64,000 nucleotides of DNA from Eledone cirrhosa. Taxonomy: Eukaryota. The position numbers and the translations under genes are program-made. Numbering within the stretch: position 1 is the stretch's first letter; each line of letters starts with the position of its first letter. Location of the stretch: contig OZ024765.1 of assembly GCA_964016885.1 (NCBI GenBank), positions 3,720,001 through 3,784,000 on the forward strand, given 5' to 3'. Positions 1 to 64,000 of the stretch are shown here, one piece after another. The notes under the pieces are model-generated. The model did no database searches, was not told the origin of the DNA, and saw nothing but the letters and a program-made list of their open reading frames with translations.

Positions 1-436
1 GCTGGCTGGTGGTATTGCTACTCTTGGCTACTACGACATGACCTACCCAGCGTACTTGCCTTGGTTTAGAGCACTGCGACTGTTACTCAGTAGTGTTGCC
101 GTGCTTGCTCTGTCTCTAAACCTGCTCTTCTATCTCATATTAAACAGCATCGATGAAAATGTTGCAAAGAAGAAAAAACCCCCACCAAAACCACAATAAT
201 ACCACAATGTTTTCAGAGTTGGGTTAAGGGGTCTTGCATTTAGGTGGTGGTGGTGTCACCCACCCCATTTTGGAATTGTATTTTGAATTAAATTTTATGT
301 TGACTAGGATTTTGTTGTGGGCCAAGATAATTAAATCACTGATACCACCTTGTATTGAGTTCATTTTGTTTTATGTTCACAAAATTTAGTGAATTAGGAA
401 GCATTGGAAAATAAAAAAAATTGTACAGGTAACTAT

Positions 437-630
437 AATAATTGTTTCTACTTTTGGTACAAGGCCAGCAATTACCCCCAGTGCATTACTGGTACTTTAT
501 TTTATTGATCCTGTAAAGGTGAAAGGCAAAGTTAACCTCGGCGGGATTTGAACTCAGACAGTAAAGAGCCATAACTCTATGCTGCAAATAATGGTGTCTG
601 ACCCTCTACCGAGACTGTCAATCCACTGAG
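437..630 (-). mobile_element. tRNA-derived SINE (family 1), near full length
   Basis: Minus strand shows a Pol III B box (gagttcaaatccc). Sequence matches copies at 2658, 20890, 29620, 44870 and 45225. Flanked by direct repeat aggtaactat (427-436, 631-640), a likely TSD. Confidence 0.8.
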
Positions 631-679
631 GTAACTATCATAATAGTTGATAATTAAAGCTTTTGCTCCGACATAGCAC

Positions 680-1040
680 AAAAAGGACCCAATCCACACT
701 TTAAATTGGTTGTGTAGGTGTCATGACAAAAAGGACCCAGTCCACACTAAAATGGTTGTGCAGGTATCATGACAAAAAGGACCCAGTCCACACTAAAGTG
801 GTTGTGTAGGTGTCATGACAAAAAGTACCCAGTCCACACTGTGAAGTGGTTGTGTTGGTGACATAATAAAAAGCACCCAGTCCACTCTGTACAGTGGTTG
901 TGTTGATGACATGATACAAGGTACCCACTCCACACTGTACAGTGGTTGTGTTGGTGACATGATAAAAAGTACCCAGTTCACACTGTAAAGTGGTCATGTT
1001 GGTGACATGACAAAAAGCACCCAGACCACACTATGAAGTG
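680..1040 (+). repeat. ~48-bp minisatellite (aaaagcacccagtccacactgtaaagtggt..gtaggtgtca), ~7 copies, derived from an internal SINE segment
   Basis: Visible periodicity (16-aa period in the ORF track). The same motif occurs once or twice inside SINEs at 1590-1630 and 44350-44425. Confidence 0.85.
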
Positions 1041-1389
1041 TAAAATTAAATTATGTAGTTTGGCGGTGTCATTGATAATTTCCCCCTCACACGAATGACA
1101 TTTGTGGCATAGGTAAATAGTCTCTGATGTATCTTTGGGCAATCAGACGCAATTTCAATTATCTAGTAGTAGAACCCATCATCATCTTATGGTGTCCACA
1201 AGAGTGTCAGTTACAAAGCTTGGCTAGATGTGGTTCTGCCACAGCTGAACACATTGCTGTCCTTTCTCAGGGGGCATATCAGGAGGTGTTGTGTAGTCTG
1301 TGGTTTGATGCAGCAGTCACATACAACGTCCCCATTCTTTAAATATCTCCATTTTGCCAGATTGGCTTTTGCATGACCAACACCAACAT

Positions 1390-1726
1390 GGAGGCACATG
1401 GCTTAGTGGTTAGAGCATTGGCCTTGCAATCGAAAGGTTGTGAGTTCAATTCTCAGACCGGGTGATGTGTTGTTTCCTTGAGCAAGACACTTTATTTCAC
1501 ATTGCTCCAGTTTACTCAGCTGTAGAAATGAGATGATAGGGACTGGGGTCCCTATCATTCCACTGCAAAGTGGTCGTGGAGGTGCCACAGCAAAAAAAAG
1601 CACCCAGCACTCACTGTAAATGAGGTTGGTGTTAGGAAGGGCATCCAGCTGTAGAAATCCAGCCAGTATCAGTTCCCGTCCCACCCTTGCAAGCAGGGAA
1701 AAGTGGACGTAAAATGATGATGATGA
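1390..1726 (+). mobile_element. tRNA-derived SINE (family 2) with RTE-like (ATG)n tail
   Basis: A box tggcttagtgg, B box gagttcaattc, central ccttgagcaagacactt motif, 3' end gtggacgtaaaatgatgatgatg. Near-identical copy at 44147-44538. Confidence 0.85.
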
Positions 1727-2007
1727 ACACCAGATCTTAGTCTGTTGAGGCAGTTCCACACTGCATAGTTTGTATCTGTTCCGGTGAGAAATCCTTCCCT
1801 GGTTCACCTCCACTGCTCTCTGTTTCGTTTTGGTCATGTCAGGGGTGTAGCTGTACTCACCACGCTTGACCAATTGCAGGTTGGTGAGTTTATTTAACTG
1901 ATAGCTGGGTTAGATGGCTGTTGACTCTGAGGAATTATCTGCCCTTTTAACAACTCCTGTTTTTTTGTGCTGCTGGAGATCCACTTATCCTCATCACAAT
2001 ACCAGGG

Positions 2008-2051
<44 letters not shown>

Positions 2052-2657
2052 GGGTATCTCCCCCAAAACATATACGCAATATTTATTAAAATGCTAAAGT
2101 TTGTTTAATTTTTTGGGTCAAAGGTAAAAAACTTATAAATAAATATTTGAATGAGTTATTTCCCCCTGTCTTCCAGTTCACGAAACGTTCAACTACTTAG
2201 CTAGTACTACCATTCAACTTGGCTGGCAGTACTGGCTGTTAGATTGAACGTTGCAGCAGCCAACCAACCAAAATGGCTGCTCTATTACTCTACCCCCTCC
2301 CCTCTTATTTCTCCATTTCACTGTTTTACTTATTTCCTAATAAATTCCACTTAATTCCATTAAATATTCAATCTTCATCATAATAAACTACAGTATCTAT
2401 ATTTATGTTACAATAACAACTTTTATTTCGACATATTTCACTAATATACAGTTAAAATATTAAAACAATGTGACCAACACGTTAATTTTTATAAAGTCTC
2501 CACAAATTGACCGATGTTCAACAGATTCTATACAAAAATTGTTAATAAAATACATGTGTATATATTTATCTATACACATGTATGTATAAATATATACATA
2601 TATATAATATGTATAACGCTAATTAATATTTTCATCTGTGACGATCTGTACAACCAA

Positions 2658-2805
2658 TAATTGTTTCTACTTTAGGCACAAGGCCAGCAATTATACCAGT
2701 GCATTACTGGTACTTTATTTTATCGACCCCGCAAGGATGAAAGGCAAAGTCAACCTCGGCGGGATTTGAACTCAGATAGTAAAGGGACGTAACTATGCTG
2801 GAAAG
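2658..2805 (-). mobile_element. SINE family 1, 5'-truncated by the satellite block
   Basis: Same sequence as 437-630; ends abruptly where the 88-bp satellite starts. Confidence 0.8.
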
Positions 2806-4030
2806 CAAGATACTCTCATGGAATGACCAAATGAGGTTTATTTTTCAACATGCAGGATTTCACAGCTCTAGAATCACTCCTTCATAGGCTGACCAAGATA
2901 CTCTCATGGAATGACCAAATGAGGTTTATTTTTCAACATGCAAGATTTCACAGCTCTAGCATCACTCCTTCATAGGCTGACCAAGATACTCTCATGGAAT
3001 GACCAAATGAGGTTTATTTTTCAACATGCAAAATTGCACAGTTCTAGCATCACTCCTTCATAGGCTGACCAAGATAATCTCATGGAATGACCAAATGAGG
3101 TTTATTTTTCAACATGCAAGATTTCACAGCTCTAGCATCACTCCTTCATAGGCTGACCAAGATACTCTCATGGAATGACCAAATGAGGTTTATTTTTCAA
3201 CATGCAAGATTGCACAGCTCTAGCATCACTCCTTCGTAGGCTGTCCAAGATACTCTCATGGAATGACCAAATGTGGTTTATTTTTCAACATGCAAGATTT
3301 CACAGCTCTAGCATCACTCCTTCATAGGCTGACCAAGATACTCTCATGGAATGACCAAATGACGTTTATTTCTCAACATGCAAGATTTCACAGCTCTAGC
3401 ATCACTCCTTCATAGGCTGACCAAGATGCTCTCATGGAATGACCAAATGAGGTTTATTTTTCAACATGCAAGATTTCACAGCCCTAGCATCACTCCTTCA
3501 TAGGCTGACCAAGATACTCTCATGGAATGACCAAATGACGTTTATTTCTACACATGCAAGATTTCACAGCTCTAGCGTCACTCCTTCATAGGCTGACCAA
3601 GATACTCTCATAGAATGACCAAATGAGGTTTATTTTTCAACATGCAAGATTTCACAGCTCTAGCATCACTCCTTCATAGGCTGACCAAGATACTCTCATG
3701 GAATGACCAAATGACGTTTATTTCTCAACATGCAAGATTTCACAGCTCTAGCATCACCCCTTCATAGGCTGACCAAGATACTCTCATGGAATGACCAAAT
3801 GAGGTTAATTTTTCAACATGCAAGATTGCACAGCTCTAGCATCATTCCTTCATAGGCAGACCAAGATATTCTCATGGAATGACCAAATGAGGTTTATTTT
3901 TCAACATGCAAGATTACACAGCTCTAGCATCACTCCTTCATAGGCTGACCAAGATACTCTCATGGAATGACCAAATGAGGTTTATTTTTCAACATGCAAG
4001 ATTTCACAGCCCTAGCATCACTCCTTCATA
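2806..4030 (+). repeat. 88-bp satellite array 1 (~14 monomers)
   Basis: Monomer caagatactctcatggaatgaccaaatgaggtttatttttcaacatgcaagatttcacagctctagcatcactccttcataggctgac; starts at 2806 and 2894 give an 88-bp period. Confidence 0.97.
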
Positions 4031-4630
4031 GTGTGCCTATGAACTTTTAAGCCTACCTTCGTATATGTAAACAATGTATTTATTTAATATACAAACAATT
4101 AATTACTAAGAAATTCGAAATAATTTTTGCACCCATTTTTGCGATTAAGTAAAGACGGAGTTATCGTTCTTGAGATTTCGGCTCGGAGAAATTTGAGGAA
4201 CTGATGTCGCTAAATCGCCAAATCATTTACCTACCCCGTTGCATCATGGGAGGGTAATGGCTGCCCTTTATTTTTTAAACGATGGCAGATTCTTTAGTTT
4301 CTATCGCAGCATCTTCTTCCTTGTTTCATATAAGTAAATAAGTAAAACATTTTGGCGAGAAAGATATTAAAAGGTCTTCTGTGGTTTAAAAAAAATAAAA
4401 GGCAGCCATTACCATCCCATGGTGCAACGGGGCAGATAAATGATTTGGCGATTTAGCGACATCAGTTCCTAAAATTTCTCCAAGCCGAAATCTCAAGAAC
4501 GATAACTCCGTCTTTACTTAATCGCAAAAATGGGTGCAAAAATTATTTCGAATTTCTTAGTAATTATTTGTATATTAAATAAATACATTGTTTACATATA
4601 CGAAGGTAGGCTTAAAAGTTCATAGGCTCA
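4030..4630. repeat. Palindrome core 1: ~250-bp inverted arms around a 103-bp spacer (4281-4383)
   Basis: 4030-4280 is the reverse complement of 4384-4630, e.g. agcctaccttcgtatatgtaaac vs gtttacatatacgaaggtaggct. Confidence 0.95.
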
Positions 4631-5258
4631 CTATGAAGGAGTGATGCTAGGGCTGTGAAATCTTGCATGTTGAAAAATAAACCTCATTTGATCATTCCAT
4701 GAGAGTATCTTGGTCAGCCTATGAAGGAGTGATGCTAGAGCTGCGAAATCCTGCATGTTGAAAAATAAACCTCATTTGGTCAATCCATGAGAATATCTTG
4801 GTCAGCCTATGAAGGAGTGATACTAGAGCTGTGAAATCTCGCATGTTGAAAAATAAACCTCATTTGCTCATTCCATGAGAGTATCTTGGTCAGCCTATGA
4901 AGGAGTGATGCTAGAGCTGCGAAATCCTGCATGTTGAAAAATAAACCTCATTTGGTCAATCCATGAGAATATCTTGGTCAGCCTATGAAGGAGTGATGCT
5001 AGAGCTGCGAAATCCTGCATGTTGAAAAATAAACCTCATTTGGTCAATCCATGAGAATATCTTGGTCAGCCTATGAAGGAGTGATACTAGAGCTGTGAAA
5101 TCTCGCATGTTGAAAAATAAACCTCATTTGTTCATTCCATGAGAGTATCTTGGTCAGCCTATGAAGGAGTGATGCTAGAGTTGTGAAATCTTGCATGTTG
5201 AAAAATAAACCTCATTGTGTCATTCCATGAGAGTAACCTGGTCAGCCTACCTTCGTAT
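4599..5258 (+). mobile_element. Mariner-type MITE with internal tandem expansion (~7 inverted 88-bp monomers)
   Basis: Starts TA-cgaaggtaggcttaaaagttcataggct and ends agcctaccttcg-TA (TIRs plus TA). The monomer contains gttgaaaaataa (VEK-stop), a typical mariner transposase terminus. Confidence 0.75.
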
Positions 5259-5529
5259 ATTATATATATCATTGAATACTTCCAGTGTCACTACTCTGTC
5301 ATTTGAGGGATGTTTAGTCGCTACTTCTAGTATTTTTAACCGCTGAAGAGGTTTTTCATCAGTTTTGTAAGGTATTGTAGGGTAAACTGTTGAATATGGC
5401 ATATATTTGAGTGTTGTTTAACCACTAAAACTATCATTATTTATAATATTTCAGTGGCTGCCATTTCTAGCATTCAGTAGACTCTTCGTTTTGTTGTCTT
5501 TCATTTAGTTTACATATTGAGACCCACAT

Positions 5530-5623
5530 AATACACACACACACACATATATATATATATGTAAATACGTATATATATACATATATATACATACATACAT
5601 ATATATACATACATACATACATA

Positions 5624-5687
<64 letters not shown>

Positions 5688-5764
5688 CATACATATATAT
5701 AAGCAGACATACATATATATATGCATACATATATATAAACATATATATATACATATATATATAC

Positions 5765-5797
<33 letters not shown>

Positions 5798-5842
5798 GAT
5801 ACATATATATATATATATATACATACATATATATATATACAT

Positions 5843-5878
<36 letters not shown>

Positions 5879-5885
5879 GCATACA

Positions 5886-5920
<35 letters not shown>

Positions 5921-6043
5921 GTATATACATACATATATATATATACATACATTCATATATATCTATATATATATACATACATTCATATATATCTATATAT
6001 ACATATATATATACATACATATATATATATATGTGTGTGTGTG
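5530..6043. repeat. Compound (TA)n/(TACA)n microsatellite; second copy at 13075-13570
   Basis: Direct reading; the same compound pattern recurs in the second macro-unit. Confidence 0.95.
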
Positions 6044-6044
6044 A

Positions 6045-9000
6045 ATAGGCTGACCAAGATATTCTCATGGAATGACCAAATGAGGTTTATTTTTCAACAT
6101 GCAAGATTTCACAGCTCTAGCATCACTCCTTCATAGGCTGACCAAGATACTCTCATGGAATGACCAAATGAGGTTTATTTTTCAACATGCAAGATTGCAC
6201 AACTCTAGCATCACTCCTTCGTAGGCTGTCCAAGATACTCTCATGGAATGACCAAATGTGGTTTATTTTTCAACATGCAAGATTTCACAGCTCTAGCATC
6301 ACTCCTTCATAGGCTGACCAAGATACTCTCATGGAATGACCAAATGACGTTTATTTTTCAACATGCAAGATTTCATAGCTCTACCATCACTCCTTCATAG
6401 GCTGACCAAGATACTCTCATGGAATGACCAAATGAGGTTTATTTTTCAACATGCAAGATTTCACAGCTCTAGAATCACTCCTTCATAGGCTGACCAAGAT
6501 ACTCTCATGGAATGACCAAATGAGGTTTATTTGACAACATGCAAGATTTCACAGCTCTAGCATCACTCCTTCATAGGCTGACCAAGATACTCTCATGGAA
6601 TGACCAAATGACGTTTATTTCTCAACATGCAAGATTTCACAGCTATAGCATCACTCCTTCATAGGCTGACCAAGATACTCTCATGGAATGACCAAATGAC
6701 GTTTATTTTTCAACATGCAAGATTTCACAGCTCTAGCATCACTCCTTCATAGGCTGACCAAGATACTCTCATGGAATGACCAAATGAGGTTTATTTTTCA
6801 ACATGCAAGATTGCACAGCTCTAGCATCACTCCTTTGTAGGCTGTCCAAAATACTCTCATGGAATGACCAAATGTGGTTTATTTTTCAACATGCAAGATT
6901 TCACAGCTCTAGCATCACTCCTTCATAGGCTGACCAAGATACTCTCATGGAATGACCAAATGAGGTTTATTTTTCAACATGCAAGATTTCATAGCTCTAG
7001 CATCACTCCTTCATAGGCTGACCAAGATACTCTCATGGAATGACCAAATGAGGTTTATTTTTCAACATGCAAGATTACACAGCTCTAGCATCACTCCTTC
7101 ATAGGCTGACCAAGATACTCTCATGGAATGACCAAATGAGGTTTATTTTTCAACATGAAAGATTTCACAGCTCTAGCATCACTCCTTCATAGGCTGACCA
7201 TGATACTCTCATGGAATGACCAAATGAGGTTTATTTTTCAACATGCAAGATTTCACAGCTCTAGCATCACTCCTTCATAAGCTGACCAAGATACTCTCAT
7301 GGAATGACCAAATGAGGTTTATTTTTCAACATGAAAGATTTCACAGTTCTAGCATCACTCCTTCATAGGCTGACCAAGATACTCTCATGGAATGACCAAA
7401 TGAGGTTTATTTTTCAATTGCACAGCTCTAGCATCACTCCTTTGTAGGCTGTCCAAGATACTCTCATGGAATGACCAAATGAGGTTTATTTTTCAACATG
7501 CAAGATTTCACAGCTCTAACATCACTCCTTCATAGGCTGACCAAGATACCCTCATGGAATGACCAAATGAGGTTTATTTTCAACATGCAAGATTTCACAG
7601 CTCTAGCATCACTCCTTCATAGGCTGACCAAGATACCCTCATGGAATGACCAAATGAGGTTTATTTTTCAACATGCAAGATTTCACAGCTCTAGCATCAC
7701 TCCTTCATAGGCTGACCAAGATACTCTCATGGAATGACCAAATGAGGTTTATTTTTCAATTGCACAGCTCTAGCATCACTCCTTCGTAGGCTGTCCAAGA
7801 TACTCTCATGGAATGACCAAATGAGGTTTATTTTTCAACATGCAAGATTTCACAGCTCTAGCATCACTCCTTCATAGGCCGACCAAGATACCCTCATGGA
7901 ATGACCAAATGAGGTTTATTTTTCAACATGCAAGATTGCACAGCTCTAGCATCACTCCTTTGTAGGCTGTCCAAAATACTCTCATGGAATGACCAAATGT
8001 GGTTTATTTTTCAACATGCAAGATTTCACAGCTCTAGCATCACTCCTTCATAGGCTGACCAAGATACTCTCATGGAATGACCAAATGAGGTTTATTTTTC
8101 AACATGAAAGATTTCACAGCTCTAGCATCACTCCTTCATAGGCTGACCAAGATACTCTCATGGAATGACCAAATGAGGTTTATTTTTCAATTGCACAGCT
8201 CTAGCATCACTCCTTTGTAGGCTGTCCAAGATACTCTCATGGAATGACCAAATGAGGTTTATTTTTCAACATGCAAGATTTCACAGCTCTAGCATCACTC
8301 CTTCATAGGCTGACCAAGATACTCTCATGGAATGACCAAATGAGGTTTATTTTTCAACATGCAAGATTTCACAGCTCTAGCATCACTCCTTCATAGGCTG
8401 ACCAAGATACCCTCATGGAATGACCAAATGAGGTTTATTTTTCAACATGCAAGATTTCACAACTCTAGCATCACTCCTTCATAGGCTGACCAAGATACCC
8501 TCATGGAATGACCAAATGAGGTTTATTTTTCAACATGCAAGATTTCACAGCTCTAGCATCACTCCTTCATAGGCTGACCAAGATACTCTCATGGAATGAC
8601 CAAATGACGTTTATTTTTCAATTGCACAGCTCTAGCATCACTCCTTTGTAGGCTGTCCAAGATACTCTCATGGAATGACCAAATGAGGTTTATTTTTCAA
8701 CATGCAAGATTTCACAGCTCTAGCATCACTCCTTCATAGGCTGACCAAGATACTCTCATGGAATGACCAAATTAGGTTTATTTTTCAACATGCAAGGTTT
8801 CACAGCTCTAGCATCACTCCTTCATAGGCTGACCAAGATACCCTCATGGAATGACCAAATGAGGTTTATTTTTCAACATGCAAGATTTCACAACTCTAGC
8901 ATCACTCCTTCATAGGCTGACCAAGATACCCTCATGGAATGACCAAATGAGGTTTATTTTTCAACATGCAAGATTTCACAGCTCTAGCATCACTCCTTCA

Positions 9001-11930
9001 TAGGCTGACCAAGATACTCTCATGGAATGACCAAATGAGGTTTATTTTTCAATTGCACAGCTCTAGCATCACTCCTTCGTAGGCTGTCCAAGATACTCTC
9101 ATGGAATGACCAAATGAGGTTTATTTTTCAACATGCAAGATTTCACAGCTCTAGCATCACTCCTTCATAGGCCGACCAAGATACCCTCATGGAATGACCA
9201 AATGAGGTTTATTTTTCAACATGCAAGATTGCACAGCTCTAGCATCACTCCTTTGTAGGCTGTCCAAAATACTCTCATGGAATGACCAAATGTGGTTTAT
9301 TTTTCAACATGCAAGATTTCACAGCTCTAGCATCACTCCTTCATAGGCTGACCAAGATACTCTCATGGAATGACCAAATGAGGTTTATTTTTCAACATGA
9401 AAGATTTCACAGCTCTAGCATCACTCCTTCATAGGCTGACCAAGATACTCTCATGGAATGACCAAATGAGGTTTATTTTTCAATTGCACAGCTCTAGCAT
9501 CACTCCTTTGTAGGCTGTCCAAGATACTCTCATGGAATGACCAAATGAGGTTTATTTTTCAACATGCAAGATTTCACAGCTCTAGCATCACTCCTTCATA
9601 GGCTGACCAAGATACTCTCATGGAATGACCAAATGAGGTTTATTTTTCAACATGCAAGATTTCACAGCTCTAGCATCACTCCTTCATAGGCTGACCAAGA
9701 TACCCTCATGGAATGACCAAATGAGGTTTATTTTTCAACATGCAAGATTTCACAACTCTAGCATCACTCCTTCATAGGCTGACCAAGATACCCTCATGGA
9801 ATGACCAAATGAGGTTTATTTTTCAACATGCAAGATTTCACAGCTCTAGCATCACTCCTTCATAGGCTGACCAAGATACTCTCATGGAATGACCAAATGA
9901 CGTTTATTTTTCAATTACACAGCTCTAGCATCACTCCTTTGTAGGCTGTCCAAGATACTCTCATGGAATGACCAAATGAGGTTTATTTTTCAACATGCAA
10001 GATTTCACAGCTCTAGCATCACTCCTTCATAGGCTGACCAAGATACTCTCATGGAATGACCAAATTAGGTTTATTTTTCAACATGCAAGGTTTCACAGCT
10101 CTAGCATCACTCCTTCATAGGCTGACCAAGATACCCTCATGGAATGACCAAATGAGGTTTATTTTTCAACATGCAAGATTTCACAACTCTAGCATCACTC
10201 CTTCATAGGCTGACCAAGATACCCTCATGGAATGACCAAATGAGGTTTATTTTTCAACATGCAAGATTTCACAGCTCTAGCATCACTCCTTCATAGGCTG
10301 ACCAAGATACTCTCATGGAATGACCAAATGAGGTTTATTTTTCAATTGCACAGCTCTAGCATCACTCCTTCGTAGGCTGTCCAAGATACTCTCATGGAAT
10401 GACCAAATGAGGTTTATTTTTCAACATGCAAGATTTCACAGCTCTAGCATCACTCCTTCATAGGCCGACCAAGATACCCTCATGGAATGACCAAATGAGG
10501 TTTATTTTTCAACATGCAAGATTGCACAGCTCTAGCATCACTCCTTTGTAGGCTGTCCAAAATACTCTCATGGAATGACCAAATGTGGTTTATTTTTCAA
10601 CATGCAAGATTTCACAGCTCTAGCATCACTCCTTCATAGGCTGACCAAGATACTCTCATGGAATGACCAAATGAGGTTTATTTTTCAACATGAAAGATTT
10701 CACAGCTCTAGCATCACTCCTTCATAGGCTGACCAAGATACTCTCATGGAATGACCAAATGAGGTTTATTTTTCAATTGCACAGCTCTAGCATCACTCCT
10801 TTGTAGGCTGTCCAAGATACTCTCATGGAATGACCAAATGAGGTTTATTTTTCAACATGCAAGATTTCACAGCTCTAGCATCACTCCTTCATAGGCTGAC
10901 CAAGATACTCTCATGGAATGACCAAATGAGGTTTATTTTTCAACATGCAAGATTTCACAGCTCTAGCATCACTCCTTCATAGGCTGACCAAGATACCCTC
11001 ATGGAATGACCAAATGAGGTTTATTTTTCAACATGCAAGATTTCACAACTCTAGCATCACTCCTTCATAGGCTGACCAAGATACCCTCATGGAATGACCA
11101 AATGAGGTTTATTTTTCAACATGCAAGATTTCACAGCTCTAGCATCACTCCTTCATAGGCTGACCAAGATACTCTCATGGAATGACCAAATGACGTTTAT
11201 TTTTCAATTGCACAGCTCTAGCATCACTCCTTTGTAGGCTGTCCAAGATACTCTCATGGAATGACCAAATGAGGTTTATTTTTCAACATGCAAGATTTCA
11301 CAGCTCTAGCATCACTCCTTCATAGGCTGACCAAGATACTCTCATGGAATGACCAAATTAGGTTTATTTTTCAACATGCAAGGTTTCACAGCTCTAGCAT
11401 CACTCCTTCATAGGCTGACCAAGATACCCTCATGGAATGACCAAATGAGGTTTATTTTTCAACATGCAAGATTTCACAACTCTAACATCACTCCTTCATA
11501 GGCTGACCAAGATACCCTCATGGAATGACCAAATGAGGTTTATTTTTCAACATGCAAGATTTCACAGCTCTAGCATCACTCCTTCATAGGCTGACCAAGA
11601 TACTCTCATGGAATGACCAAATGAGGTTTATTTTTCAATTGCACAGCTCTAGCATCACTCCTTCGTAGGCTGACCAAGATACTCTCATGGAATGACCAAA
11701 TGAGGTTTATTTTTCAACATGCAAGATTTCACAGCCCTAGCATCACTCCTTCATAGGCTGACCAAGATACTCTCATCGAATGACCAAATGACGTTTATTT
11801 CTCAACATGCAAAATTTCACAGCTCTAGCGTCACTCCTTCATAGGCTGACCAAGATACTCTCATGGAATGATCAAATGAGGTTTATTTTTCAACATGCAA
11901 GATTTCACAGCCCTAGCATCACTCCTTCAT
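6045..11930 (+). repeat. 88-bp satellite array 2 (~68 monomers) with higher-order repeat
   Basis: Same monomer. A 79-bp deletion variant recurs every 431 bp and diagnostic SNPs recur every 1293 bp. Confidence 0.97.
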
Positions 11931-12803
11931 AGTGAGCCTATGAACTTTTAAGCCTACCTTCGTATATGTAAACAATGTATTTATTTAATATACAAATAAT
12001 TACTAAGAAATTCGAAATAATTTTTGCACCCATTTTTGCGATTAAGTAAAGACGGAGTTATCGTTCTTGAGATTTCGGCTCGGTGAAAATTGAGGAACTG
12101 ATGTCGCTAAATCGCCAAATCATTTACCTGCCCCATTGCACCATGGGAGGGTAATGGCTGCCCTTTATTTTTTAAACGATGGCAGATTCTTTAGTTTCTA
12201 TCGCAGCATCTTCTTCCTTGTTTCATATAAGTAAATAAGTAAAACATTTTGGCGAGAAAGATATTAAAAGGTCTTCTGTAGTTTAAAAAAAATAAAAGGC
12301 AGCCATTACCATCCCATGGTGCAACGGGGCAGATAAATGATTTGGCGATTTAGCGACATCAGTTTCTAAAATTTCTCCAAGCCGAAATCTCAAGAACGAT
12401 AACTCCTTCTTTACTTAATCGCAAAAATGGGTGCAAAAATTATTTCGAATTTCTTAGTAATTATTTGTATATTAAATAAATACATTGTTTACATATACGA
12501 AGGTAGGCTTAAAAGTTCATAGGCTCACTATGAAGGAGTGATGCTAGGGCTGTGAAATCTTGCATGTTGAAAAATAAACCTCATTTGCTCATTCCATGAG
12601 AGTATCTTGGTCAACCTATGAAGGAGTGATGCTAGAGCTGTGAAATCCTGCATGTTGAAAAATAAACCTCATTTGGTCAATCCATGAGAATATCTTGGTC
12701 AGCCTATGAAGGAGTGATACTAGAGCTGTGAAATCTCGCATGTTGAAAAATAAACCTCATTGTGTCATTCCATGAGAGTAACCTGGTCAGCCTACCTTCG
12801 TAT
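11930..12803. repeat. Palindrome core 2 (spacer 12178-12280) plus ~3 inverted monomers ending in the MITE TIR
   Basis: Same arms and spacer as core 1, with a few substitutions. Confidence 0.95.
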
Positions 12804-13168
12804 ATTATATATATCATTGAATACTTCCAGTGTCACTACTCTGTCATTTGAGGGATGTTTAGTCGCTATTTCTAGTATTTTTAACCGCTGAAGAGGTTTT
12901 TCATCAGTTTTGTAAGGTATTGTAGGGTAAACTGTTGAATATGGCATATATTTGAGTGTTGTTTAACCACTAAAACTATCATTATTTATAATATTTCAGT
13001 GGCTGCCATTTCTAGCATTCAGTAGACTCTTCGTTTTGTTGTCTTTCATTTAGTTTACATATTGAGACCCACATAATACACACACACACATATATATATA
13101 TATATGTAAATACGTATATATATACATATATATACATACATACATATATATACATACATACATACATA

Positions 13169-13232
<64 letters not shown>

Positions 13233-13315
13233 CATACATATATATAAGCAGACATACATATATATATGCATACATACATATATATAAACATATATATATA
13301 CATATATATATATAC

Positions 13316-13350
<35 letters not shown>

Positions 13351-13436
13351 GATACATATATATATATATATAGATATATATACATACATATATATATATA
13401 CATATATATATATACATATATATATATATGCATACA

Positions 13437-13471
<35 letters not shown>

Positions 13472-13571
13472 GTATATACATACATATATATATATATACA
13501 TACATTCATATATATCTATATATACATATATATATACATACATATATATATATATATATATGTGTGTGTGA

Positions 13572-15647
13572 ATAGGCTGACCAAGATATTCTCATGGAAT
13601 GACCAAATGAGGTTTATTTTTCAACATGCAAGATTTCACAGCTCTAGCATCACTCCTTCATAGGCTGACCAAGATACTCTCATGGAATGACCAAATGAGG
13701 TTTATTTTTCAACATGCAAGATTGCACAGCTCTAGCATCACTCCTTCGTAGGCTGTCCAAGATACTCTCATGGAATGACCAAATGTGGTTTATTTTTCAA
13801 CATGCAAGATTTCACAGCTCTAGCATCACTCCTTCATAGGCTGACCAAGATACTCTCATGGAATGACCAAATGAGGTTTATTTTTCAATTGCACAGCTCT
13901 AGCATCACTCCTTCGTAGGCTGTCCAAGATACTCTCATGGAATGACCAAATGAGGTTTATTTTTCAGCATGCAAGATTTCACAGCTCTAGCATCACTCCT
14001 TCATAGGCCGACCAAGATACCCTCATGGAATGACCAAATGAGGTTTATTTTTCAACATGAAAGATTTCACAGCTCTAGCATCACTCCTTCATAGGCTGAC
14101 CAAGATACTCTCATGGAATGACCAAATGAGGTTTATTTTTCAATTGCACAGCTCTAGCATGACTCCTTCGTAGGCTGTCCAAGATACTCTCATGGAATGA
14201 CCAAATGAGGTTTATTTTTCAACATGCAAGATTTCACAGCCCTAGCATCACTCCTTCATAGGCCGACCAAGATACTCTCATGGAATGACCAAATGACGTT
14301 TATTTCTCAACATGCAAGATTTCACAGCTCTAGCGTCACTCCTTCATAGGCTGACCAAGATACTCTCATAGAATGACCAAATGAGGTTTATTTTTCAACA
14401 TGCAAGATTTCACAGCTCTAGCATCACTCCTTCATAGACTGACCAAGATACTCTCATGGAATGACCAAATGACGTTTATTTCTCAACATGCAAGATTTCA
14501 CAGCTCTAGCATCACTCCTTCATAGGCTGACCAAGATACTCTCATGGAATGACCAAATGAGGTTAATTTTTCAACATGCAAGATTGCACAGCTCTAGCAT
14601 CATTCCTTCATAGGCAGACCAAGATATTCTCATGGAATGACCAAATGAGGTTTATTTTTCAACATGCAAGATTACACAGCTCTAGCATCACTCCTTCATA
14701 GGCTGACCAAGATACTCTCATGGAATGACCAAATGAGGTTTATTTTTCAACATGCAAGATTTCACAGCCCTAGCATCATTCCTTCATAGGCAGACCAAGA
14801 TATTCTCATGGAATGACCAAATGAGGTTTATTTTTCAACATGCAAGATTTCACAGCCCTAGCATCACTCCTTCATAGTGAGCCTATGAACATTTAAGCCT
14901 ACCTTCGTATATGTAAACAATGTATTTATTTAATATACAAACAATTAATTACTAAGAAATTCGAAATAATTTTTGTACCCATTTTTGCGATTAAGTAAAG
15001 ACGGAGTTATCGTTCTTGAGATTTCGGCTCGGTGAAATTTGAGGAACTGATGTCGCTAAATCGCCAAATCATTTACCTGCCCCGTTGCACCATGGGAGGG
15101 TAATGGCTGCCCTTTATTTTTTAAACGATGGCAGATTCTTTAGTTTCTATCGCAGCATCTTCTTCCTTGTTTCATATAAGTAAATAAGTAAAACATTTTG
15201 GCGAGAAAGATATTAAAAGGTCTTCTGTGGTTTAAAAAAAATAAAAGGCAGCCATTACCCTCCCATGGTGCAACGGGGCAGATAAATGATTTGGCGATTT
15301 AGCGACATCAGTTCCTAAAATTTCTCCAAGCCGAAATCTCAAGAACGATAACTCCGTCTTTACTTAATCGCAAAAATGGGTGCAAAAATTATTTCGAATT
15401 TCTTACTAATTAATTATTTGTATATTAAATAAATACATTGTTTACATATACGAAGGTAGGCTTAAAAGTTCATAGGCTCACTATGAAGGAGTGATGCTAG
15501 GGCTGTGAAATCTTGCATGTTGAGAAATAAACCTCATTTGATCATTCCATGAGAGTATCTTGGTCAGCCTATGAAGGAGTGATGCTAGAGCTGTGAAATC
15601 TTGCAAGTTGAAAAATAAACCTCATTTGGTCATTCCATGAGAGTATC
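13572..15647. repeat. Satellite array 3 (~15 monomers), palindrome core 3 (spacer 15127-15229) and 2 inverted monomers
   Basis: Third copy of the same architecture, truncated at 15647. Confidence 0.95.
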
Positions 15648-15719
15648 ACCAGACTTGTTATGCAAATTCATGTCGTGTTCCTTACTCCATCTCATTTATG
15701 AGTTCACACCATTTCTTTA

Positions 15720-16040
15720 TACAGCTCTTATATTCCATACACATGGCATGTCCATACCTTTTTAGTCTCCTCCTTTGCATCCTACACATGATTCCTCAAA
15801 CTTCTTTATAAAGCTGTTATCTTTCATACCATTGCTGCAGTCTTCTCTCATAAGATTCCTCATATACAGAATTTTCCCCCTCAGTTCACTTATGCTACAT
15901 CATTCATGTACACGAACATTACACATCCATCAAAGCAGTAGCCTTTGCAGATCTTCTGCACTCAAGGCCCATGTTTCACAGTCATGTAGCAATGCAGACA
16001 TCATACAGTCTACTCTTCATTCTGTGGATCTTTAAACCAT
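15720..16040 (-). mobile_element. Degenerate RTE-type LINE ORF2 fragment
   Basis: Minus-strand translation gives CETWALSAEDLQRL..WMCNVRVHE, resembling the RTE ORF2 C-terminal region; frameshifted. Confidence 0.6.
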
Positions 16041-16354
16041 GTCATTTTCCATCATGTTATAACCTCCCTGCAATCATAGACTTGCTCTGTGACTTTCAGT
16101 ACATTGTCCCACAATAATTGACCAGTTTTCTTCTACGCTATCGCCATCTCATCTTTACTATTTTAAACAGAGTGGGCTGGATGTTTTGTGGTACCAACAT
16201 AACTTTACAGAGTAAGGGTCGTGTGGGCTGAAGTGGAGGGGATGTGTAGGGTGTGTGAGGTGTATATTGGATTAAAAGGTGCCTACTGAGTGTAAGTTTA
16301 AATCCATGCGCAAGGGAAGGCAGGTCCTCTGTATTACTACATAGTGCCAAAGAT

Positions 16355-16592
16355 CTATTGTGACACCTACGTGACTACTTTACAGTGAGTACTGGGTGCT
16401 TTTTGTTGTGACACCTACATGACCACTTTACAGTGTGGACTGGGTGTTGTTTGTTGTGACACCTACATGACCACTTTACAGTGTGGACTGGGTGCTTTTT
16501 ATTGTGACACCTACATGACCACTTTACAGTGAGTACTGGGTGTTGTTTGTTGTGACACCTACATGACCACTTTACAGTGTGGACTGGGTGCT
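16355..16592 (-). repeat. 48-bp SINE-derived minisatellite (~5 copies)
   Basis: Reverse complement of the 680-1040 motif. Confidence 0.85.
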
Positions 16593-16804
16593 TAATAATA
16601 AGTAACAAAGAATATATTTAAGTATTTTGAAAGAAAGATTTTATTTAAAATATTACATAGGTAAATTATTTCACCAATGTAGATATAGTTATAGTTATAC
16701 AATATTTGGAGGTTGATATCGCAACTGTTATACATTATATATTGTAGAGATATCTTTATAGTTATATGGGGTACTTTATTTTATCATTTGTGACATTCAT
16801 GCAG

Positions 16805-18298
16805 TTAGTTTTCAACAGGAGTACATATATGTGTAACTAAGTCACGTTTTAGAGGAAATGACTTACTACAGACATTACAGTGAAATGGTTTATTGCCTGT
16901 ATGAGTGCGTTTGTGAGAATATAAGTTACTACTTCCGGAGAATGATTTACCACAGATATCACATTCATATGGTCTCTCTCCCGTATGGGTACGCTTGTGT
17001 GTAGCTAAGTTGCTGTTTCCTGTAAAAGATTTACCACAGACATCACAGTGAAATGGTTTCTCTCCTGTATGAGTGCGTTTATGATTAATCAAGTCCCCAG
17101 TTTGAGAGAACGATTCACCACAGAAGTCACAGTTGTATGGCTTCTCTCCTGTGTGAATACGTACATGTGAAGTCAACTGACTTTTTCGAGAGAATGATTT
17201 ATCACAAATTTGACACTGAAATGGTGTTTCTCCTGTATGAGTGAAGGTGTGTTGGGTTAATATAATTTTAAAAGCGAATGATCTACCACAGATATCACAT
17301 TGAAATGGTTTCTCTCCAGTATGAATGCGTTCGTGTTTAGTCAAGGGACTTTTATGAGAGAATGATTTACCACAGATACCACACTGATATGGTTTTTCTC
17401 CCACATGAGTACGTTTATGTATAGTTAAGGAGCTTTTTTCAGAAAATGATTTACCACAAATATCACAGTGATATGGCTTCTCTCCTGTATGAGTACGTAT
17501 GTGTACTCTCAACTGAGCGGAGACAGGCAATGATTTACCACAGATATCACAACGATATGGTTTCTCTCCTGTATGAGTACGTATATGAGTAGACAAAGGA
17601 TACGTTGCCGCAAAAGATTTACCACAAATATTACACTGATAAGGTTTCTCTCCTGTATGAATGCGTCTGTGTCCAGTTAAATGACCATTTTGAGAGAAGG
17701 ATTTACCACAGATATCACATTTATATGGTTTCTCTCCTGTATGAGTTCGTATGTGTTTCGTTAAGTTATTTCCATGACAGAATGATTTACCACAGATATC
17801 ACAGTAACATGTTTTCTCTCCTGTATGAATAAGTTTGTGTGTAGATAAGTGATAATTCCGAGTGAACGATTTACCACAGACATCACATTTATACGGCTTC
17901 TCTCTTGTTTGAGTGCGTTTGTGAAAAGTTAAGTTATCAGGAAAGGATTTACCACAGACTTCACTTTGATAAGGTCCATCATTTCTATGAATATACCCAT
18001 GTATTTTTAAGTGATTTATTTGAAAGAATGATTTACCACAGATATCACAGTGATACGGCTTCACTCCTGTATGATCACGTAAGTGTTTTGTTAATTCTCG
18101 TTTTTTTTTAAATGATGTACCACAGATATCACAGTCATATACTTTCTCTCCCTTATGAATACGTTTATGTCTAGTTAAGTCATCTTTTTCAACAGGGACT
18201 GCTACCTTTTCATTCTCTTCCAGTTTTTCATCAACAAAATCAATCATTGTAGATTCAGTTTCCTGTTTGATCTGATCCTTACATAAATTAGTTTCCAT
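16805..18298 (-). CDS. C2H2 zinc-finger protein, subfamily A (497 aa, ~14 canonical and 2 degenerate fingers)
   Basis: Intact ORF with tandem CxxC..HxxxH fingers and TGEKP linkers; acidic N-terminus [15 protein letters not shown]. Confidence 0.95.
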   Translation of the reverse strand: METNLCKDQIKQETESTMIDFVDEKLEENEKVAVPVEKDDLTRHKRIHKGEKVYDCDICGTSFKKKRELTKHLRDHTGVKPYHCDICGKSFFQINHLKIHGYIHRNDGPYQSEVCGKSFPDNLTFHKRTQTREKPYKCDVCGKSFTRNYHLSTHKLIHTGEKTCYCDICGKSFCHGNNLTKHIRTHTGEKPYKCDICGKSFSQNGHLTGHRRIHTGEKPYQCNICGKSFAATYPLSTHIRTHTGEKPYRCDICGKSLPVSAQLRVHIRTHTGEKPYHCDICGKSFSEKSSLTIHKRTHVGEKPYQCGICGKSFSHKSPLTKHERIHTGEKPFQCDICGRSFAFKIILTQHTFTHTGETPFQCQICDKSFSRKSQLTSHVRIHTGEKPYNCDFCGESFSQTGDLINHKRTHTGEKPFHCDVCGKSFTGNSNLATHKRTHTGERPYECDICGKSFSGSSNLYSHKRTHTGNKPFHCNVCSKSFPLKRDLVTHICTPVEN

Positions 18299-19059
18299 AA
18301 TTTATCTTCTCTCACCTCAATATTCAGATATTTTTCTGGTTTTTCTATTTATAGTTTATTCCAAACAAATATTTCTCCAGCTATATTTCCATCAACTGTG
18401 ATCTTTGTTGATATCTGAAGATGCTGGAAAAATTCTTTGTAAATTTGTCCAAATTTAATGAGAATGTGAATTTATGTTGTACACATTCCAGGTTGTGAAG
18501 TAGAGAAAAGATTTATGTGAGGGGTTAACCACAGTAGTATGGCTTCTGTTGAGAGGGGATATATTTGTGTTTAGTTAAGTTACATTTCAGGCAGTGAAGT
18601 AGAGAAATGTTGTTTTTAATCTCAGATTAGAGGAAATCAGTGTAATTCAACCAGATATTTATATAAACAGGGTTATATCTGTTCTGTATAAGATCTTCCT
18701 TTAGTCTTTAAAAGATGATAAATATTGCTGGATATATCTGAAGCTAAACAATTCTCTTCAATCAATGTCCTCTGATATTCTGAAATAATAAACAGTATAA
18801 GATATATATGTATATATATATATTATATTTAAGTCTATAAATGTATTTGAAAATATACATTTATACGATCATCACCATATAATGTCTTATTTTCCATGCT
18901 TGCATGGGTTAGACATGTCACCCATGTTATGAGACAAATCTGCCCAGTTGGCAGCATTGTACCTTAATCAGACGGGACTGTTTTTTAGCTAGGATCTTTA
19001 CAGCTGGATGGCCTTCCTAATACCAGCCGCACACATACATATATATTTATACATAAGAG

Positions 19060-19287
19060 ATGTTAACATGAATGGACCTATTATTTTTATCTAAAGACAT
19101 TTTTTCCAATTCCAACCCGCTCGTCCCCTCAATCTATTTTATTTCTCATTCTTTCTTCTGATGAAGGACTGGCGTCCGAAACGTTAAGACCCTCTTCCTG
19201 CTATATCAAGTGTTAACCTAATATATACCTTCCATATACTGTACTGATTGTGTTGTTATTTCTGTTTACCTTTTACATATATATACC
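19060..19287 (+). mobile_element. Penelope-like pseudo-LTR fragment; inverted copy at 39088-39320
   Basis: Two dispersed ~220-bp copies, each containing a minimal hammerhead motif. Confidence 0.65.
19154..19189 (+). ncRNA. Minimal type I hammerhead ribozyme
   Basis: tctt-CTGATGA-a-ggac(tggc)gtcc-GAAAC-GTT-aaga: stem I tctt/aaga, stem II ggac/gtcc, palindromic stem III acgt. Confidence 0.75.
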
Positions 19288-19364
19288 AACGTAGTCTTCT
19301 CTCAAGAGACAGCATCTGATCCCCCTTATTCCAAATTTCGCACTTAGATCACTTATGTTTTGAC

Positions 19365-19895
19365 TACGTTGGTATGGTCATGTGATGCACATGAAAGACG
19401 ACAGGTGTATAAAAAAGTGCAGGGCGATCAAAATTGATGGAAGTTACGGAGTAGGTAGACCCAGAAAAACCAGGGGCGATTTGATAAATTCCGACCTTAC
19501 ACCTCTCCAAGACAATCTTACTGTACCGAGATCTTTGGCGCCACACAGTAATACAGAAGACCCGCCTTGCTTATGTACAAAGTGAAACCTACAGTCAGTA
19601 GGCACCTCTTAACCAAATATACACCCCATCTCACTACCCTACTCCATCCTCCCACTCCCACCAACACCACAACATCCAGTCCAAACTAATGAGGTCGTGT
19701 AGGTGTCATGACAAAAAAACACACAGTCCATGCTGTAATGTGGTTGGTGTTAGGAAGGGCATCCAGCCATAGAAAACCTGCCAGACAGTCCTATATGAGC
19801 GAGACACGGTCACCCAACCAATCTTGCCTCAAGTGGGATAATTCCCGTCTAACCCATGCTAACGTGGAGGATAGACGTTAAACGATGATGATGAT
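19365..19895 (+). mobile_element. RTE LINE 3' fragment joined to a SINE-like 3' segment with (GAT)n tail
   Basis: Translates LRWYGHVMHMKDDRCIKKC..GVGRPRKT; ends gacgttaaacgatgatgatg. Related pieces at 16140-16350, 21850-22225 and 43190-43505. Confidence 0.7.
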
Positions 19896-19984
19896 GATGA
19901 TATATATTAGAAAAAATGAGGAAGTTTCATTTTTATGTATTAGATTTTTATAGAAGTTATGGACCTGAAGTGGTCTCCTTGGAG

Positions 19985-20545
19985 CCACAACAAAAACACC
20001 CAGTCCACACTGTATAGTGGTCATGTAGGTGTCACAACAACAAGTACCCAGTCCACACTGTAAAGGGGTCATATAGGTGTCACAACAAAAGCACCCAGTC
20101 CACACTGTAAAGTGGTCATGTAGGTGTCACAACAACAAGTACCCAGTCCACACTGTAAAGGGGTCATATATGTGTCACAACAAAAGCACCCAGTCCACAC
20201 TGTAAAGTGGTCATGTAGGTGTCACAACAAAAGCACCCAGTCCACACTGTAAAGTGGTCATGTAGTGTCACAACAAAAAGCACCCAGTCCACACTGTAAA
20301 GTGGTCATGTAGGTGTCACAACAAAAAGCACCCAGTACACACTGTAAAGTGGTCATGTAGGTGTCACAACAAAAAGCACCCAGTACACACTATAAAGTGG
20401 TCATGTAGGTGTCACAACAAAAAAGCACCCAGTACACACTGTAAAGTGGTCATGTAGGTGTCACAACAAAAAGCACCCAGTACACACTGTAAAGTGGTCA
20501 TGTAGGTGTCACAACAAAAAGCACCCAGTACACACTGTAAATGTT
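19985..20545 (+). repeat. 47-48-bp SINE-derived minisatellite (~12 copies)
   Basis: Direct periodicity. Confidence 0.92.
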
Positions 20546-20707
20546 GTTCTGTGTGAGCGAAATGCAGTTCTCCGACCTGATCTCTCACAATTGGAGACCC
20601 TATCCTACCTAAGCTCACATGGATGACGATGCTATATATATATATACATCTAGCTTGATGTAGGACCCATATTTTAAATCTCATTTCATATTTTCTATCT
20701 ATAACAT

Positions 20708-20775
20708 CTCTGTCTGATGAATGATCCAGACATATATTAATATTGTCTGTGATCCAGAAACCTTTGGTAATGGAG
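20708..20775 (+). ncRNA. Type I hammerhead ribozyme with extended stem II
   Basis: ctctgt-CTGATGA-a-[tgatccagaca..tgtctgtgatcca]-GAAAcc(ttt)gGTA-atggag; stem I pairs with two G-U wobbles; GUA cleavage triplet. Confidence 0.65.
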
Positions 20776-20889
20776 TAGTTATATTTTGTGTTGTTCACTT
20801 TCTAATTAAATATATATATCTTATGATGCGTATTTCGAAGATATATAATAAAATAAATAGGGATGGACTAAAGTAACTGTCTTTTTGTT

Positions 20890-21050
20890 GGTGGATTGGC
20901 AGTATTGGTAGAGGGTCGGACGTCATGCTTTGACGCGTAGAGTTACGTCCCTTTATGGTCTGAGTTCAAATCCCGCCGAGGTCAACAAAATAAAGTACCA
21001 GTCATGTACTGGGTCATTGCTGGCCTTGTGCCAATAGTAGAAACAATTAT
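20890..21050 (+). mobile_element. SINE family 1, internally deleted
   Basis: A box tggcagtattggtag, B box gagttcaaatccc. Confidence 0.8.
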
Positions 21051-21260
21051 TATCATAACAAAACTCCAGATGAACAGAAACTGTTGAGTGTTTGACATCT
21101 GTTATATAAAAGTTGGCTGATTCTAAATCAACTCTCTCTCATTGAACAAATATTTGTTTATTACATAATTAAATAGCTCTGTAGCCTACATAGAGCACTC
21201 TCCTTTCCTTTACCCTTCCTACGGAAATACTTCATATATAATATTTTTTCTTTCAACTTG

Positions 21261-21640
21261 CATTTTAGACTTAGCTCTGATTAATTGATTATTTATCTAA
21301 TTAATTTCTACGGACTAAGAGGAAAGACTAGGTAAATTTTATCTGACTGTTCCTCACAGAGGAAAGTCTGACATTTATCTATTATTTCTTCAAAGTTACA
21401 TTTTAGACTTAGCTCCGTTTAATTGATAATTTATCTAATTAATTTTTACGGGCTAAGAGGAAAGACTAGGTAAATTTTATCTAACTGTTCCTCACAGAGG
21501 AAAATAGACAACTTTTATCTGTTATTTCTTCAAAGTTACATCTTAAACTTAGCTCCATTTAAATGATTATTTATCTGGTTGATTTCTACTGACTAAGGAG
21601 AAAAAAATTGGATAAATTTTGTCTGTCTATTCTTCAAACT
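21261..21640 (+). repeat. ~140-bp tandem repeat, ~2.7 copies
   Basis: The ttagacttagctc..gaggaaagactaggtaaattttatct motif recurs at ~21261, 21400 and 21540. Confidence 0.8.
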
Positions 21641-21672
21641 TATAATTTTATATATATATATATAGAGAGAGA

Positions 21673-22225
21673 GAGAGCATTGGGCTTGCAATCGAAAGGT
21701 TGTGAGTTCAATTCTCGGACTGGGTGATGTGTTGTGTCCTTGAGCAAGACACTTTATTTCACATTGCTCCAGTTTACTCAGCTGTATGAGCAAATGAGAT
21801 GATAAGACTGGGGTCCCTATCATTCCACTGCAAAGTGGATGTGCAGGCGCCACGCTAGCATGGATTAGACGGGTGTTGTCCCACTTGAGGCAAGGTTGGT
21901 CGGGTGACTGTGTCTCGCTCATATAGGACTGTCTGGCAGGTTTTCTACGGCTGGATGCCCTTCCTAACACCAACCACATTTACAGTGTGGAACTGGGAAC
22001 TTTTTACCATGTCACCTACATGACCACATTACAGCGTGGACTGTGTTTTTTTGTTGTGACACCTACACGATCTCGTGGTGTTGGTGGGAGTGGGAGGATA
22101 GGGTAGGGTAGTGGATTGGGGTGTATATTTGGTTAAGAGGTGCCTACTGACTATAGGTTTCGCTTTGTATATAGGCAAGGCGGGTCTTCTGTATTACTAC
22201 GTAGCGCCAAAGATCTCGGTCCAGT
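21673..22225. mobile_element. SINE family 2 head (+) fused to an inverted SINE 3' segment (-)
   Basis: 21673-21850 matches 1410-1590; 21850-22225 is the reverse complement of 19520-19865. Confidence 0.7.
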
Positions 22226-22376
22226 GACATTATATATATATATATGTGTGTGTCTAATGGTAGCTAAGATGCTTCCATAGGTGGTATGCCGGTTGAGCAC
22301 TCTATGTTCCAACGGAGCAAAGTATTATAGAAGGGAAAACGAAAAATCAGTGATGCATCGGAACTCAATTTACTGT

Positions 22377-22464
22377 GTGTTACAATTGTTTCCCCGGCGG
22401 ACAACTTGAGGTGCGATCCGTATGTGGATCTACCTGACTCTAGACTCGCAGGTTCCTCGGACAC
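22377..22464 (-). ncRNA. Hammerhead-like fold with mutated core (CCGAGGA)
   Basis: Minus strand: gtgt-CCGAGGA-a-[long stem II]-GAAAcaattGTA-acac; stem I gtgt/acac, palindromic stem III acaattgt. Confidence 0.5.
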
Positions 22465-23026
22465 GTCTATTGATTTCGGAGCATATATATATAATGTATG
22501 TGTACAATCCAGGATTGTACAGAGCGATTGCCAGTCCAGCAAAAATTAAAAATTAGAATTGGTGTTCTGAAATAGCGATGTATACATGAATGGGTGTATA
22601 GTATATTCTTTTGCCGAAAAAAGAAGTGACATAGTCACTACTTTAAAAATGATAGCGCAAGGTCTTCAAAATGTTTTAAATTAAACATACGGTATATTGC
22701 CAAATATACTATACATATATTGTTATATTTGGGGAGGGTCATATTGTTATATTGCCAGAAATAATAATAAATGACACACTATATATATTATATTTATATT
22801 TTTAACCGTTGGTCAATCAATGATAAACATTGATTGCCAAATAAATTAACTGTGGAGATATAAAAGATACAGAAGCGAAAACCAATCCAAACCAAACAGT
22901 GGGTGTGTTTGATTATTGTTTCTGGCAATATTATAACAATATGACCCTCCCTAAGTATAATAATATTTGTTTCAACACACGATTTCTTATCAAAAACCTT
23001 GCAAAGCAAATATATATATAGATATG

Positions 23027-23067
23027 TTGATGATAAATTCTTTCGCGATTCCTAGTTGTCATTACAC

Positions 23068-23113
<46 letters not shown>

Positions 23114-23154
23114 GTGTAATGACAACTAGGAATCGCGAAAGAATTTATCATCAA
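23027..23154. repeat. Perfect 128-bp palindrome centred on (TA)n
   Basis: ttgatgataaattctttcgcgattcctagttgtcattacaccca-(TA)n-tgggtgtaatgacaactaggaatcgcgaaagaatttatcatcaa. Confidence 0.95.
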
Positions 23155-23558
23155 TATAATCTTTAAGATGTATTTCAGTAAATTTTCTATTAAATTTCAT
23201 TTTAAAATATTTATTATTGAGAAATTTACGAGGAACTAAAGACAGGTGCTGGTTGGGTATGAAACTAATTAAGGTGAGACAGGAACATCACATCGTTTGT
23301 CTCTTTTATCTTATAAAAACATTGAAATAAAGATATGCAGGTCAAATGACACAGGTAAACAATAACGATATGTCTATATCAATGATATTTCTATATTAAT
23401 ATAGATCTAACAAGGAAAGATGTGAGAATATGTTGAAGTAGTCGCAATATAAACAAGACACACTGGACCAAGAAAACCTTCATTTATATATTATTCCTGT
23501 TAATAAAGAATGTTGTAATGATTTATTTAGAGAGTTAATTAAAGTCTATTTTAATTAC

Positions 23559-23710
23559 CTGTTGAAAATGTTGGTAATAAAGAGGAGCTGAACCAGTAAT
23601 AGAGACGTGGAAGAAACAACAACAACAACAGCAAATTAACAACAGACTAAATTGGAAAAATTTACCAATTAACAGACAGGGGCAGATAACTTTACTTTCA
23701 CATCCGTCAC
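23559..23710 (-). promoter_or_regulatory. Predicted non-coding first exon / TSS region of ZNF subfamily A (paralog 32549-32693)
   Basis: Block 23210-23710 is nearly identical to 32200-32693 and contains the donor site. Confidence 0.55.
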
Positions 23711-24304
23711 TAAAACCTATCCCGCACTCAATAGTATATATATTAATATATATATGATATACATCTACACACACGTCTCTATATGTGTATATATAATATT
23801 TATATGTTGTAGCTTCAGACACATTTAACAATGGTCCGTGAAGCACAACGTGTCAACCCCGTAGTTCGTTTAACTCGTGCATATGTATAGGAATGTAGTA
23901 GTCCGTAGAATAAATTTGTAGACGACGTAGACGATTTAAAAATGGGTCCTACATCAAGGACTCAAAAGGGCAGAGAGAATTCCCAGTGCATAAGTGAGAT
24001 AATCTAGGATTATGGTGTTATTTCCACAAGATTTAACACTAATCTATGTTTGATAGTCTGACATTTATTTATATTTTCATCAAAATAAATACTCATTTGA
24101 TAGTAATATATGTGAATTATTACAAAATGTATGGGAATAAATACTCCGTTTAAAATTCTGTTTTTACTGTCGGTAAATCCCGTTTTTTTAATTCAATTAA
24201 ATTTCAGGGGTTAATTACAATAAATCTAAAACGTTTCATTAATGGAAATTAAAAAAAAAAATCATAAACAAATTTATTTCAAATAACAACACTAAAGATA
24301 TTTA

Positions 24305-24600
24305 AAAACTGAAAATGAAAGGTAGGGAAAGGGCTCTGGGGTCTAGTCCTAGGGGTGCAACAGTGCTGGGGCTTTGCCCTGCAGACAAGGTCGCAAAAGC
24401 ATTTCTGTGGACAATGGCCAGCGAGACCGCTACAACAGCCACCACAGAATATGGAGCTTCTTCCTTAGACAGGGCTGCTGATGTTCTGATCTTGCAGAGG
24501 AGCTCAGCAGTATGGGGTCCAAGTACACCTGAGGTCTTAACAGCAACCGGTGCAAGGAGGAAATGGTCAGACAATTCCCAGTATTTGTCTTCCCTTCCTT
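24305..24600 (-). mobile_element. CRE-like non-LTR retrotransposon 3' fragment (RLE domain)
   Basis: KYWELSDHFLLAPVAVKTSGVLGP..VSLAIVHRNAFATL matches the K..KY / PVAVETxG / SxAIQRGNA pattern of RLE C-termini. Confidence 0.7.
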
Positions 24601-24699
24601 TCAAAAGTAAATTACAATAAATTGTATTTGTTGGTGAATTAATGGTTGTTTTTGTTTCCCCACTTTTATTCCTTCTCTTGCTCACTGGGCAATCCCTGG

Positions 24700-25015
24700 C
24701 ACAAAAGATCGTGGCAGACCAAAGAAGAACCATGCTCCACCAGAAGCTGGGTGTGGATGCGATCACTGTTGTCCTTCACACACAATGTCTCCATTGGTAC
24801 GGACATGTTCAACGAGCCACATCATACATCACTCACTTGGCAATCCCTGGCTGGAGTGTGTGAAGAGAGATTTGTATAAATGGAACTTGGCTGATGTTGA
24901 TACTAGGGACAGAAACTCGTGGAGAGCGACTGTGAGACATTGCCTGGTATTGCCTACCTCGGAGTCCAGGACAACCGCAGCACCCTAGAGACCAAAACTG
25001 GATATGGATGGATGG
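24700..25015 (+). mobile_element. RTE LINE 3' fragment
   Basis: LHWYGHVQRA, then W.ECVKRDL..DRNSWRATVR; (GGAT)n tail. Confidence 0.7.
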
Positions 25016-25157
25016 CTTCAGTCATATATTTTGGTGGGTTGTATTTGTGAGGAATAGTTAATTGTATTTTTTATGTGTTTATATATTTCCATTCTAAAAG
25101 AATTGTGAACAATTTGAAATCTTTATATATATTTAAAACTTCTGAAAGAATTGCGAA

Positions 25158-25368
25158 CACCTGTGGTGTTTAAGACATTTGGGGGTGGTCGGGCTGGTAA
25201 TTGCGAGGTTCTTGTCTTCACTGGCGGCTCACTTGAGGTAACTGTTGATGCTCATGAGGGCGCTTGACAGTTCCAACGCATCAGCCTCGCCATCACACGA
25301 GGTAACGCTGTGAGCATGCTGGCTTACCTCCAAAATGATTAGAGAAGTTTCCCAGTGCTTCTCGCGAT
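25158..25368 (+). mobile_element. Degenerate CRE-like RLE fragment
   Basis: Colinear with 31875-32085. Confidence 0.65.
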
Positions 25369-25419
25369 ATTATTATCTTTTGCTCAGGCCGCAGCTCGTT
25401 TGTCCACCCCTTTCGCCTG

Positions 25420-26055
25420 CATGTGGTCCTAGATGTGTATATTACCTGCTTGTGTGTTGTATGTGGTCCTAGATGTGTGTTGTATGTGGTCCTAGATGTG
25501 TGTTGTATGTGGTCCTAGATGTGTGTATTACCTGCTTGTGTGTTGTATGTGGTCCTAGATGTGTGTATTACCTGCTTGTGTGTTGTATGTGGTCCTAGAT
25601 GTGTGTATTACCTGCTTGTGTGTTGTATGTGGTCCTAGATGTGTGTATTACCTGCTTGTGTGTTGTATGTGGTCCTAGATGTGTGTATTACCTGCTTGTG
25701 TGTTGTATGTGGTCCTAGATGTGTGTATTACCTGCTTGTGTGTTGTATGTGGTCCTAGATGTGTGTATTACCTGATTGTGTGTTGTATGTGGTCCTAGAT
25801 GTGTGTATTACCTGCTTGTGTGTTGTATGTGGTCCTAGATGTGTGTATTACCTGCTTGTGTGTTGTATGTGGTCCTAGATGTATGCATTACCGGCTTGTA
25901 TGTGGTCCTAGATGTGTGTATTACCTGCTTGTGTGTTGTATGTGGTCCTAGATGTGTGTATTACTTGCTTATGTGTTGTATGTGGTCCTAGATGTGTATT
26001 ACCTGCTTGTGTGTTGTATGTGGTCCTAGATGTGTGTATTACCTGATTGTGTGCG
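25420..26055 (+). repeat. 40-bp minisatellite (~15 copies)
   Basis: Unit gtgtgttgtatgtggtcctagatgtgtgtattacctgctt. Confidence 0.95.
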
Positions 26056-26989
26056 TTTTTTTTATATTTGAAATGTTATTTATATATATATAATATAATA
26101 CAAATAGTGAAAACAATGAAATAAAATAAAATACGGGTAATTTATAGTAAAACTCATTATTTTACGATCATTTCTGGGGGGTAGTTCTCCGTATGTTCAT
26201 TCTATTAGTGATCTATGTAAAATATATTACAGATTATCAAAGTAAGAAAATATATATATATATATATAAAAAACCTCTGAAATAATCGTGAACAATTTAA
26301 AATGTTATATATTTAAAACTTCTGAAATTGTGAACAATTTAAAATGTTATATATATATATATATATATATAAAACCTCTGAAAGAATAGTGAACAATTAA
26401 AAATGTTATTTATACACCTGGGAATAAAAGTTCCAGAACAAATTAGCAAACCCCAAAATAAATTCTTCTCTAAATATTATTAAAATAGGGACAAATTACC
26501 AAGTATTTACACAGGTCAGTAGAAAATATAGTATGCTGGCCATGTATTTCTGATCCCTGATTTAAAGTGTGTCCTTGAGCAAGACACTTATTTCATGTTG
26601 CCCCAGTTAACTGGAAAAAAAATTGATACATATTATAGATAAATATAGTAAAATAAAAAATATATAATATTTATTTATAAATAGTATATATTATATTATT
26701 TATTATATATAAATTAACGATTTTATTTATTATCTATTATTTACAATTTGCGTGTAGGTAGGTCTTTCTGGAAACAGGATTGGGAGCGCTGAGGGTACTA
26801 CATGGCTGTGAGTGGCGCGGTGGCCCAAAAGCTTCAGAACCTCTGTTCTAGAAGATGTTTAGCTAAGGTTAAGAGATGACAAAGGTTTCAGTAATTTTCT
26901 CTACAGATTTCTGATGGATGTTGTCAAAATAATTTTTGATATCCACAAAAGTCGACTGACAGAGTCTGTTGTGTAGATATTAGTTGAAT

Positions 26990-27745
26990 AACCATGTCAT
27001 GGTGGTATGGCTTCTGTTGTGTGTGAATGTGTTTATGAGAGATTACCACAGGTACTACAATGGTATGGCTTCTGTTGTGAATGTGTTTATGAGAGATTAC
27101 CACAGATACTACAATGGTATGGCTTCTGTTGTGAATGTGTTTATGAGAGATTACCACAGATACTACAATGGTATGGCTTCTGTTGCGAGAGGTTACCACA
27201 GGTATCTCAATGGTATGGCTTCTGTTGTGAGAGATTACCACAGATATCTCAATGGTATGGCTTCTGTTGTGAGAGGTTACCACAGGTATCTCAATGGTAT
27301 GGCTTCTGTTGTGAGAGATTACCACAGGTATCTCAATGGTATGGCTTCTGTTGTGAGAGATTACCACAGGTATCTCAATGGTATGGCTTCTGTTGTGAGA
27401 AATTACTACAGATATCTCAATGGTATGGCTTCTGTTGTGAGAGATTACCACAGATATCTCAATGGTATGGCTTCTGTTGTGAGAGGTTACCACAGGTATC
27501 TCAATGGTATGGCTTCTGTTGTGAGAGATTACCACAGGTATCTCAATGGTATGGCTTCTGTTGAGAGGTTACCACAGGTATCTCAATGGTATGGCTTCTG
27601 TTGTGAGAGATTACCACAGGTATCTCAATGGTATGGCTTCTGTTGTGAGAGATTACCAGAGATACTACAATGGTATGGCTTCTGTTGTGTGAGGTTACCA
27701 GAGATACTACAATGGTATGGCTTCTGTTGTGTGAGGTTACCACAT
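26990..27745 (-). repeat. 42-bp zinc-finger-derived minisatellite (~17 copies) downstream of the ZNF stop
   Basis: Minus-strand unit reads QQKPYHCSICGNLS in one frame; many copies have TGT changed to TGA. Confidence 0.9.
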
Positions 27746-27801
27746 GAGGCGATATATTTGTGTTTAGTTAATTTCAATGTTGGAGAGAATTCTGGTTTTT
27801 C

Positions 27802-28788
27802 TCATATATGAATTTTTTTGTGTCTAGTAAAGTTACCACTTTGAGAGAAGGATTTACCACAGACATCACAGTGAAATGGTTTCTCTCCTGTATGAATGCG
27901 TTTATGTTTAGTTAAGTGACCACTTACAGAGAATGATTTATCACATATATCACAGTGATATGGTTTCTCTCCAGTATGAATACGTAAGTGGGTAGTTAAG
28001 TCGCCACGTTGAGTGAACGATTTATCACAGATATCACAATGATATGGCTTCTCTCCTGTATGTATGCGTTGATGAAGTGCTATGCTATTACTTCCTGAAA
28101 AAGATTTACCACAGATATCACAGTGATATGGTTTGTTTCCTGTGTGATTATCTTTATGTGCTGTTAAGTGATCGTTTCGAGAGAATGATTTATCACAGAT
28201 ATCACAGTGATATGGTTTCTCTCCTGTATGAATGCGCCTATGTTTGGTTAATTCACCATTTCCCGAGAATGATTTACCACAGATATCACAGTGATATGGT
28301 TTCTCTCCAGTATGAATGCGTTTGTGCCCAGTTAAATGTCCATTTTGAGTGAATGATTTACCACAGACATCACAGTGATATGGCTTCTCTCCTGTATGGA
28401 TCCTGATGTGTTTAGTTAAGTTATACCCTTGAGAGAATGATTCATCACAGATATTACACTGATATGGCTTCTCTCCTGTATGAACACGTTTGTGTGTAGA
28501 TAAGTAACTACTTCGAGCGAATGATTTACCACAGATATCACAGTGGTATACTTTCTCTCCTGTATGACTGCATTTGTGTTCAATTAAATCTTTTCCAGAG
28601 AATGAAACACCACAGATATCACAGTCATATACTTTCTCTCCCTTATGAATACGTTTATGTCTAGTTAAGTCATCTTTTTCAACAGGGACTGCTACCTTTT
28701 CATTCTCTTCCAGTTTTTCATCAACAGAATCAATCATTTTAGATTCAGTTTCCTGTTTGATCTGATCCTTACATAAATTAGTTTCCAT
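27802..28788 (-). CDS. C2H2 zinc-finger protein, subfamily A (328 aa, ~10 fingers)
   Basis: Intact ORF; the first ~60 aa and the 5' UTR are nearly identical to those of 16805-18298. Confidence 0.93.
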
Positions 28789-29617
28789 AATTTATCTTCT
28801 CTCACCTCAATATTCAGATATTTTTCTGGTTTTTCTATTTATAGTATATTCCAAACAAATATTTCTCCAGCTATATTTCCATCAACTGTGATCTTTGGTG
28901 ATATCTGAAGATGCTGGAAAAATTCTTTGTAAATTTGTCCAAGTTTAATGAGAATGTGAATTTATGTTGTACACATTCCAGGTTGTGAAGTAGAGAAAAG
29001 ATTTATATGTGAGGGGTTACCACAGTAGTATGGCTTCTGTTGAGAGGGGATATATTTGTGTTTAGTTAAGTTACATTTCAGGCAGTGAAGTAGAGAAATG
29101 TTGTTTTTAATCTCAGATTAGAGGAAATCAGTGTAATTCAACCAGATATTTATATAAACAGGGTTATATCTGTTCTGTATAAGATCTTCCTTTAGTCTTT
29201 AAAAGATGATAAATATTGCTGGATATATCTGAAGTTAAACAATTCTCTTCTACCAATGTCTGCTGATATTCTGAAATAATAAAGAAACTCTATAAGATAT
29301 AGAGGAGACTTAAAATGCAAAGATTTAACAGTGGAAATTTTATTACATTTTTATATTGATAAACTGTAGGTATAAATATTGAGTGAAGTCTGGTGGCTTA
29401 GTGGGTAGGGTGTTCAGTTTATTATCTGGAGGTAGTCAGTTTAATTAGTGGACTATATTGATAAACTGTAAGTAGGGACATTTATAGGTCGATAAAATAA
29501 AGTACCAGTAATGCACTGGGATAAAACAATTATTCTATGTACTATACATGCACCTTTGATGAGTTGTAGTGCACCTGAGCACTGTACACAAGAATTTTGA
29601 TTATTATTATTATTATT

Positions 29618-29812
29618 ATGAGCGGTGAATTGGGAGTATCAGTAGGGTGTCAGACACCATGCTTTACATAGAATTATGGCCCTTTACGTTCTGAATTCAA
29701 ATCGCACCGAGGTTAACTTTGCCTTTCCTCCTTATGGGGTTGATAGAATGAAGTACCAGTAATGCACTGGGGTAATTGCTGGCCTTGGGCAAAAAGTAGA
29801 AACAATATTATT
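29618..29812 (+). mobile_element. SINE family 1
   Basis: Matches 45225-45410. Confidence 0.75.
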
Positions 29813-29969
29813 ATTATTATGACATTGCTGGAATATAAAAAAAAAAAAATATACTTATTTTAGAAAATCGGTTCTATTTGTCTACAGACTAAATACTGTA
29901 TGACAACCACTTTCAACACAGAGGACGTCAAGTGAATCACACCAACTGTTCAACAACATAATATCTATC

Positions 29970-31090
29970 TAGGGTGTGTAAAATTCCCGAGATCCATGGA
30001 CGAGTTCTCACCAGTGGCCTCTGTCCCTCATTATCGCTGCCATCTCCTGCGTCTCCAAGAGACCAGTGTCTGTCCTTAAGGCATCAACATATGTCAACTT
30101 TGGTCTCCCTCTTCCAGTGTCTCCATGTAGGGGCTCCCACAGGAGCACCAAGTGCAGTGTCAACGCTGGGTGTCAGTGAGCATGTCTACTTAACCTAGTG
30201 TGCCCATGCAGGGGCTCCCACAGGACCTCTGAGTGCAGTGTCAACTCTGGATGTCAGTGAGCATGTCTAGTTAACCTAGTGTGCCCATGTAGGGGCTCCC
30301 ACAGGACCACTGAGTGCAGTGTCAACTCTGGGTGTCAGTGAGCATGTCTAGTTAACCTAGTGTGTTTGTGTAGGGGCTCCCACAGAAGCACTGAGTGCAG
30401 TGTCAACTCTGAATGTCAATGAGCATGTCCAGCTAACCTCAGTCTCCCTCTTCTAGTGTGTCTGTGTAGGGGCTCCCACAGGAGCACTGAGTGCAGTGTC
30501 AACTCTGAATGTCAGTGAGCATGTCCAGCTAACCTCAGTCTTCCTCTTCTAGTGTGTCTGTGTAGGGTCTCCCACAGGAGCAGTGAGTGCACTGTCAACC
30601 CTGAATGTCAGTGAGCATGTCCAGCTAACCTCAGTCTCCCTCTTCTAGTGTGTCTGTGTAGGGTCTCCCACGGGAGCAGTGAGTGCAGTGTCAACTCTGG
30701 ATGTCGGTGAGCATGTCCAGCTAACCTCAGTCTCCCTCTTCTAGTGTGACCATGTAGGGGCTCCCACAGGACCACCGAGTGCAGTTTCAACCCTGAATGT
30801 CAGTGAGCATGTCCAGCTAACCTCAGTCTCCCTCTTCTAGTGTGTCTGTGTAGGGGCTCCCACAGGACCACCGAGTACAGTGTCAACTCTGGATGTCAGT
30901 GAGCATGTCCAGCTAATCTCACTCTCCTCTGTGCCACTCTCGAACTGAATTTTGGGAGGCTCCTGTACAGCTCTCAGTTCTTTATCCTCAGTGTATACTG
31001 ATTAATGTTTAGAGCCCTCCTCAGCATTCTCGTGTAGCACCCCTCCACCATCTGAGTGTGTCTCTTGGTCAGTGTCCAAGTCTCAGACAT
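29970..31090 (-). mobile_element. RTE-like LINE 3' end with internal 81-95-bp tandem expansion (~9 units)
   Basis: Units encode RLRLAGHAHRHPELTLHS.LLWEPLHGHTRRGR, a LINE ORF2 C-terminal motif. Confidence 0.75.
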
Positions 31091-31563
31091 AATATTACAA
31101 GGAGTAATTGTAGAAGTTAACCCTTTGTCTTCCTCTTAATAGTAAGATATGTGGGACTGGGTACTTCCATATCTTATACCTATCAATTCCAGTCAAGTGA
31201 TCGATAAAATAAAGTATCGGTGAAATATTGGTTCTTTCCAGCCACAGAAGTATTGATCTTACTCCAGAATTATAAACGACTATATTTTGTAATTAAAGAT
31301 AATTAAAACGAAGTCGGAAGAAGAACGAAAGACTGAAAATATAAAAAACGAATTTTGTAAACATTTCTTCTTTGTTTTCCTTCCGTTTGTCTCTTTTATC
31401 TTATATATATATATGTATTTTTTTTTTAGTTTGAAATAAGATTTTTTATTATACAGAGAATATAAATAAATTTACAGTAGAATAACATAACAAATATGTT
31501 TTAAATATATACATAAATAACATTACAAGTGCTTAGATAGCATTATAAATTGCTCGCCATTCT

Positions 31564-32156
31564 TTCAGAAAGATATATTCTTTTAATGTTACAATAATAA
31601 AGAAAATGTAAAGGAAGGGGTGAACAATGGACCAACACCAGAGCAAAAGACCAACCATCTGGGTTGTCCAGAAGTGACGGCAAAAGACCTGACAGCCTTA
31701 CCCTGTGCCCCTGGTCGAGAGGCAGGTGCCTTGTCTGGGACGTCACTGTTAATGGCTCTTTTGCTTTTTCCCCACATCCTGGATGCTGCGGTTAAGGCGA
31801 GGGCCACAGCTTCTGCAGCCGAGCGGAGTAAGACCCTCAAATACTCTGATCTGTCGGCCAGCTACATCTTTCAGCCTGTGGCTGTCGAGACGTTTTGGGG
31901 AGTCGGGCCGCTGACTGCGAGGTTCCTCTCTTCACTGGCAGCTCAACTAATAGAGGTAACTGGCGAATCTCGCGAAGGCGCTTGGCTGTTCCAGCGCCTC
32001 AACCTCGCCATCACCCGAGACAACGCTGCGAGTGGGCTGGATTGCCTCAAAAATCATTAGAGAGGTTGCCCGATACTCCTCGCGACGCTCGGTTGTGCAC
32101 CCCTTCCTTTACATTTTCTTTAATATCGCAACATTAAAAGAATATATCCTTCAGGA
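31564..32156 (+). mobile_element. CRE-like RLE endonuclease fragment bounded by ~64-bp inverted repeats
   Basis: RSDGKRPDSLTLCPWSRGRCLVWDVTV, then after a frameshift AAERSKTLKY..PVAVETF..QRLNLAITRDNAAS. Arms at 31564-31627 and 32093-32156. Confidence 0.8.
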
Positions 32157-32831
32157 ACACATTAACACTAACGCTTCCTCATTTTAAACTCATTTTACAG
32201 TTTATTATTGAGAAATTTACGAGAAACTAAAGACAGGTGCTGGTTGGGTATGAAACTAATTAAGGTGAGACAGGAACATCACATCGTTTGTCTCTTTTAT
32301 CTTATAAAAACATTGAAATAAAGATATGCGGGTCAAATGACACAGGTAAACAATAACGATATGTCTATATCAATGATATTTCTATATTAATATAGATTAA
32401 CAAGGAAAGATGTGAGAATATGTTGAAGTAGTCGCAATATAAACAAGACACACTGGACCAAGAAAACCTTCATTTATATATTATTCCTGTTAATAAAGAA
32501 TGTTGTAATGATTTATTTAGAGAGTTAATTAAAGTCTATTTTAATTACCTGTTGAAAATGTTGGTAATAAAGAGGAGCTGAACCAGTAATAGAGACGTGG
32601 AAGAAACAACAACAGCAAATTAACAACAGACTAAATTGGAAAATTTTACCAATTAACAGACAGGGGCAGATAACTTTACTTTCACATCCGTCATTAAAAT
32701 TTCCTGTGTTAAATATATAAATATATACACATACATACATGCCTATCTAAAGTATGTATTTGTAGGTATCTATATAGATATATGTATGTGTGCGTATGTA
32801 TATATATATATGTGTGTATGTATGTATGTAA

Positions 32832-33443
32832 TGTCAGGTCACCAGTTGGTGCTACTGGTAACATGTATCCCAGTACAACCTGTCCCATGGTCGGGTCGTT
32901 GGCGACTAAACTGGCAACCCCACCAAGGTTTCTTGGTGAGGTGGGTGACTTTGGGCATCCTGCAGGACTAAAAACAAAACCTGTCAAAGGGCAAAGGAGC
33001 TCTTAAGAGTCAATGGCCATCCAAAATCACCAGGAGAGATGACCCCTTAGCCTTTGTCAAGGCAGAATTCTAGGAGAAGGAAAACTCTGATATAACACCT
33101 GCAACCTTGATGGTATCCAATGATGTTGACTTGTTCTTCTTTTTGGTAAATATCATCTTGGTTAAGAGAGTGGGACTGGCTTTGTGCAGTGCCTTTGCTC
33201 ACTATAAAAGCTTCACGGCACAGGCATTGCTTTATATCTGGAGATCTCTCTGCACTTGTCGTCACATGGTGCCATGGGCCCAGCACTATGTGTCAATAAT
33301 TGTCACAAGTGTAGTGTTTGTACCAGAGTTTTCAAGTCGCTGGCTGGACTAAAAAGTCACACTCGTTCAGCGCATCGGTAGGGGTTCTCCTACATGGATA
33401 TAAAGTAGTGGCCATACTCGAAAACGAGTTGGCAGCCACCACC
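32832..33443 (+). mobile_element. Internally deleted RTE-type element (5' UTR plus 3' end)
   Basis: 5' part resembles an RTE 5' UTR (ggagaaggaaaactctga). 3' part encodes the terminal zinc finger HKCSVCTRVFKSLAGLKSHTRSAHR-stop. Confidence 0.55.
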
Positions 33444-33467
33444 GTGTGTGTGTGTGTGTATATATAT

Positions 33468-33751
33468 ACTAGCAGAATGGCTCGGCATTTGCTCTAGGGT
33501 CCATATATATTTGATATATATTTATCCTTATCGAGCCTCGTGAAATAAATACGTTTGTTTATATTTTGTTATTGTGTATGCAAAAATATCTGTACACGAA
33601 TATATAATTATATATATATATATATATATATTAAAATAACAGATTAAAATTTCAGCAAAGAATCGGTGCTTTCACCCTTAACGGGATCTTCTGAAACTAA
33701 AAAAAAATCAATCGTGAACGCAGAAGTAAATATTTCGAAAAACGTTACACT

Positions 33752-33783
<32 letters not shown>

Positions 33784-34086
33784 TATATATATACATATAT
33801 ACACACACAGCATCATAATGTCGTAAAGCAGACAGCCAGATATTATAAGGGCGCAACGTTATATCTATGTATCTATCTAAAAAGAAAGACTAAGAGAGAG
33901 AGAGAGATCGCTTTTTCGCCTAATGCGGTCCCTAGGGCATTGAACATTTGAAATATTTTTTGCTCAAAACACTCACAGGACCATAAGTATTACACGTGTA
34001 AAGTTTGAAAACAATCGGGTGGGTGGTTCTCGAGTTTTAGGGAGTTGGACAGACAGACAGATATTTTCTGTTTTAGATATATATAT
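33468..34086 (+). mobile_element. Possible non-autonomous Helitron/Helentron-like (Lep1/DINE-like) remnant
   Basis: Starts actagcagaa..cggc; ends aagtttgaaaacaatcgg..(GACA)n..ttttagatatata. Confidence 0.4.
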
Positions 34087-34219
34087 GGCAGCGATAATGA
34101 GGGACAGAGACTGTTGGAGAGAACTCGTCCATGGATCTCGGGAATTTTACCCGCCTTAGATATATATATATATATATATATAATTATGAAGGCGGCCGAC
34201 CGAACTAGAAGATATATAT

Positions 34220-35920
34220 AGGGCGGGTAAAATTCCTGAGATCCATGGATGAGTTCTTTCCAGCGATTTCCCTACTTCATATCCGTTGCTATGTCCAACG
34301 TTTCCCAGACACCAGTGTCTGTCCTAAGGGCATCAACATGTGTCATCCTTGGTCTCCCTCTTTCAGTGTGTCCCTGTAGGGGCTCCCACAGGACCAACTC
34401 TGGATGTCAGTGAACATGTCCAGCTAACCTAGTGTGTCCGTGTAGGGGCTCCCACAGGAGCACTGAGTGTAGTGTCAACTCTGGATGTCAGTGAACATGT
34501 ACAGCTAACCTAGTGTGTCCCTGTAGGTGCTCCCACAGGAGCACTGAGTGTAGTGTCAACTCTGGATGTCGGTGAACAATGTCCAGCTAACCTAGTGTGT
34601 CCCTGTAGGGGCTCCCACAGGAGCACTGAGTGTAGTGTCAACTCTGGATGTCGGTGAACAATGTCCAGCTAACCTAGTGTCCCTGTAGGGGCTCCCACAG
34701 GAGCACTGAGTGTAGTGTCAACTCTGGATGTCAGTGAGCATGTCCAGCTAACCTAGTGTGTCCCTGTAGGTGCTCCCACAGGAGCACTGAGTGTAGTGTC
34801 AACTCTGGATGTCGGTGAACAATGTCCAGCTAACCTAGTGTGTCCCTGTAGGGGCTCCCACAGGAGCACTGAGTGTAGTGTCAACTCTGGATGTCGGTGA
34901 ACAATGTCCAGCTAACCTAGTGTGTCCCTGTAGGGGCTCCCACAGGACAACTGAGTGTAGTGTCAACTCTGGATGTCGGTGAACAATGTCCAGCTAACCT
35001 AGTGTGTCCCTGTAGGGGCTCCCACAGGAGCACTGAGTGTAGTGTCAACTCTGGATGTCGGTGAACAATGTCCAGCTAACCTAGTGTGTCCGTGTAGGGG
35101 CTCCCACAGGACAACTGAGTGTAGTGTCAACTCTGGATGTCGGTGAACAATGTCCAGCTAACCTAGTGTGTCCCTGTAGGGGCTCCCACAGGAGCACTGA
35201 GTGTAGTGTCAACTCTGGATGTCGGTGAACAATGTCCAGCTAACCTAGTGTGTCCCTGTAGGGGCTCCCACAGGACAACTGAGTGTAGTGTCAACTCTGG
35301 ATGTCAGTGAGCATGTCCAGCTAACCTAGTGTGTCCCTGTAGGGGCTCCCACAGGACAACTGAGTGTAGTGTCAACTCTGGATGTCAGTGAGCATGTCCA
35401 GCTAACCTAGTGTGTCCGTGTAGGGGCTCCCACAGGAGCACTGAGTGTAGTGTCAACTCTGGATGTCAGTGAGCATGTCCAGCTAACCTAGTGTGTCCCT
35501 GTAGGGGCTCCCACAGGAGCACTGAGTGTAGTGTCAACTCTGGATGTCAGTGAACAATGTCCAGCTAACCTAGTGTGTCCGTGTAGGGGCTCCCACAGGA
35601 GCACTGAGTGTAGTGTCAACTCTGGATGTCAGTGAGCATGTCCAGCTAACCTAGTGTGTCCGTGTAGGGGCTCCCACAGGAGCACTGAGTGTAGTTTCAA
35701 CTCTGGATGTCAGTGAACAATGTCCAGCTAACCTAGTGTGTCCGTGTAGGGGCTCCCACAGGAGCACTGAGTGAAGTGTCAACTCTGGATGTCGGTGAAC
35801 ATGTCCAGCTAATCCCAATCTCCTCTCTGTTACTCAGATGGTGGATGGGTGCTACACGAGAATGCTGAGGATGGCTCTGAACATTAATCAGCATACACTG
35901 AGGAGTCTCCCAAAAGTCAG
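34220..35920 (-). mobile_element. RTE-like LINE 3' end with 81-82-bp tandem array (~17 units, 34365-35810)
   Basis: Same family as 29970-31090. A short inverted copy of its tail lies at 34095-34159. Confidence 0.85.
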
Positions 35921-35934
35921 CTCGAAATATATAT

Positions 35935-36015
35935 ATACAGTGAAATTCCGTTATAATGAAATTCACAGGGTATAAAAAAATTTGTTGTAACGAAAAATTC
36001 TTTATAATGAGATCG
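35935..36015 (+). mobile_element. Tc1/pogo-type MITE left end
   Basis: TA-cagtgaaattccgttataatgaa with repeated ttataa(c/t)ga subterminal motifs; no right TIR seen. Confidence 0.4.
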
Positions 36016-36249
36016 ACCGAAACACATCGAGCATTTATAAATAATTGTTTCTACTATTGGCACAAGGCCAGCAATTACTCAGTAGATTACTGGTACTTTA
36101 TTTTATCGACCCCGTAAAGAAGGAATCAAAACATATCAAATATGTTTCGTATTTTGTGCTTCTCAATAAGTAAGCTCAATAGACTGCATCTAGAGCCTTA
36201 ATAACCAAATAAAGATATAATGTATTTATATAGAGAAAGAAAGAGCCAT

Positions 36250-37117
36250 ATATCGCACGGGACGGCAAAAGGCCAAACGGTATGATCATCTTCCCGTTCC
36301 GCAGTAGCAAACCCCTCGTCTGGGATGCCACTTGCACCGACACTTTCTCCAGCTGCAACCTGTGACTAACCCAGCTACTGCAGCATGTCGGGCTGAGGAG
36401 GCCAAACTCTCCGACATGTTCGCGCCCTTGGCCCTAGGACTACCTCCCTATTAACCACCATAGGCGCTGAACTGGCTACCTGTAGCAGTGGATACTTCTG
36501 GTGTCCTTGGCCCTAGGGCTACCTCCCTACTTACCACCATAGGTGCTGAGCTGGCTACCTGTAGCAGTGGATACTTCTGGTGTCCTTGGCCCTAGGGCTA
36601 CCTCCCAACTTACCACCGTAGCCACAGAGCTGGCTACCTGTAACAGTGGATACTTCTGGTGTCCTTGGCCCTAGGGCTACCTCCCTACTTACCACCGTAG
36701 TCACAGAGCTGGCTACCTGTAGTAGTGGAAACTTCTGGTGTCCTTGGCCCTAAGGGCTGCCTCCCTACTTACCCCCGTAGTCACAGAGCTGGCTACCTGT
36801 AGTAGTGGAAACTTCTGATGTCCTTGGCCCTAGGGCTGCCTCCCTACTTACCACCGTAGTCACAGAGCTGGCTACCTGTAGTAGTGGAAACTTCTGGTGT
36901 CCTTGGCCCTAAGGGCTGCCTCCCTACTTACCCCCGTAGTCACAGAGCTGGCTACCTGTAGTAGTGGATACTTCTGGTGTCCTTGGCCCTAGGGCTACCT
37001 CCCTACTTACCACCGTAGTCACAGAGCTGGCTACCTGTAGTAGTGGATACTTCTGGTGTCCTTGGCCCTAGGGCTACCTCCCTATTCACCACCATAGGCA
37101 CAGAGCAGGCTACCTGT
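36250..37117 (+). mobile_element. CRE-like RLE fragment with 79-bp tandem array (~8 units)
   Basis: RDGKRPNGMIIFPFRSSKPLVWDATCTDTF, followed by repeats encoding PVAVDTSGVLGPRATSLLTTIG. Period 79 from starts at 36472, 36551 and 36630. Confidence 0.8.
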
Positions 37118-38748
37118 AAATATAGAGTAATGTAAATGGTAAAGGGTTAAGGTCTTCAGCAAATAAGGAACTAAAACCAATTGAAATTGTCTTCCAAAGG
37201 TTAAAGCTCTTATTGTTGACAGAGGGTAGCAGAGCATAAATATTGAAAATAAAGAGGACCAAGGTTTTTAAATTGAATACATTTTTAATATCCCAAAATG
37301 GATCTAATTTAAAAACTTTGGTTCTCTTCGTATATAAAATTACTTTTGAAATGGATGGTTTTATTTTATAGAATCAGAGCCATTACTCTATATATATACT
37401 ATTGTATTTTCACAGTAAAGGCTTTACCTCACATAACATTTACATTACTCTATATATGCTATTGTATTTTCACAGTAAAGGCTTTACCTCACATAACATT
37501 TACATTACTCTATATATGCTATTGTATTTTCACAGTAAAGGCTTTACCTCACATAGTAAATATAGAGTAATGTAAATGCTATTATATTTTCAAGATAAAT
37601 GTTTTACCTCATGTAATTATCTCACACAATATCCAATTCATAAGATCTTGATATTATATATTTTGAGAACAATACCATAACATCAGTATGAGTGACCGGT
37701 TACAGCCAGTTTGAACAGAAAGAGGTGAGAGAATTCTGGCCAGTTTCAACCAGTTTGAATAGAAAGAGGTGAGAGAATTCTGGCCAGATAACTGTTCAGA
37801 AAATATAATACAACAAATGTTATAGTTGTAGGTTTTTAATTTTAAATTTATTAGATATTTATAAAAATGGTGCTTTTATTTACATAGAACTGTGAATGTT
37901 TTGTTCAAAATTTTAGTGATAAGATTTTTACAAGATCTTCAAAATATTTTAGTGAAAGGGTCTGTTAACCCTTTAGCATTTACATTATTCTATATTCACT
38001 ATTACAGATACAGCCAGTTTGAACAGAAAGAGTTGGGAGAATTCTGGTTGGATATGGCCAGTTTGAACAGGAAGAGGTGAGAGAATTCTGACCAGATACA
38101 GCCAGTTTGAACAGAAAGAGATGAGAGAATTCTGACCAGATACAGCCAGTTTGAACAGGAAGAGATGAGAGAATTCTGACCAGATACAGCCAGTTTGAAC
38201 AGGAAGAGATGAGAGAATTCTGGCCAGATACAGCCAGTTTGAACAGGAAGAGGTGAGACGATTCTGACCAGATACAGCCAGTTTGAACAGGAAGAGATGA
38301 GAGAATTCTGACCAGATACAGCCAGTTTGAACAGGAAGAGATGAGAGAATTCTGACCAGATACAGCCAGTTTGAACAGGAAGAGGTGAGAGAATTCTGGC
38401 CAGATACAGAAAGGTGAGAGAGTTCTGACCGGATATGGTCATTTTGAACAGAAAGAGATTCTGGCCGATTATGCCATTTTGAACAGAAAGAGGTGAGAGA
38501 ATTCTGGCCAGTTACAGCTGGTTTGGACAGAAGGAGGTGAGAGAATTCTTGCCAGTTACAGCTGGTTTGGACAGAAGGAGGTGAGAGAATTCTTGCCAGT
38601 TACAGCTGGTTTGGACAGAAGGAGGTGAGAGAATTCTGGGCAGATATGGCTTGTTTGATGAGAAAGAGGTGAAAGAATTCTGCTAGTTACGACTGGTTTG
38701 AACAGAAAGAAGTGAGAGAATTCTGGCCAGATACAGCTGGTTTAAATG
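37118..38748. mobile_element. Rearranged piggyBac-like MITE pieces with 60-bp (x3) and 44-bp (~16 copies) tandem expansions
   Basis: TIR motifs ttaaccctttagcatt (37964) and taaagggttaa (37140). The internal sequence is the reverse complement of the MITEs at 46264 and 46745. Confidence 0.7.
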
Positions 38749-39188
38749 AGAGTATATTTGTAGATATTATGAAGGTTGTTTTTGAAAAAAAAACTTTAAT
38801 CATCAATAAGAGTTGATAGGACTTTCTTCACTCAGTATTTGGGGATTACAACACAAGAACTGGGAAAGACATATTTCTTCTTCTTCGCCCATTTATTCCT
38901 GGGAAAGTTGTGGTGGGCAGAGTCCTCAAACACACATTCCAATGAGACCTATCACAAGTAACTGGATTTGTGGATTACAATACAAGTACTCAGAGAATCA
39001 TTCCCAAAATATTTCACGTTTATATATATATATATATATATATTGTAAAATTGTATTCATTGAGTAATCAATGAACTATATTAATCTTTGGTTATATGTA
39101 TGTAAAAGGTAAACAGAAATAACAACACAATCGGTACAGTATATGGAAGGGATATATTAGGTTAACGCTTGATATAGCAGGAAGAGGG

Positions 39189-39224
39189 TCTTAACGTTTC
39201 GGACGCTAGTCCTTCATCAGAAGA
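39189..39224 (-). ncRNA. Minimal type I hammerhead ribozyme, sense to the upstream ZNF gene
   Basis: Minus strand tctt-CTGATGA-a-ggac(tagc)gtcc-GAAACGTT-aaga. Confidence 0.75.
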
Positions 39225-39519
39225 AAGAATAAGGAATAAGATAGATTGAAGGGACTGGTGGGTTGGAATTGGAAAAAATGTCTTCAGATAAAAATAACAG
39301 GTCCATTCGTGTTGACAGCATACATACACACATATATATATATGTCTGTGTGTATATGCATGTATATATGTGTGTGTCCCACATATTTCACTATGATAAA
39401 TACTCTCCAATGTGTACATGTTGGTTAACAATATATATGTAGAGAGAAAGAGAGAATATTCTTAGATTTAAGAGAGAGAGAGAGACAATATATTCAGATT
39501 TACAAGAGAGAGAGACTTT

Positions 39520-41112
39520 TCAAGGTTCACATTTAATAATGACCTTATCTGCTGTGTGCGTTTGTTGATGTCGTTTTAAGTCAGTGTTAGTTATAAAAGA
39601 TTTCTCACATATTCCACAATGGTGTGGTCTCTCTCCCGTATGGATTCGTTTGTGTTTAGTTAAGTTGCTGTTAGTGACAAACGATTTCCCACAAATATCA
39701 CAATCAAATGGTTTCTCTCCGGTGTGGCTCCGTATATGCTCAACCAGATTCGAATTTTGGGTGAAAGATTTCCCACAAAATTCACAGTGAATCAGGTTCT
39801 CGCCTGTATGTGCTTTTTTGTGTTTCAGGAAATATCCATTTGACGCAAACGAGTCCCCACATATTTCACAATAGTAAGGTTTCTCTCCGGTATGTATCCT
39901 CATGTGAGTTGTCAGGTCACAGTTTAAGACGAAAGATTTCTCACATATTTCGCACTGGTAAGGTTTATCTCCAGTGTGTCTCCGAATATGAACAACGAGG
40001 TTAGAATTATTGTTAAACGATTTACCACATATTTCACACTCGTGCAATTTTTCTGTATTGTGTGTGGTTTTATGGCTTGTTAAACTGCTATTAGAAACAA
40101 AAGACTTTCCACAAACTTCACAATAGAACGGCATGATACCAGCATGTCTCCTTAAGTGTATAGTCAAAGCACTGTTATTTATAAAAGAATTACCACAGAT
40201 ATCACAACTATACGGTCTTTCTCCGGTGTGACTGCGTATATGTTTAACGAGAGTCGACTTTTGACTAAAACATTTCTCACATATTTGACAAGAATAAGGT
40301 TTTTCCCCGGTATGTGTCCTTTTGTGGATAATAAGATGGGCCTTCCCAATAAACGATTTTCCACATTCGTCGCAAGGAAGTAATTTATCTCCAGTGTGAA
40401 TTCTCCTGTGTGTTGATAAGCTACTGTTGGTAACAAAAGACTTACCACATATTTCACAAAAATACGGTTTGTCACCAGTGTGTGTTCGTTTGTGGTTTGT
40501 TAATATACCATTGGAGACGAAAGACTTACCACAGATATCACAATTGAACGGCTTTTCTCCAGTGTGACTACGTATGTGTTCAACGAGATTCGAATTCTGA
40601 GTAAAAGATTTGCCACATGTTTCACAGGGAAAAGGTTTTTCCCCTGTATGGGTTTTCTTATGACTTGTTAAATAATAAATATCCGAGAACGATTTTCCAC
40701 ATATTTCACAATGACACATTTTCTCTCCAGTGTGAATTCTCCTATGTCTGGTTAGATTATGGTTATAAGCAAAAGATTTTCCACATATTTCACACCAATG
40801 GGCTTTTTCCCCGGTATGTGTCCTTTCGTGTGCAGCTAATCTACACTTGTGGATAAAAGATTTGCTACATATTTCACAGGTGAAAAGTTTCTCACTCTTG
40901 TGTGTTTCTTTGTGTGTGATGACTTCATCTTCTGAAGAGAAAGTTTTCTTACAAATCTCACAACAATATTCAGGAATATTTCCGTGTAACGATGTTTGTT
41001 CAGTAAACGTTTCATTAGATAAAGGTTTCTCATCACTGTATGTCTGTGTAACAGTATTTATATTGTTAAGCACAGTTGTGTTAGAAATGTCCAACTGTTT
41101 AACATCCTCCAT
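39520..41112 (-). CDS. C2H2 zinc-finger protein, subfamily B (530 aa, 17 fingers)
   Basis: Intact ORF with tandem fingers and MEDVKQL N-terminus. Confidence 0.95.
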   Translation of the reverse strand: MEDVKQLDISNTTVLNNINTVTQTYSDEKPLSNETFTEQTSLHGNIPEYCCEICKKTFSSEDEVITHKETHKSEKLFTCEICSKSFIHKCRLAAHERTHTGEKAHWCEICGKSFAYNHNLTRHRRIHTGEKMCHCEICGKSFSDIYYLTSHKKTHTGEKPFPCETCGKSFTQNSNLVEHIRSHTGEKPFNCDICGKSFVSNGILTNHKRTHTGDKPYFCEICGKSFVTNSSLSTHRRIHTGDKLLPCDECGKSFIGKAHLIIHKRTHTGEKPYSCQICEKCFSQKSTLVKHIRSHTGERPYSCDICGNSFINNSALTIHLRRHAGIMPFYCEVCGKSFVSNSSLTSHKTTHNTEKLHECEICGKSFNNNSNLVVHIRRHTGDKPYQCEICEKSFVLNCDLTTHMRIHTGEKPYYCEICGDSFASNGYFLKHKKAHTGENLIHCEFCGKSFTQNSNLVEHIRSHTGEKPFDCDICGKSFVTNSNLTKHKRIHTGERPHHCGICEKSFITNTDLKRHQQTHTADKVIIKCEP

Positions 41113-41129
41113 AGTAATTTCCGAGAATT

Positions 41130-41382
41130 ATCTGTAATTATAATATATTATAGTTCAGTTTCTTGTCTTAAATATCCTGGGACTCTGTTTACACGATATA
41201 ATTAGATTATCTGTAATTATAATATATTATAGTTTAGTTTCTTGTGTAGATATCTTGGGACTCTGTTTACACGATATAATTAGATTAGATGTAATTACAA
41301 TATATTATAGTTCAGTTTCCTGTCTTAGATAGTCTGGGACTCTGTTTACATCATATGATTAGATTAGATGTAATTATAAAAA
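41130..41382 (-). repeat. 79-bp tandem repeat at the putative splice acceptor of subfamily B genes (also 50295-50430, 52640-52855, 57958-58160, 62882-63003)
   Basis: Period 79 from starts at 52641, 52720 and 52799. The last unit ends aattacag|ataattctcggaaattactATG. Confidence 0.85.
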
Positions 41383-42018
41383 TACTAATTAAATATACAA
41401 GGTGCGTGATTCTGTGAGAATTTTTCCGTGTTTAAACTAGACCGGTGTTACAAGATAAAAGTCCCTGATATAATTTAATACCTTCACAAAGTATAACTTC
41501 CTGCTTCAAGAAAATCGATTTCTGCTTAAGATATATGCTTAATCAAACAAATGACTACGACATATCGAACCCAGTGATTAAAAGTCACAACCAATTAATC
41601 AATAACCAGTTGATTGATTTAATGAATTAATTAAGGTAGCTTATAAAACACGATAGTTATTTTTTCGATCGTGAATTCAAGCGGCCGAAATGGGGTTCCT
41701 CTGAAGGGTCTTTGGAGTAACGTTACCCGATAGAGTGTGTAGCTTAGAGATGAGAGAGTTACTCCAGGTAGAGCCGCTACTTCTCTGAATTAAGAGATCA
41801 CAGCGGAAACTGTTGAAGCCCAGCATATATATATATATCAAGTAAGTATGTTTTGAAACAGTGAGCAGGTTTGAAATTAGAAAATATATAGCTTTCACCG
41901 TATTTTTGACTAAAGGAATTTTAGCCTGATAATGGGGTTTAGAACCCTCAGATAAATGGAAAAAGATGAGTATTGACGTATATATATTAGTTATGTAATA
42001 AACAACATAAGATAATTA

Positions 42019-42078
42019 TTTCATTTACCAGTGGTTTCTTGAAAGCAACCAAAATTGCTTTCATTCATCAGAATGAAA
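42019..42078 (-). ncRNA. Type I hammerhead ribozyme within an inverted Penelope-type pLTR pair (arms 41985-42070 and 42109-42194)
   Basis: tttcatt-CTGATGA-a-tgaaagcaa(ttttgg)ttgctttca-a-GAAAcc(act)gGTA-aatgaaa; 7-bp stem I and 9-bp stem II. Confidence 0.75.
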
Positions 42079-42412
42079 AAATCCTGGTGTCTTTATTGAC
42101 AGCGGATTTGATGAATGAAAGTAATTTTGGTTGCTTTCAAGAAACCACTGGTAAATGAAATAATTATCTTATGTTGTTTATTACATAACTAATAAGCTCT
42201 GTAACCTACATAGACTACTTTTTTCCTGGACCTTTCCGACGGAATCACTTCATTCATCCACATATATATATAAATTCAGCGAGTAGAAAAAGCATATATA
42301 TATAACTTTGTATTACCCTCAATAAAGTATTATCTCCACTATCCAGGAAGCTCCAACCGTTAAGGTTGTCTTTTTTCCGGGTATGTCAATATTTATTTAT
42401 AAAACAAATCTG

Positions 42413-42478
42413 TATTTTATCTGATGAAAGCGCACCATAATTTGCCTTGGTTGCCCTTGAAATATATATAATAAAATA
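42413..42478 (+). ncRNA. Type I hammerhead ribozyme
   Basis: tattttat-CTGATGA-aagcgcacca..tggttgccctt-GAAAtatatATA-ataaaata; 8-bp stem I. Homolog at 51589-51653 (-). Confidence 0.7.
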
Positions 42479-43189
42479 AATATGGTTTTATAAATATAGT
42501 TTCCATTTATTAATATATTGTATATTTACTCCGCTAACTTGTTGAGTGCTTTATATCAGTTATAAAAATGTTTAAGCTTGTTGAATCCCAACAAATTAAA
42601 TATAACCTCTGCATATATTTAGTTATGAAAGCAGATGTTGTCTGTCTTCAGTCGTCAGAATGAATAAAAAATATGGTGTTTATATATATATATATATATA
42701 TAAACTTTTCTGTGATATATATATATATACACATATGTGTTAGAACAATGAAAACAAGTCAGGCGTAGGTAGAGAGTTTGTTCATTATATATATATATAT
42801 GTATTATAATAATTGTTTCTACTTTTGGCACAAGGCCAGCAATTACCCAGTGCATTACTGGTACTTTATTTTATCGACCCCGTAATGGACACTAGACAAT
42901 GATGATGATGATATATAAAACATTTCATGACAATGGTGCACACTTAAATAACACATATACATATATATAAACAAGATGTGTAAGTAAACAGGTTAAAATT
43001 AACTTTATTTATTCATATTCAGTTATATATATTTCAGTGATAACCCTTATGTAAGATATGACCTCATCAGGCAGCTGGAATTTGAACAGGAAAAAACAGA
43101 AAAACGATGGACATGTCGGTAATTAATCAACACACAGTCAAATTAACATTATATATATATCATACGGTATATATATATATTATACCTCT

Positions 43190-43870
43190 TATCCAAAAAT
43201 ACACCCCATCCCACTACCCCCACCCTTTCTCTGTGAAGTTATGTTGGTGCCACAACATCCAGTCCTAAATAAATGAAGTCGTGTAGGTGTCACAACAAAA
43301 ACACACAGTCCACGCTGTAAAGTGGCCGTGTAGGTAACACGGTAAAAACCTCCCAGTCCACACTGTAAACATGGTTGGTGTTAGGAAGGGCATCCAGCCG
43401 TAGAAAACCCGCCAGACAGTCCTATACAAGCAAGACAACCAATCTTAGACAATTCCCATCTAAACCCATGCTAGCGTGGAAGATAGACGTTAAACGATGA
43501 TGATATTATAGGGTATATATATGGGGCAAGTAAGTTTGTTTTGAAACAGCAAGTAACATTTGAAATAAAGATAGCTTTCCCTGTATTTTCTGACTACAAA
43601 TACAGTGAAAGCTTCTATTTCTATTTCATATATATATATATATATATATCATCACAGTTTTACGTCCGTTCTTCCACACTAGCATGGGTTAGACGGATTG
43701 TGGGCAGTGTCCGGTCGGCTGACCTTGTCTTGCTCATACGGGAAGTGATTCTGGCCTGATTTCTACAGCTGGATGGCCTTCCTAACACCAACCTCATTTA
43801 CAGTGAGCGCTGGGGTGCTTTTTTTCCGTGGCGCCTACGCGTCCATTTTAGTGTGGGCTGGGTGCTTTTT
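43190..43870. mobile_element. Tail-to-tail pair of SINE 3' segments (43190-43505 +, 43650-43870 -)
   Basis: aggaagggcatccagccgtagaaa and its reverse complement; (GAT)n tail. Confidence 0.7.
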
Positions 43871-44052
43871 TCCGACCACTTTGCTGGGTGTGTGTGTGTG
43901 TGTGTGGGGGGGGGGTCTACACACACACACACACACATATATATATGTATGTAGATATTAAAATAACAGATTAAAGCTTAAGCAAACAATAGCTGGTTTA
44001 TTTATCCTTATCAAGCCCTCTTTGGAATTTTAGTCTTCACATTTATTATTAC

Positions 44053-44087
<35 letters not shown>

Positions 44088-44109
44088 CGAGAGAGAGAGA
44101 GAGCGAGAG

Positions 44110-44146
<37 letters not shown>

Positions 44147-44150
<4 letters not shown>

Positions 44151-44538
44151 CACATAGCTTAGTGGTTAGAGCATTGGGCTTGCAATCAAAAGGTTGTGAA
44201 TTCAATTCTCAGACCGGGTGATGTGTTGTTTCCTTGAGCAAAACACTTTATTTCACATTGCTCCAGTTTACTCAGCTGTAGAAATGAGATGATAGGGACT
44301 GGGGTCCCTATCATTCCACTGCAAAGTGGTCGTGGAGGTGCCACGGCAAAAAAGCACCCAGCACTCACTGTAAAGTGGACGTGTAGGTGCCACGGCAAAA
44401 AAGCACCCAGCACTCACTGTAAATGAGGTTGGTGTTAGGAAGGGCATCCAGCTGTAGAAATCAAGCCAGAATCAGTTCCCGTCCCACCCTTGCAAGCAGG
44501 GAAAAGTGGACGTAAAATGATGATGAGGATGATGATGA
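44147..44538 (+). mobile_element. SINE family 2, full length
   Basis: Matches 1390-1726, with one extra 48-bp internal unit. Confidence 0.85.
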
Positions 44539-44869
44539 TATATATATATATATACACAAAAATTATGCATAGAAACTAATCGAGGAGGAGAGATGAGAGA
44601 TTAGTTAGGAGAATTATATGCCAGTAGTGAAGGGGACAGTGTGCTCAATGTGTATTAGATACAAGGCAAGTGAACAATGTGAGTAAGCCAGAGAAATAAT
44701 GTGAAACAAAAAATTGTATAAGCAGAGCCTTAAAACAGAAATTAAATGTTAGAGAAAATAATAGCAGATTCTTGAACAAATCATAATATAAAGGGAGGAG
44801 TGCTGGACTGTGCCCTGAATATATATTTTTTATCCTGGTAGTAAAATAAGTTGGATTATTTTGAATAAA

Positions 44870-45022
44870 TATTGTTTCTACTTTTAGCACAAGGCCAGGA
44901 ATTACCCAGTACATTACTGGTACTTTATTTTATCGACCCTGTAAGGATGAAAGGCAAAGTTAACTTCCATGGGATTTCAACTCAGACCGTAAAGGGACGT
45001 AACTATGCTGGAAAGCATGGCG
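44870..45022 (-). mobile_element. SINE family 1, truncated
   Basis: Reverse complement of 45260-45410. Confidence 0.8.
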
Positions 45023-45224
45023 GAATGAATATTATGTATTTTATATACTAAATTTTGTAACTATTGATTAAACATAAATATTCTTATATATAATGATTGC
45101 TTATTTTAAGATTTACTTCTTTTAAAATTTTCAAATGTCAATACTTCCAGTTATGATATAATGGACGCTATATCACATCGCTTATTTAAGCGTTCATATA
45201 TTTGCATCATTATATAAGGTTTAT

Positions 45225-45409
45225 GGGCGGTGAATTGGCAGTATCGGTAGCGGGTTGGACGCCATGCTTTCTAGCATAGTTACCTCACTTTACAGTCTGA
45301 GTTCAAATCCCGCCGAGGTTAACTTTGCCTTTCATCCTTACGGGGTCGATAAAATAAAGTACCAGTAATGTACTGGGTAATTGCTGGCCTTGTGCCTAAA
45401 GTAGAAACA
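45225..45409 (+). mobile_element. SINE family 1, full length with 16-bp TSD
   Basis: A and B boxes present; attatataaggtttat on both sides (45209-45224, 45410-45425). Confidence 0.9.
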
Positions 45410-46104
45410 ATTATATAAGGTTTATATTTCTGTCGCTAATTTTCTCGTTTTTCGTTTTCATAACATTTCGCCGTAATGCAGTTTATATATAATATCATCT
45501 TTTTTTTATGTATCATGGATTACTTTACAGATTACAGAAGACAGTGTAACACAGTCTCTCTTCAATTTCTGTGTATATTGTCAATTACGATTTTATTTGA
45601 CATATCATATCAACATGCATATATATCTGCATATATCAATATGCACACTACACATGCTAGCAGAAAACCACCTGGAGTATGGTTTTTCTGCTAGTTAGTC
45701 TAATGACTTACAATTGTTTCGGAAACCATATCAGTATTCTGCACATACAGATGATAATTTCAATTATAAAATCAATAATAGTAAGTGATATTAAACAGAA
45801 AAGTTTTATATGGTCTTCTCATCGGAGCCGAAAAGAAAAAATAAACATAAAAATTCAAAAATAAAGTGACACCAACATGACCACTTTATAGTGTGGACTG
45901 GGTGCTTTTTGCTGTGTCATCGACATGACCACTTTACAGTGTGGACTAGGCACTTTTCTGAGCAAAAAATATTTTAGAAATACAAATTTTTAAAAATAAT
46001 TTCAGGTTCAAGATTTTACACAAAATTCATTGTTCCTCTCAAACTGTGTATTCATTTGTCAAGTTTTTATCTCACAAATAAGGATCTCCCAAATGAGAGC
46101 ACTC

Positions 46105-46965
46105 ATTTATATAAGATTTCTCAAGGTACACAGTTTAAAGTCTTCCCTCCAATGCGTATATATTGGTAGACAATATATTTAGATTTACAGAAAGATTTCT
46201 CAAGGTTCCCAGTTTAAAGTCTTCCCTCCAATGTGTACATCTTGGTAGACAATATATTTAGATTTAACCCTTTAGCATTTAAACTTGCCGTATCTGGGCA
46301 GAATTCTCTCACCTCTTTCTCTTCAAAGCGACCATAACTGGCCGCTCGTACTTATGTTAAGGTATTGTTCTCAAAATAAATGACACCAAAATCTCATAGA
46401 TTTGATATGCAAAATAATTATGTGAGATAAAGTCTATACCACAAAAATACAATAGTATATATAAAGGGTTAAATAAGAAAGATTTCTTAAGGTTCACAGT
46501 TTAAAGTCTTCTCTCCAGTGTGTACATGTTGGTAGACAAGATATTTAGATTTACACAAGAAAGATTTCTCAAGGTTCACAGTTTAAAGTTTTCCCTCCAA
46601 TGTGTACATGTTGGTAGACAAGATATTTAGATTTACACAAGAAAGATTTCTCAAGGTTCAGTTTAAAGTCTTCCCTCCAGTGTGTACATGTTGGTAGACA
46701 AGATATTTAGATTTACACAAGAAAGATTTCTCAAGGTTCACAGTTTAACCCTTTAGTGTTCAAACCGGCCAGAATTCTCTACCTATTTCTGTTGAAACTG
46801 GCTGTAACTGGTCGCTCAAACTGATGTTAAGGTATTGTTCTCAAAATAAATTCTTTCAAAATCTCATAGATTCGATATTATGTGAGGTAAAGCCTTTACC
46901 ATGAAAATATAATAGTATATATAAAATAATGTGAATGCTAAAGGGTTAGTCTTCCCTCCAATGTT
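46105..46965 (-). repeat. ~82-bp degenerate zinc-finger repeat, interrupted by two MITEs
   Basis: Reverse complement of the 54405-54910 repeat. Confidence 0.8.
46264..46472 (+). mobile_element. piggyBac-like MITE (TTAA-CCCTTTA..TAAAGGG-TTAA); second copy 46745-46948
   Basis: Short TIRs with TTAA flanks; the two copies are colinear. Confidence 0.75.
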
Positions 46966-47243
46966 TAATCGTTTGTGATTTTTTAACACACTACTAGTGA
47001 TGAAAGATTTCCCACATATTTTACAATGTTAGGGACTCTCCAGCGTTACCATGTTTGTGAATTAAAAGTTGATTGCTGTAAGTGAAAGATTACATACCTC
47101 ACAGTGAAATGGTTTCTCTCCAATGTGAATACTTTCTCGAATAACAAGATGAGCAATCTTACTGAAAGATTTTCCCTATATTACTCAATGCTAGGGTCTT
47201 GTCCTGTGTGTTCATTTGTTTTGTCAAATAATATTTTATGATA

Positions 47244-47789
47244 TACAAAAGGGGGATTCAAAAAGTTTGTGGAAAAAGTACATAGCTAAAAATCATATGC
47301 AGGGATTTTGATCTCAATGCACCTGTACGGTCTCGTACTAATGTGTCATAACATGTTCTAACATGAACCCTTAAATACATGTTGCAACGTGGCACCGCCA
47401 GTCAGAAGTCAGCACTCACTCGAATAACATGGTCTCCATCAAAACATTAAATGCATGGTGAAGCTAGGGTGGTAGAGCAACCAAATCATTGACGCTCTGG
47501 AGCAGGTTTATGGGGACAGTGCCCCAAAGAAATCAATAACCTACAAATGGATAAGTCGTTTTAGATGTGGAAGAGATGAGGTTGAAGATGATCCCCAGTT
47601 GAAGATGTAAAAATACTGCTTTGACATGGTTTAAATCACATGGCCATCAGTTTTACACAGATGATCTTAAACTCTGGTATCAAGAAGTATATTGACCTAG
47701 ATGGAGCATATGTTGTAAAATAAACATCACAACTTAAACCGTTTTTTCCAACTCTCCTTTTTCCATGAAATTTTTGAAGCCCCCTCGTA
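47244..47789 (+). mobile_element. Internally deleted mariner transposon
   Basis: TIRs ..gggggattcaaaaagtttgtggaaaaag / ctttttccatgaaatttttgaagccccctcgta. HTH remnant IIDALEQVYGDSAPKKSITYKWISRFRCGRDEVEDDP and C-terminus LDGAYVVK-stop. Confidence 0.85.
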
Positions 47790-47954
47790 CAATATTCCAT
47801 ATATTTGTCAGTGAAATGATTTCTCTCTAGTCTGTACACTTTAGTGAATTATTAAGTTACTCCTCAGCTTAAAACATTGTTCACATGGTTCACATTTACA
47901 GTTCTTTTGTGGTAAACAACATGTTTTTTTCAGAGAAAGATTTCAGTTTCAATG

Positions 47955-48290
47955 GGAGTGTGTGTCTTAGTGGTGTAATTCCTGGACCGGGTTGTGTGCT
48001 ATGTTCTTGAGCAAAACACTTCATTTCATTTTGTGCCAGTGGTAAAGGAATCATAATGTCGTCGGTTTGAATCCTGGACCAGTTTGCAAGTTGTGTTATT
48101 GAGCAAAACACTTCATTTCATGTCGCTCCAGTATACTCAGCTGAAAATAAGTACCAGCAATAGCTGGGGGGTTAACCCTGTGATGGACTGGCGTCCTGTC
48201 CAGTGGTGAGCCTTGTCTCTCAGTCACTTCATGACTTGGTAACTGAGATAATCACTGGCCTGGGGAGTCTCCTGGCTTGGAACAGTTATT
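47955..48290 (+). mobile_element. Degenerate SINE with duplicated head
   Basis: Two copies of ttgagcaaaacacttcatttca; body contains aaccctgtgatggactggcgtcctgtccag. Confidence 0.6.
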
Positions 48291-48390
48291 TTTAGACAGT
48301 TTCATAGTCTTGTCTCCAGAGTGTATGTGTTTGTGTTGAATTAAATAACTGTTTGTGGAAAAAGATTTGCCACGTATTTCAGAGCTTTTC

Positions 48391-50274
48391 TCAAGTGTGT
48401 GTTATTTTATGTGACTTCAGATGAATTTTCTGTATGAAAGATTTTCCACATGTTTCACAGTCAAAACGTTTTTCTCGGGTGTGTGTTACTTTGTGAGTTT
48501 TGAGATGAGCGTTTTGTATGAAAGATTTCCCACATATTTCACAGGAAAAAGGTTTTTCTCCTGTGTGTGTCCTTTTATGTAATTTTAACACACCATTAGT
48601 GACAAATGATTTCCCACATACTTCACAATGATGGAGGTTTTCACCAGTATGTTTTCTGTTGTGTAGTGTCAATTCACTTTTGGTGTAAAATAATTTTTCA
48701 CATACTTCACAACGGAAGAGTTTTTCTCCAGTGTGACGAAGTTTATGAGCAGCAAGTTGAGAAGTATCGGTGAAATATTTCCCACATATTTCACAATGAC
48801 AACATTTCTCTCCAGTGTGTGTTCTTTTATGTTTAGTTAAACTACCATTTTCAGCAAAAGTTTTGCCACATATTTCACAATGGCAGGGTTTCTCTCCAGT
48901 GTGTGTCCGTTTGTGAATTCTTAAACTACTGCTAGTGAACAGTGATTTCCCACATATTTCACAGTGAAACGGTTTCTCTCCAGTATGAATACGCTTGTGT
49001 GCAACAAGGTTCGAATTACTAACAAAATGTTTCCCGCATATTTCACAATGAAACAGGTTGTCGCCAGTGTGAATTCTTTTGTGCGTTGATAAATTACTGC
49101 TACACACAAAATATTTACCACATATCTCACAGTGGTAAGGTTTCTCTCCAGTGTGTGTGCGTTTGTGTTTTTTTAGCTTATCATTAGTAACATAACACAT
49201 TCCACATATATTACAGCGGTAAGGTTTCTCTCCAGTGTGTATTTTTATGTGTCTGCTTAAATAACAGTTCTGGGCAAAACATTTTCCACATATCTCACAG
49301 CGGAAAGGTTTCTCGCCAGTGTGACTACGTATATGGATAACAAGTCTGGAATTATTAATAAAAGATTTCCCACATATCACACACTGTAATAGATCTCCAG
49401 TGTGTGTTTTTTTGTGAGATGTTAAATAACTGTTACTGGAAAAATACTCCCCACATATGTCACAGCGGTAAGGTTTCTCTCCAGTATGTGTACGTCTGTG
49501 GATAACAAGAGTTGAATAAGCAACAAGACATTTGCCACATATCTCGCAATGAAATAGACCTTCTCCAGTATGTGTTCTTTTATGTTTTGTTAAATAGTCG
49601 TTACTAGAAAAAGATTTGCCACATATTTTACAGTGGAAAAGTTTCTCTCCAGTATGTGTTCTTTTGTGTGATTTCAAAATACCTTTCAGGATAAAAGATT
49701 TTCCACATATTTCACATTGGAAGGGTTTTTCTCCAGTGTGTGTACTTATATGTGTTGTTAAATTATAACGTGAAAGAAAACGGTTCCCACATATTTCACA
49801 ATGAAATGGTTTCTCTCCTGTGTGCGTTCTTTTGTGTTTTGTTAAATTACTGCTACTGGTAAAAGATTTGCCACATATTTCACAGTGGTGACGTTTCTTT
49901 CCAGCGTGAATACGTCTGTGGATAACAACATCCGAATCAGAAAGAAAACATTTCCCACATATTCCACAGTGGTAAGTGTGTATTCTTTTGTGTTGTGTTA
50001 AATATTTCTTACGGGCAAAAGATTTGCCACAAATTTCACAGTCGAAAGGTTTCTCACTCTTGTGTGTTTCTTTGTGTGTGATGACTTCATCTTCTGAAGA
50101 GAAAGTTTTCTTACAAATCTCACAACAATATTCAGGAATATTTCCGTGTAACGATGTTTGTTCAGTAAACGTTTCATTAGATAAAGGTTTCTCATCACTG
50201 TATGTCTGTGTAACTGTATCTATATTGTTAAACACAGTTGTGTTAGAAATGTCCAACTGTTTAACATCCCCCAT
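48391..50274 (-). CDS. C2H2 zinc-finger protein, subfamily B (627 aa, 21 fingers)
   Basis: Intact ORF; decayed finger sequence continues past the stop. Confidence 0.95.
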   Translation of the reverse strand: MGDVKQLDISNTTVFNNIDTVTQTYSDEKPLSNETFTEQTSLHGNIPEYCCEICKKTFSSEDEVITHKETHKSEKPFDCEICGKSFARKKYLTQHKRIHTYHCGICGKCFLSDSDVVIHRRIHAGKKRHHCEICGKSFTSSSNLTKHKRTHTGEKPFHCEICGNRFLSRYNLTTHISTHTGEKPFQCEICGKSFILKGILKSHKRTHTGEKLFHCKICGKSFSSNDYLTKHKRTHTGEGLFHCEICGKCLVAYSTLVIHRRTHTGEKPYRCDICGEYFSSNSYLTSHKKTHTGDLLQCVICGKSFINNSRLVIHIRSHTGEKPFRCEICGKCFAQNCYLSRHIKIHTGEKPYRCNICGMCYVTNDKLKKHKRTHTGEKPYHCEICGKYFVCSSNLSTHKRIHTGDNLFHCEICGKHFVSNSNLVAHKRIHTGEKPFHCEICGKSLFTSSSLRIHKRTHTGEKPCHCEICGKTFAENGSLTKHKRTHTGEKCCHCEICGKYFTDTSQLAAHKLRHTGEKLFRCEVCEKLFYTKSELTLHNRKHTGENLHHCEVCGKSFVTNGVLKLHKRTHTGEKPFSCEICGKSFIQNAHLKTHKVTHTREKRFDCETCGKSFIQKIHLKSHKITHT

Positions 50275-51403
50275 AGTAATTTACCGAGAATTATCTGTAA
50301 TTATAATCTAATATAGTTCAGTTTCTTGTCTTAAATATCCTGGAACTCTGTTTACACGATATAATTAGATTAGATGTAATTATAATATATTATAACTCAG
50401 TTTCTTGTCTTAGATATCCTGGGACTCTGATTAAAGCAAAAGATAACATGTTCCTGGTTACGTTGAAAATATTTCCCTCTACTGAACAATACCGGTGTCA
50501 TATCAAAATCATATCCTGCGATATTTTAATACATTCGGAAACATCTTTAATTTATCCAACCCATGGTAAATAACTTAATATACATTAGCTATCAAAGTAA
50601 CTACTAATATGTATCATGTTGGATGGCTATACAGGGTTGCTGAACGAGCTATAAATAGCAGTCAAATGATCCCTCAAATTTCAGCCTAACATCTTATTAA
50701 ATGAAGAACACATTGGACGTTATTTTAGTTTAGATATACAAAATATACCTGATGATCATGGTTGGAATGTCTTTTTAACAGAATCTGGAACATTGGCAGT
50801 AACCAATTGGGTAATGAGATCGATAATTAATCAATTTCTTTCTTTGATTTTCTGTGATTAAGTTTTAATTGAAAGTATTAGCCTTATTTTACGTTAGGGA
50901 GTCAACGACACCATCAGAACTAGAAGTAACTCTTATAACTTTCAGATTCTCAAATATTCTAATATTTCACTTTTTTAAATCAACGAAGTGTGACAGAAAT
51001 TTTCAACATTTTAAATCACAAAGAAATGTTTACGTTGAATGTATTTAAAATACTCCCTGTGTGATATCATTACATGATGATGATGATGAGAGATCCCACA
51101 CTCACTGCTGAGGGTCGGGGTCTATGGACAATTGCATCAATGTTCACCTATATGTTGTTGAATGTCCACGTTTCTCCTCGGGGGGAATAAAAAGGAATGT
51201 TGGTGAGTCCCTAATCGGCGCCTGAATATTAACCGGAAGCTGGCTACCAGGTCACAGTTGTCCCCCTTCATCACAAAAAGGAAGGTGTAATTTATATATA
51301 TATATATATAGATGAGATTCTACAGGACTAGAACTGTTTCATTCTCTGCTATGTATTGAGTACCTTACTTACTGTGGTTACCTCCGATTCAACCCGGAAT
51401 AAC

Positions 51404-51462
<59 letters not shown>

Positions 51463-51588
51463 GAAGTTCTATTTAAATTGTTGGGATACAACAAGCAAAT
51501 CTTTTTATAACAGATATAAAGCACTTAAATTATTGGAGTAAAAATACGATATATTAACAAATGGAAACTATATTTATAAAACCATATT

Positions 51589-51653
51589 TATTTCATTATA
51601 CATATTTCAAGGACACCAAGTTAAATTATGGTGTGCTTTCATCAGATAAAATA
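51589..51653 (-). ncRNA. Type I hammerhead ribozyme in Penelope-type pLTR, with inverted partial copy at 51715-51785
   Basis: tattttat-CTGATGA-aagcacacca..tggtgtcctt-GAAAtatgtATA-atgaaata. Confidence 0.7.
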
Positions 51654-51776
51654 TCATATAGAGCAGTTTTATAAATAAATATTGACATACCCTTAAAGAA
51701 TGCGACCATTTCTGTTGGTGTCCTTGAAATATGTATAATGAAATAAATATGGTTTTATAAATATAGTTTCCATTTG

Positions 51777-51823
<47 letters not shown>

Positions 51824-51863
51824 CGCACCAGAGTACTCGATTTTTAGGGTAGTAGAGTGGCTA

Positions 51864-51960
51864 ATAGGAAAAGAGTCAGGACCCAGACGGCTGAGCCCCG
51901 GTCAGCTAGATATAGCTGTCGAAACGACCAGAGCTCAGTGGTCGGGGTCGTGACTCTTTT

Positions 51961-51965
<5 letters not shown>
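51864..51965. repeat. GC-rich hairpin, ~40-bp arms
   Basis: ataggaaaagagtcaggacccagacggctgagccccggtc / gaccagagctcagtggtcggggtcgtgactcttttcctat. Confidence 0.8.
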
Positions 51966-52001
<36 letters not shown>

Positions 52002-52129
52002 ATCCGACCAAGGAAACTTCTTGTTAAGTCAAACAACTCCGTACGTTCAAACTATCCTCGACATAGAGTACTCACAACCTCTAGCTGGATTACCTTAAAC
52101 GATACTTTGTTATACTATATATATATATA

Positions 52130-52385
52130 ATCATTTTACGTCCGCTTTTCCCTGCTTGCAAGGGTGAGACGGGTCCTCTCTTCAGCATAGCATCTCTCCA
52201 CTTGTCACGGTCCTTTGTCATCTGCTTTGTGAGTTTCAGCGATCTGAGGTCAGTTCTCACCACCTCCGTCCATGTCTTTCGTGGTCTTCCTTCCACGTCC
52301 TCCATAGTAACTGTAGAGAATTGTCTGTCATTATAATTTATTATAGTTCAGTTTCTTGTCTTAGATATCCTGGGACTCTGTTTAC
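52130..52385 (-). pseudogene. ZNF subfamily B 5' stub (MEDV) truncated by an RTE 3' fragment
   Basis: The 79-bp acceptor unit and ATG GAG GAC GT are joined in frame to EGRPRKTWTEVVRTDL..DRDKWR. Confidence 0.7.
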
Positions 52386-52873
52386 TAAGATGTTTGAATG
52401 ATATTTGAAGAGTCATTTGGTTTCTATCTCTAGCACGTTCAGAAACCCTGTGCAGCCATCCTACATGATACATATTAGTAGTTACTTCGATGGCTAACGT
52501 AAATTGCGTTATTGACCATGGGTTGGAAACAATTGAAGATGTTTCTGAATAAATTAAACTATACCAGGATATTATTTTGATATGACACCGGTATCGTTCA
52601 GTCGTGGGAAACATTTTTAACGTAACCAGGAACATATTAACAGAGTCCCAGGATATCTAAGCCAAGAAACTGAACTATAATATATTATAATTACATCTAA
52701 TCTAATTATATCGTGTAAACAGAGTCCCAGGATATCTAGGACAAGAAACTAAACTATAATAAATTATAATTATATCTAATCTAATTATATCGTGTAAACA
52801 GAGTCCCAGGATATCTAAGCCAAGAAACTGAACTATAATATATTATAATTACAGATAATTCTCGGAAATTACT

Positions 52874-54385
52874 ATGGAGGATGTTAAACAGTTGGAAACT
52901 TTTACTGAACAAACATCGTTACACGGAAATATTCCTGAATATTGTTGTAAGATTTGTAAGAAAACTTTCACTTCAGAAGATGAAGTAATCACACACAAAG
53001 AAACACACAAGAGTGAGAAACCTTTACACTGTGAAATTTGTGGCAAATTTTTCAGTTATAATTCCAAACTAGTCCTCCACAAAAGAATACACACTGGAGA
53101 AAAACTATTTCGGTGTGAAATATGTGGTAAATCTTTCACGCAAAAATCAAGTCTTGTGGTTCACAAACGGAGACACACTGGAGAGAAACCATTTCATTGT
53201 GAAATATGTGGGGAGTCATTCTTTAATAATTCTTGTCTTGTTATCCACGTACGTAGTCACACTGGGGAAAAACCATTCCACTGTGAAATTTGTGGGAAAT
53301 CTTTTACCTCTAAAAGTATTTTAATCATTCACAAAAAAAGACATGCGGGAGAGAAAAGTTTTCGTTGTGAGACATGTGGGAAATCTTTCGTTACTAATGC
53401 TGAATTAACAAAGCACAACAGAAGACACACTGGAGAAAACCGCTTTCATTGTGAAATATGTGGGGAGTTTTTTCTCGATAGCAGTAATTTAATAACTCAC
53501 AAAAGAATCCATACTGGAGAAAAACCTTTTCACTGTGAAATTTGTGGTAAATCTTTCACTCAACACACTCATCTCGTCATCCATAGACGTAGTCACACGG
53601 GAGAGAAACCTTATCAGTGTGAATTATGTGGGAAATCTTTTGTTTTTAGTACATCGCTTGTTATCCATAGACGTACACACACAGGAGAGAAACCATTTCA
53701 CTGTGAAATATGTGGGAACCGTTTCCTTTCACGTTATAATTTAACAACACATATAAGTACACACACTGGAGAAAAACCCTTCCAATGTGAAATATGTGGA
53801 AAATATTTTGTGTGTAGCGGTAACTTATCAGCACATAAAAGAATTCACACTGGTATCAACCTGTTTTATTGTGAAATTTGTGGGAAATCTTGTGTTACAA
53901 ATTCAAATCTTGTTGCACACAAGCGTATTCATACCGGAGAGAAACCATTTCACTGTGAAATATGTGGAAAATCCCTTTTCACTAGCAGTAGTTTAAGACA
54001 ACATAAAATGTCACACACTGGGGAGAAACCATTTCATTGTGAAGAATGTGGCAAATCTTATGTTACTAATTCAACTCTTGTTGCTCACAAGCGTATTCAT
54101 ACTGGGGAGCAACAATTCCACTGTAAAATATGTGGGAAATCACTTTTGAGCAGCAGTAGTTTAAGACAACACATAAGTATACACACAGGAGAGAAACCAT
54201 TTCATTGTGAAGTGTGTGGGAAATCTTTCAGCACTAATGATAGGTTAAAATTACATACAAGTACACACACTGGAGAAAAGCCCTACCACTGTGACATTTG
54301 TGGACAGTCTTTTGTCAGAAACGATCGTTTAACAAAACACAGAAAAATCCATGCCAGGGAAAGTCCGTTATATTGTGAAATATAA
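52874..54385 (+). CDS. C2H2 zinc-finger protein, subfamily B (503 aa, 17 fingers; 26-aa N-terminal deletion)
   Basis: Intact ORF. Confidence 0.95.
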   Translation: MEDVKQLETFTEQTSLHGNIPEYCCKICKKTFTSEDEVITHKETHKSEKPLHCEICGKFFSYNSKLVLHKRIHTGEKLFRCEICGKSFTQKSSLVVHKRRHTGEKPFHCEICGESFFNNSCLVIHVRSHTGEKPFHCEICGKSFTSKSILIIHKKRHAGEKSFRCETCGKSFVTNAELTKHNRRHTGENRFHCEICGEFFLDSSNLITHKRIHTGEKPFHCEICGKSFTQHTHLVIHRRSHTGEKPYQCELCGKSFVFSTSLVIHRRTHTGEKPFHCEICGNRFLSRYNLTTHISTHTGEKPFQCEICGKYFVCSGNLSAHKRIHTGINLFYCEICGKSCVTNSNLVAHKRIHTGEKPFHCEICGKSLFTSSSLRQHKMSHTGEKPFHCEECGKSYVTNSTLVAHKRIHTGEQQFHCKICGKSLLSSSSLRQHISIHTGEKPFHCEVCGKSFSTNDRLKLHTSTHTGEKPYHCDICGQSFVRNDRLTKHRKIHARESPLYCEI

Positions 54386-54404
54386 CATTAGTAGCGTGTT
54401 AAAA

Positions 54405-54910
54405 TATACACACTGGAGAGAAGACTTTAAACTGTAGACATTAAGAAATCTTTATTGTGTAAATCTAAATATATTGTCTACCATCATGTACAGACTGGAG
54501 GGAAGACTTTAAACTGTGAACCTTGAGAAATATTGCTTGTGTAAATCTAAATATATTGTCTACTAACATGTACAGACTGGAGGGAAGACTTTAAACTGTG
54601 AACCTTGAGAAATATTTCTTGTGTAAATCTAAATATATTGTCTACTAACATGTACACACTGGAGGGAAGACTTTACTCTGTGAGCCTTAAGAAATATTTC
54701 TTGTGTAAATCTAAATATATTGTCTACTAACATGTACACACTGGAGGGAAGACTTTACTCTATGAGCCTTAAGAAATATTTCTTGTGTAAATCTAAATAT
54801 ATTGTCTACTAACATGTACACACTAGAGGAAGACTTTAAACTGTGAACCTTAAGAAATCTTTCTTATGTTAATCTAAATATATTGTCTTACCAACATGTA
54901 CACAATGGAG
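54405..54910 (+). repeat. 82-bp degenerate zinc-finger repeat in putative 3' UTR (~6 copies; ~5 copies at 59700-60122)
   Basis: Unit contains cacactggagggaagactttaaactgtgaaccttga (HTGGKTLNCEP-stop). Period 82 from starts at 54488 and 54570. Confidence 0.85.
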
Positions 54911-55182
54911 AATATTTATCATAGTGAAATATGTTAGAAATCATTCTCTGTTAATTTTCATCTTGTAGTCTACAAATGTGATCTCATTTGAGAGAAACCT
55001 TTTCACTAAAATATTTGGGAAATCCTTATTTGTGGTATATAAACTTGTTGATAAATGTATATACACTGGACATTGATGCACAGGGGCCCTCTATCTTTAT
55101 TAAGCAGTATCCTAAAGTGAAAACACTCGTGCAGTCCTGCATGTATATCCTACCTGGTGTTGCTGCTTTATGGATTTCAAAA

Positions 55183-55342
55183 TACCGTATTTCCCAGTGC
55201 TGAAGGTGCTTCGATCCTCGATGATGAACCCTAATTTTGACAACCAAAAATTTGAAACAACCTTCGGCCTCCAGGACACACGGTAGATTTTTGAGACTTA
55301 ATTTAGGAAAAAGTAGCATCTTCAACGCTGGGAAATATGGCA
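55183..55342. mobile_element. pogo/Tc1-type MITE (duplicate at 60392-60551)
   Basis: TIRs ta-ccgtatttcccagtgctgaag / cttcaacgctgggaaatatgg-ca. Confidence 0.65.
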
Positions 55343-55484
55343 GTTTTCTACTGGCTTTCCTCGTTTTCACCAGTTCCATTCGCTTCTCTGTTCATCAAAG
55401 GTGTAGTAGGATGGTATTTATCCATACAGTAGAGTATGTGCAAAGCTGCCAGTTCTATAAATTTTTTTTTAAATGCTAGAAAAG

Positions 55485-56640
55485 TTAATAATGATAATAA
55501 TAATAAAATTGTGTACAGTGCTCAGGTGCACTACAACTCATCAAAGGTGTGTGTATAGTACATAGAGTAGTGTACAAATGTCAGGAAAGTGATCAGTGTA
55601 TGAGTCATGATATACATGTCTGCATATGTATGGAGGTTTTATAGGATGCAGTGTCTCAGCAGCTAATAACTAATGCAGGTTTTAAGGGATGCAGTGTCTC
55701 GGCAGGTAGTTTGTTCCATGGAGGTTTTAAAGGATGCAGTGTCTTGACAGCTAACAACTGATGCAGGTAGTTTGTTCCATGGAGGTTTTAAAGGATGCAG
55801 TGTCTCGACAGCTAACAACTAATGCAGGTAGTTTGTTCCATGGAGGTTTTAAAGGATGCAGTGTCTCGACAGCTAACAACTGCTGCAGGTAGTTTGTTCC
55901 ATGGAGGTTTTAAAGGATGCAGTGTCTTGACAGCTAACAACTGCTGCAGGTAGTTTGTTCCATGGAGGTTTTAAAGGATGCAGTGTCTCGACAGCTAACA
56001 ACTAATGCAGGTAGTTTGTTCCATGGAGGTTTTAAAGGATGCAGTGTCTCGACAGCTAACAACTGATGCAGGTAGTTTGTTCCATGGAGGTTTTAAAGGA
56101 TGCAGGTAGCTTATTTCATGCTTCAGCAACTCTGAGGTTTTCCTCAATTTCACCAGTTCCATTCTCCTCTCTGTTTATCAAAGGTGTAGTAGGATGGTAT
56201 TGTATTTGTCTATACAGTAAAGTTTGTGCAAAGCCTTGAGTTCTATAAAGTTTTTAAAAATGTTAGCAAAGTTGTCTTTCATGTTGCTATGGCTTGTTGG
56301 ACTGTAAAATACTCTCTTGTGATGCTAAAGTCTGCCAGTTGTAGATTGCTCATCAACACGAGATATTTTTCTCCACAAAGTTTGATCACCAACAGCAGAG
56401 ATCAAGTCCGTTCCATAAGTTGACATTATCAAGCCATCATTTTGACTGCCGGCCTCCGTTTCTCTTACCAGCCAACCTTTTTTCAAGGAATATATATCTT
56501 TCGATCACCAGCAGCAGACTTTAAAGAGCAAAGATCAATAGATTGACATTATCAAGCCATAGATTTGGCTGCCTGCCTCTGCTTCTCTAACCAGCCAACC
56601 TTCCTTCCAGGCATAACCTACTCACACCATGAGTTGATCT
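55485..56640 (-). mobile_element. CR1/L2-like LINE 3' end with 61-bp tandem array (55630-56105); duplicate at 60685-61560 has fewer units
   Basis: Minus-strand WNKLPASVVSCRDTASFKTS motif and (TTA)n tail. Period 61 from starts at 55720 and 55781. Confidence 0.7.
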
Positions 56641-58180
56641 TTTTATATGACTATATAGTTTAAGTACTCTTGACTTGACAATTGATGTAATTTGTCTAAG
56701 TCTGGTAACGTTGAGCAGCTCACTGAGCCACTTGAAAACACTTTATAACAAAATATTGCTTAATAAATTTATCTTTCTTTCTGTAAATAAACTTTTCAGT
56801 GTTCTTAATTTTTCTGGCATAAATAAAACCAGCGACATATTTAAATAAATGTATTGTTTTAATAGACACCCTACTTTATAGTTATCTTCATAATCTACAT
56901 CTGTTTTATCAACACCATATGTAAACCTCCATTGCCCCCCAACTAAACGAAGAGCTATCCCAGAGATGTTTAGTCTTGGTTGTTAGACTGTCGAGAATAA
57001 GGGTCACTCTGATATCAAAACCTGGGTAGATGAGACTCCTTTGTCACTTAGGTGACAACCTTTCAAGTAACCAACAACTTTAGCTTGGTGATAAAGGGGG
57101 ACAACTGTGACTTGGTAGCCAGCTTCCGGTTAATATTCAGGTGAGGATTAGGGACTCATCAACGTTATTTTTTTTTAACCTGAGGAGAAACATGGACATT
57201 CAACAACATATAGGTGAACATTGATGCAATTGTCCATAGACCCTGACCCTCAGCAGTGAGTGTGGGGTCTATCATCATCATCATCATGTAATGATATCAC
57301 ACAGGGAGTATTTTAAATACATTCAACGTAAACATTTCTTTGTAATTTAAAATGTTGAAAATTTCTGTCACACTTCGTTGATTTAAAAAAGTGAAATATT
57401 AGAATATTTGAGAATCTGAAAGTTATAAGAGTTACTTCTAGTTCTGATGGTGTCGTTGACTCCCTAACGTAAAGTAAGGCTAATACTTTCAATTAAAACT
57501 TAATCACAGAGAAAATCAAAGAAAGAAATTGATTAATTATCGATCTCATTACCTAATTGGTTATTGCCAATGTTCCAGATTCTGTTAAAAAGACATTCCA
57601 ACCATGATCATCAGGTATATTTTGTATATCTAAACTAAAATAAATAACGTCCAATGTGTTCTTCATTTAATAAGATTTTAGGCTGAAATTTGAGGGATCA
57701 TTTAACTGCTATTTCTAGCACGTTCAGACCCCTGTATAGCCATCCTACATGATACTTATTAGTAGTTATTTTGATAGCTAATGTATATTAAGTTATTTAC
57801 CATGGGTTGGATACAATTCAAGATGTTTCCGAATGTATTAAAATATCGCAGGATATTATTTTGATATGACACCGGTATTGTTCAGTAGAGGGAAATATTT
57901 TCAACGTAACCAGGAACATGTTATCTTTTAAAATTTGGTTTAATCCAGTTATGTATAGAGAGTCCCAGGCTATCTAAGACAGGAAACTGAACAATAATAT
58001 ATTATAATTACATCTAATCTAATTATATCGTGTAAACAGAGTCCCAGGATATCTAGGACAAGAAACTAAACTATAATATATTATAATCTAATTATATCGT
58101 GTAAACAGAGTCTCAGGATATTTAAGACAAGAAACTGAACTATTTTAGATTATAATTACAGATAATTCTCGGAAATTACT

Positions 58181-59680
58181 ATGGAGGATGTTAAACAGTT
58201 GGACATTTCTAACACAACTGTGTTTAACAATATCGATACAGTTACACAGACATACAGTGATGAGAAACCTTTATCTAATGAAACGTTTACTGAACAAACA
58301 TCGTTACACGGAAATATTCCTGAATATTGTTGTGAGATTTGTAAGAAAACTTTCTCTTCAGAAGATGAAGTCATCACACACAAAGAAACACACAAGAGTG
58401 AGAAACTTTTCGACTGTGAAATTTGTGGCAAATCTTTTGCCAGTAAGAAATATTTAACACAACACAAAAGAACACACACTGGAGAGAAACCTTACCACTG
58501 TGGAATATGTGGGAAATCTTTTGTTTTTAATTCAGCACTTGTTATCCACAAATGTAGTCACACTGGAGAAATATTCTGTGAAATATGTGGAAAATCTTTT
58601 GGCAGTAATGATCATTTAAAAAGACACATAAGAACACATACTGGAGAGGAACCATACCACTGTGAGATATGTGGCAAATCTTTTGCCCGTAATGGTCATT
58701 TAAAAATACACATAAGAACACATACTGGAGAGGAACCTTACCACTGTGAGATATGTGGCAAATCTTTTGCCAGTAAGAAATATTTCAGGAAACACAAAAG
58801 ATCACACACTGGAGAAGATCGATTTCATTGTGAAATATGTGGGAAATGTTTTGTTTCTAATTCGGATCTTGTTATCCACAGACGTATTCACACTGGAGAG
58901 AAACGTCACCACTGTGAAATATGTGGCAAATCTTTTGCCAGTAACAGTAATTTAACAAAACATAAAAGAACGCACACAGGAGAGAAACCATTCCATTGTG
59001 AAATATGTGGGAACCGTTTCCTTTCACATTATAATTTAACAACACATATAAGTACACACACTGGAGAAAAACCCTTCCAATGTGAAATATGTGGAAAATA
59101 TTTTGTGTGTAGCGGTAATTTATCAGCACATAAAAGAATTCACACTGGTAACAACCTGTTTTATTGTGAAATTTGTGGGAAATCTTGTGTTACAAATTCA
59201 ACTCTTGTTGCACACAAGCGTATTCATACCGGAGAGAAACCATTTCACTGTGAAATATGTGGAAAATCCCTTTTCACTAGCAGTAGTTTAAGACAACATA
59301 AAAGGTCACACACTGGGGAGAAACCATTTCATTGTGAAGAATGTGGCAAATCTTATGTTACTAATTCAACTCTTGTTGCTCACAAGCGTATTCATACTGG
59401 GGAGCAACAATTCCACTGTAAAATATGTGGGAAATCACTTTTGAGCAGCAGTAGTTTAAGACAACACATAAGTATACACACAGGAGAGAAACCATTTCAT
59501 TGTGAAGTGTGTGGGAAATCTTTCAGCACTAATGATAGGTTAAAATTACATACAAGTACACACACTGGAGAAAAGCCCTACCACTGTGACATTTGTGGAC
59601 AGTCTTTTGTCAGAAACGATCGTTTAACAAAACACAGAAAAATCCATGCCAGGGAAAGTCCGTTATATTGTGAAATATAA
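58181..59680 (+). CDS. C2H2 zinc-finger protein, subfamily B (499 aa, 16 fingers)
   Basis: Intact ORF. Confidence 0.95.
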   Translation: MEDVKQLDISNTTVFNNIDTVTQTYSDEKPLSNETFTEQTSLHGNIPEYCCEICKKTFSSEDEVITHKETHKSEKLFDCEICGKSFASKKYLTQHKRTHTGEKPYHCGICGKSFVFNSALVIHKCSHTGEIFCEICGKSFGSNDHLKRHIRTHTGEEPYHCEICGKSFARNGHLKIHIRTHTGEEPYHCEICGKSFASKKYFRKHKRSHTGEDRFHCEICGKCFVSNSDLVIHRRIHTGEKRHHCEICGKSFASNSNLTKHKRTHTGEKPFHCEICGNRFLSHYNLTTHISTHTGEKPFQCEICGKYFVCSGNLSAHKRIHTGNNLFYCEICGKSCVTNSTLVAHKRIHTGEKPFHCEICGKSLFTSSSLRQHKRSHTGEKPFHCEECGKSYVTNSTLVAHKRIHTGEQQFHCKICGKSLLSSSSLRQHISIHTGEKPFHCEVCGKSFSTNDRLKLHTSTHTGEKPYHCDICGQSFVRNDRLTKHRKIHARESPLYCEI

Positions 59681-62600
59681 CATTAGTAGCGTGTTAAAAT
59701 ATACACACTGGAGAGAAGACTTTAAACTGTAGACATTAAGAAATCTTTATTGTGTAAATCTCAATATATTGTCTACCATCATGTACAGACTGGAGGGAAG
59801 ACTTTAAACTGTGAACCTTGAGAAATATTTCTTGTGTAAATCTAAATATATTGTCTACTAACATGTACACACTGGAGGGAAGACTTTACTCTGTGAGCCT
59901 TAAGAAATATTTCTTGTGTAAATCTAAATATATTGTCTACTAACATGTACACACTGGAGGAAGACTTTAAACTGTGAACCTTAAGAAATCTTTCTTATGT
60001 TAATCTAAATATATTGTCTACTAACATGTACACACTGGAGGGAAGACTTTAAACTGTGAACCTTAAGAAATCTTTCTTATGTTAATCTAAATATATTGTC
60101 TTACTAACATGTACACAATGGAGAATATTTATCATAGTGAAATATGTTAGAAATCATTCTCTGTTAATTTTCATCTTGTAGTCTACAAATGTGATCTCAT
60201 TTGAGAGAAACCTTTTCACTAAAATATTTGGGAAATCCTTATTTGTGGTATATAAACTTGTTGATAAATGTATATACACTGGACATTGATGCACAGGGGC
60301 CCTCTATCTTTATTAGTATCCTAAAGTGAAAACACTCGTGCAGTCCTGCATGTATATCCTACCTGGTGTTGCTGCTTTATGGATTTCAAAATACCGTATT
60401 TCCCAGTGCTGAAGGTGCTTCGATCCTCGATGATGAACCCTAATTTTGACAACCAAAAATTTGAAACAACCTTCGGCCTCCAGGACACACGGTAGATTTT
60501 TGAGACTTAATTTAGGAAAAAGTAGCATCTTCAACGCTGGGAAATATGGCAGTTTTCTACTGGCTTTCCTCGTTCCATTCGCTTCTCTGTTCATCAAAGG
60601 TGTAGTAGGATGGTATTTATCCATACAGTAGAGTATGTGCAAAGCTGCCAGTTCTATAAATTTTTTTTTAAATGCTAGCAAAGTTAATAATAATAATAAT
60701 AAAATTATTGTGTACAGTGCTCAGGTGCACTACAACTCATCAAAGGTGCATGTATAGAACATAGAGTAATGTACAAATGTCAGGAAAGTGAACAGTATAT
60801 GAGTCATGATATACATGTCTGCATATGTATGGAGGTGGGTTATTAGGTGTAGTGTTGGTGAATTTCGGGAAGCATGGAGGTTTTATAGGATGCAGTGTTA
60901 CAGCAACTAATAACTAATGTAGGTAGTTTGTTCCATGGAGGTTTTAAAGGATGCAGTGTCTCAGGAGCTAAGAACTAATGCAGGTAGTTTGTTCCATGGA
61001 GGTTTTAAAGGATGCAGGTAGTTTATTCCATGCTTCAGCAACTCTGAGGTTTTCCTCAATTTCACCAGTTCCATTCTCCTCTCTGTTTATCAAAGGTGTA
61101 GTAAGGATGGTATTGTATTTGTCTATACAGTAAAGTTTGTGCAAAGCCTTGAGTTCTATAAAGTTTTAAAAAATGCTAGCAAAGTTGTCTTTCATGTTGC
61201 TATGGCTTGGACTGTAAAATACTCTCTCTTGTGATGCTAAAGTCTGCCAGTTGTAGATTGCTCATCAACACGAGATATTTTTCTCCACAAAGTTTGATCA
61301 CCAACAGCAGAGTTTAAAGAGCAGAGATCAAGTCCGTTCCATAGGTTGACATTATCAAGCCATCATTTTGACTGCGGGCATCTGCTTCTCTTACCAGCCA
61401 ACATTTTTTCAAGGAATATATATCTTTCGATCACCAGCAGCAGACTTTAAAGAGCAAAGATCAATAGATTGACATTATCAAGCCATGGATTTGGCTGCCG
61501 GCCTCTGCTTCTCTAACCAGCCAACCTTCCTTCCAGGCATAACCTACTCACACCATGAGTTGATCTTTTTATATGACTATATAGTTTAAGTACTCTTGAC
61601 TTGACAATTGATGTAATTTGTCTAAGTCTGGTAACGTTGAGCAGCTCACTGAGCCACTTGAAAACACTTTATAACAAAATATTGCTTAATAAATTTATCT
61701 TTCTTTCTGTAAATAAACTTTTCAGTGTTCTTAATTTTTCTGGCATAAATAAAACCAGCGACATATTTAAATAAATGTCTTGTTTTAATAGACACCCTAC
61801 TTTATAGTTATCTTCATAATCTACATCTGTTTTATCAACACCATATGTAAACCTCCATTGCCCCCCAACTAAACGAAGAGCTATCCCAGAGATGTTTAGT
61901 CTTGGTTGTTAGACTGTCTAGAATAAGGGTCACTCTGATATCAAAACCTGGGTAGATGAGACTCCTTTGTCACTTAGGTGACAACCTTTCAAGTAACCAA
62001 CAACTTTAGCTTGGTGATAAAGGGGGACAACTGTGACTTGGTAGCCAGCTTCCGGTTAATATTCAGGTGAGGATTAGGGACTCATCAACGTTATTTTTTT
62101 TTAACCTGAGGAGAAACATGGACATTCAGCAACATATAGGTGAACATTGATGCAATTGTCCATAGACCCCCGACCCTCAGCAGTGAGTGTGGGGTCTCTC
62201 ATCATCATCATCATGTAATGATATCACACAGGAAGTATTTTAAATACATTCAACGTAAACATTTCTTTGTAATTTAAAATGTTGAAAATTTCTGTCACAC
62301 TTCGTTGATTTAAAAAAGTGAAATATTAGAATATTTGAGAATCTGAAAGTTATAAGAGTTACTTCTAGTTCTGATGGTGTCGTTGACTCCCTAACGTAAA
62401 ATAAGGCTAATACTTTCAATTAAAACTTAATCACAGAGAAAATCAAAGAAAGAAATTGATTAATTATCGATCTCATTACCTAATTGGTTACTGCCAATGT
62501 TCCAGATTCTGTTAAAAAGACATTCCAACCATGACTATCAGGTATATTTTGTATATCTAAACTAAAATAATTAACGCCCAATGTGTTCTTCATTTAATAA

Positions 62601-63023
62601 GATGTTAGGCTGAAATTTGAGGGATCATTTAACTGCTATTTCTAGCACGTTCAGACCCCTGTATAACCATCCTACATGATACATATTAGTAGTTATTTTG
62701 ATAGCTAATGTATATTAAGTTATTTACCATGGGTTGGATACAATTCAAGATGTTTCCGAATGTATTAAAATATCGCAGGATATTATTTTGATATGACACC
62801 GGTATTGTTCAGTAGAGGGAAATATTTTCAACGTAACCAGGAACATGTTATCTTTTAAAATTTGGTTTAATCCAGTTATGTAAACAGAGTCCCAGGCTAT
62901 CTAAGACAAAAATCTGAACTATAATATATTATAATTACTTCTAATATAATTATATCGTGTAAACAGAGTCCCAGAAACTGAATTATAATATATTATAATC
63001 AGAGATAATTCTCGAGAATTACT

Positions 63024-64000
63024 ATGGAGGACGTTAAACAGTTGGACATTTCTAACACAAATCTGTTTCACAATATAGATACAGTTACACAGACATACAG
63101 TGGTGAGAAACCTTTATCTAATGAAACGTTTACTGAACAAACATCGTTACACGAAAATATTCCTGAATACTGTTGTGAGATTTGTAAAAAAACTTTCTCT
63201 TCAGAAGATGAAGTCATCACACACAAAGAAACACACAAGAGTGAAAAGGCTTTTCTCTGTGAAATATGTGGCAAATATTTTGCCAGTAACAGTTATTTAA
63301 CGAAACACAAAGGAACACACACTGGAGAAGATCTATTTTATTGTGAGATATGTGGGAAATCTTTTATAAATAATTCAAAACTTGTTATCCACAGACGTAC
63401 ACACACTGGAGAGAAACCTTTTTACTGTGAAATATGTGGCAAATCTTTCATCTCCAGCAGTAATTTAACAACACACAAATTAGAACACACTGGAAAGAAA
63501 CCTTTCCATTGTAAAGTATGTGGGGAATCTTTTGTCACTAAAGGAGATTTAAGAAGGCACAAAAGAACACACTCTGGTAATTCTCGTCGTGTTAGCCATA
63601 AACGGAGTGATCCAGTAGAAAAGTTGTATGATTGTGAAATGTGTGGGAAATCATTTGGGTTGAAAGGTAGTTTTACAAGGCATCGAAGAATACACACTGG
63701 AATAAAACCCTTTAGCTGTGAAATATGTGCGATGTCTTTTATTGATAAATCTCATCTTGCTGCCCATAACATGAAACATACCGGAGAAAAACCTTTCAAA
63801 TGTGAAACGTGTGGTAAATCTTTTCAAACGAATGATCACTTAAAAAATCACATTCGAATACACACAGGAGAAAAAAATCGCCATTGTCAAATATGTGGGA
63901 GATCTTTTATTCAGCATACAAGTCTTGTTATTCACTTACGTAGTCACACTGGAGAAAAACCATATCATTGTGAAATGTGTGGGAAATCTTTCGTTTCAAA
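63024..64000 (+). CDS. C2H2 zinc-finger protein, subfamily B, partial (runs off window; at least 9 fingers)
   Basis: Absent from the ORF track. Manual translation from ATG 63024 (MEDVKQLDISNTNLFHN..) stays open to base 64000. Confidence 0.92.
   Translation, partial: MEDVKQLDISNTNLFHNIDTVTQTYSGEKPLSNETFTEQTSLHENIPEYCCEICKKTFSSEDEVITHKETHKSEKAFLCEICGKYFASNSYLTKHKGTHTGEDLFYCEICGKSFINNSKLVIHRRTHTGEKPFYCEICGKSFISSSNLTTHKLEHTGKKPFHCKVCGESFVTKGDLRRHKRTHSGNSRRVSHKRSDPVEKLYDCEMCGKSFGLKGSFTRHRRIHTGIKPFSCEICAMSFIDKSHLAAHNMKHTGEKPFKCETCGKSFQTNDHLKNHIRIHTGEKNRHCQICGRSFIQHTSLVIHLRSHTGEKPYHCEMCGKSFVS

Follow-up and report, generated by a model that had tools for sequence, protein, structure and literature searches.

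Short tandem arrays derived from transposable elements and gene ends in a 64-kb C2H2 zinc-finger region

Zinc-finger genes and tandem arrays in the window

The window, i.e., the whole 64-kb stretch of DNA that was analysed, carries seven C2H2 ZNF ORFs (Z1 to Z7) containing 104 fingers, together with the tandem arrays listed in Table 1. In the protein search, the matches listed for the whole Z1 (at least 120) were generic C2H2 proteins, 34-58% identical, and the N-terminal region gave no match.

Table 1. Positions of ZNF ORFs, tandem arrays and related elements in the window
Feature	Position	Strand	Remarks
C2H2 ORF Z1	16805..18301	-	14 fingers matched
C2H2 ORF Z2	27802..28791	-	10 fingers
C2H2 ORF Z3	39520..41127	-	17 fingers
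C2H2 ORF Z4	48391..50280	-	21 fingers
C2H2 ORF Z5	52859..54385	+	17 fingers
C2H2 ORF Z6	58166..59680	+	16 fingers
C2H2 ORF Z7	63009..63998	+	9 fingers; open at window end
79-bp array before Z3 finger exon	41133..41379	-	relatives at 50286-50433, 52639-52853, 57950-58156, 62880-63008
82-bp array from degenerate finger 3' of Z5	54400..54910	+	6.2 copies
54-bp then 42-bp array	27003..27744	-	degenerate finger just past Z2 stop
48-bp SINE-unit array	678..1040	+	7.6 copies (TRF)
48-bp SINE-unit array	16358..16593	-	4.9 copies; runs into SINE body at 16174-16356
48-bp SINE-unit array	19986..20541	+	11.7 copies (TRF)
SINE with two 49-bp units	44147..44529	+	97% identical copy at 1391-1726 with one unit
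SINE 48-bp dimer	45866..45957	-	missed by TRF; genome-wide reads show further tandem units on this stretch
RTE-type ORF2 C-terminal array	30115..30927	-	81-bp and 96-bp units (TRF, translation)
Second RTE-type array	34365..35812	-	81/82-bp units, 17.4 copies
CRE-type endonuclease array	36426..37118	+	79 bp, 8.7 copies; truncated by piggyBac-like MITE end
40-bp array	25421..26053	+	15.9 copies; continues CRE-like 3' end (25160-25420)
CR1-type ORF2 C-terminal array	55630..56105	-	7.8 units of 61 bp; its duplicate (60873-61033) has 2.6
piggyBac-like MITE	37381..37787	-	60-bp array (3.8 copies, one inverted piece) and 44-bp dimer
piggyBac-like MITE derivative	37966..38750	-	44-bp array, ~16 units
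Unarrayed piggyBac-like MITE copies (n=2)	46266..46950 (46266-46470, 46747-46950)	+	TTAA-flanked
Triplicated block	2806..15647	.	repeated architecture around 88-bp arrays
Higher-order repeat in long 88-bp array	7717..11595	+	three 1293-bp blocks of 15 units
138-bp array	21242..21636	+	2.8 copies; no source assigned (TRF)
AT-rich 42-bp short array	26261..26414	+	relative at 25079-25159; no source assigned

Analysis with TRF (99 rows) resolved 32 tandem-array segments spanning 19,715 bp, that is, 30.8% of the window, a figure that falls to 20.0% without the triplicated block. These segments correspond to 13 unit groups, several of them inherited via duplication. The 88-bp mariner-type MITE unit represents 48% of array bases, and within the other 12 groups the units match at 84-97%, i.e., they are diverged. 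Roughly one third of this ZNF region consists of short tandem repeats from dead transposons and gene ends.

All the arrays named in a preliminary description of this DNA were recovered by TRF (periods 88, 48, 81-96, 79, 44, 60, 61, 42, 82, 79 and 40 bp). That description regarded them as independent products of a systematic conversion of TE fragments into 40-90 bp arrays, a view that the census narrowed in several respects. The six 88-bp segments, rejected as separate events, are all one unit within the triplicated block, the five 79-bp splice segments and the four 82/79-bp segments move with ZNF paralogues, and the two RTE-type loci have a common junction. Conversion was not systematic: arrays were present in none of the nine window copies of a second SINE family, in two of four full piggyBac-like MITEs and in two of four CRE-like fragments, and at least three units were found at three of the ten loci of the 48-bp SINE unit. 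TE fragments are the source of eight of the 13 groups rather than of all of them, with three groups deriving from ZNF genes and two having no source assigned, and the 138-bp array, absent from the earlier list, lies beyond the proposed size range.

Sources and internal structure of the arrays

The 48-bp unit, whose parent we take to be a SINE from its structure and motifs, matched ten loci in the window, single-unit SINE copies included. Two of these loci, with 7.6 and 11.7 units, contain at least four middle monomers, a level that the locus with 4.9 units does not reach. In the one-unit SINE at 1391-1726 and in its two-unit relative the unit is bounded by the same 9-bp near-repeat. For the second SINE family, go-back joints with unknown spacers are listed in genome-wide reads, so that it does not constitute a clean genome-wide negative control.

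The units of the two RTE-type arrays are 88-91% alike between loci. The CR1-type array and its duplicate bear out the earlier statement that copy number differs between recent duplicates, with 7.8 vs 2.6 copies of the 61-bp unit and flanks that are 96-97% identical. The 40-bp unit, previously given as of unknown source, directly extends a CRE-like 3' end, and its source is likely the 3' UTR of a CRE-like element. Regarding the TE sources proposed in the preliminary description, six-frame translations showed the motifs expected for RTE-, CR1- and CRE-type elements, and the family names as such gained no support from Pfam; they are our own assignments from protein motifs, because Pfam, Atlas and a homologue search yielded no names. 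Of seven queries, Pfam named two, namely the fingers and the second mariner piece, the latter as HTH_48 at E 0.0006 (below cut-off); the five retroelement pieces received no Pfam name. Atlas matches were unnamed clusters only, and the RTE piece had no match in the homologue search. When metagenome and viral collections were scanned for background loci, three motifs gave no match.

The 44- and 60-bp units map inside TTAA-flanked piggyBac-like MITEs. Two of the four copies of this family are unarrayed, and these hold imperfect direct repeats of ~19 bp spaced ~44 bp. The repeats bounding the MITE-derived units measure 7 bp for the 88-bp unit (inferred), 4 exact bp inside the imperfect ~19-bp repeat for the 44-bp unit, and 0 bp for the 60-bp unit.

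Each copy of the triplicated block follows the order 88-bp array, mariner-type TIR, ~540-bp palindromic spacer, TIR, inverted 88-bp array, 281-bp flank and (AT)-rich microsatellite, and the arrays contain 13.9, 7, 68, 3, 15 and 1.9 units. The spacers match at 586-591 of 595-599 positions, and the inverted arms are ~96% alike across ~250 bp, in addition to the inverted 88-bp arrays. The copies are three in tandem, with left arms that end in SINE or microsatellite without a TIR. A TA-flanked MITE with TIRs around the array, the right one internally deleted, lies at 4598-5260, and no copy of this MITE with a single 88-bp unit was found within the window. The 1293-bp blocks of the long array rest on a 5-unit (431-bp) sub-block and show mutual differences of 1, 1 and 2 nt, with lag-15 identity in 28 of 52 units.

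The 82-bp array located 3' of Z5 has relatives at 59695-60123 (5.2 copies), 46475-46748 and 46113-46266. Its unit corresponds to a finger that lacks 2 nt, whereas the unit of 42 bp next to Z2 is the 54-bp unit minus 12 bp; an origin of the 42-bp unit as half a finger was considered and rejected, because this unit arises in the order 84, 54, 42 through deletions. The expansion of dead fingers past the stop codon (82-bp and 54/42-bp arrays) indicates that the process is able to act on finger DNA. Within the coding DNA, adjacent fingers reached a best DNA identity of 0.86, with medians of 0.58-0.76 (97 pairs from the seven ORFs), and no recent single-finger run was detected, as none of the 97 pairs was above 0.86. 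These values do not favour the earlier proposal that the process behind the arrays could be the engine diversifying the fingers. Single-finger runs are found only past the stop codon, probably because selection purges them from coding DNA. The last 672 bp of Z5 are 99% identical to Z6 and the fingers upstream differ; finger changes between paralogues fall in 16-35 bp of linker homology (Z5/Z6, Z4/Z6). Altogether, the data show that coding fingers changed through paralogue exchange at the linker in these pairs.

Origin of the arrays

Nine of 14 junctions were readable, the other five being unreadable, and showed overlaps of 11, 7, 6, 5, 5, 4, 4, 2 and 0 bp, where the value of 7 was inferred from TIR symmetry (3 bp seen directly) and those of 2 and 0 were read by eye. 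Overlaps of at least 4 bp at seven of the nine, vs a simulated chance of 0.0245 each, correspond to p ~1e-8 to 1e-10, although later end events may have inflated them. The bounding repeats already exist in unarrayed parents (the SINE at 1391-1726 and the MITEs at 46266 and 46747). The short junction overlap suggested in the preliminary description and a fast change in array copy number were thus supported. The sequence independence that had been proposed was not supported, since unit ends follow pre-existing repeats and the length of a unit is that of the interval between short repeats which the parent element contained beforehand.

We read the arrays as ordinary TE-derived minisatellites of the sSat, miDNA4 and Xstir type. 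We consider it probable that they were seeded at short repeats and grew by unequal exchange, apparently genome-wide rather than only in the cluster. According to this model, replication slippage or repair would mis-pair two short repeats that a dead transposon or gene end already contained at a distance of 40-140 bp, and homology of 4-11 bp would suffice to give the seed dimer, in agreement with the observed overlaps; the dimer would then grow via unequal exchange between units, as suggested by the higher-order blocks and by the copy differences between duplicates. Segmental duplication carries the arrays along, as observed here, and arrays may behave as variable-number domains of a TE family, a behaviour that the reads show only in the case of the 48-bp SINE unit. 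The coding fingers of Z5/Z6 and Z4/Z6 follow a related route of longer homology, that of exchange at the linker. With five TE types in 64 kb and parents beside the arrays, the region is a dense example of TE-to-minisatellite conversion, of use for repeat annotation and for the study of minisatellite birth.

Genome-wide occurrence was addressed, for one TE family, in two RAD samples and in contig sets of a same-label run and of a second species; these are four of ten runs, and one of the four may come from the same source as the window. RAD depth was 0.6-4x in ZNF-derived bins vs 4,100-21,100x in SINE-unit bins. Reads leaving the 48-bp dimer and returning to its start numbered 328 (14 starts) and 232 (11 starts), and the return joint was present in seven contigs of the same-label run and five of the second species. 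These joints represent ~4-8% of local depth, which is a floor; the in-window rate of longer SINE arrays (3/10) exceeds this share, the two figures not being comparable. Among the joints listed (15 of 5,106) there was no 44- or 60-bp MITE joint. For scale, we estimate ZNF clusters at ~0.4% of an octopus-sized genome. Tandem organisation of the SINE family in genome-wide reads points to an ordinary genome trait, likely with no special finger engine.

The high array cover of the window (31%, or 20% without the 88-bp block) counts against the ordinary-minisatellite reading, and would fit the same mechanism with arrays enriched in ZNF clusters, as a symptom of cluster instability and not its cause; in this case the birth or survival of arrays would be favoured by repeated segmental duplication, by frequent unequal exchange or by heterochromatin. 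The presence of several recent duplications (96-99.6% identity) and the low read depth of the three ZNF-derived groups are in line with this possibility. Tandem repeats of 70-90 bp are reportedly also enriched beside octopus C2H2 genes. No statement of this kind was found in a literature search, nor in the portions of PMC9068888, PMC6279123 and PMC10547256 that were available. A beta-satellite association of the human 19p12 ZNF cluster is indicated by a title (Eichler 1998) in the reference list of PMC2443715. However, genome-wide reads contain SINE arrays in abundance, as does the second species, and array cover within the window drops as ZNF density rises, from 61% in 1-16000 (no ZNF ORF) to 29% in 16001-39400 (two) and 13% in 39401-64000 (five), which is also at odds with the unusual local activity claimed earlier. 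We regard enrichment in clusters as possible, if unlikely. If it were true, the non-coding arrays would offer a neutral measure of the rate at which duplication acts on finger arrays, and the diversification of very large C2H2 repertoires would become directly testable.

A stronger form, in which cephalopod-type ZNF clusters are minisatellite nurseries where any incoming DNA, whether TE or dead finger, is duplicated in tandem more often than elsewhere, with a bias to 40-48 and 79-88 bp, seems to us rather improbable. Eight of 12 non-finger units fall in those ranges (p 0.0006-0.013), the windows having been picked post hoc, and units of 79-88 bp occur in five of the 13 groups. Under this form, the octopus enrichment would comprise arrays of diverse kinds, each with a birth of its own, and the arrays would give a neutral view of the mutational process behind the reshuffling of fingers.

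The count of eight in 12 is also an argument for the preliminary version, a sequence-independent process with a preference for ~84/42 bp that is unusually active here and makes new fingers, together with five of 12 non-finger units in 40-44 or 80-88 bp (p 0.018-0.11) and the expansion of dead fingers. Only one of the 12 units lies in 82-86 or 41-43 bp (p 0.64-0.82), or two when 82 bp is taken as the length of the RTE unit (p ~0.25, by hand). That the 82- and 42-bp units come close to 84 and 42 is no independent observation, given that they arose as finger minus 2 and 54 minus 12. Since unit lengths match repeat spacing in the parents, adjacent coding fingers are at most 0.86 identical and finger changes fall in linker homology, we consider such a process highly doubtful. 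Over-expansion of the 68-unit array and of the triplicated block during assembly, to which the near-identity of the three 1293-bp blocks might point, can hardly explain even part of the signal, as the macro-units differ by ~1.5%, plus small spacer indels and private unit variants, the other 12 groups are diverged and 20% cover remains without the block.

Comparison with known systems

PRDM9-type genes contain minisatellite finger arrays. The fingers studied here are not homogenised, as indicated by their adjacent identities, and are therefore not PRDM9-like. In mammalian C2H2 clusters, according to the part of PMC2443715 available, close paralogues likewise have different numbers and sets of fingers, the differences being blocks of whole fingers.

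The ordinary minisatellites proposed here resemble the SINE-derived satellites (sSats) of squamates, as far as the available part of PMC10702118 describes them, in that units are part of a SINE, the terminal unit runs into the SINE, and arrays occupy many loci with unit numbers varying between orthologous loci; here, arrays at many loci are indicated by return joints in two RAD runs and two contig sets, the loci being unmapped. They differ in unit length (126-215 nt vs 48-49 bp), in the host, which here is presumably of invertebrate type, and in that several other TE classes behave likewise in the window. Similarly, the accessible portions of PMC12628747 and PMC9659126 describe, for the Tc1/mariner MITE miDNA4 of Xenopus tropicalis and for Xstir/Xmix, a variable-number array inside a MITE, bounded by direct repeats of at least 5 bp (here probably 7 bp for the 88-bp unit, 4 exact bp for the 44-bp unit and 0 bp for the 60-bp unit), and neighbouring MITE pairs as substrate. 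In contrast, the 88-bp unit was not captured but comprises the interior of the MITE itself and the inner TIR, and two arrayed MITEs face outwards around a palindrome in a block that is triplicated. Foldback elements such as Tetris of Drosophila virilis, in the partial account available, share long inverted arms with tandem repeats, whereas the present copies are in tandem instead of dispersed and their left arms lack a TIR. Finally, as in the satellites associated with ZNF clusters (human 19p12 beta-satellite, octopus repeat), so far as their sources go, short tandem repeats are interleaved with clustered C2H2 genes; the difference is that 13 unrelated units are found here rather than one satellite family.

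Census and sources of the tandem arrays

Seven C2H2 zinc-finger (ZNF) ORFs of 330-629 aa, among them Z3 with a Pfam zf-C2H2 match, lie in AT-rich surroundings dense in repeats. The repeats appear to be of an octopus-like type; protein searches gave no placement of the taxon. The TRF-based list comprises 32 array segments that together take up 19,715 bp. This equals 30.8% of the window; with the block at 2806-15647 set aside, arrays make up 20.0% of the remaining sequence. All arrays named in a preliminary description were recovered by TRF. Copy number of the 61-bp unit is unequal in two duplicates (7.8 vs 2.6 units). That description had regarded the arrays as independent. The 32 segments collapse to 13 unit groups, derived from transposable elements (TEs; 8), ZNF genes (3) or unassigned sources (2). 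The 88-bp group accounts for 9,473 bp, 48% of array bases, all inside one triplicated block whose spacers show 586-591 matches per 595-599 positions; ZNF paralogues carry along five 79-bp and four 82/79-bp segments, and the two RTE loci have a common junction, with units 88-91% alike. Nor is the conversion of TEs systematic, as had been proposed, since many TE copies in the window are without an array: a second SINE family has arrays in 0 of its 9 window copies, and arrays are lacking in two of four full piggyBac-like MITEs and two of four CRE-like fragments. Copies of the 48-bp SINE unit lie at 10 loci, each holding between 0.7 and 11.6 units; three of these loci have at least 3 units.

RTE-, CR1- and CRE-type motifs are present in translated units and flanks, and two MITEs were recognised by their inverted ends, one TA-flanked and the other TTAA-flanked. 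The RTE, CR1, CRE and MITE names are those we presume from motifs; library searches with the array source elements returned no family name.

Positions of arrays, ORFs and other elements in the window
Feature	Position	Observation
SINE parent, unarrayed	1391-1726	bounding repeats already present
Triplicated block	2806-15647	pair of arrayed mariner-type MITEs, outward-facing, ~540-bp palindrome between, arms ~96% alike over 250 bp; foldback-like unit in three tandem copies
Nested higher-order repeat	7717-11595	euchromatic-looking array, either very recent or over-assembled
Palindromic MITE-like elements	23008-23175; 41985-42194; 51549-51785	short, without 40-90 bp arrays; some with (AT)n core
Duplicated 519-bp segment	23197-23715; 32190-32699	97% identity
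CRE-like endonuclease fragment	31568-32152	enclosed by inverted repeats of ~60 bp (92% alike), resembling capture by a TIR element
Second RTE-like copy	35832-35904	5' part inverted vs first copy (30985-31057), 94.5% alike
Snap-back piece in 60-bp array	37536-37580	short, inverted; suggests template switching
Degenerate-finger 79/82-bp array	46113-46950	hosts two piggyBac-like MITEs at TTAA sites
MITE parents, unarrayed	46266; 46747	imperfect ~19-bp repeats ~44 bp apart
Second mariner-type element	47240-47790	decayed, weak Mos1 HTH match (E 0.0006), without array
Z4	48391-50280 (-)	finger 3 composite: opening as in Z6 finger 3, remainder as in Z6 finger 7
Z5	52859-54385 (+)	26 aa missing near its start; with Z6, chimeric paralogues: last eight fingers and 3' flank common, N-terminal fingers different
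Z6	58166-59680 (+)	

Short homology at array junctions

Junctions were readable in 9 of 14 cases (14 for 13 groups, as RTE 81/82 and RTE 96 count separately). Exact overlaps measured 11 bp for the 79-bp splice unit, 6 bp for the 82-bp finger unit, 5 bp each for the 49-bp SINE and RTE 96 units, and 4 bp each for the CR1 61 and 44-bp MITE units; for the 88-bp unit, 7 bp were inferred from TIR symmetry and 3 bp seen directly, and by eye 2 bp were read for RTE 81 and 0 bp for the 60-bp unit. Among 200,000 duplications simulated in non-array DNA, 2.45% had overlaps of at least 4 bp; such overlaps occur at 6 or 7 of the 9 junctions (p ~1e-8 to 1e-10), some possibly inflated by later end events. For two units, the bounding repeats are present beforehand in an unarrayed parent, namely the SINE at 1391-1726 and the MITEs at 46266 and 46747. 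Together with the unarrayed parents, these overlaps support the microhomology suspected earlier, and a duplication process that uses short homology is therefore not sequence-independent, contrary to the same description. In the 68-unit 88-bp array, a 5-unit block is nested in a 15-unit block of 1293 bp, of which there are three copies separated by 1-2 differences each; as assembled, such nesting is the pattern that would be expected of unequal exchange.

Genome-wide or cluster-bound arrays

Altogether, the arrays are probably best explained as TE-derived minisatellites that would form genome-wide, seeded at short repeats. Four of 10 listed runs (three carrying the same species label, namely two RAD read sets and a contig set, and a further contig set from another species) were compared with 44150-48300 at 80% likeness. 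ZNF-derived bins had a RAD depth of 0.6-4x and SINE-unit bins one of 4,100-21,100x, so the SINE reads originate elsewhere. A return from the 48-bp dimer end (45957) to its start (45866) was seen in 328 reads (14 starts) and in 232 reads (11 starts), with at most 55 letters on the shorter side; the same return occurs in 7 contigs of the same species label and 5 of the other species, and this main joint amounts to ~4-8% of local depth. Among the 15 of 5,106 joints listed, other returns imply, by our own arithmetic, periods of 33, 44, 48, 52 and 60 bp, none being a 44- or 60-bp MITE joint. This comparison covers one TE family, at the level of joints. Taking 2,289 C2H2 genes in 5.09 Gb, spaced as in the window, clusters would make up ~0.4% of a genome, a share that would not account for the SINE array reads unless the SINE subfamily is itself concentrated there.

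That the arrays are instead a cluster-enriched symptom is a tentative reading, clearly less probable. The 2015 octopus genome paper reportedly describes enrichment of a 70-90 bp tandem repeat next to C2H2 genes; among the papers listed by our literature searches, none states such enrichment. If this is correct, the association is already known and leaves room for cluster enrichment. Within the window, array cover is 61% without a ZNF ORF, 29% beside two and 13% among five, part of the final decrease (29% to 13%) being due to the space occupied by ORFs.

Coding fingers and known systems

The preliminary description also proposed the array process, with units near the 84-bp finger period, as an engine of finger diversification, which we consider very unlikely. 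Units of 82-86 or 41-43 bp represent 1 of 12 non-finger origins (p 0.64-0.82 by null range; 2 of 12 if the RTE unit is taken as 82), those of 80-88 or 40-44 bp 5 of 12 (p 0.018-0.11), and those of 79-88 or 40-48 bp, the windows of that description, 8 of 12 (p 0.0006-0.013), the nulls being log-uniform guesses and the wide windows having been picked with the data in view. The lengths still fall loosely into two groups, but an 84-bp ruler does not stand. Adjacent pairs among 104 fingers reach at most 0.86 DNA identity (medians 0.58-0.76); non-coding arrays, by contrast, show 84-97% matches (TRF). True minisatellites of finger DNA are found only past stop codons, namely an 82-bp unit (a finger minus 2 nt) and a 54/42-bp one (the 42-bp unit being the 54-bp unit minus 12 nt). 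The coding changes visible here involve whole blocks: identity between Z5 and Z6 is 99% in the final 672 bp and ~70% upstream, with the switch within a linker, Z4 differs from Z6 by a four-finger, 330-bp gap inside at least 16 matching bases, and repeats of two fingers occur at 0.82-0.86. We infer that this pattern fits an unequal-exchange machinery common to fingers and arrays, filtered by selection, rather than TE arrays or short-homology duplication as the driver of finger diversity.

An artefact is more improbable still; the array feature is real and of a known kind. Satellites derived from SINEs are described in PMC10702118, those embedded in MITEs (miDNA4, Xstir), together with models of microhomology and unequal exchange, in PMC12628747 and PMC9659126, and gain and loss of fingers in clusters in PMC2443715. 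Each step of the window arrays is covered by these known SINE-satellite, MITE-satellite and finger gain/loss systems.

Follow-up and report, generated by a model that had tools for sequence, protein, structure and literature searches.

Type I hammerhead motifs in (TA)n-flanked repeat units, likely remnants of Penelope-like elements, in a zinc-finger gene region of Eledone cirrhosa

Autonomous Penelope-like elements (PLEs) are described in the literature as carrying such hammerheads in their pLTRs; they nick AT-rich DNA, reverse-transcribe from the 3' end and leave mostly truncated single motifs. The minimal hammerheads of metazoan PLEs have an extra nucleotide after A9 and a palindromic stem III, occur mostly as single motifs with some opposite-strand pairs, and showed no cleavage in monomeric form (Cervera and de la Pena 2014, PMC4209133). 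Non-LTR retrozymes are non-coding, AT-rich units of 170-400 nt with a type I hammerhead, of which solo monomers exist (PMC7229834; bioRxiv 10.64898/2026.07.22.740005), and the Clec2 hammerhead lies in a 3' UTR, is conserved across mammals and is active in a reporter (PMC2950038). Here we describe six hammerhead motifs in a 64 kb stretch of DNA (hereafter the window). All six are type I folds in (TA)n-flanked units, which are, with good probability, the 5'-truncated pLTR ends of four independently inserted PLE families, likely inert at this locus.

Six motifs of four families

Both strands of the window were scanned with our own type I hammerhead descriptor, consisting of an exact CUGANGA, a stem II of at least 2 bp (one extra nucleotide tolerated per side), GAAA, a stem III of at least 2 bp, UH and a stem I of at least 4 bp. 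Exactly six exact-core motifs were found (units A to F, Table 1), each with the core, the UH triplet and helices I, II and III, opening at helix I, whereas 200 block-wise dinucleotide shuffles gave a mean of 0.29 (sd 0.50, maximum 2). An initial annotation had placed at least six hammerheads here, and the descriptor recovers them at the same places; the positions given there mark where stem I ends on its outer side. Without stems, the core pattern is weak evidence (7 observed against a chance mean of 2.26, with 7 reached in 1 of 100 shuffles), and relaxing the descriptor to one core mismatch added 11 further sites, most of them spurious. The Rfam hammerhead models, also proposed as a check, gave no match at the gathering score and none among 119 matches at E<=10; the six motifs are outside the curated Rfam families. 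Three family patterns searched in viral contigs had no match each. The annotated density of about one motif per 5 kb holds within the span drawn around the matches (1 per 5.4 kb) but not over the whole window (1 per 10.7 kb), and outside 15600-53000 the descriptor found no hammerhead in the window.

Table 1. Hammerhead units, related partial copies and the adjacent zinc-finger ORF (window positions; cuts are predicted).
Feature	Position	Strand	Description	C3	H17	Triplet	Predicted cut after	Structure
Unit A	19055..19289	+	Solo repeat unit, minimal type I hammerhead; 92.6% to unit C	19158	19185	GUU	19185	Stem I 4 bp (19154-19189); extra A; stem II 4 bp; palindromic stem III without loop
Unit B	20647..20812	+	Type I hammerhead	20714	20769	GUA	20769	Stem I 6 bp (20708-20775) and a further 6 bp; extra A; long stem II; stem III 3 bp with 3-nt loop
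Unit G	22245..22483	-	Hammerhead-like, U4C core change; between TA runs	22460				61-nt branched stem II; palindromic stem III; stem I 4 bp
Unit C	39088..39320	-	Family of unit A	39220	39193	GUU	39193	Stem I 4 bp; no loop III
C2H2 zinc-finger ORF	39520..41127	-	17 PF00096 stretches; probable 3' UTR contains unit C
Unit D	41985..42108	-	Type I hammerhead	42071	42026	GUA	42026	Stem I 7 bp; 10-bp stem II behind A.A mismatch
D'	42109..42262	+	Inverted 5'-truncated copy of D, begins at U4; 98.8% over 86 nt
Unit E	42305..42621	+	Type I hammerhead	42421	42470	AUA	42470	Stem I 8 bp, and 12 bp past internal loop; no extra A; C.C mismatch within stem II; palindromic AU stem III
Element I	42627..42685	-	D-like hammerhead, 5' half only; core at 42658; ended by unit E boundary
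Unit H	42970..43150	-	Exact core at 43070					Palindromic stem III; stem I broken (0 bp)
Unit F	51459..51714	-	Family of unit E	51645	51597	AUA	51597
F'	51715..51780	+	Inverted partial copy of F, 3' half only (GAAA, stem III, stem I 3' strand)

The division into four families was also confirmed: A and C are 92.6% identical over 230 nt, E and F 82% over about 280 nt, and B and D are distinct families, yet similar in stem III and tail. The core and stem I of A and C are 100% identical against an overall difference of 7-11%, which is compatible with a recent origin and also with selection. Elsewhere structure is kept despite sequence change: stem II of E and F differs by a pair-preserving change from G-C to A-U, and among 40 of 403 difference rows from sequencing reads the D family shows U.G to A-U and A.A to U-A, and the E family A-U to G.U in stem I.

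An extra A after CTGATGA had been annotated in several motifs. It is a true bulge in A, B and C; in D it forms the A.A mismatch, a position that is U-A in most D-family copies, and E and F have none. Stem III with its loop is palindromic or nearly so, as annotated, which would allow a dimer; self-pairing covers 4/4 positions in A and C, 8/8 in E and F, 8/9 in D and 6/9 in B. The annotated partial motifs on the minus strand were found as units G and H and element I; the last is 77% identical to D over 39 nt (E 0.007), with a joint 42043-42641 in public DNA runs. The motif at 42108(+) also exists but is not decayed, being D', the inverted copy of D. F' was missing from the annotated list.

In public DNA run X1 the depth, which is summed and therefore no copy number, was 970,716 at the E core and 241,307 at the D core against 0-7 in unique or junction bins; raw read depth in run X18 was 5,407 and 1,277, respectively. 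D and E are high-copy repeats. Dispersed multi-copy status is thus seen by read depth for D and E, and by the pairs within the window for A/C and E/F. A rough SINE calibration, which covers D and E/F only and assumes genome-average SINE density in the window, predicts 0.6-3 background copies of D/E/F type per window against 3 seen, from runs that contain at most 0.46 of the words of 41600-43200. The X1-based estimate of 0.8 per window corresponds to P ~0.05 for three copies, two of the three being the queries, and there may be a 2-3-fold local enrichment of the motifs. By the same rough calibration, family E has about 10 copies per Mb.

Insertion context and origin of the units

Each of the six motifs sits within a 170-330 nt unit having (TA)n flanks. 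A TA run lies within 300 nt on both sides of all six cores (at 112 and 119 nt for unit A), compared with 17.5% of non-coding, non-satellite positions, the 300-nt cut-off having been picked after inspection of the data. Two of the six, D and F, are joined head-to-head to an inverted copy truncated at its 5' end, and only one arm of each pair has a tail: D' has a tail of ~65 nt missing from D, which recurs at 21154-21235, and F has one of ~95 nt missing from F'. The 5' extent is unequal between E and F and likewise among D, D' and F'.

The inverted 5' copies are consistent with PLE insertion, as are the one-sided tails and the (TA)n flanks, and these features bear out the annotation of the motifs as non-autonomous PLE-type remnants. 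Strong 5' truncation, a truncated, inverted copy situated at the 5' end, a tail at one end only and AT-rich or (TA)n targets are all described for insertions of EN+ PLEs (Neptune, Poseidon and Naiad; Craig et al. 2021, PMC8557442; Frangieh et al. 2024, PMC11167929); the tails described there are 30-40 nt, shorter than those seen here, and the units here differ also in having no RT/GIY-YIG remnant. Naiads share the (TA)n bias, whereas canonical hammerheads are, according to these accounts, absent from them. Our guess at the clade, from microsatellite preference only, would be Neptune.

The motifs also resemble the minimal hammerheads of metazoan PLEs (PMC4209133) in the type I topology, the extra nucleotide after A9 (A, B, C), the palindromic or near-palindromic stem III, the short stem I (A, C) and the long stem II (B, D, E, F), as well as in the presence of several families per genome, mostly as single motifs with opposite-strand neighbours. 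They differ in that the G10.1-C11.1 pair, highly conserved there, is missing in B, D, E and F, that the extra nucleotide is lacking from E and F, whose stem I is long and interrupted, that no ORF was seen to be linked to the families here, and that family E, at its roughly calibrated density, looks more abundant than the 2,000-9,000 per genome given for those motifs.

No Penelope ORF was detected in the window, in agreement with the annotation: none of its 28 ORFs of at least 120 aa encodes an RT or GIY-YIG domain, and tblastn with 77 PLE proteins and one profile of them gave a best E of 0.049, a ZNF match, although these proteins all derive from one RT remnant and other clades may escape. Since these searches found no PLE ORF remnant in the window, we infer the PLE origin from the insertion structure and the motifs. 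The units are not classed as autonomous PLEs, which have an ORF for a telomerase-like RT and a GIY-YIG endonuclease between pLTRs. Short reading frames of ~10 residues terminate immediately 5' of A/C, B, D and F and might be ORF C-termini.

An A-type core was found in 10 metagenome loci. In 2 of them a PLE ORF remnant precedes the core on the same strand (an RT remnant, E 2e-45, in L009; an endonuclease region, E 0.001-0.002, in L010), whereas the other 8 have none; an inverted copy spans the ribozyme in 3 of the 10. Because the search pattern fixed stem II, these loci are look-alikes and not the same family.

It is unlikely that the units are instead dispersed monomers of non-LTR retrozymes, or of other non-autonomous, SINE-like ribozyme elements, moving as circular or dimeric RNA with PLE proteins. 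Their length of 170-330 nt fits retrozyme monomers (PMC7229834; bioRxiv 10.64898/2026.07.22.740005), the two ends of A and C are nearly alike, and the window yields no ORF remnant. However, none of 52 tandem-repeat rows over 15600-53000 contains a hammerhead, so that a retrozyme array of head-to-tail units is rejected for this window, and the motifs are minimal or have a long stem II, unlike the canonical 6-bp/4-bp retrozyme form. The 5' extent varies between copies, and the inverted truncated copies indicate PLE-type insertion. The two readings overlap, as the bioRxiv text derives retrozymes from pLTRs. If the units are truncated PLE ends, selection for the hammerhead fold would have acted on the source elements, in which cleavage would be enabled by tandem copies or by the protein of the element, and the local density would reflect the genome-wide load of these repeats together with plentiful TA targets.

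Predicted cleavage competence and the zinc-finger genes

The motifs had been called intact-looking, but as a sign of activity this was not upheld. The predicted fold penalty in context is 63 kcal/mol for D and 45 kcal/mol for F. According to these predictions both are sequestered by long hairpin structures, and in a read-through transcript they would be trapped in this form. Same-family pairs are all on opposite strands, and no compatible same-strand dimer partner was found in the window, hetero-dimers between same-strand neighbours included. Unconstrained dimer folding did not give a double hammerhead for A, B, C, E or F, a result to which we give no weight because the energy models ignore the core. 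As the copies here are solo, without a partner, cleavage of A, C, E and F would depend on another RNA or on help from a protein. Unit B, with a predicted penalty of 1.7-2.7 kcal/mol, is the best candidate for monomer cleavage; only B, and perhaps E, could cleave weakly alone. The hammerheads here are probably inert members of new families of a known kind.

The density had been given a possible zinc-finger-specific meaning, which the data do not support: D and E are high-copy repeats, none of the six motifs lies in the blocks common to ZNF paralogues, and the three ZNF genes beyond 52 kb have no motif. The N-terminus of the ZNF protein had no homologue in the search, none of six ZNF proteins had an exact match in the protein collection, and the best 120 of 875 ZNF matches were generic, at 34-58% identity. 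The (TA)n richness, the SINE types and the KRAB-less ZNF arrays would suit a cephalopod host. The six motifs are likely ordinary transposon debris and not a zinc-finger control device. That at least one copy was co-opted for ZNF control, chiefly C, which would cut the message downstream of the stop codon but ahead of the poly(A) signal in the manner of the Clec2 hammerhead, appears very improbable. Unit C is sense to the ZNF ORF 39520-41127 and lies 300 nt beyond its stop, ahead of the first AATAAA, which is 622 nt from that stop codon, and in the Clec2d precedent a reporter was reduced by 80% (PMC2950038). However, the 3' UTR of this ORF is putative, and the insertion is missing from the paralogue flank, where homology ends at 39381 and resumes at 39029, in contrast to the conservation described for Clec2. 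Moreover, C appears to be a minimal, dimer-dependent repeat copy, in which stem I has 4 bp, loop III is absent and the predicted fold penalty is 5-7 kcal/mol; minimal motifs of this sort did not cleave as monomers (PMC4209133), and orientation to the ZNF genes is mixed (C and D sense; A, B and E antisense; F between divergent genes).

A longer shot still is that unit C is a transposon-sensing switch, inactive alone and cutting the ZNF mRNA only when same-family PLE RNA completes stem III in trans or a PLE protein acts as chaperone, in a genome with tens of thousands of Rfam-invisible hammerheads. Finally, the idea that the motifs are chance hairpins of AT-rich DNA, to which the Rfam result and the mostly spurious one-mismatch sites might lend colour, is practically untenable given six matches against at most two in the shuffles and recurring families whose changes preserve pairs.

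The motifs add four hammerhead families overlooked by Rfam, which can help to annotate repeats and can serve as substrates in studying the role of PLE hammerheads, and they hint at a large uncounted ribozyme load in this animal (on the rough calibration, one family has about 10 copies per Mb). If unit C cleaves ZNF mRNA, RNA catalysis would link transposon activity to zinc-finger expression, and if it did so as a switch, a zinc-finger gene would be tuned directly by retroelement activity.

Hammerhead units and their anatomy

The window is animal DNA (GC 37%, no N) and contains six complete C2H2 zinc-finger (ZNF) ORFs and a seventh running off its end, with Pfam checked on one. A structural descriptor found exactly six exact-core type I hammerheads in it (units A to F), the same six places that the initial annotation had claimed. 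The Rfam hammerhead models, which it had proposed as a check, gave no match in the window at gathering score, and none of the 119 matches at E ≤ 10 was a hammerhead. When one core mismatch was permitted, 11 extra sites appeared, of which only unit G, with U4C, looks real.

Hammerhead units and partial copies in the window
Unit	Position	Strand	Description
A	C3 19158	+	descriptor, exact core
B	C3 20714	+	descriptor, exact core
C	C3 39220	-	descriptor, exact core
D	C3 42071	-	descriptor, exact core
E	C3 42421	+	descriptor, exact core
F	C3 51645	-	descriptor, exact core
D'	42109-42194		inverted copy ahead of D
F'	51715-51780		inverted copy of F 3' half, ahead of F
G	22460	-	one core mismatch
I	42658	-	5' half, cut off where unit E ends
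H	43070	-	stem I lost

A and C are 92.6% identical over 230 nt; for E and F the figure is 82% across about 280 nt, and in both families the similarity ends at TA-rich edges. A TA run lies within 300 nt on both sides of all six cores versus 17.5% of non-coding, non-satellite positions, the cut-off having been set after data inspection. A and C are minimal, with a 4-bp stem I, an extra A and a loopless palindromic stem III; stem III of B and D has 3 bp and a 3-nt loop; E and F combine an AU palindrome with a long, interrupted stem I. Because D' (98.8% identity) begins at U4, the site at 42105(+), once read as an independent decayed ribozyme, is a truncated twin of D; the one-mismatch descriptor recovered 42108(+) only with a wrong downstream half. 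D' bears a tail of about 65 nt that D lacks and that is found again at 21154-21235, and in the F/F' pair the longer tail is on F. At 23933-23958 (-), 26/27 nt are identical to the 5' end of B (20654-20680), with no hammerhead following.

Relation to Penelope-like elements

According to the available text of PMC4209133, minimal hammerheads of Penelope-like elements (PLEs) have an extra nucleotide and a palindromic stem III, and a genome may hold thousands of them from many families, most of them single and some in opposite-strand pairs; a monomer did not cleave and dimers cleaved little. PLE insertions are 5'-truncated and biased to microsatellites, with a truncated copy in inverted orientation at the 5' end and a tail on one end only (PMC8557442, available text). 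In a further study, nicking is AT-rich, internal initiation accounts for the tail, and a hammerhead needs the element's protein to cleave, while insertion in vitro does not require that hammerhead (PMC11167929, available text). The window units closely match what these parts of the three papers describe.

The absence of a Penelope ORF was borne out in the window: tblastn of 77 RT/HTH/GIY-YIG proteins gave one spurious ZNF match (E 0.049), and a profile built from them had no hit below E 1.6, although all queries descend from one RT remnant and other clades may be missed. The A-type core pattern occurred at 10 metagenome loci, look-alikes belonging to other families than the window units. A PLE remnant lies upstream on the same strand in two of them, an RT at L009 (E 2e-45; Pfam RVT_1 E 6e-5) and an endonuclease region at L010 (E 0.001-0.002, no Pfam match); an inverted copy spans the ribozyme in 3/10 and stem I is lost in 4/10. 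At locus L006 (4001-4065), two full A-type cores stand head to head with 7 nt between, a layout like that of D and D'.

Source PLEs were probably reverse-transcribed, beginning at the 3' end, into TA-rich DNA that had been nicked, and an early stop would leave the terminal repeat alone, at times with a fold-back copy. That the units are solo retrozyme monomers from arrays elsewhere seems improbable; retrozymes are defined by head-to-tail arrays (PMC7229834; bioRxiv 10.64898/2026.07.22.740005; available text of both), but none of 52 tandem-repeat rows at 15600-53000 holds a hammerhead.

The window has further repeats. ORF fragments at 24302-24775 (-) and 31587-32085 (+), 76% alike over 212 nt and without a Pfam match, resemble the restriction-like endonuclease found at the C-terminus of CRE-type non-LTR elements. 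More fold-back insertions (23008-23175, 34115-34262, 51864-51965, 22713-22970), some with a (TA)n centre and none with a hammerhead core, may be inverted 5'-truncated insertions or MITEs. A satellite with an 88-nt unit fills about 13 kb (2806-15650) and includes blocks in inverted orientation and islands of (TA/CA)n; its duplicated spacer (5343-5362/12888-12907) has core-like heptamers on each strand but no hammerhead fold. Among many minisatellites (19968-20541, 26924-27811, 30116-30927, 34395-35812, 36426-37118, 38005-38743, 46475-46748), those of 42, 44 and 79-82 nt adjoining ZNF exons look like amplified bits of decayed zinc-finger coding sequence.

Copy number and variants in sequencing reads

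Four of 20 public DNA runs were compared with 41600-43200 at 80% likeness. In run X1, summed contig depth reached 970,716 over the core of E and 241,307 over that of D, versus 0-7 at unique or junction bins, and run X18 gave 5,407 and 1,277 raw reads; summed depth is not copy number, the share of the stretch's words present in the runs is 0.46 at most, and X18 is a reduced-representation run. A SINE-like repeat at 42802-42885 and 7 other places is very abundant, with top depth in all four runs. A rough calibration on its 8 full copies in the window, covering D and E/F, predicted 0.6-0.7 (X1) or 0.5-2.3 (X18) E-family copies per window and 0.2 or 0.1-0.7 D-family copies, together 0.6-3 versus 3 seen, two of them the queries. 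Since three copies have P about 0.05 at the low estimate, we keep mild local enrichment of D/E-type copies as a possibility.

Most D-family copies have U-A at 10.1/11.1 (149,107/199,393 depth in X1; 833/1,301 reads in X18) and the window A.A; the extra A that had been noted after several cores is therefore a substitution in D. It stands for A, B and C and is missing from E and F. Pair-preserving changes in the reads include this substitution, A-U in most copies for the window's U.G at the end of D-family stem II, and A-U to G.U in E-family stem I. A loose end of 13,667 X18 reads, perhaps from few loci and seen without its 5' core half, looks like another version of the E-type stem II, in which two pairs are compensatory and the C.C mismatch is retained. 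No core-position change was found among the 40 listed of 403 read-difference rows.

ZNF genes, cleavage prospects and novelty

The reported density of about one per 5 kb came from a span drawn around the hits, and the whole window has 1 per 10.7 kb. The descriptor found none near the three ZNF genes past 52 kb, none of the six lies within paralogue-shared blocks, and orientation relative to the genes is mixed. A and B lie in sequence absent from the paralogue, flanked by two blocks that are 97% identical, and C breaks a 3' flank that is continuous there (homology up to 39381 and again from 39029, about 20 nt overlapping). Unit C is the single genuine lead for a ZNF-linked role: it is sense, 300 nt 3' of a ZNF stop and upstream of the first AATAAA, a placement like that of the Clec2 hammerhead in the available text of PMC2950038. 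But C is minimal, paralogue-specific and in a putative 3' UTR. Co-option of hammerheads for ZNF control appears very unlikely. Two divergent ZNF genes are only 2.6 kb apart at 50280-52859; their paralogue-shared upstream blocks end at 51277 and 52381, and F and other fold-backs occupy the junction, which suggests an inversion breakpoint.

When 150 nt of upstream sequence is included, the predicted cost of the hammerhead fold is 63 kcal/mol for D and 45 for F, because the inverted copy makes a long hairpin; it is 4-7 for A and C and 1.5-2.7 for B and E. The compatible dimer pairs, A/C and E/F, are 20 kb and 9 kb apart, each on opposite strands, and no same-strand hetero-pair of window units fits. 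Cleavage at these loci thus seems unlikely on predicted folds, with B, and perhaps E, the only plausible weak cleavers.

We found no literature pairing 'hammerhead ribozyme' with 'zinc finger cluster', and no description of such families in octopus or cephalopod literature among the matches listed; supplements of PMC4209133 and PMC8557442 and repeat libraries may already include them. The giant squid has 235 Rfam hammerheads (PMC6962438, available text), and Penelope goes unmentioned in the available text of PMC12513265. Chance is hardly credible as the source of the motifs: the window has 7 matches to the bare core pattern versus 2.26 expected, and in 200 block-wise dinucleotide shuffles the descriptor averaged 0.29 hits and never exceeded 2. 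The motifs are real, represent new families of a kind already well described and are most likely inert ends of PLEs.

Follow-up and report, generated by a model that had tools for sequence, protein, structure and literature searches.

An apparently undescribed octopod zinc-finger subfamily signature: a mostly floppy leader and one conserved acidic finger

Cephalopods have some of the largest C2H2 zinc-finger repertoires. KRAB-ZNF and ZAD-ZNF proteins are recognised by domains of their own (in ZAD, the four-cysteine zf-AD). The KRAB context is also treated in PMC10547256. An earlier note on the DNA analysed here had proposed that a nearly invariant N-terminus of about 75 residues, shared by several neighbouring zinc-finger genes, was an effector of this kind, and the question was whether this head behaved as such a domain. 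The head was found not to be one domain: it consisted of a leader (residues 1-48) predicted to be mostly floppy and one conserved acidic finger.

Head-bearing genes in the window, the genome, and Octopus

The window, i.e., the whole 64-kb stretch analysed (Eledone cirrhosa contig OZ024765.1, positions 3,720,001 to 3,784,000), contained seven intronless-looking C2H2 open reading frames (ORFs), five of which started with the head, each at the position first reported. The gene at 39520..41112 (minus strand) encoded 530 aa with 17 C2H2 fingers in a single open frame, and its head (M1 to K75) occupied 40888..41112 (minus). The remaining four heads, named below by the position of their start codon, were located as follows: (i) 50050..50274 (minus) in gene 48391-50274 (627 aa, 21 fingers), whose N-terminus was MGDV and not MEDV as the earlier note had it; (ii) 52874..53020 (plus) in gene 52874-54385 (503 aa, 17 fingers), in which residues 8-33 were deleted, 78 bp (26 codons) being missing in frame after MEDVKQL, with finger 1 retained but for two substitutions, much as originally described; (iii) 58181..58405 (plus) in gene 58181-59680 (499 aa, 16 fingers), whose array was a mosaic with blocks of 50274 and 52874; and (iv) 63024..63248 (plus) in a gene extending past the window end (483 aa in genomic copy L014), whose head had 5-7 differing positions. 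The four full heads shared 68-74 of 75 residues across the six pairs, and the near-identity initially noticed was thus real. The head had a net charge of -7. Pfam scans of head and whole protein found no named domain in the head except the finger, in agreement with the first impression, and sequence comparison supported its reading as an unnamed, family-wide feature.

Copies of the head were present at no fewer than 230 places in this genome (about 238, itself a lower bound obtained from four own-genome searches with at least 150 matches each, merged by hand), on 22 large contigs plus several small ones, and leader-only queries gave 410-423 first-look candidates. A total of 175 distinct heads were examined, 135 with at least five fingers in frame behind and 40 broken. 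Among the 135 long-ORF copies, 117 had all four ligands of finger 1 and an acidic helix (118 with the mis-cut row L142), three had a non-acidic helix, 13 were scored with a ligand missing or displaced (12 if L142 is set aside), and two were scored as having no finger 1, of which L151 was a true deletion. Finger 1 was not indispensable, because 12-13 of the 135 had lost or shifted a ligand and one had lost the finger; and many copies must be simply young, because 24 of the 40 broken ones still retained an intact finger 1. Dense family clusters were observed on contigs C27 (0.3-4.3 Mb), C26 (7.82-7.94 Mb), C6 (70.45-70.55 Mb), and C5 (74.66-74.82 Mb), and short or broken copies were numerous on C18, C28, C12, and C8.

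The profile search of proteins that the earlier note had suggested recovered the family in two Octopus species. Whole heads like those of this genome were found in five database proteins, three from O. bimaculoides and two from O. sinensis (XP_029652431.1, XP_029645730.2, XP_052833736.1, XP_014789413.1, and A0A0L8GTW0), under the automatic names 'zinc finger protein 239-like' or '664', several of these models looking truncated or frameshifted. Their leader identity was 43-57%, and their helix had the form SE(H/R)E(V/L)F; compared by region with this genome, identity was 0.95 in the core, 0.68 in the helix, 0.44 in the leader, and 0.43 at other finger-1 sites. A leader-only profile, which was built including these five proteins, picked out four proteins among 4574 candidates, all from Octopus. 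A search of 1.84 billion proteins was dominated by generic finger arrays, the whole head appearing in four of the best 150 matches listed; a single-sequence homolog search with residues 1-76 yielded six candidates, none of which scored; and the ESM Atlas returned generic small C2H2 clusters only, with recognition of the head below threshold. The head is probably older than the divergence of this lineage and Octopus. With more than 200 copies against five, the family seems much more expanded here than in annotated Octopus proteomes, a difference to which annotation gaps could add. A search of the accessible literature gave no description of this head and no papers on related concepts, although octopus families of this kind could be listed in the supplements of PMC10547256 and PMC12774644.

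A near-neutral leader and a constrained acidic finger

Residues 1-47 were predicted to be disordered, and an AlphaFold2 model built with 43 sequences gave pLDDT below 50 over most of residues 1-32, with no added strand or helix next to finger 1; the leader had no conserved Cys set. Selection was measured on 114 copies (137 loci minus 21 broken and two duplicates): codon models gave dN/dS of 0.64-0.71 for leader residues 2-48, a value to be read with the caveat that similarity to the head was itself the criterion by which copies were collected and that paralog trees are blurred by conversion. The observed value lay below all 18 neutral leader simulations (0.76-1.21), while among the 27 copies of less than 86% identity (hereinafter old copies) it was 0.82 and not significantly below neutrality (LRT 3.0). 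In these old copies, residues 12-48 had pN of 0.258, to be set beside pS of 0.216 in this segment and of 0.265 over the head as a whole, and they evolved about neutrally. Residues 22-41 gave dN/dS of 1.3-1.4. Subfamily estimates were mutually inconsistent: 24 copies like those of the window had leader dN/dS of 0.86 (not significant), while 29 copies like L043 had 0.40 in the leader (LRT 15.6) and 0.88 in finger 1.

Within the leader, residues 24-36 (41005..41043, minus) resembled the linker plus first-cysteine region of array fingers: 93 of the 114 leaders scored above 5 bits on a DNA profile, and none of the 114 did so in any of three controls. This segment is a decayed TGEKP linker and finger start lying within the near-neutral leader. 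The rear portion of the head, acidic finger included, recurred inside the array of copy L034 (at about position 215) and, in broken form, in the second match of L148; such recurrence may be expected from exchange through the relic linker.

The tip (residues 1-11; 41080..41112, minus) displayed modest constraint, with dN/dS of 0.39-0.41 (0.385 for residues 2-11, lower than the minimum window of every one of 60 simulations). However, tip and helix had an elevated pS (0.36, compared with 0.22 for residues 12-48), and pN alone was 0.196 at the tip and 0.198 at the helix versus 0.258, i.e., not significantly slower than at random non-core sites (p = 0.10 and 0.14, respectively).

Finger 1 (40900..40968, minus) was a classical C2H2 finger, C-x2-C-x12-H-x3-H with an aromatic core and a beta-beta-alpha fold, matching Pfam zf-C2H2_6 above cut-off; it was modelled as a normal finger whose helix (residues 61-74) was the only one of the head, and its rmsd to Zif268 fingers was about 0.5 A. 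PDB searches by sequence and by fold matched this finger and nothing else of the head. Its acidity, as first noticed, was far beyond chance: over helix positions -1 to +6, the 107 first fingers averaged a net charge of -2.5, and the 1449 array fingers averaged +0.56. The linker behind it was non-TGEKP in 106 of the 107, while 827 of the 1449 array fingers had a TGEKP linker, and the usual residues at -1, +3, and +6 were S, E, and T, with Glu at +1, so that neither the linker nor the base-contacting residues of DNA-reading C2H2 fingers were found. Because of the acidic helix and the non-TGEKP linker, finger 1 is likely not a DNA reader, in line with its suspected poor fit to DNA; acidic residues at +2/+3 are also present in a DNA-binding EGR1 finger, and we therefore infer, rather than observe, non-binding.

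Across the 114 copies, finger 1 as a whole had dN/dS of 0.52, with sharply different values by site class: 0.07 at the six ligand and core sites (0.13 in the 27 old copies), 0.50 in the helix, residues 59-66 (0.36 in the old copies, LRT 15.8), and 1.11 at the other nine sites (1.2 in the old copies). For these eight helix codons, F1X4 with simulations was used, and 0.36 was reached by none of 100 neutral simulations. The matching sites of finger 2 had 0.05 (core), 1.30 (helix), and 0.27-0.28 (others). With core pN of 0.027 versus pS of 0.26 in the old copies, the Cys, His, and aromatic core of finger 1 was under strong purifying selection.

Constraint on the acidic helix was moderate and lay mostly on Ser(-1) and Glu(+3): the least variable helix sites, S60 (pN 0.07) and E63 (pN 0.06), were the N-cap and N3 of the modelled helix, and 98 of the 107 first fingers had S/T(-1)xxE(+3), compared with 24 of the 1449 others. 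A capping box is abbreviated S/T-x-x-E, and acidic residues in the first turn are favourable to the helix dipole. The portion of PMC4515027 consulted describes this box as a stabilising motif with reciprocal N-cap/N3 bonds. S60 and E63 fit that pattern, finger 1 is likely stabilised in this way, and its acidic residues may mainly serve to stabilise the helix.

Young duplicates, shuffled fingers, and the 5′ flank

Summed over the six window pairs, which are not independent, pS and pN were 0.060 and 0.024 in the head, while they were 0.284 and 0.212 in finger 2. Synonymous and amino-acid differences thus jumped at one and the same boundary, and therefore finger 2 had a different history and not only a different constraint. 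The arrays were mosaics: fingers 9-16 of 58181 corresponded to fingers 10-17 of 52874 at 98-100% DNA identity, and fingers 1, 2, 7, and 8 of 58181 corresponded to fingers 1-4 of 50274 at 94-100%. The claim that the genes diverge at once from finger 2 onwards held for some pairs only, since finger 2 was common to 50274 and 58181 (97% DNA identity), as were the last eight fingers to 52874 and 58181 (98-100%). On the head's tree, codon tree length was 65 for finger 2 and 18-19 for the head. The near-invariance of the head in the window was mostly young age (recent duplication) combined with finger shuffling behind it.

Identity among the five genes continued 5′ of the ATG. A 79-bp repeat was present in all five genes, and a further stretch of ~300 bp in four; in gene 41112, this tandem repeat adjoined the ATG on its 5′ side (41133..41379, minus) and consisted of amplified sequence from the non-coding 5′ flank of the family. 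That flank was homologous among old copies: over 85 non-coding bases before the ATG, p-distance was 0.32 in 21 old copies, whose heads had pS of 0.27 and pN of 0.22. Two readings of the flank were not supported: (i) an origin as a decayed finger, since only one of 114 copies scored above 5 bits; and (ii) an upstream coding exon, since the AG at about -38 was absent from some copies and the stretch to the ATG contained stops and frame-breaking indels. In genomic sequence, head and array formed one frame, and a separate upstream coding exon is unlikely. A GTAAGT donor-like word together with the AG ~38 bases before the ATG suggested a short 5′-UTR intron in some old copies; this word lay ~100-150 bases before the ATG in L111, L113, L131, L132, L133, and L140 and was found within 200 bases of the ATG in only eight of the 27 old copies.

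Several other repeats were observed in the window. A 2.1-kb block (55961-58088 and 60873-63000, 96% identical) preceded genes 58181 and 63024 and marked a tandem duplication unit. An 82-bp satellite lay directly 3′ of two genes (54400-54910 and 59695-60123) and again near 46 kb (46113-46748); the two arrays tested scored 37-45 bits on the finger profile, pointing to a derivation from finger-coding DNA. A long array of ~88-bp units occupied 6045-11932 and 13572-15647, with a 2.4-kb duplication around it (4983-7368 and 12528-14877, 94%). A second ZNF family had an unrelated METNLCK-type leader that closed with a cysteine-free half finger. No more than four copies of it were found in the genome (16805-18298 and 27802-28788 of the window, both minus, plus L146 and L147); they were 91-100% identical and lay close to the head family's clusters on C26.

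Readings of the head and known systems

The reading preferred here, with a probability of roughly 0.58, is that the head is the inherited 5′ end of the family, a predicted-disordered and largely neutral leader plus a conserved acidic finger that would not read DNA. Whole genes duplicate with head and 5′ flank included, as the homologous flanks show; the 84-bp fingers behind the head are then exchanged between and within genes, as seen in the mosaic arrays; and the head, a unique sequence bordering the array, would probably be left out of this exchange, because of which it looks frozen beside finger 2. Selection keeps finger 1 folded, as evident at its Cys, His, and aromatic core, and the finger would most likely serve at the array start as a cap or a weak protein contact, not in sequence recognition. 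The weaker point is that the leader was not wholly neutral, and low dN/dS at tip and helix would also come from an effector surface.

That last observation leads to a possible but rather doubtful alternative, namely that octopods evolved a KRAB/FiNZ/ZAD counterpart from zinc-finger parts: the 11-residue tip and the acidic surface of a docking finger 1 would recruit a corepressor or pair proteins (a silencing or dimer partner), and fingers 2 onwards would target repeats. The head indeed stands family-wide at the N-terminus of more than 200 fast-diversifying arrays, was kept in two species of Octopus, where the helix was better preserved than the leader, and in 52874 lost only the part between tip and finger 1; its negative charge recalls FiNZ and KRAB, which are glutamate-rich according to the part of PMC10547256 seen, and single N-terminal C2H2 fingers can dimerise according to that of PMC12774644. 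However, the low dN/dS was partly raised pS and pN alone was not significant, no added strand or helix was predicted beside the finger, the head had no exon of its own and shared the open frame of the array, tip residues or ligands were lost in some intact copies, and the two best-kept helix sites were accounted for by the capping box.

At the opposite extreme, the head would be a functionless passenger between start codon and array, kept alike by duplication and gene conversion. The near-neutral linker, the homologous non-coding flank, the equal likeness of the unrelated METNLCK-type leader among its four copies, and the intact finger 1 in 24 of 40 broken copies all suit this idea, but for finger 1 it was already weakened by the roughly tenfold gap between core pN and pS in old copies and by the retention of all four ligands in four of five Octopus proteins, whose leaders were only 44% identical; the relic finger at residues 24-36 offers, within this very head, an example of decay for comparison. 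We regard it as improbable. More improbable still is that finger 1 contacts nucleic acid, whether by binding RNA or by serving all members as a shared, fixed anchor: the canonical, Zif268-like fold, D(+2)E(+3) as in EGR1, and a weak zf-C2H2_jaz score below cut-off would agree with this, while the helix charge, the non-TGEKP linker, Glu at +1, and the fact that Arg, Lys, Asn, Gln, and His were not usual at -1, +3, and +6 argue against it.

Comparison with known systems placed the head close to several without equating it with any. FiNZ of cyprinid FZNF genes is described in the text of PMC10547256 available to us as a highly conserved 28-aa sequence on its own exon, and the same text names octopus as one of the species whose ZNFs are poorly characterised and mentions dozens of uncharacterised families. 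Like FiNZ, the head was a short, acidic, lineage-restricted N-terminal sequence common to hundreds of tandem C2H2 genes, with no named-domain match; unlike FiNZ, it lay in the frame of the array, was mostly weakly constrained (leader dN/dS 0.64-0.82, with pN about equal to pS in residues 12-48, and hence without strong conservation outside the finger), and its conserved part was itself a zinc finger. With KRAB-ZNF and ZAD-ZNF genes, it had in common a fixed N-terminal part, a variable finger array, and a birth-and-death family, but it had no Pfam match to KRAB (PF01352) or zf-AD (PF07776) and no predicted folded leader. Single first C2H2 fingers of the CGx-phi/IMZF type can dimerise through an added strand, and one IMZF-like domain is predicted in O. 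bimaculoides (A0A0L8FQ77), both as given in the accessible part of PMC12774644; the head similarly began its protein with an atypical C2H2 finger that may be a unit of protein contact, but it had no CGx-phi motif and no predicted added beta-strand, and its finger 1 adjoined the array instead of being isolated. PRDM9-type arrays of 84-bp fingers turn over under concerted evolution (PMC4874674, seen in part); the present arrays likewise had fast turnover of 84-bp units and variable positions -1, 2, 3, and 6, but these frames contained no SET or KRAB part, and exchange also occurred between paralogous genes. For cephalopod C2H2 expansions, no accessory domain was named in the portions at hand of PMC12513265 (no occurrence of 'N-terminal' or 'motif') and PMC9068888 (no occurrence of 'KRAB' or 'N-terminal').

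The earlier note had held two findings to be fatal to its own proposal, synonymous sites as conserved as non-synonymous ones and restriction of the module to a few recent paralogs; the former was seen in the linker, while the latter was not, the module being far more widespread. Its invariant 75-aa effector was overstated: the leader was predicted unfolded, its middle 37 residues had pN close to pS, part of it was a decayed finger, and the invariance in the window was mostly young age; the part of interest is finger 1 plus the first 11 residues. The head is a real and apparently undescribed signature of an octopod ZNF subfamily and provides a clean marker for its more than 200 copies, and the effector question narrows to residues 1-11 and finger 1, two small patches. 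If these patches recruit a partner, they would give a first cephalopod answer on how such arrays act on chromatin; if not, they would warn against taking every conserved N-terminus in front of shuffling fingers for an effector domain.
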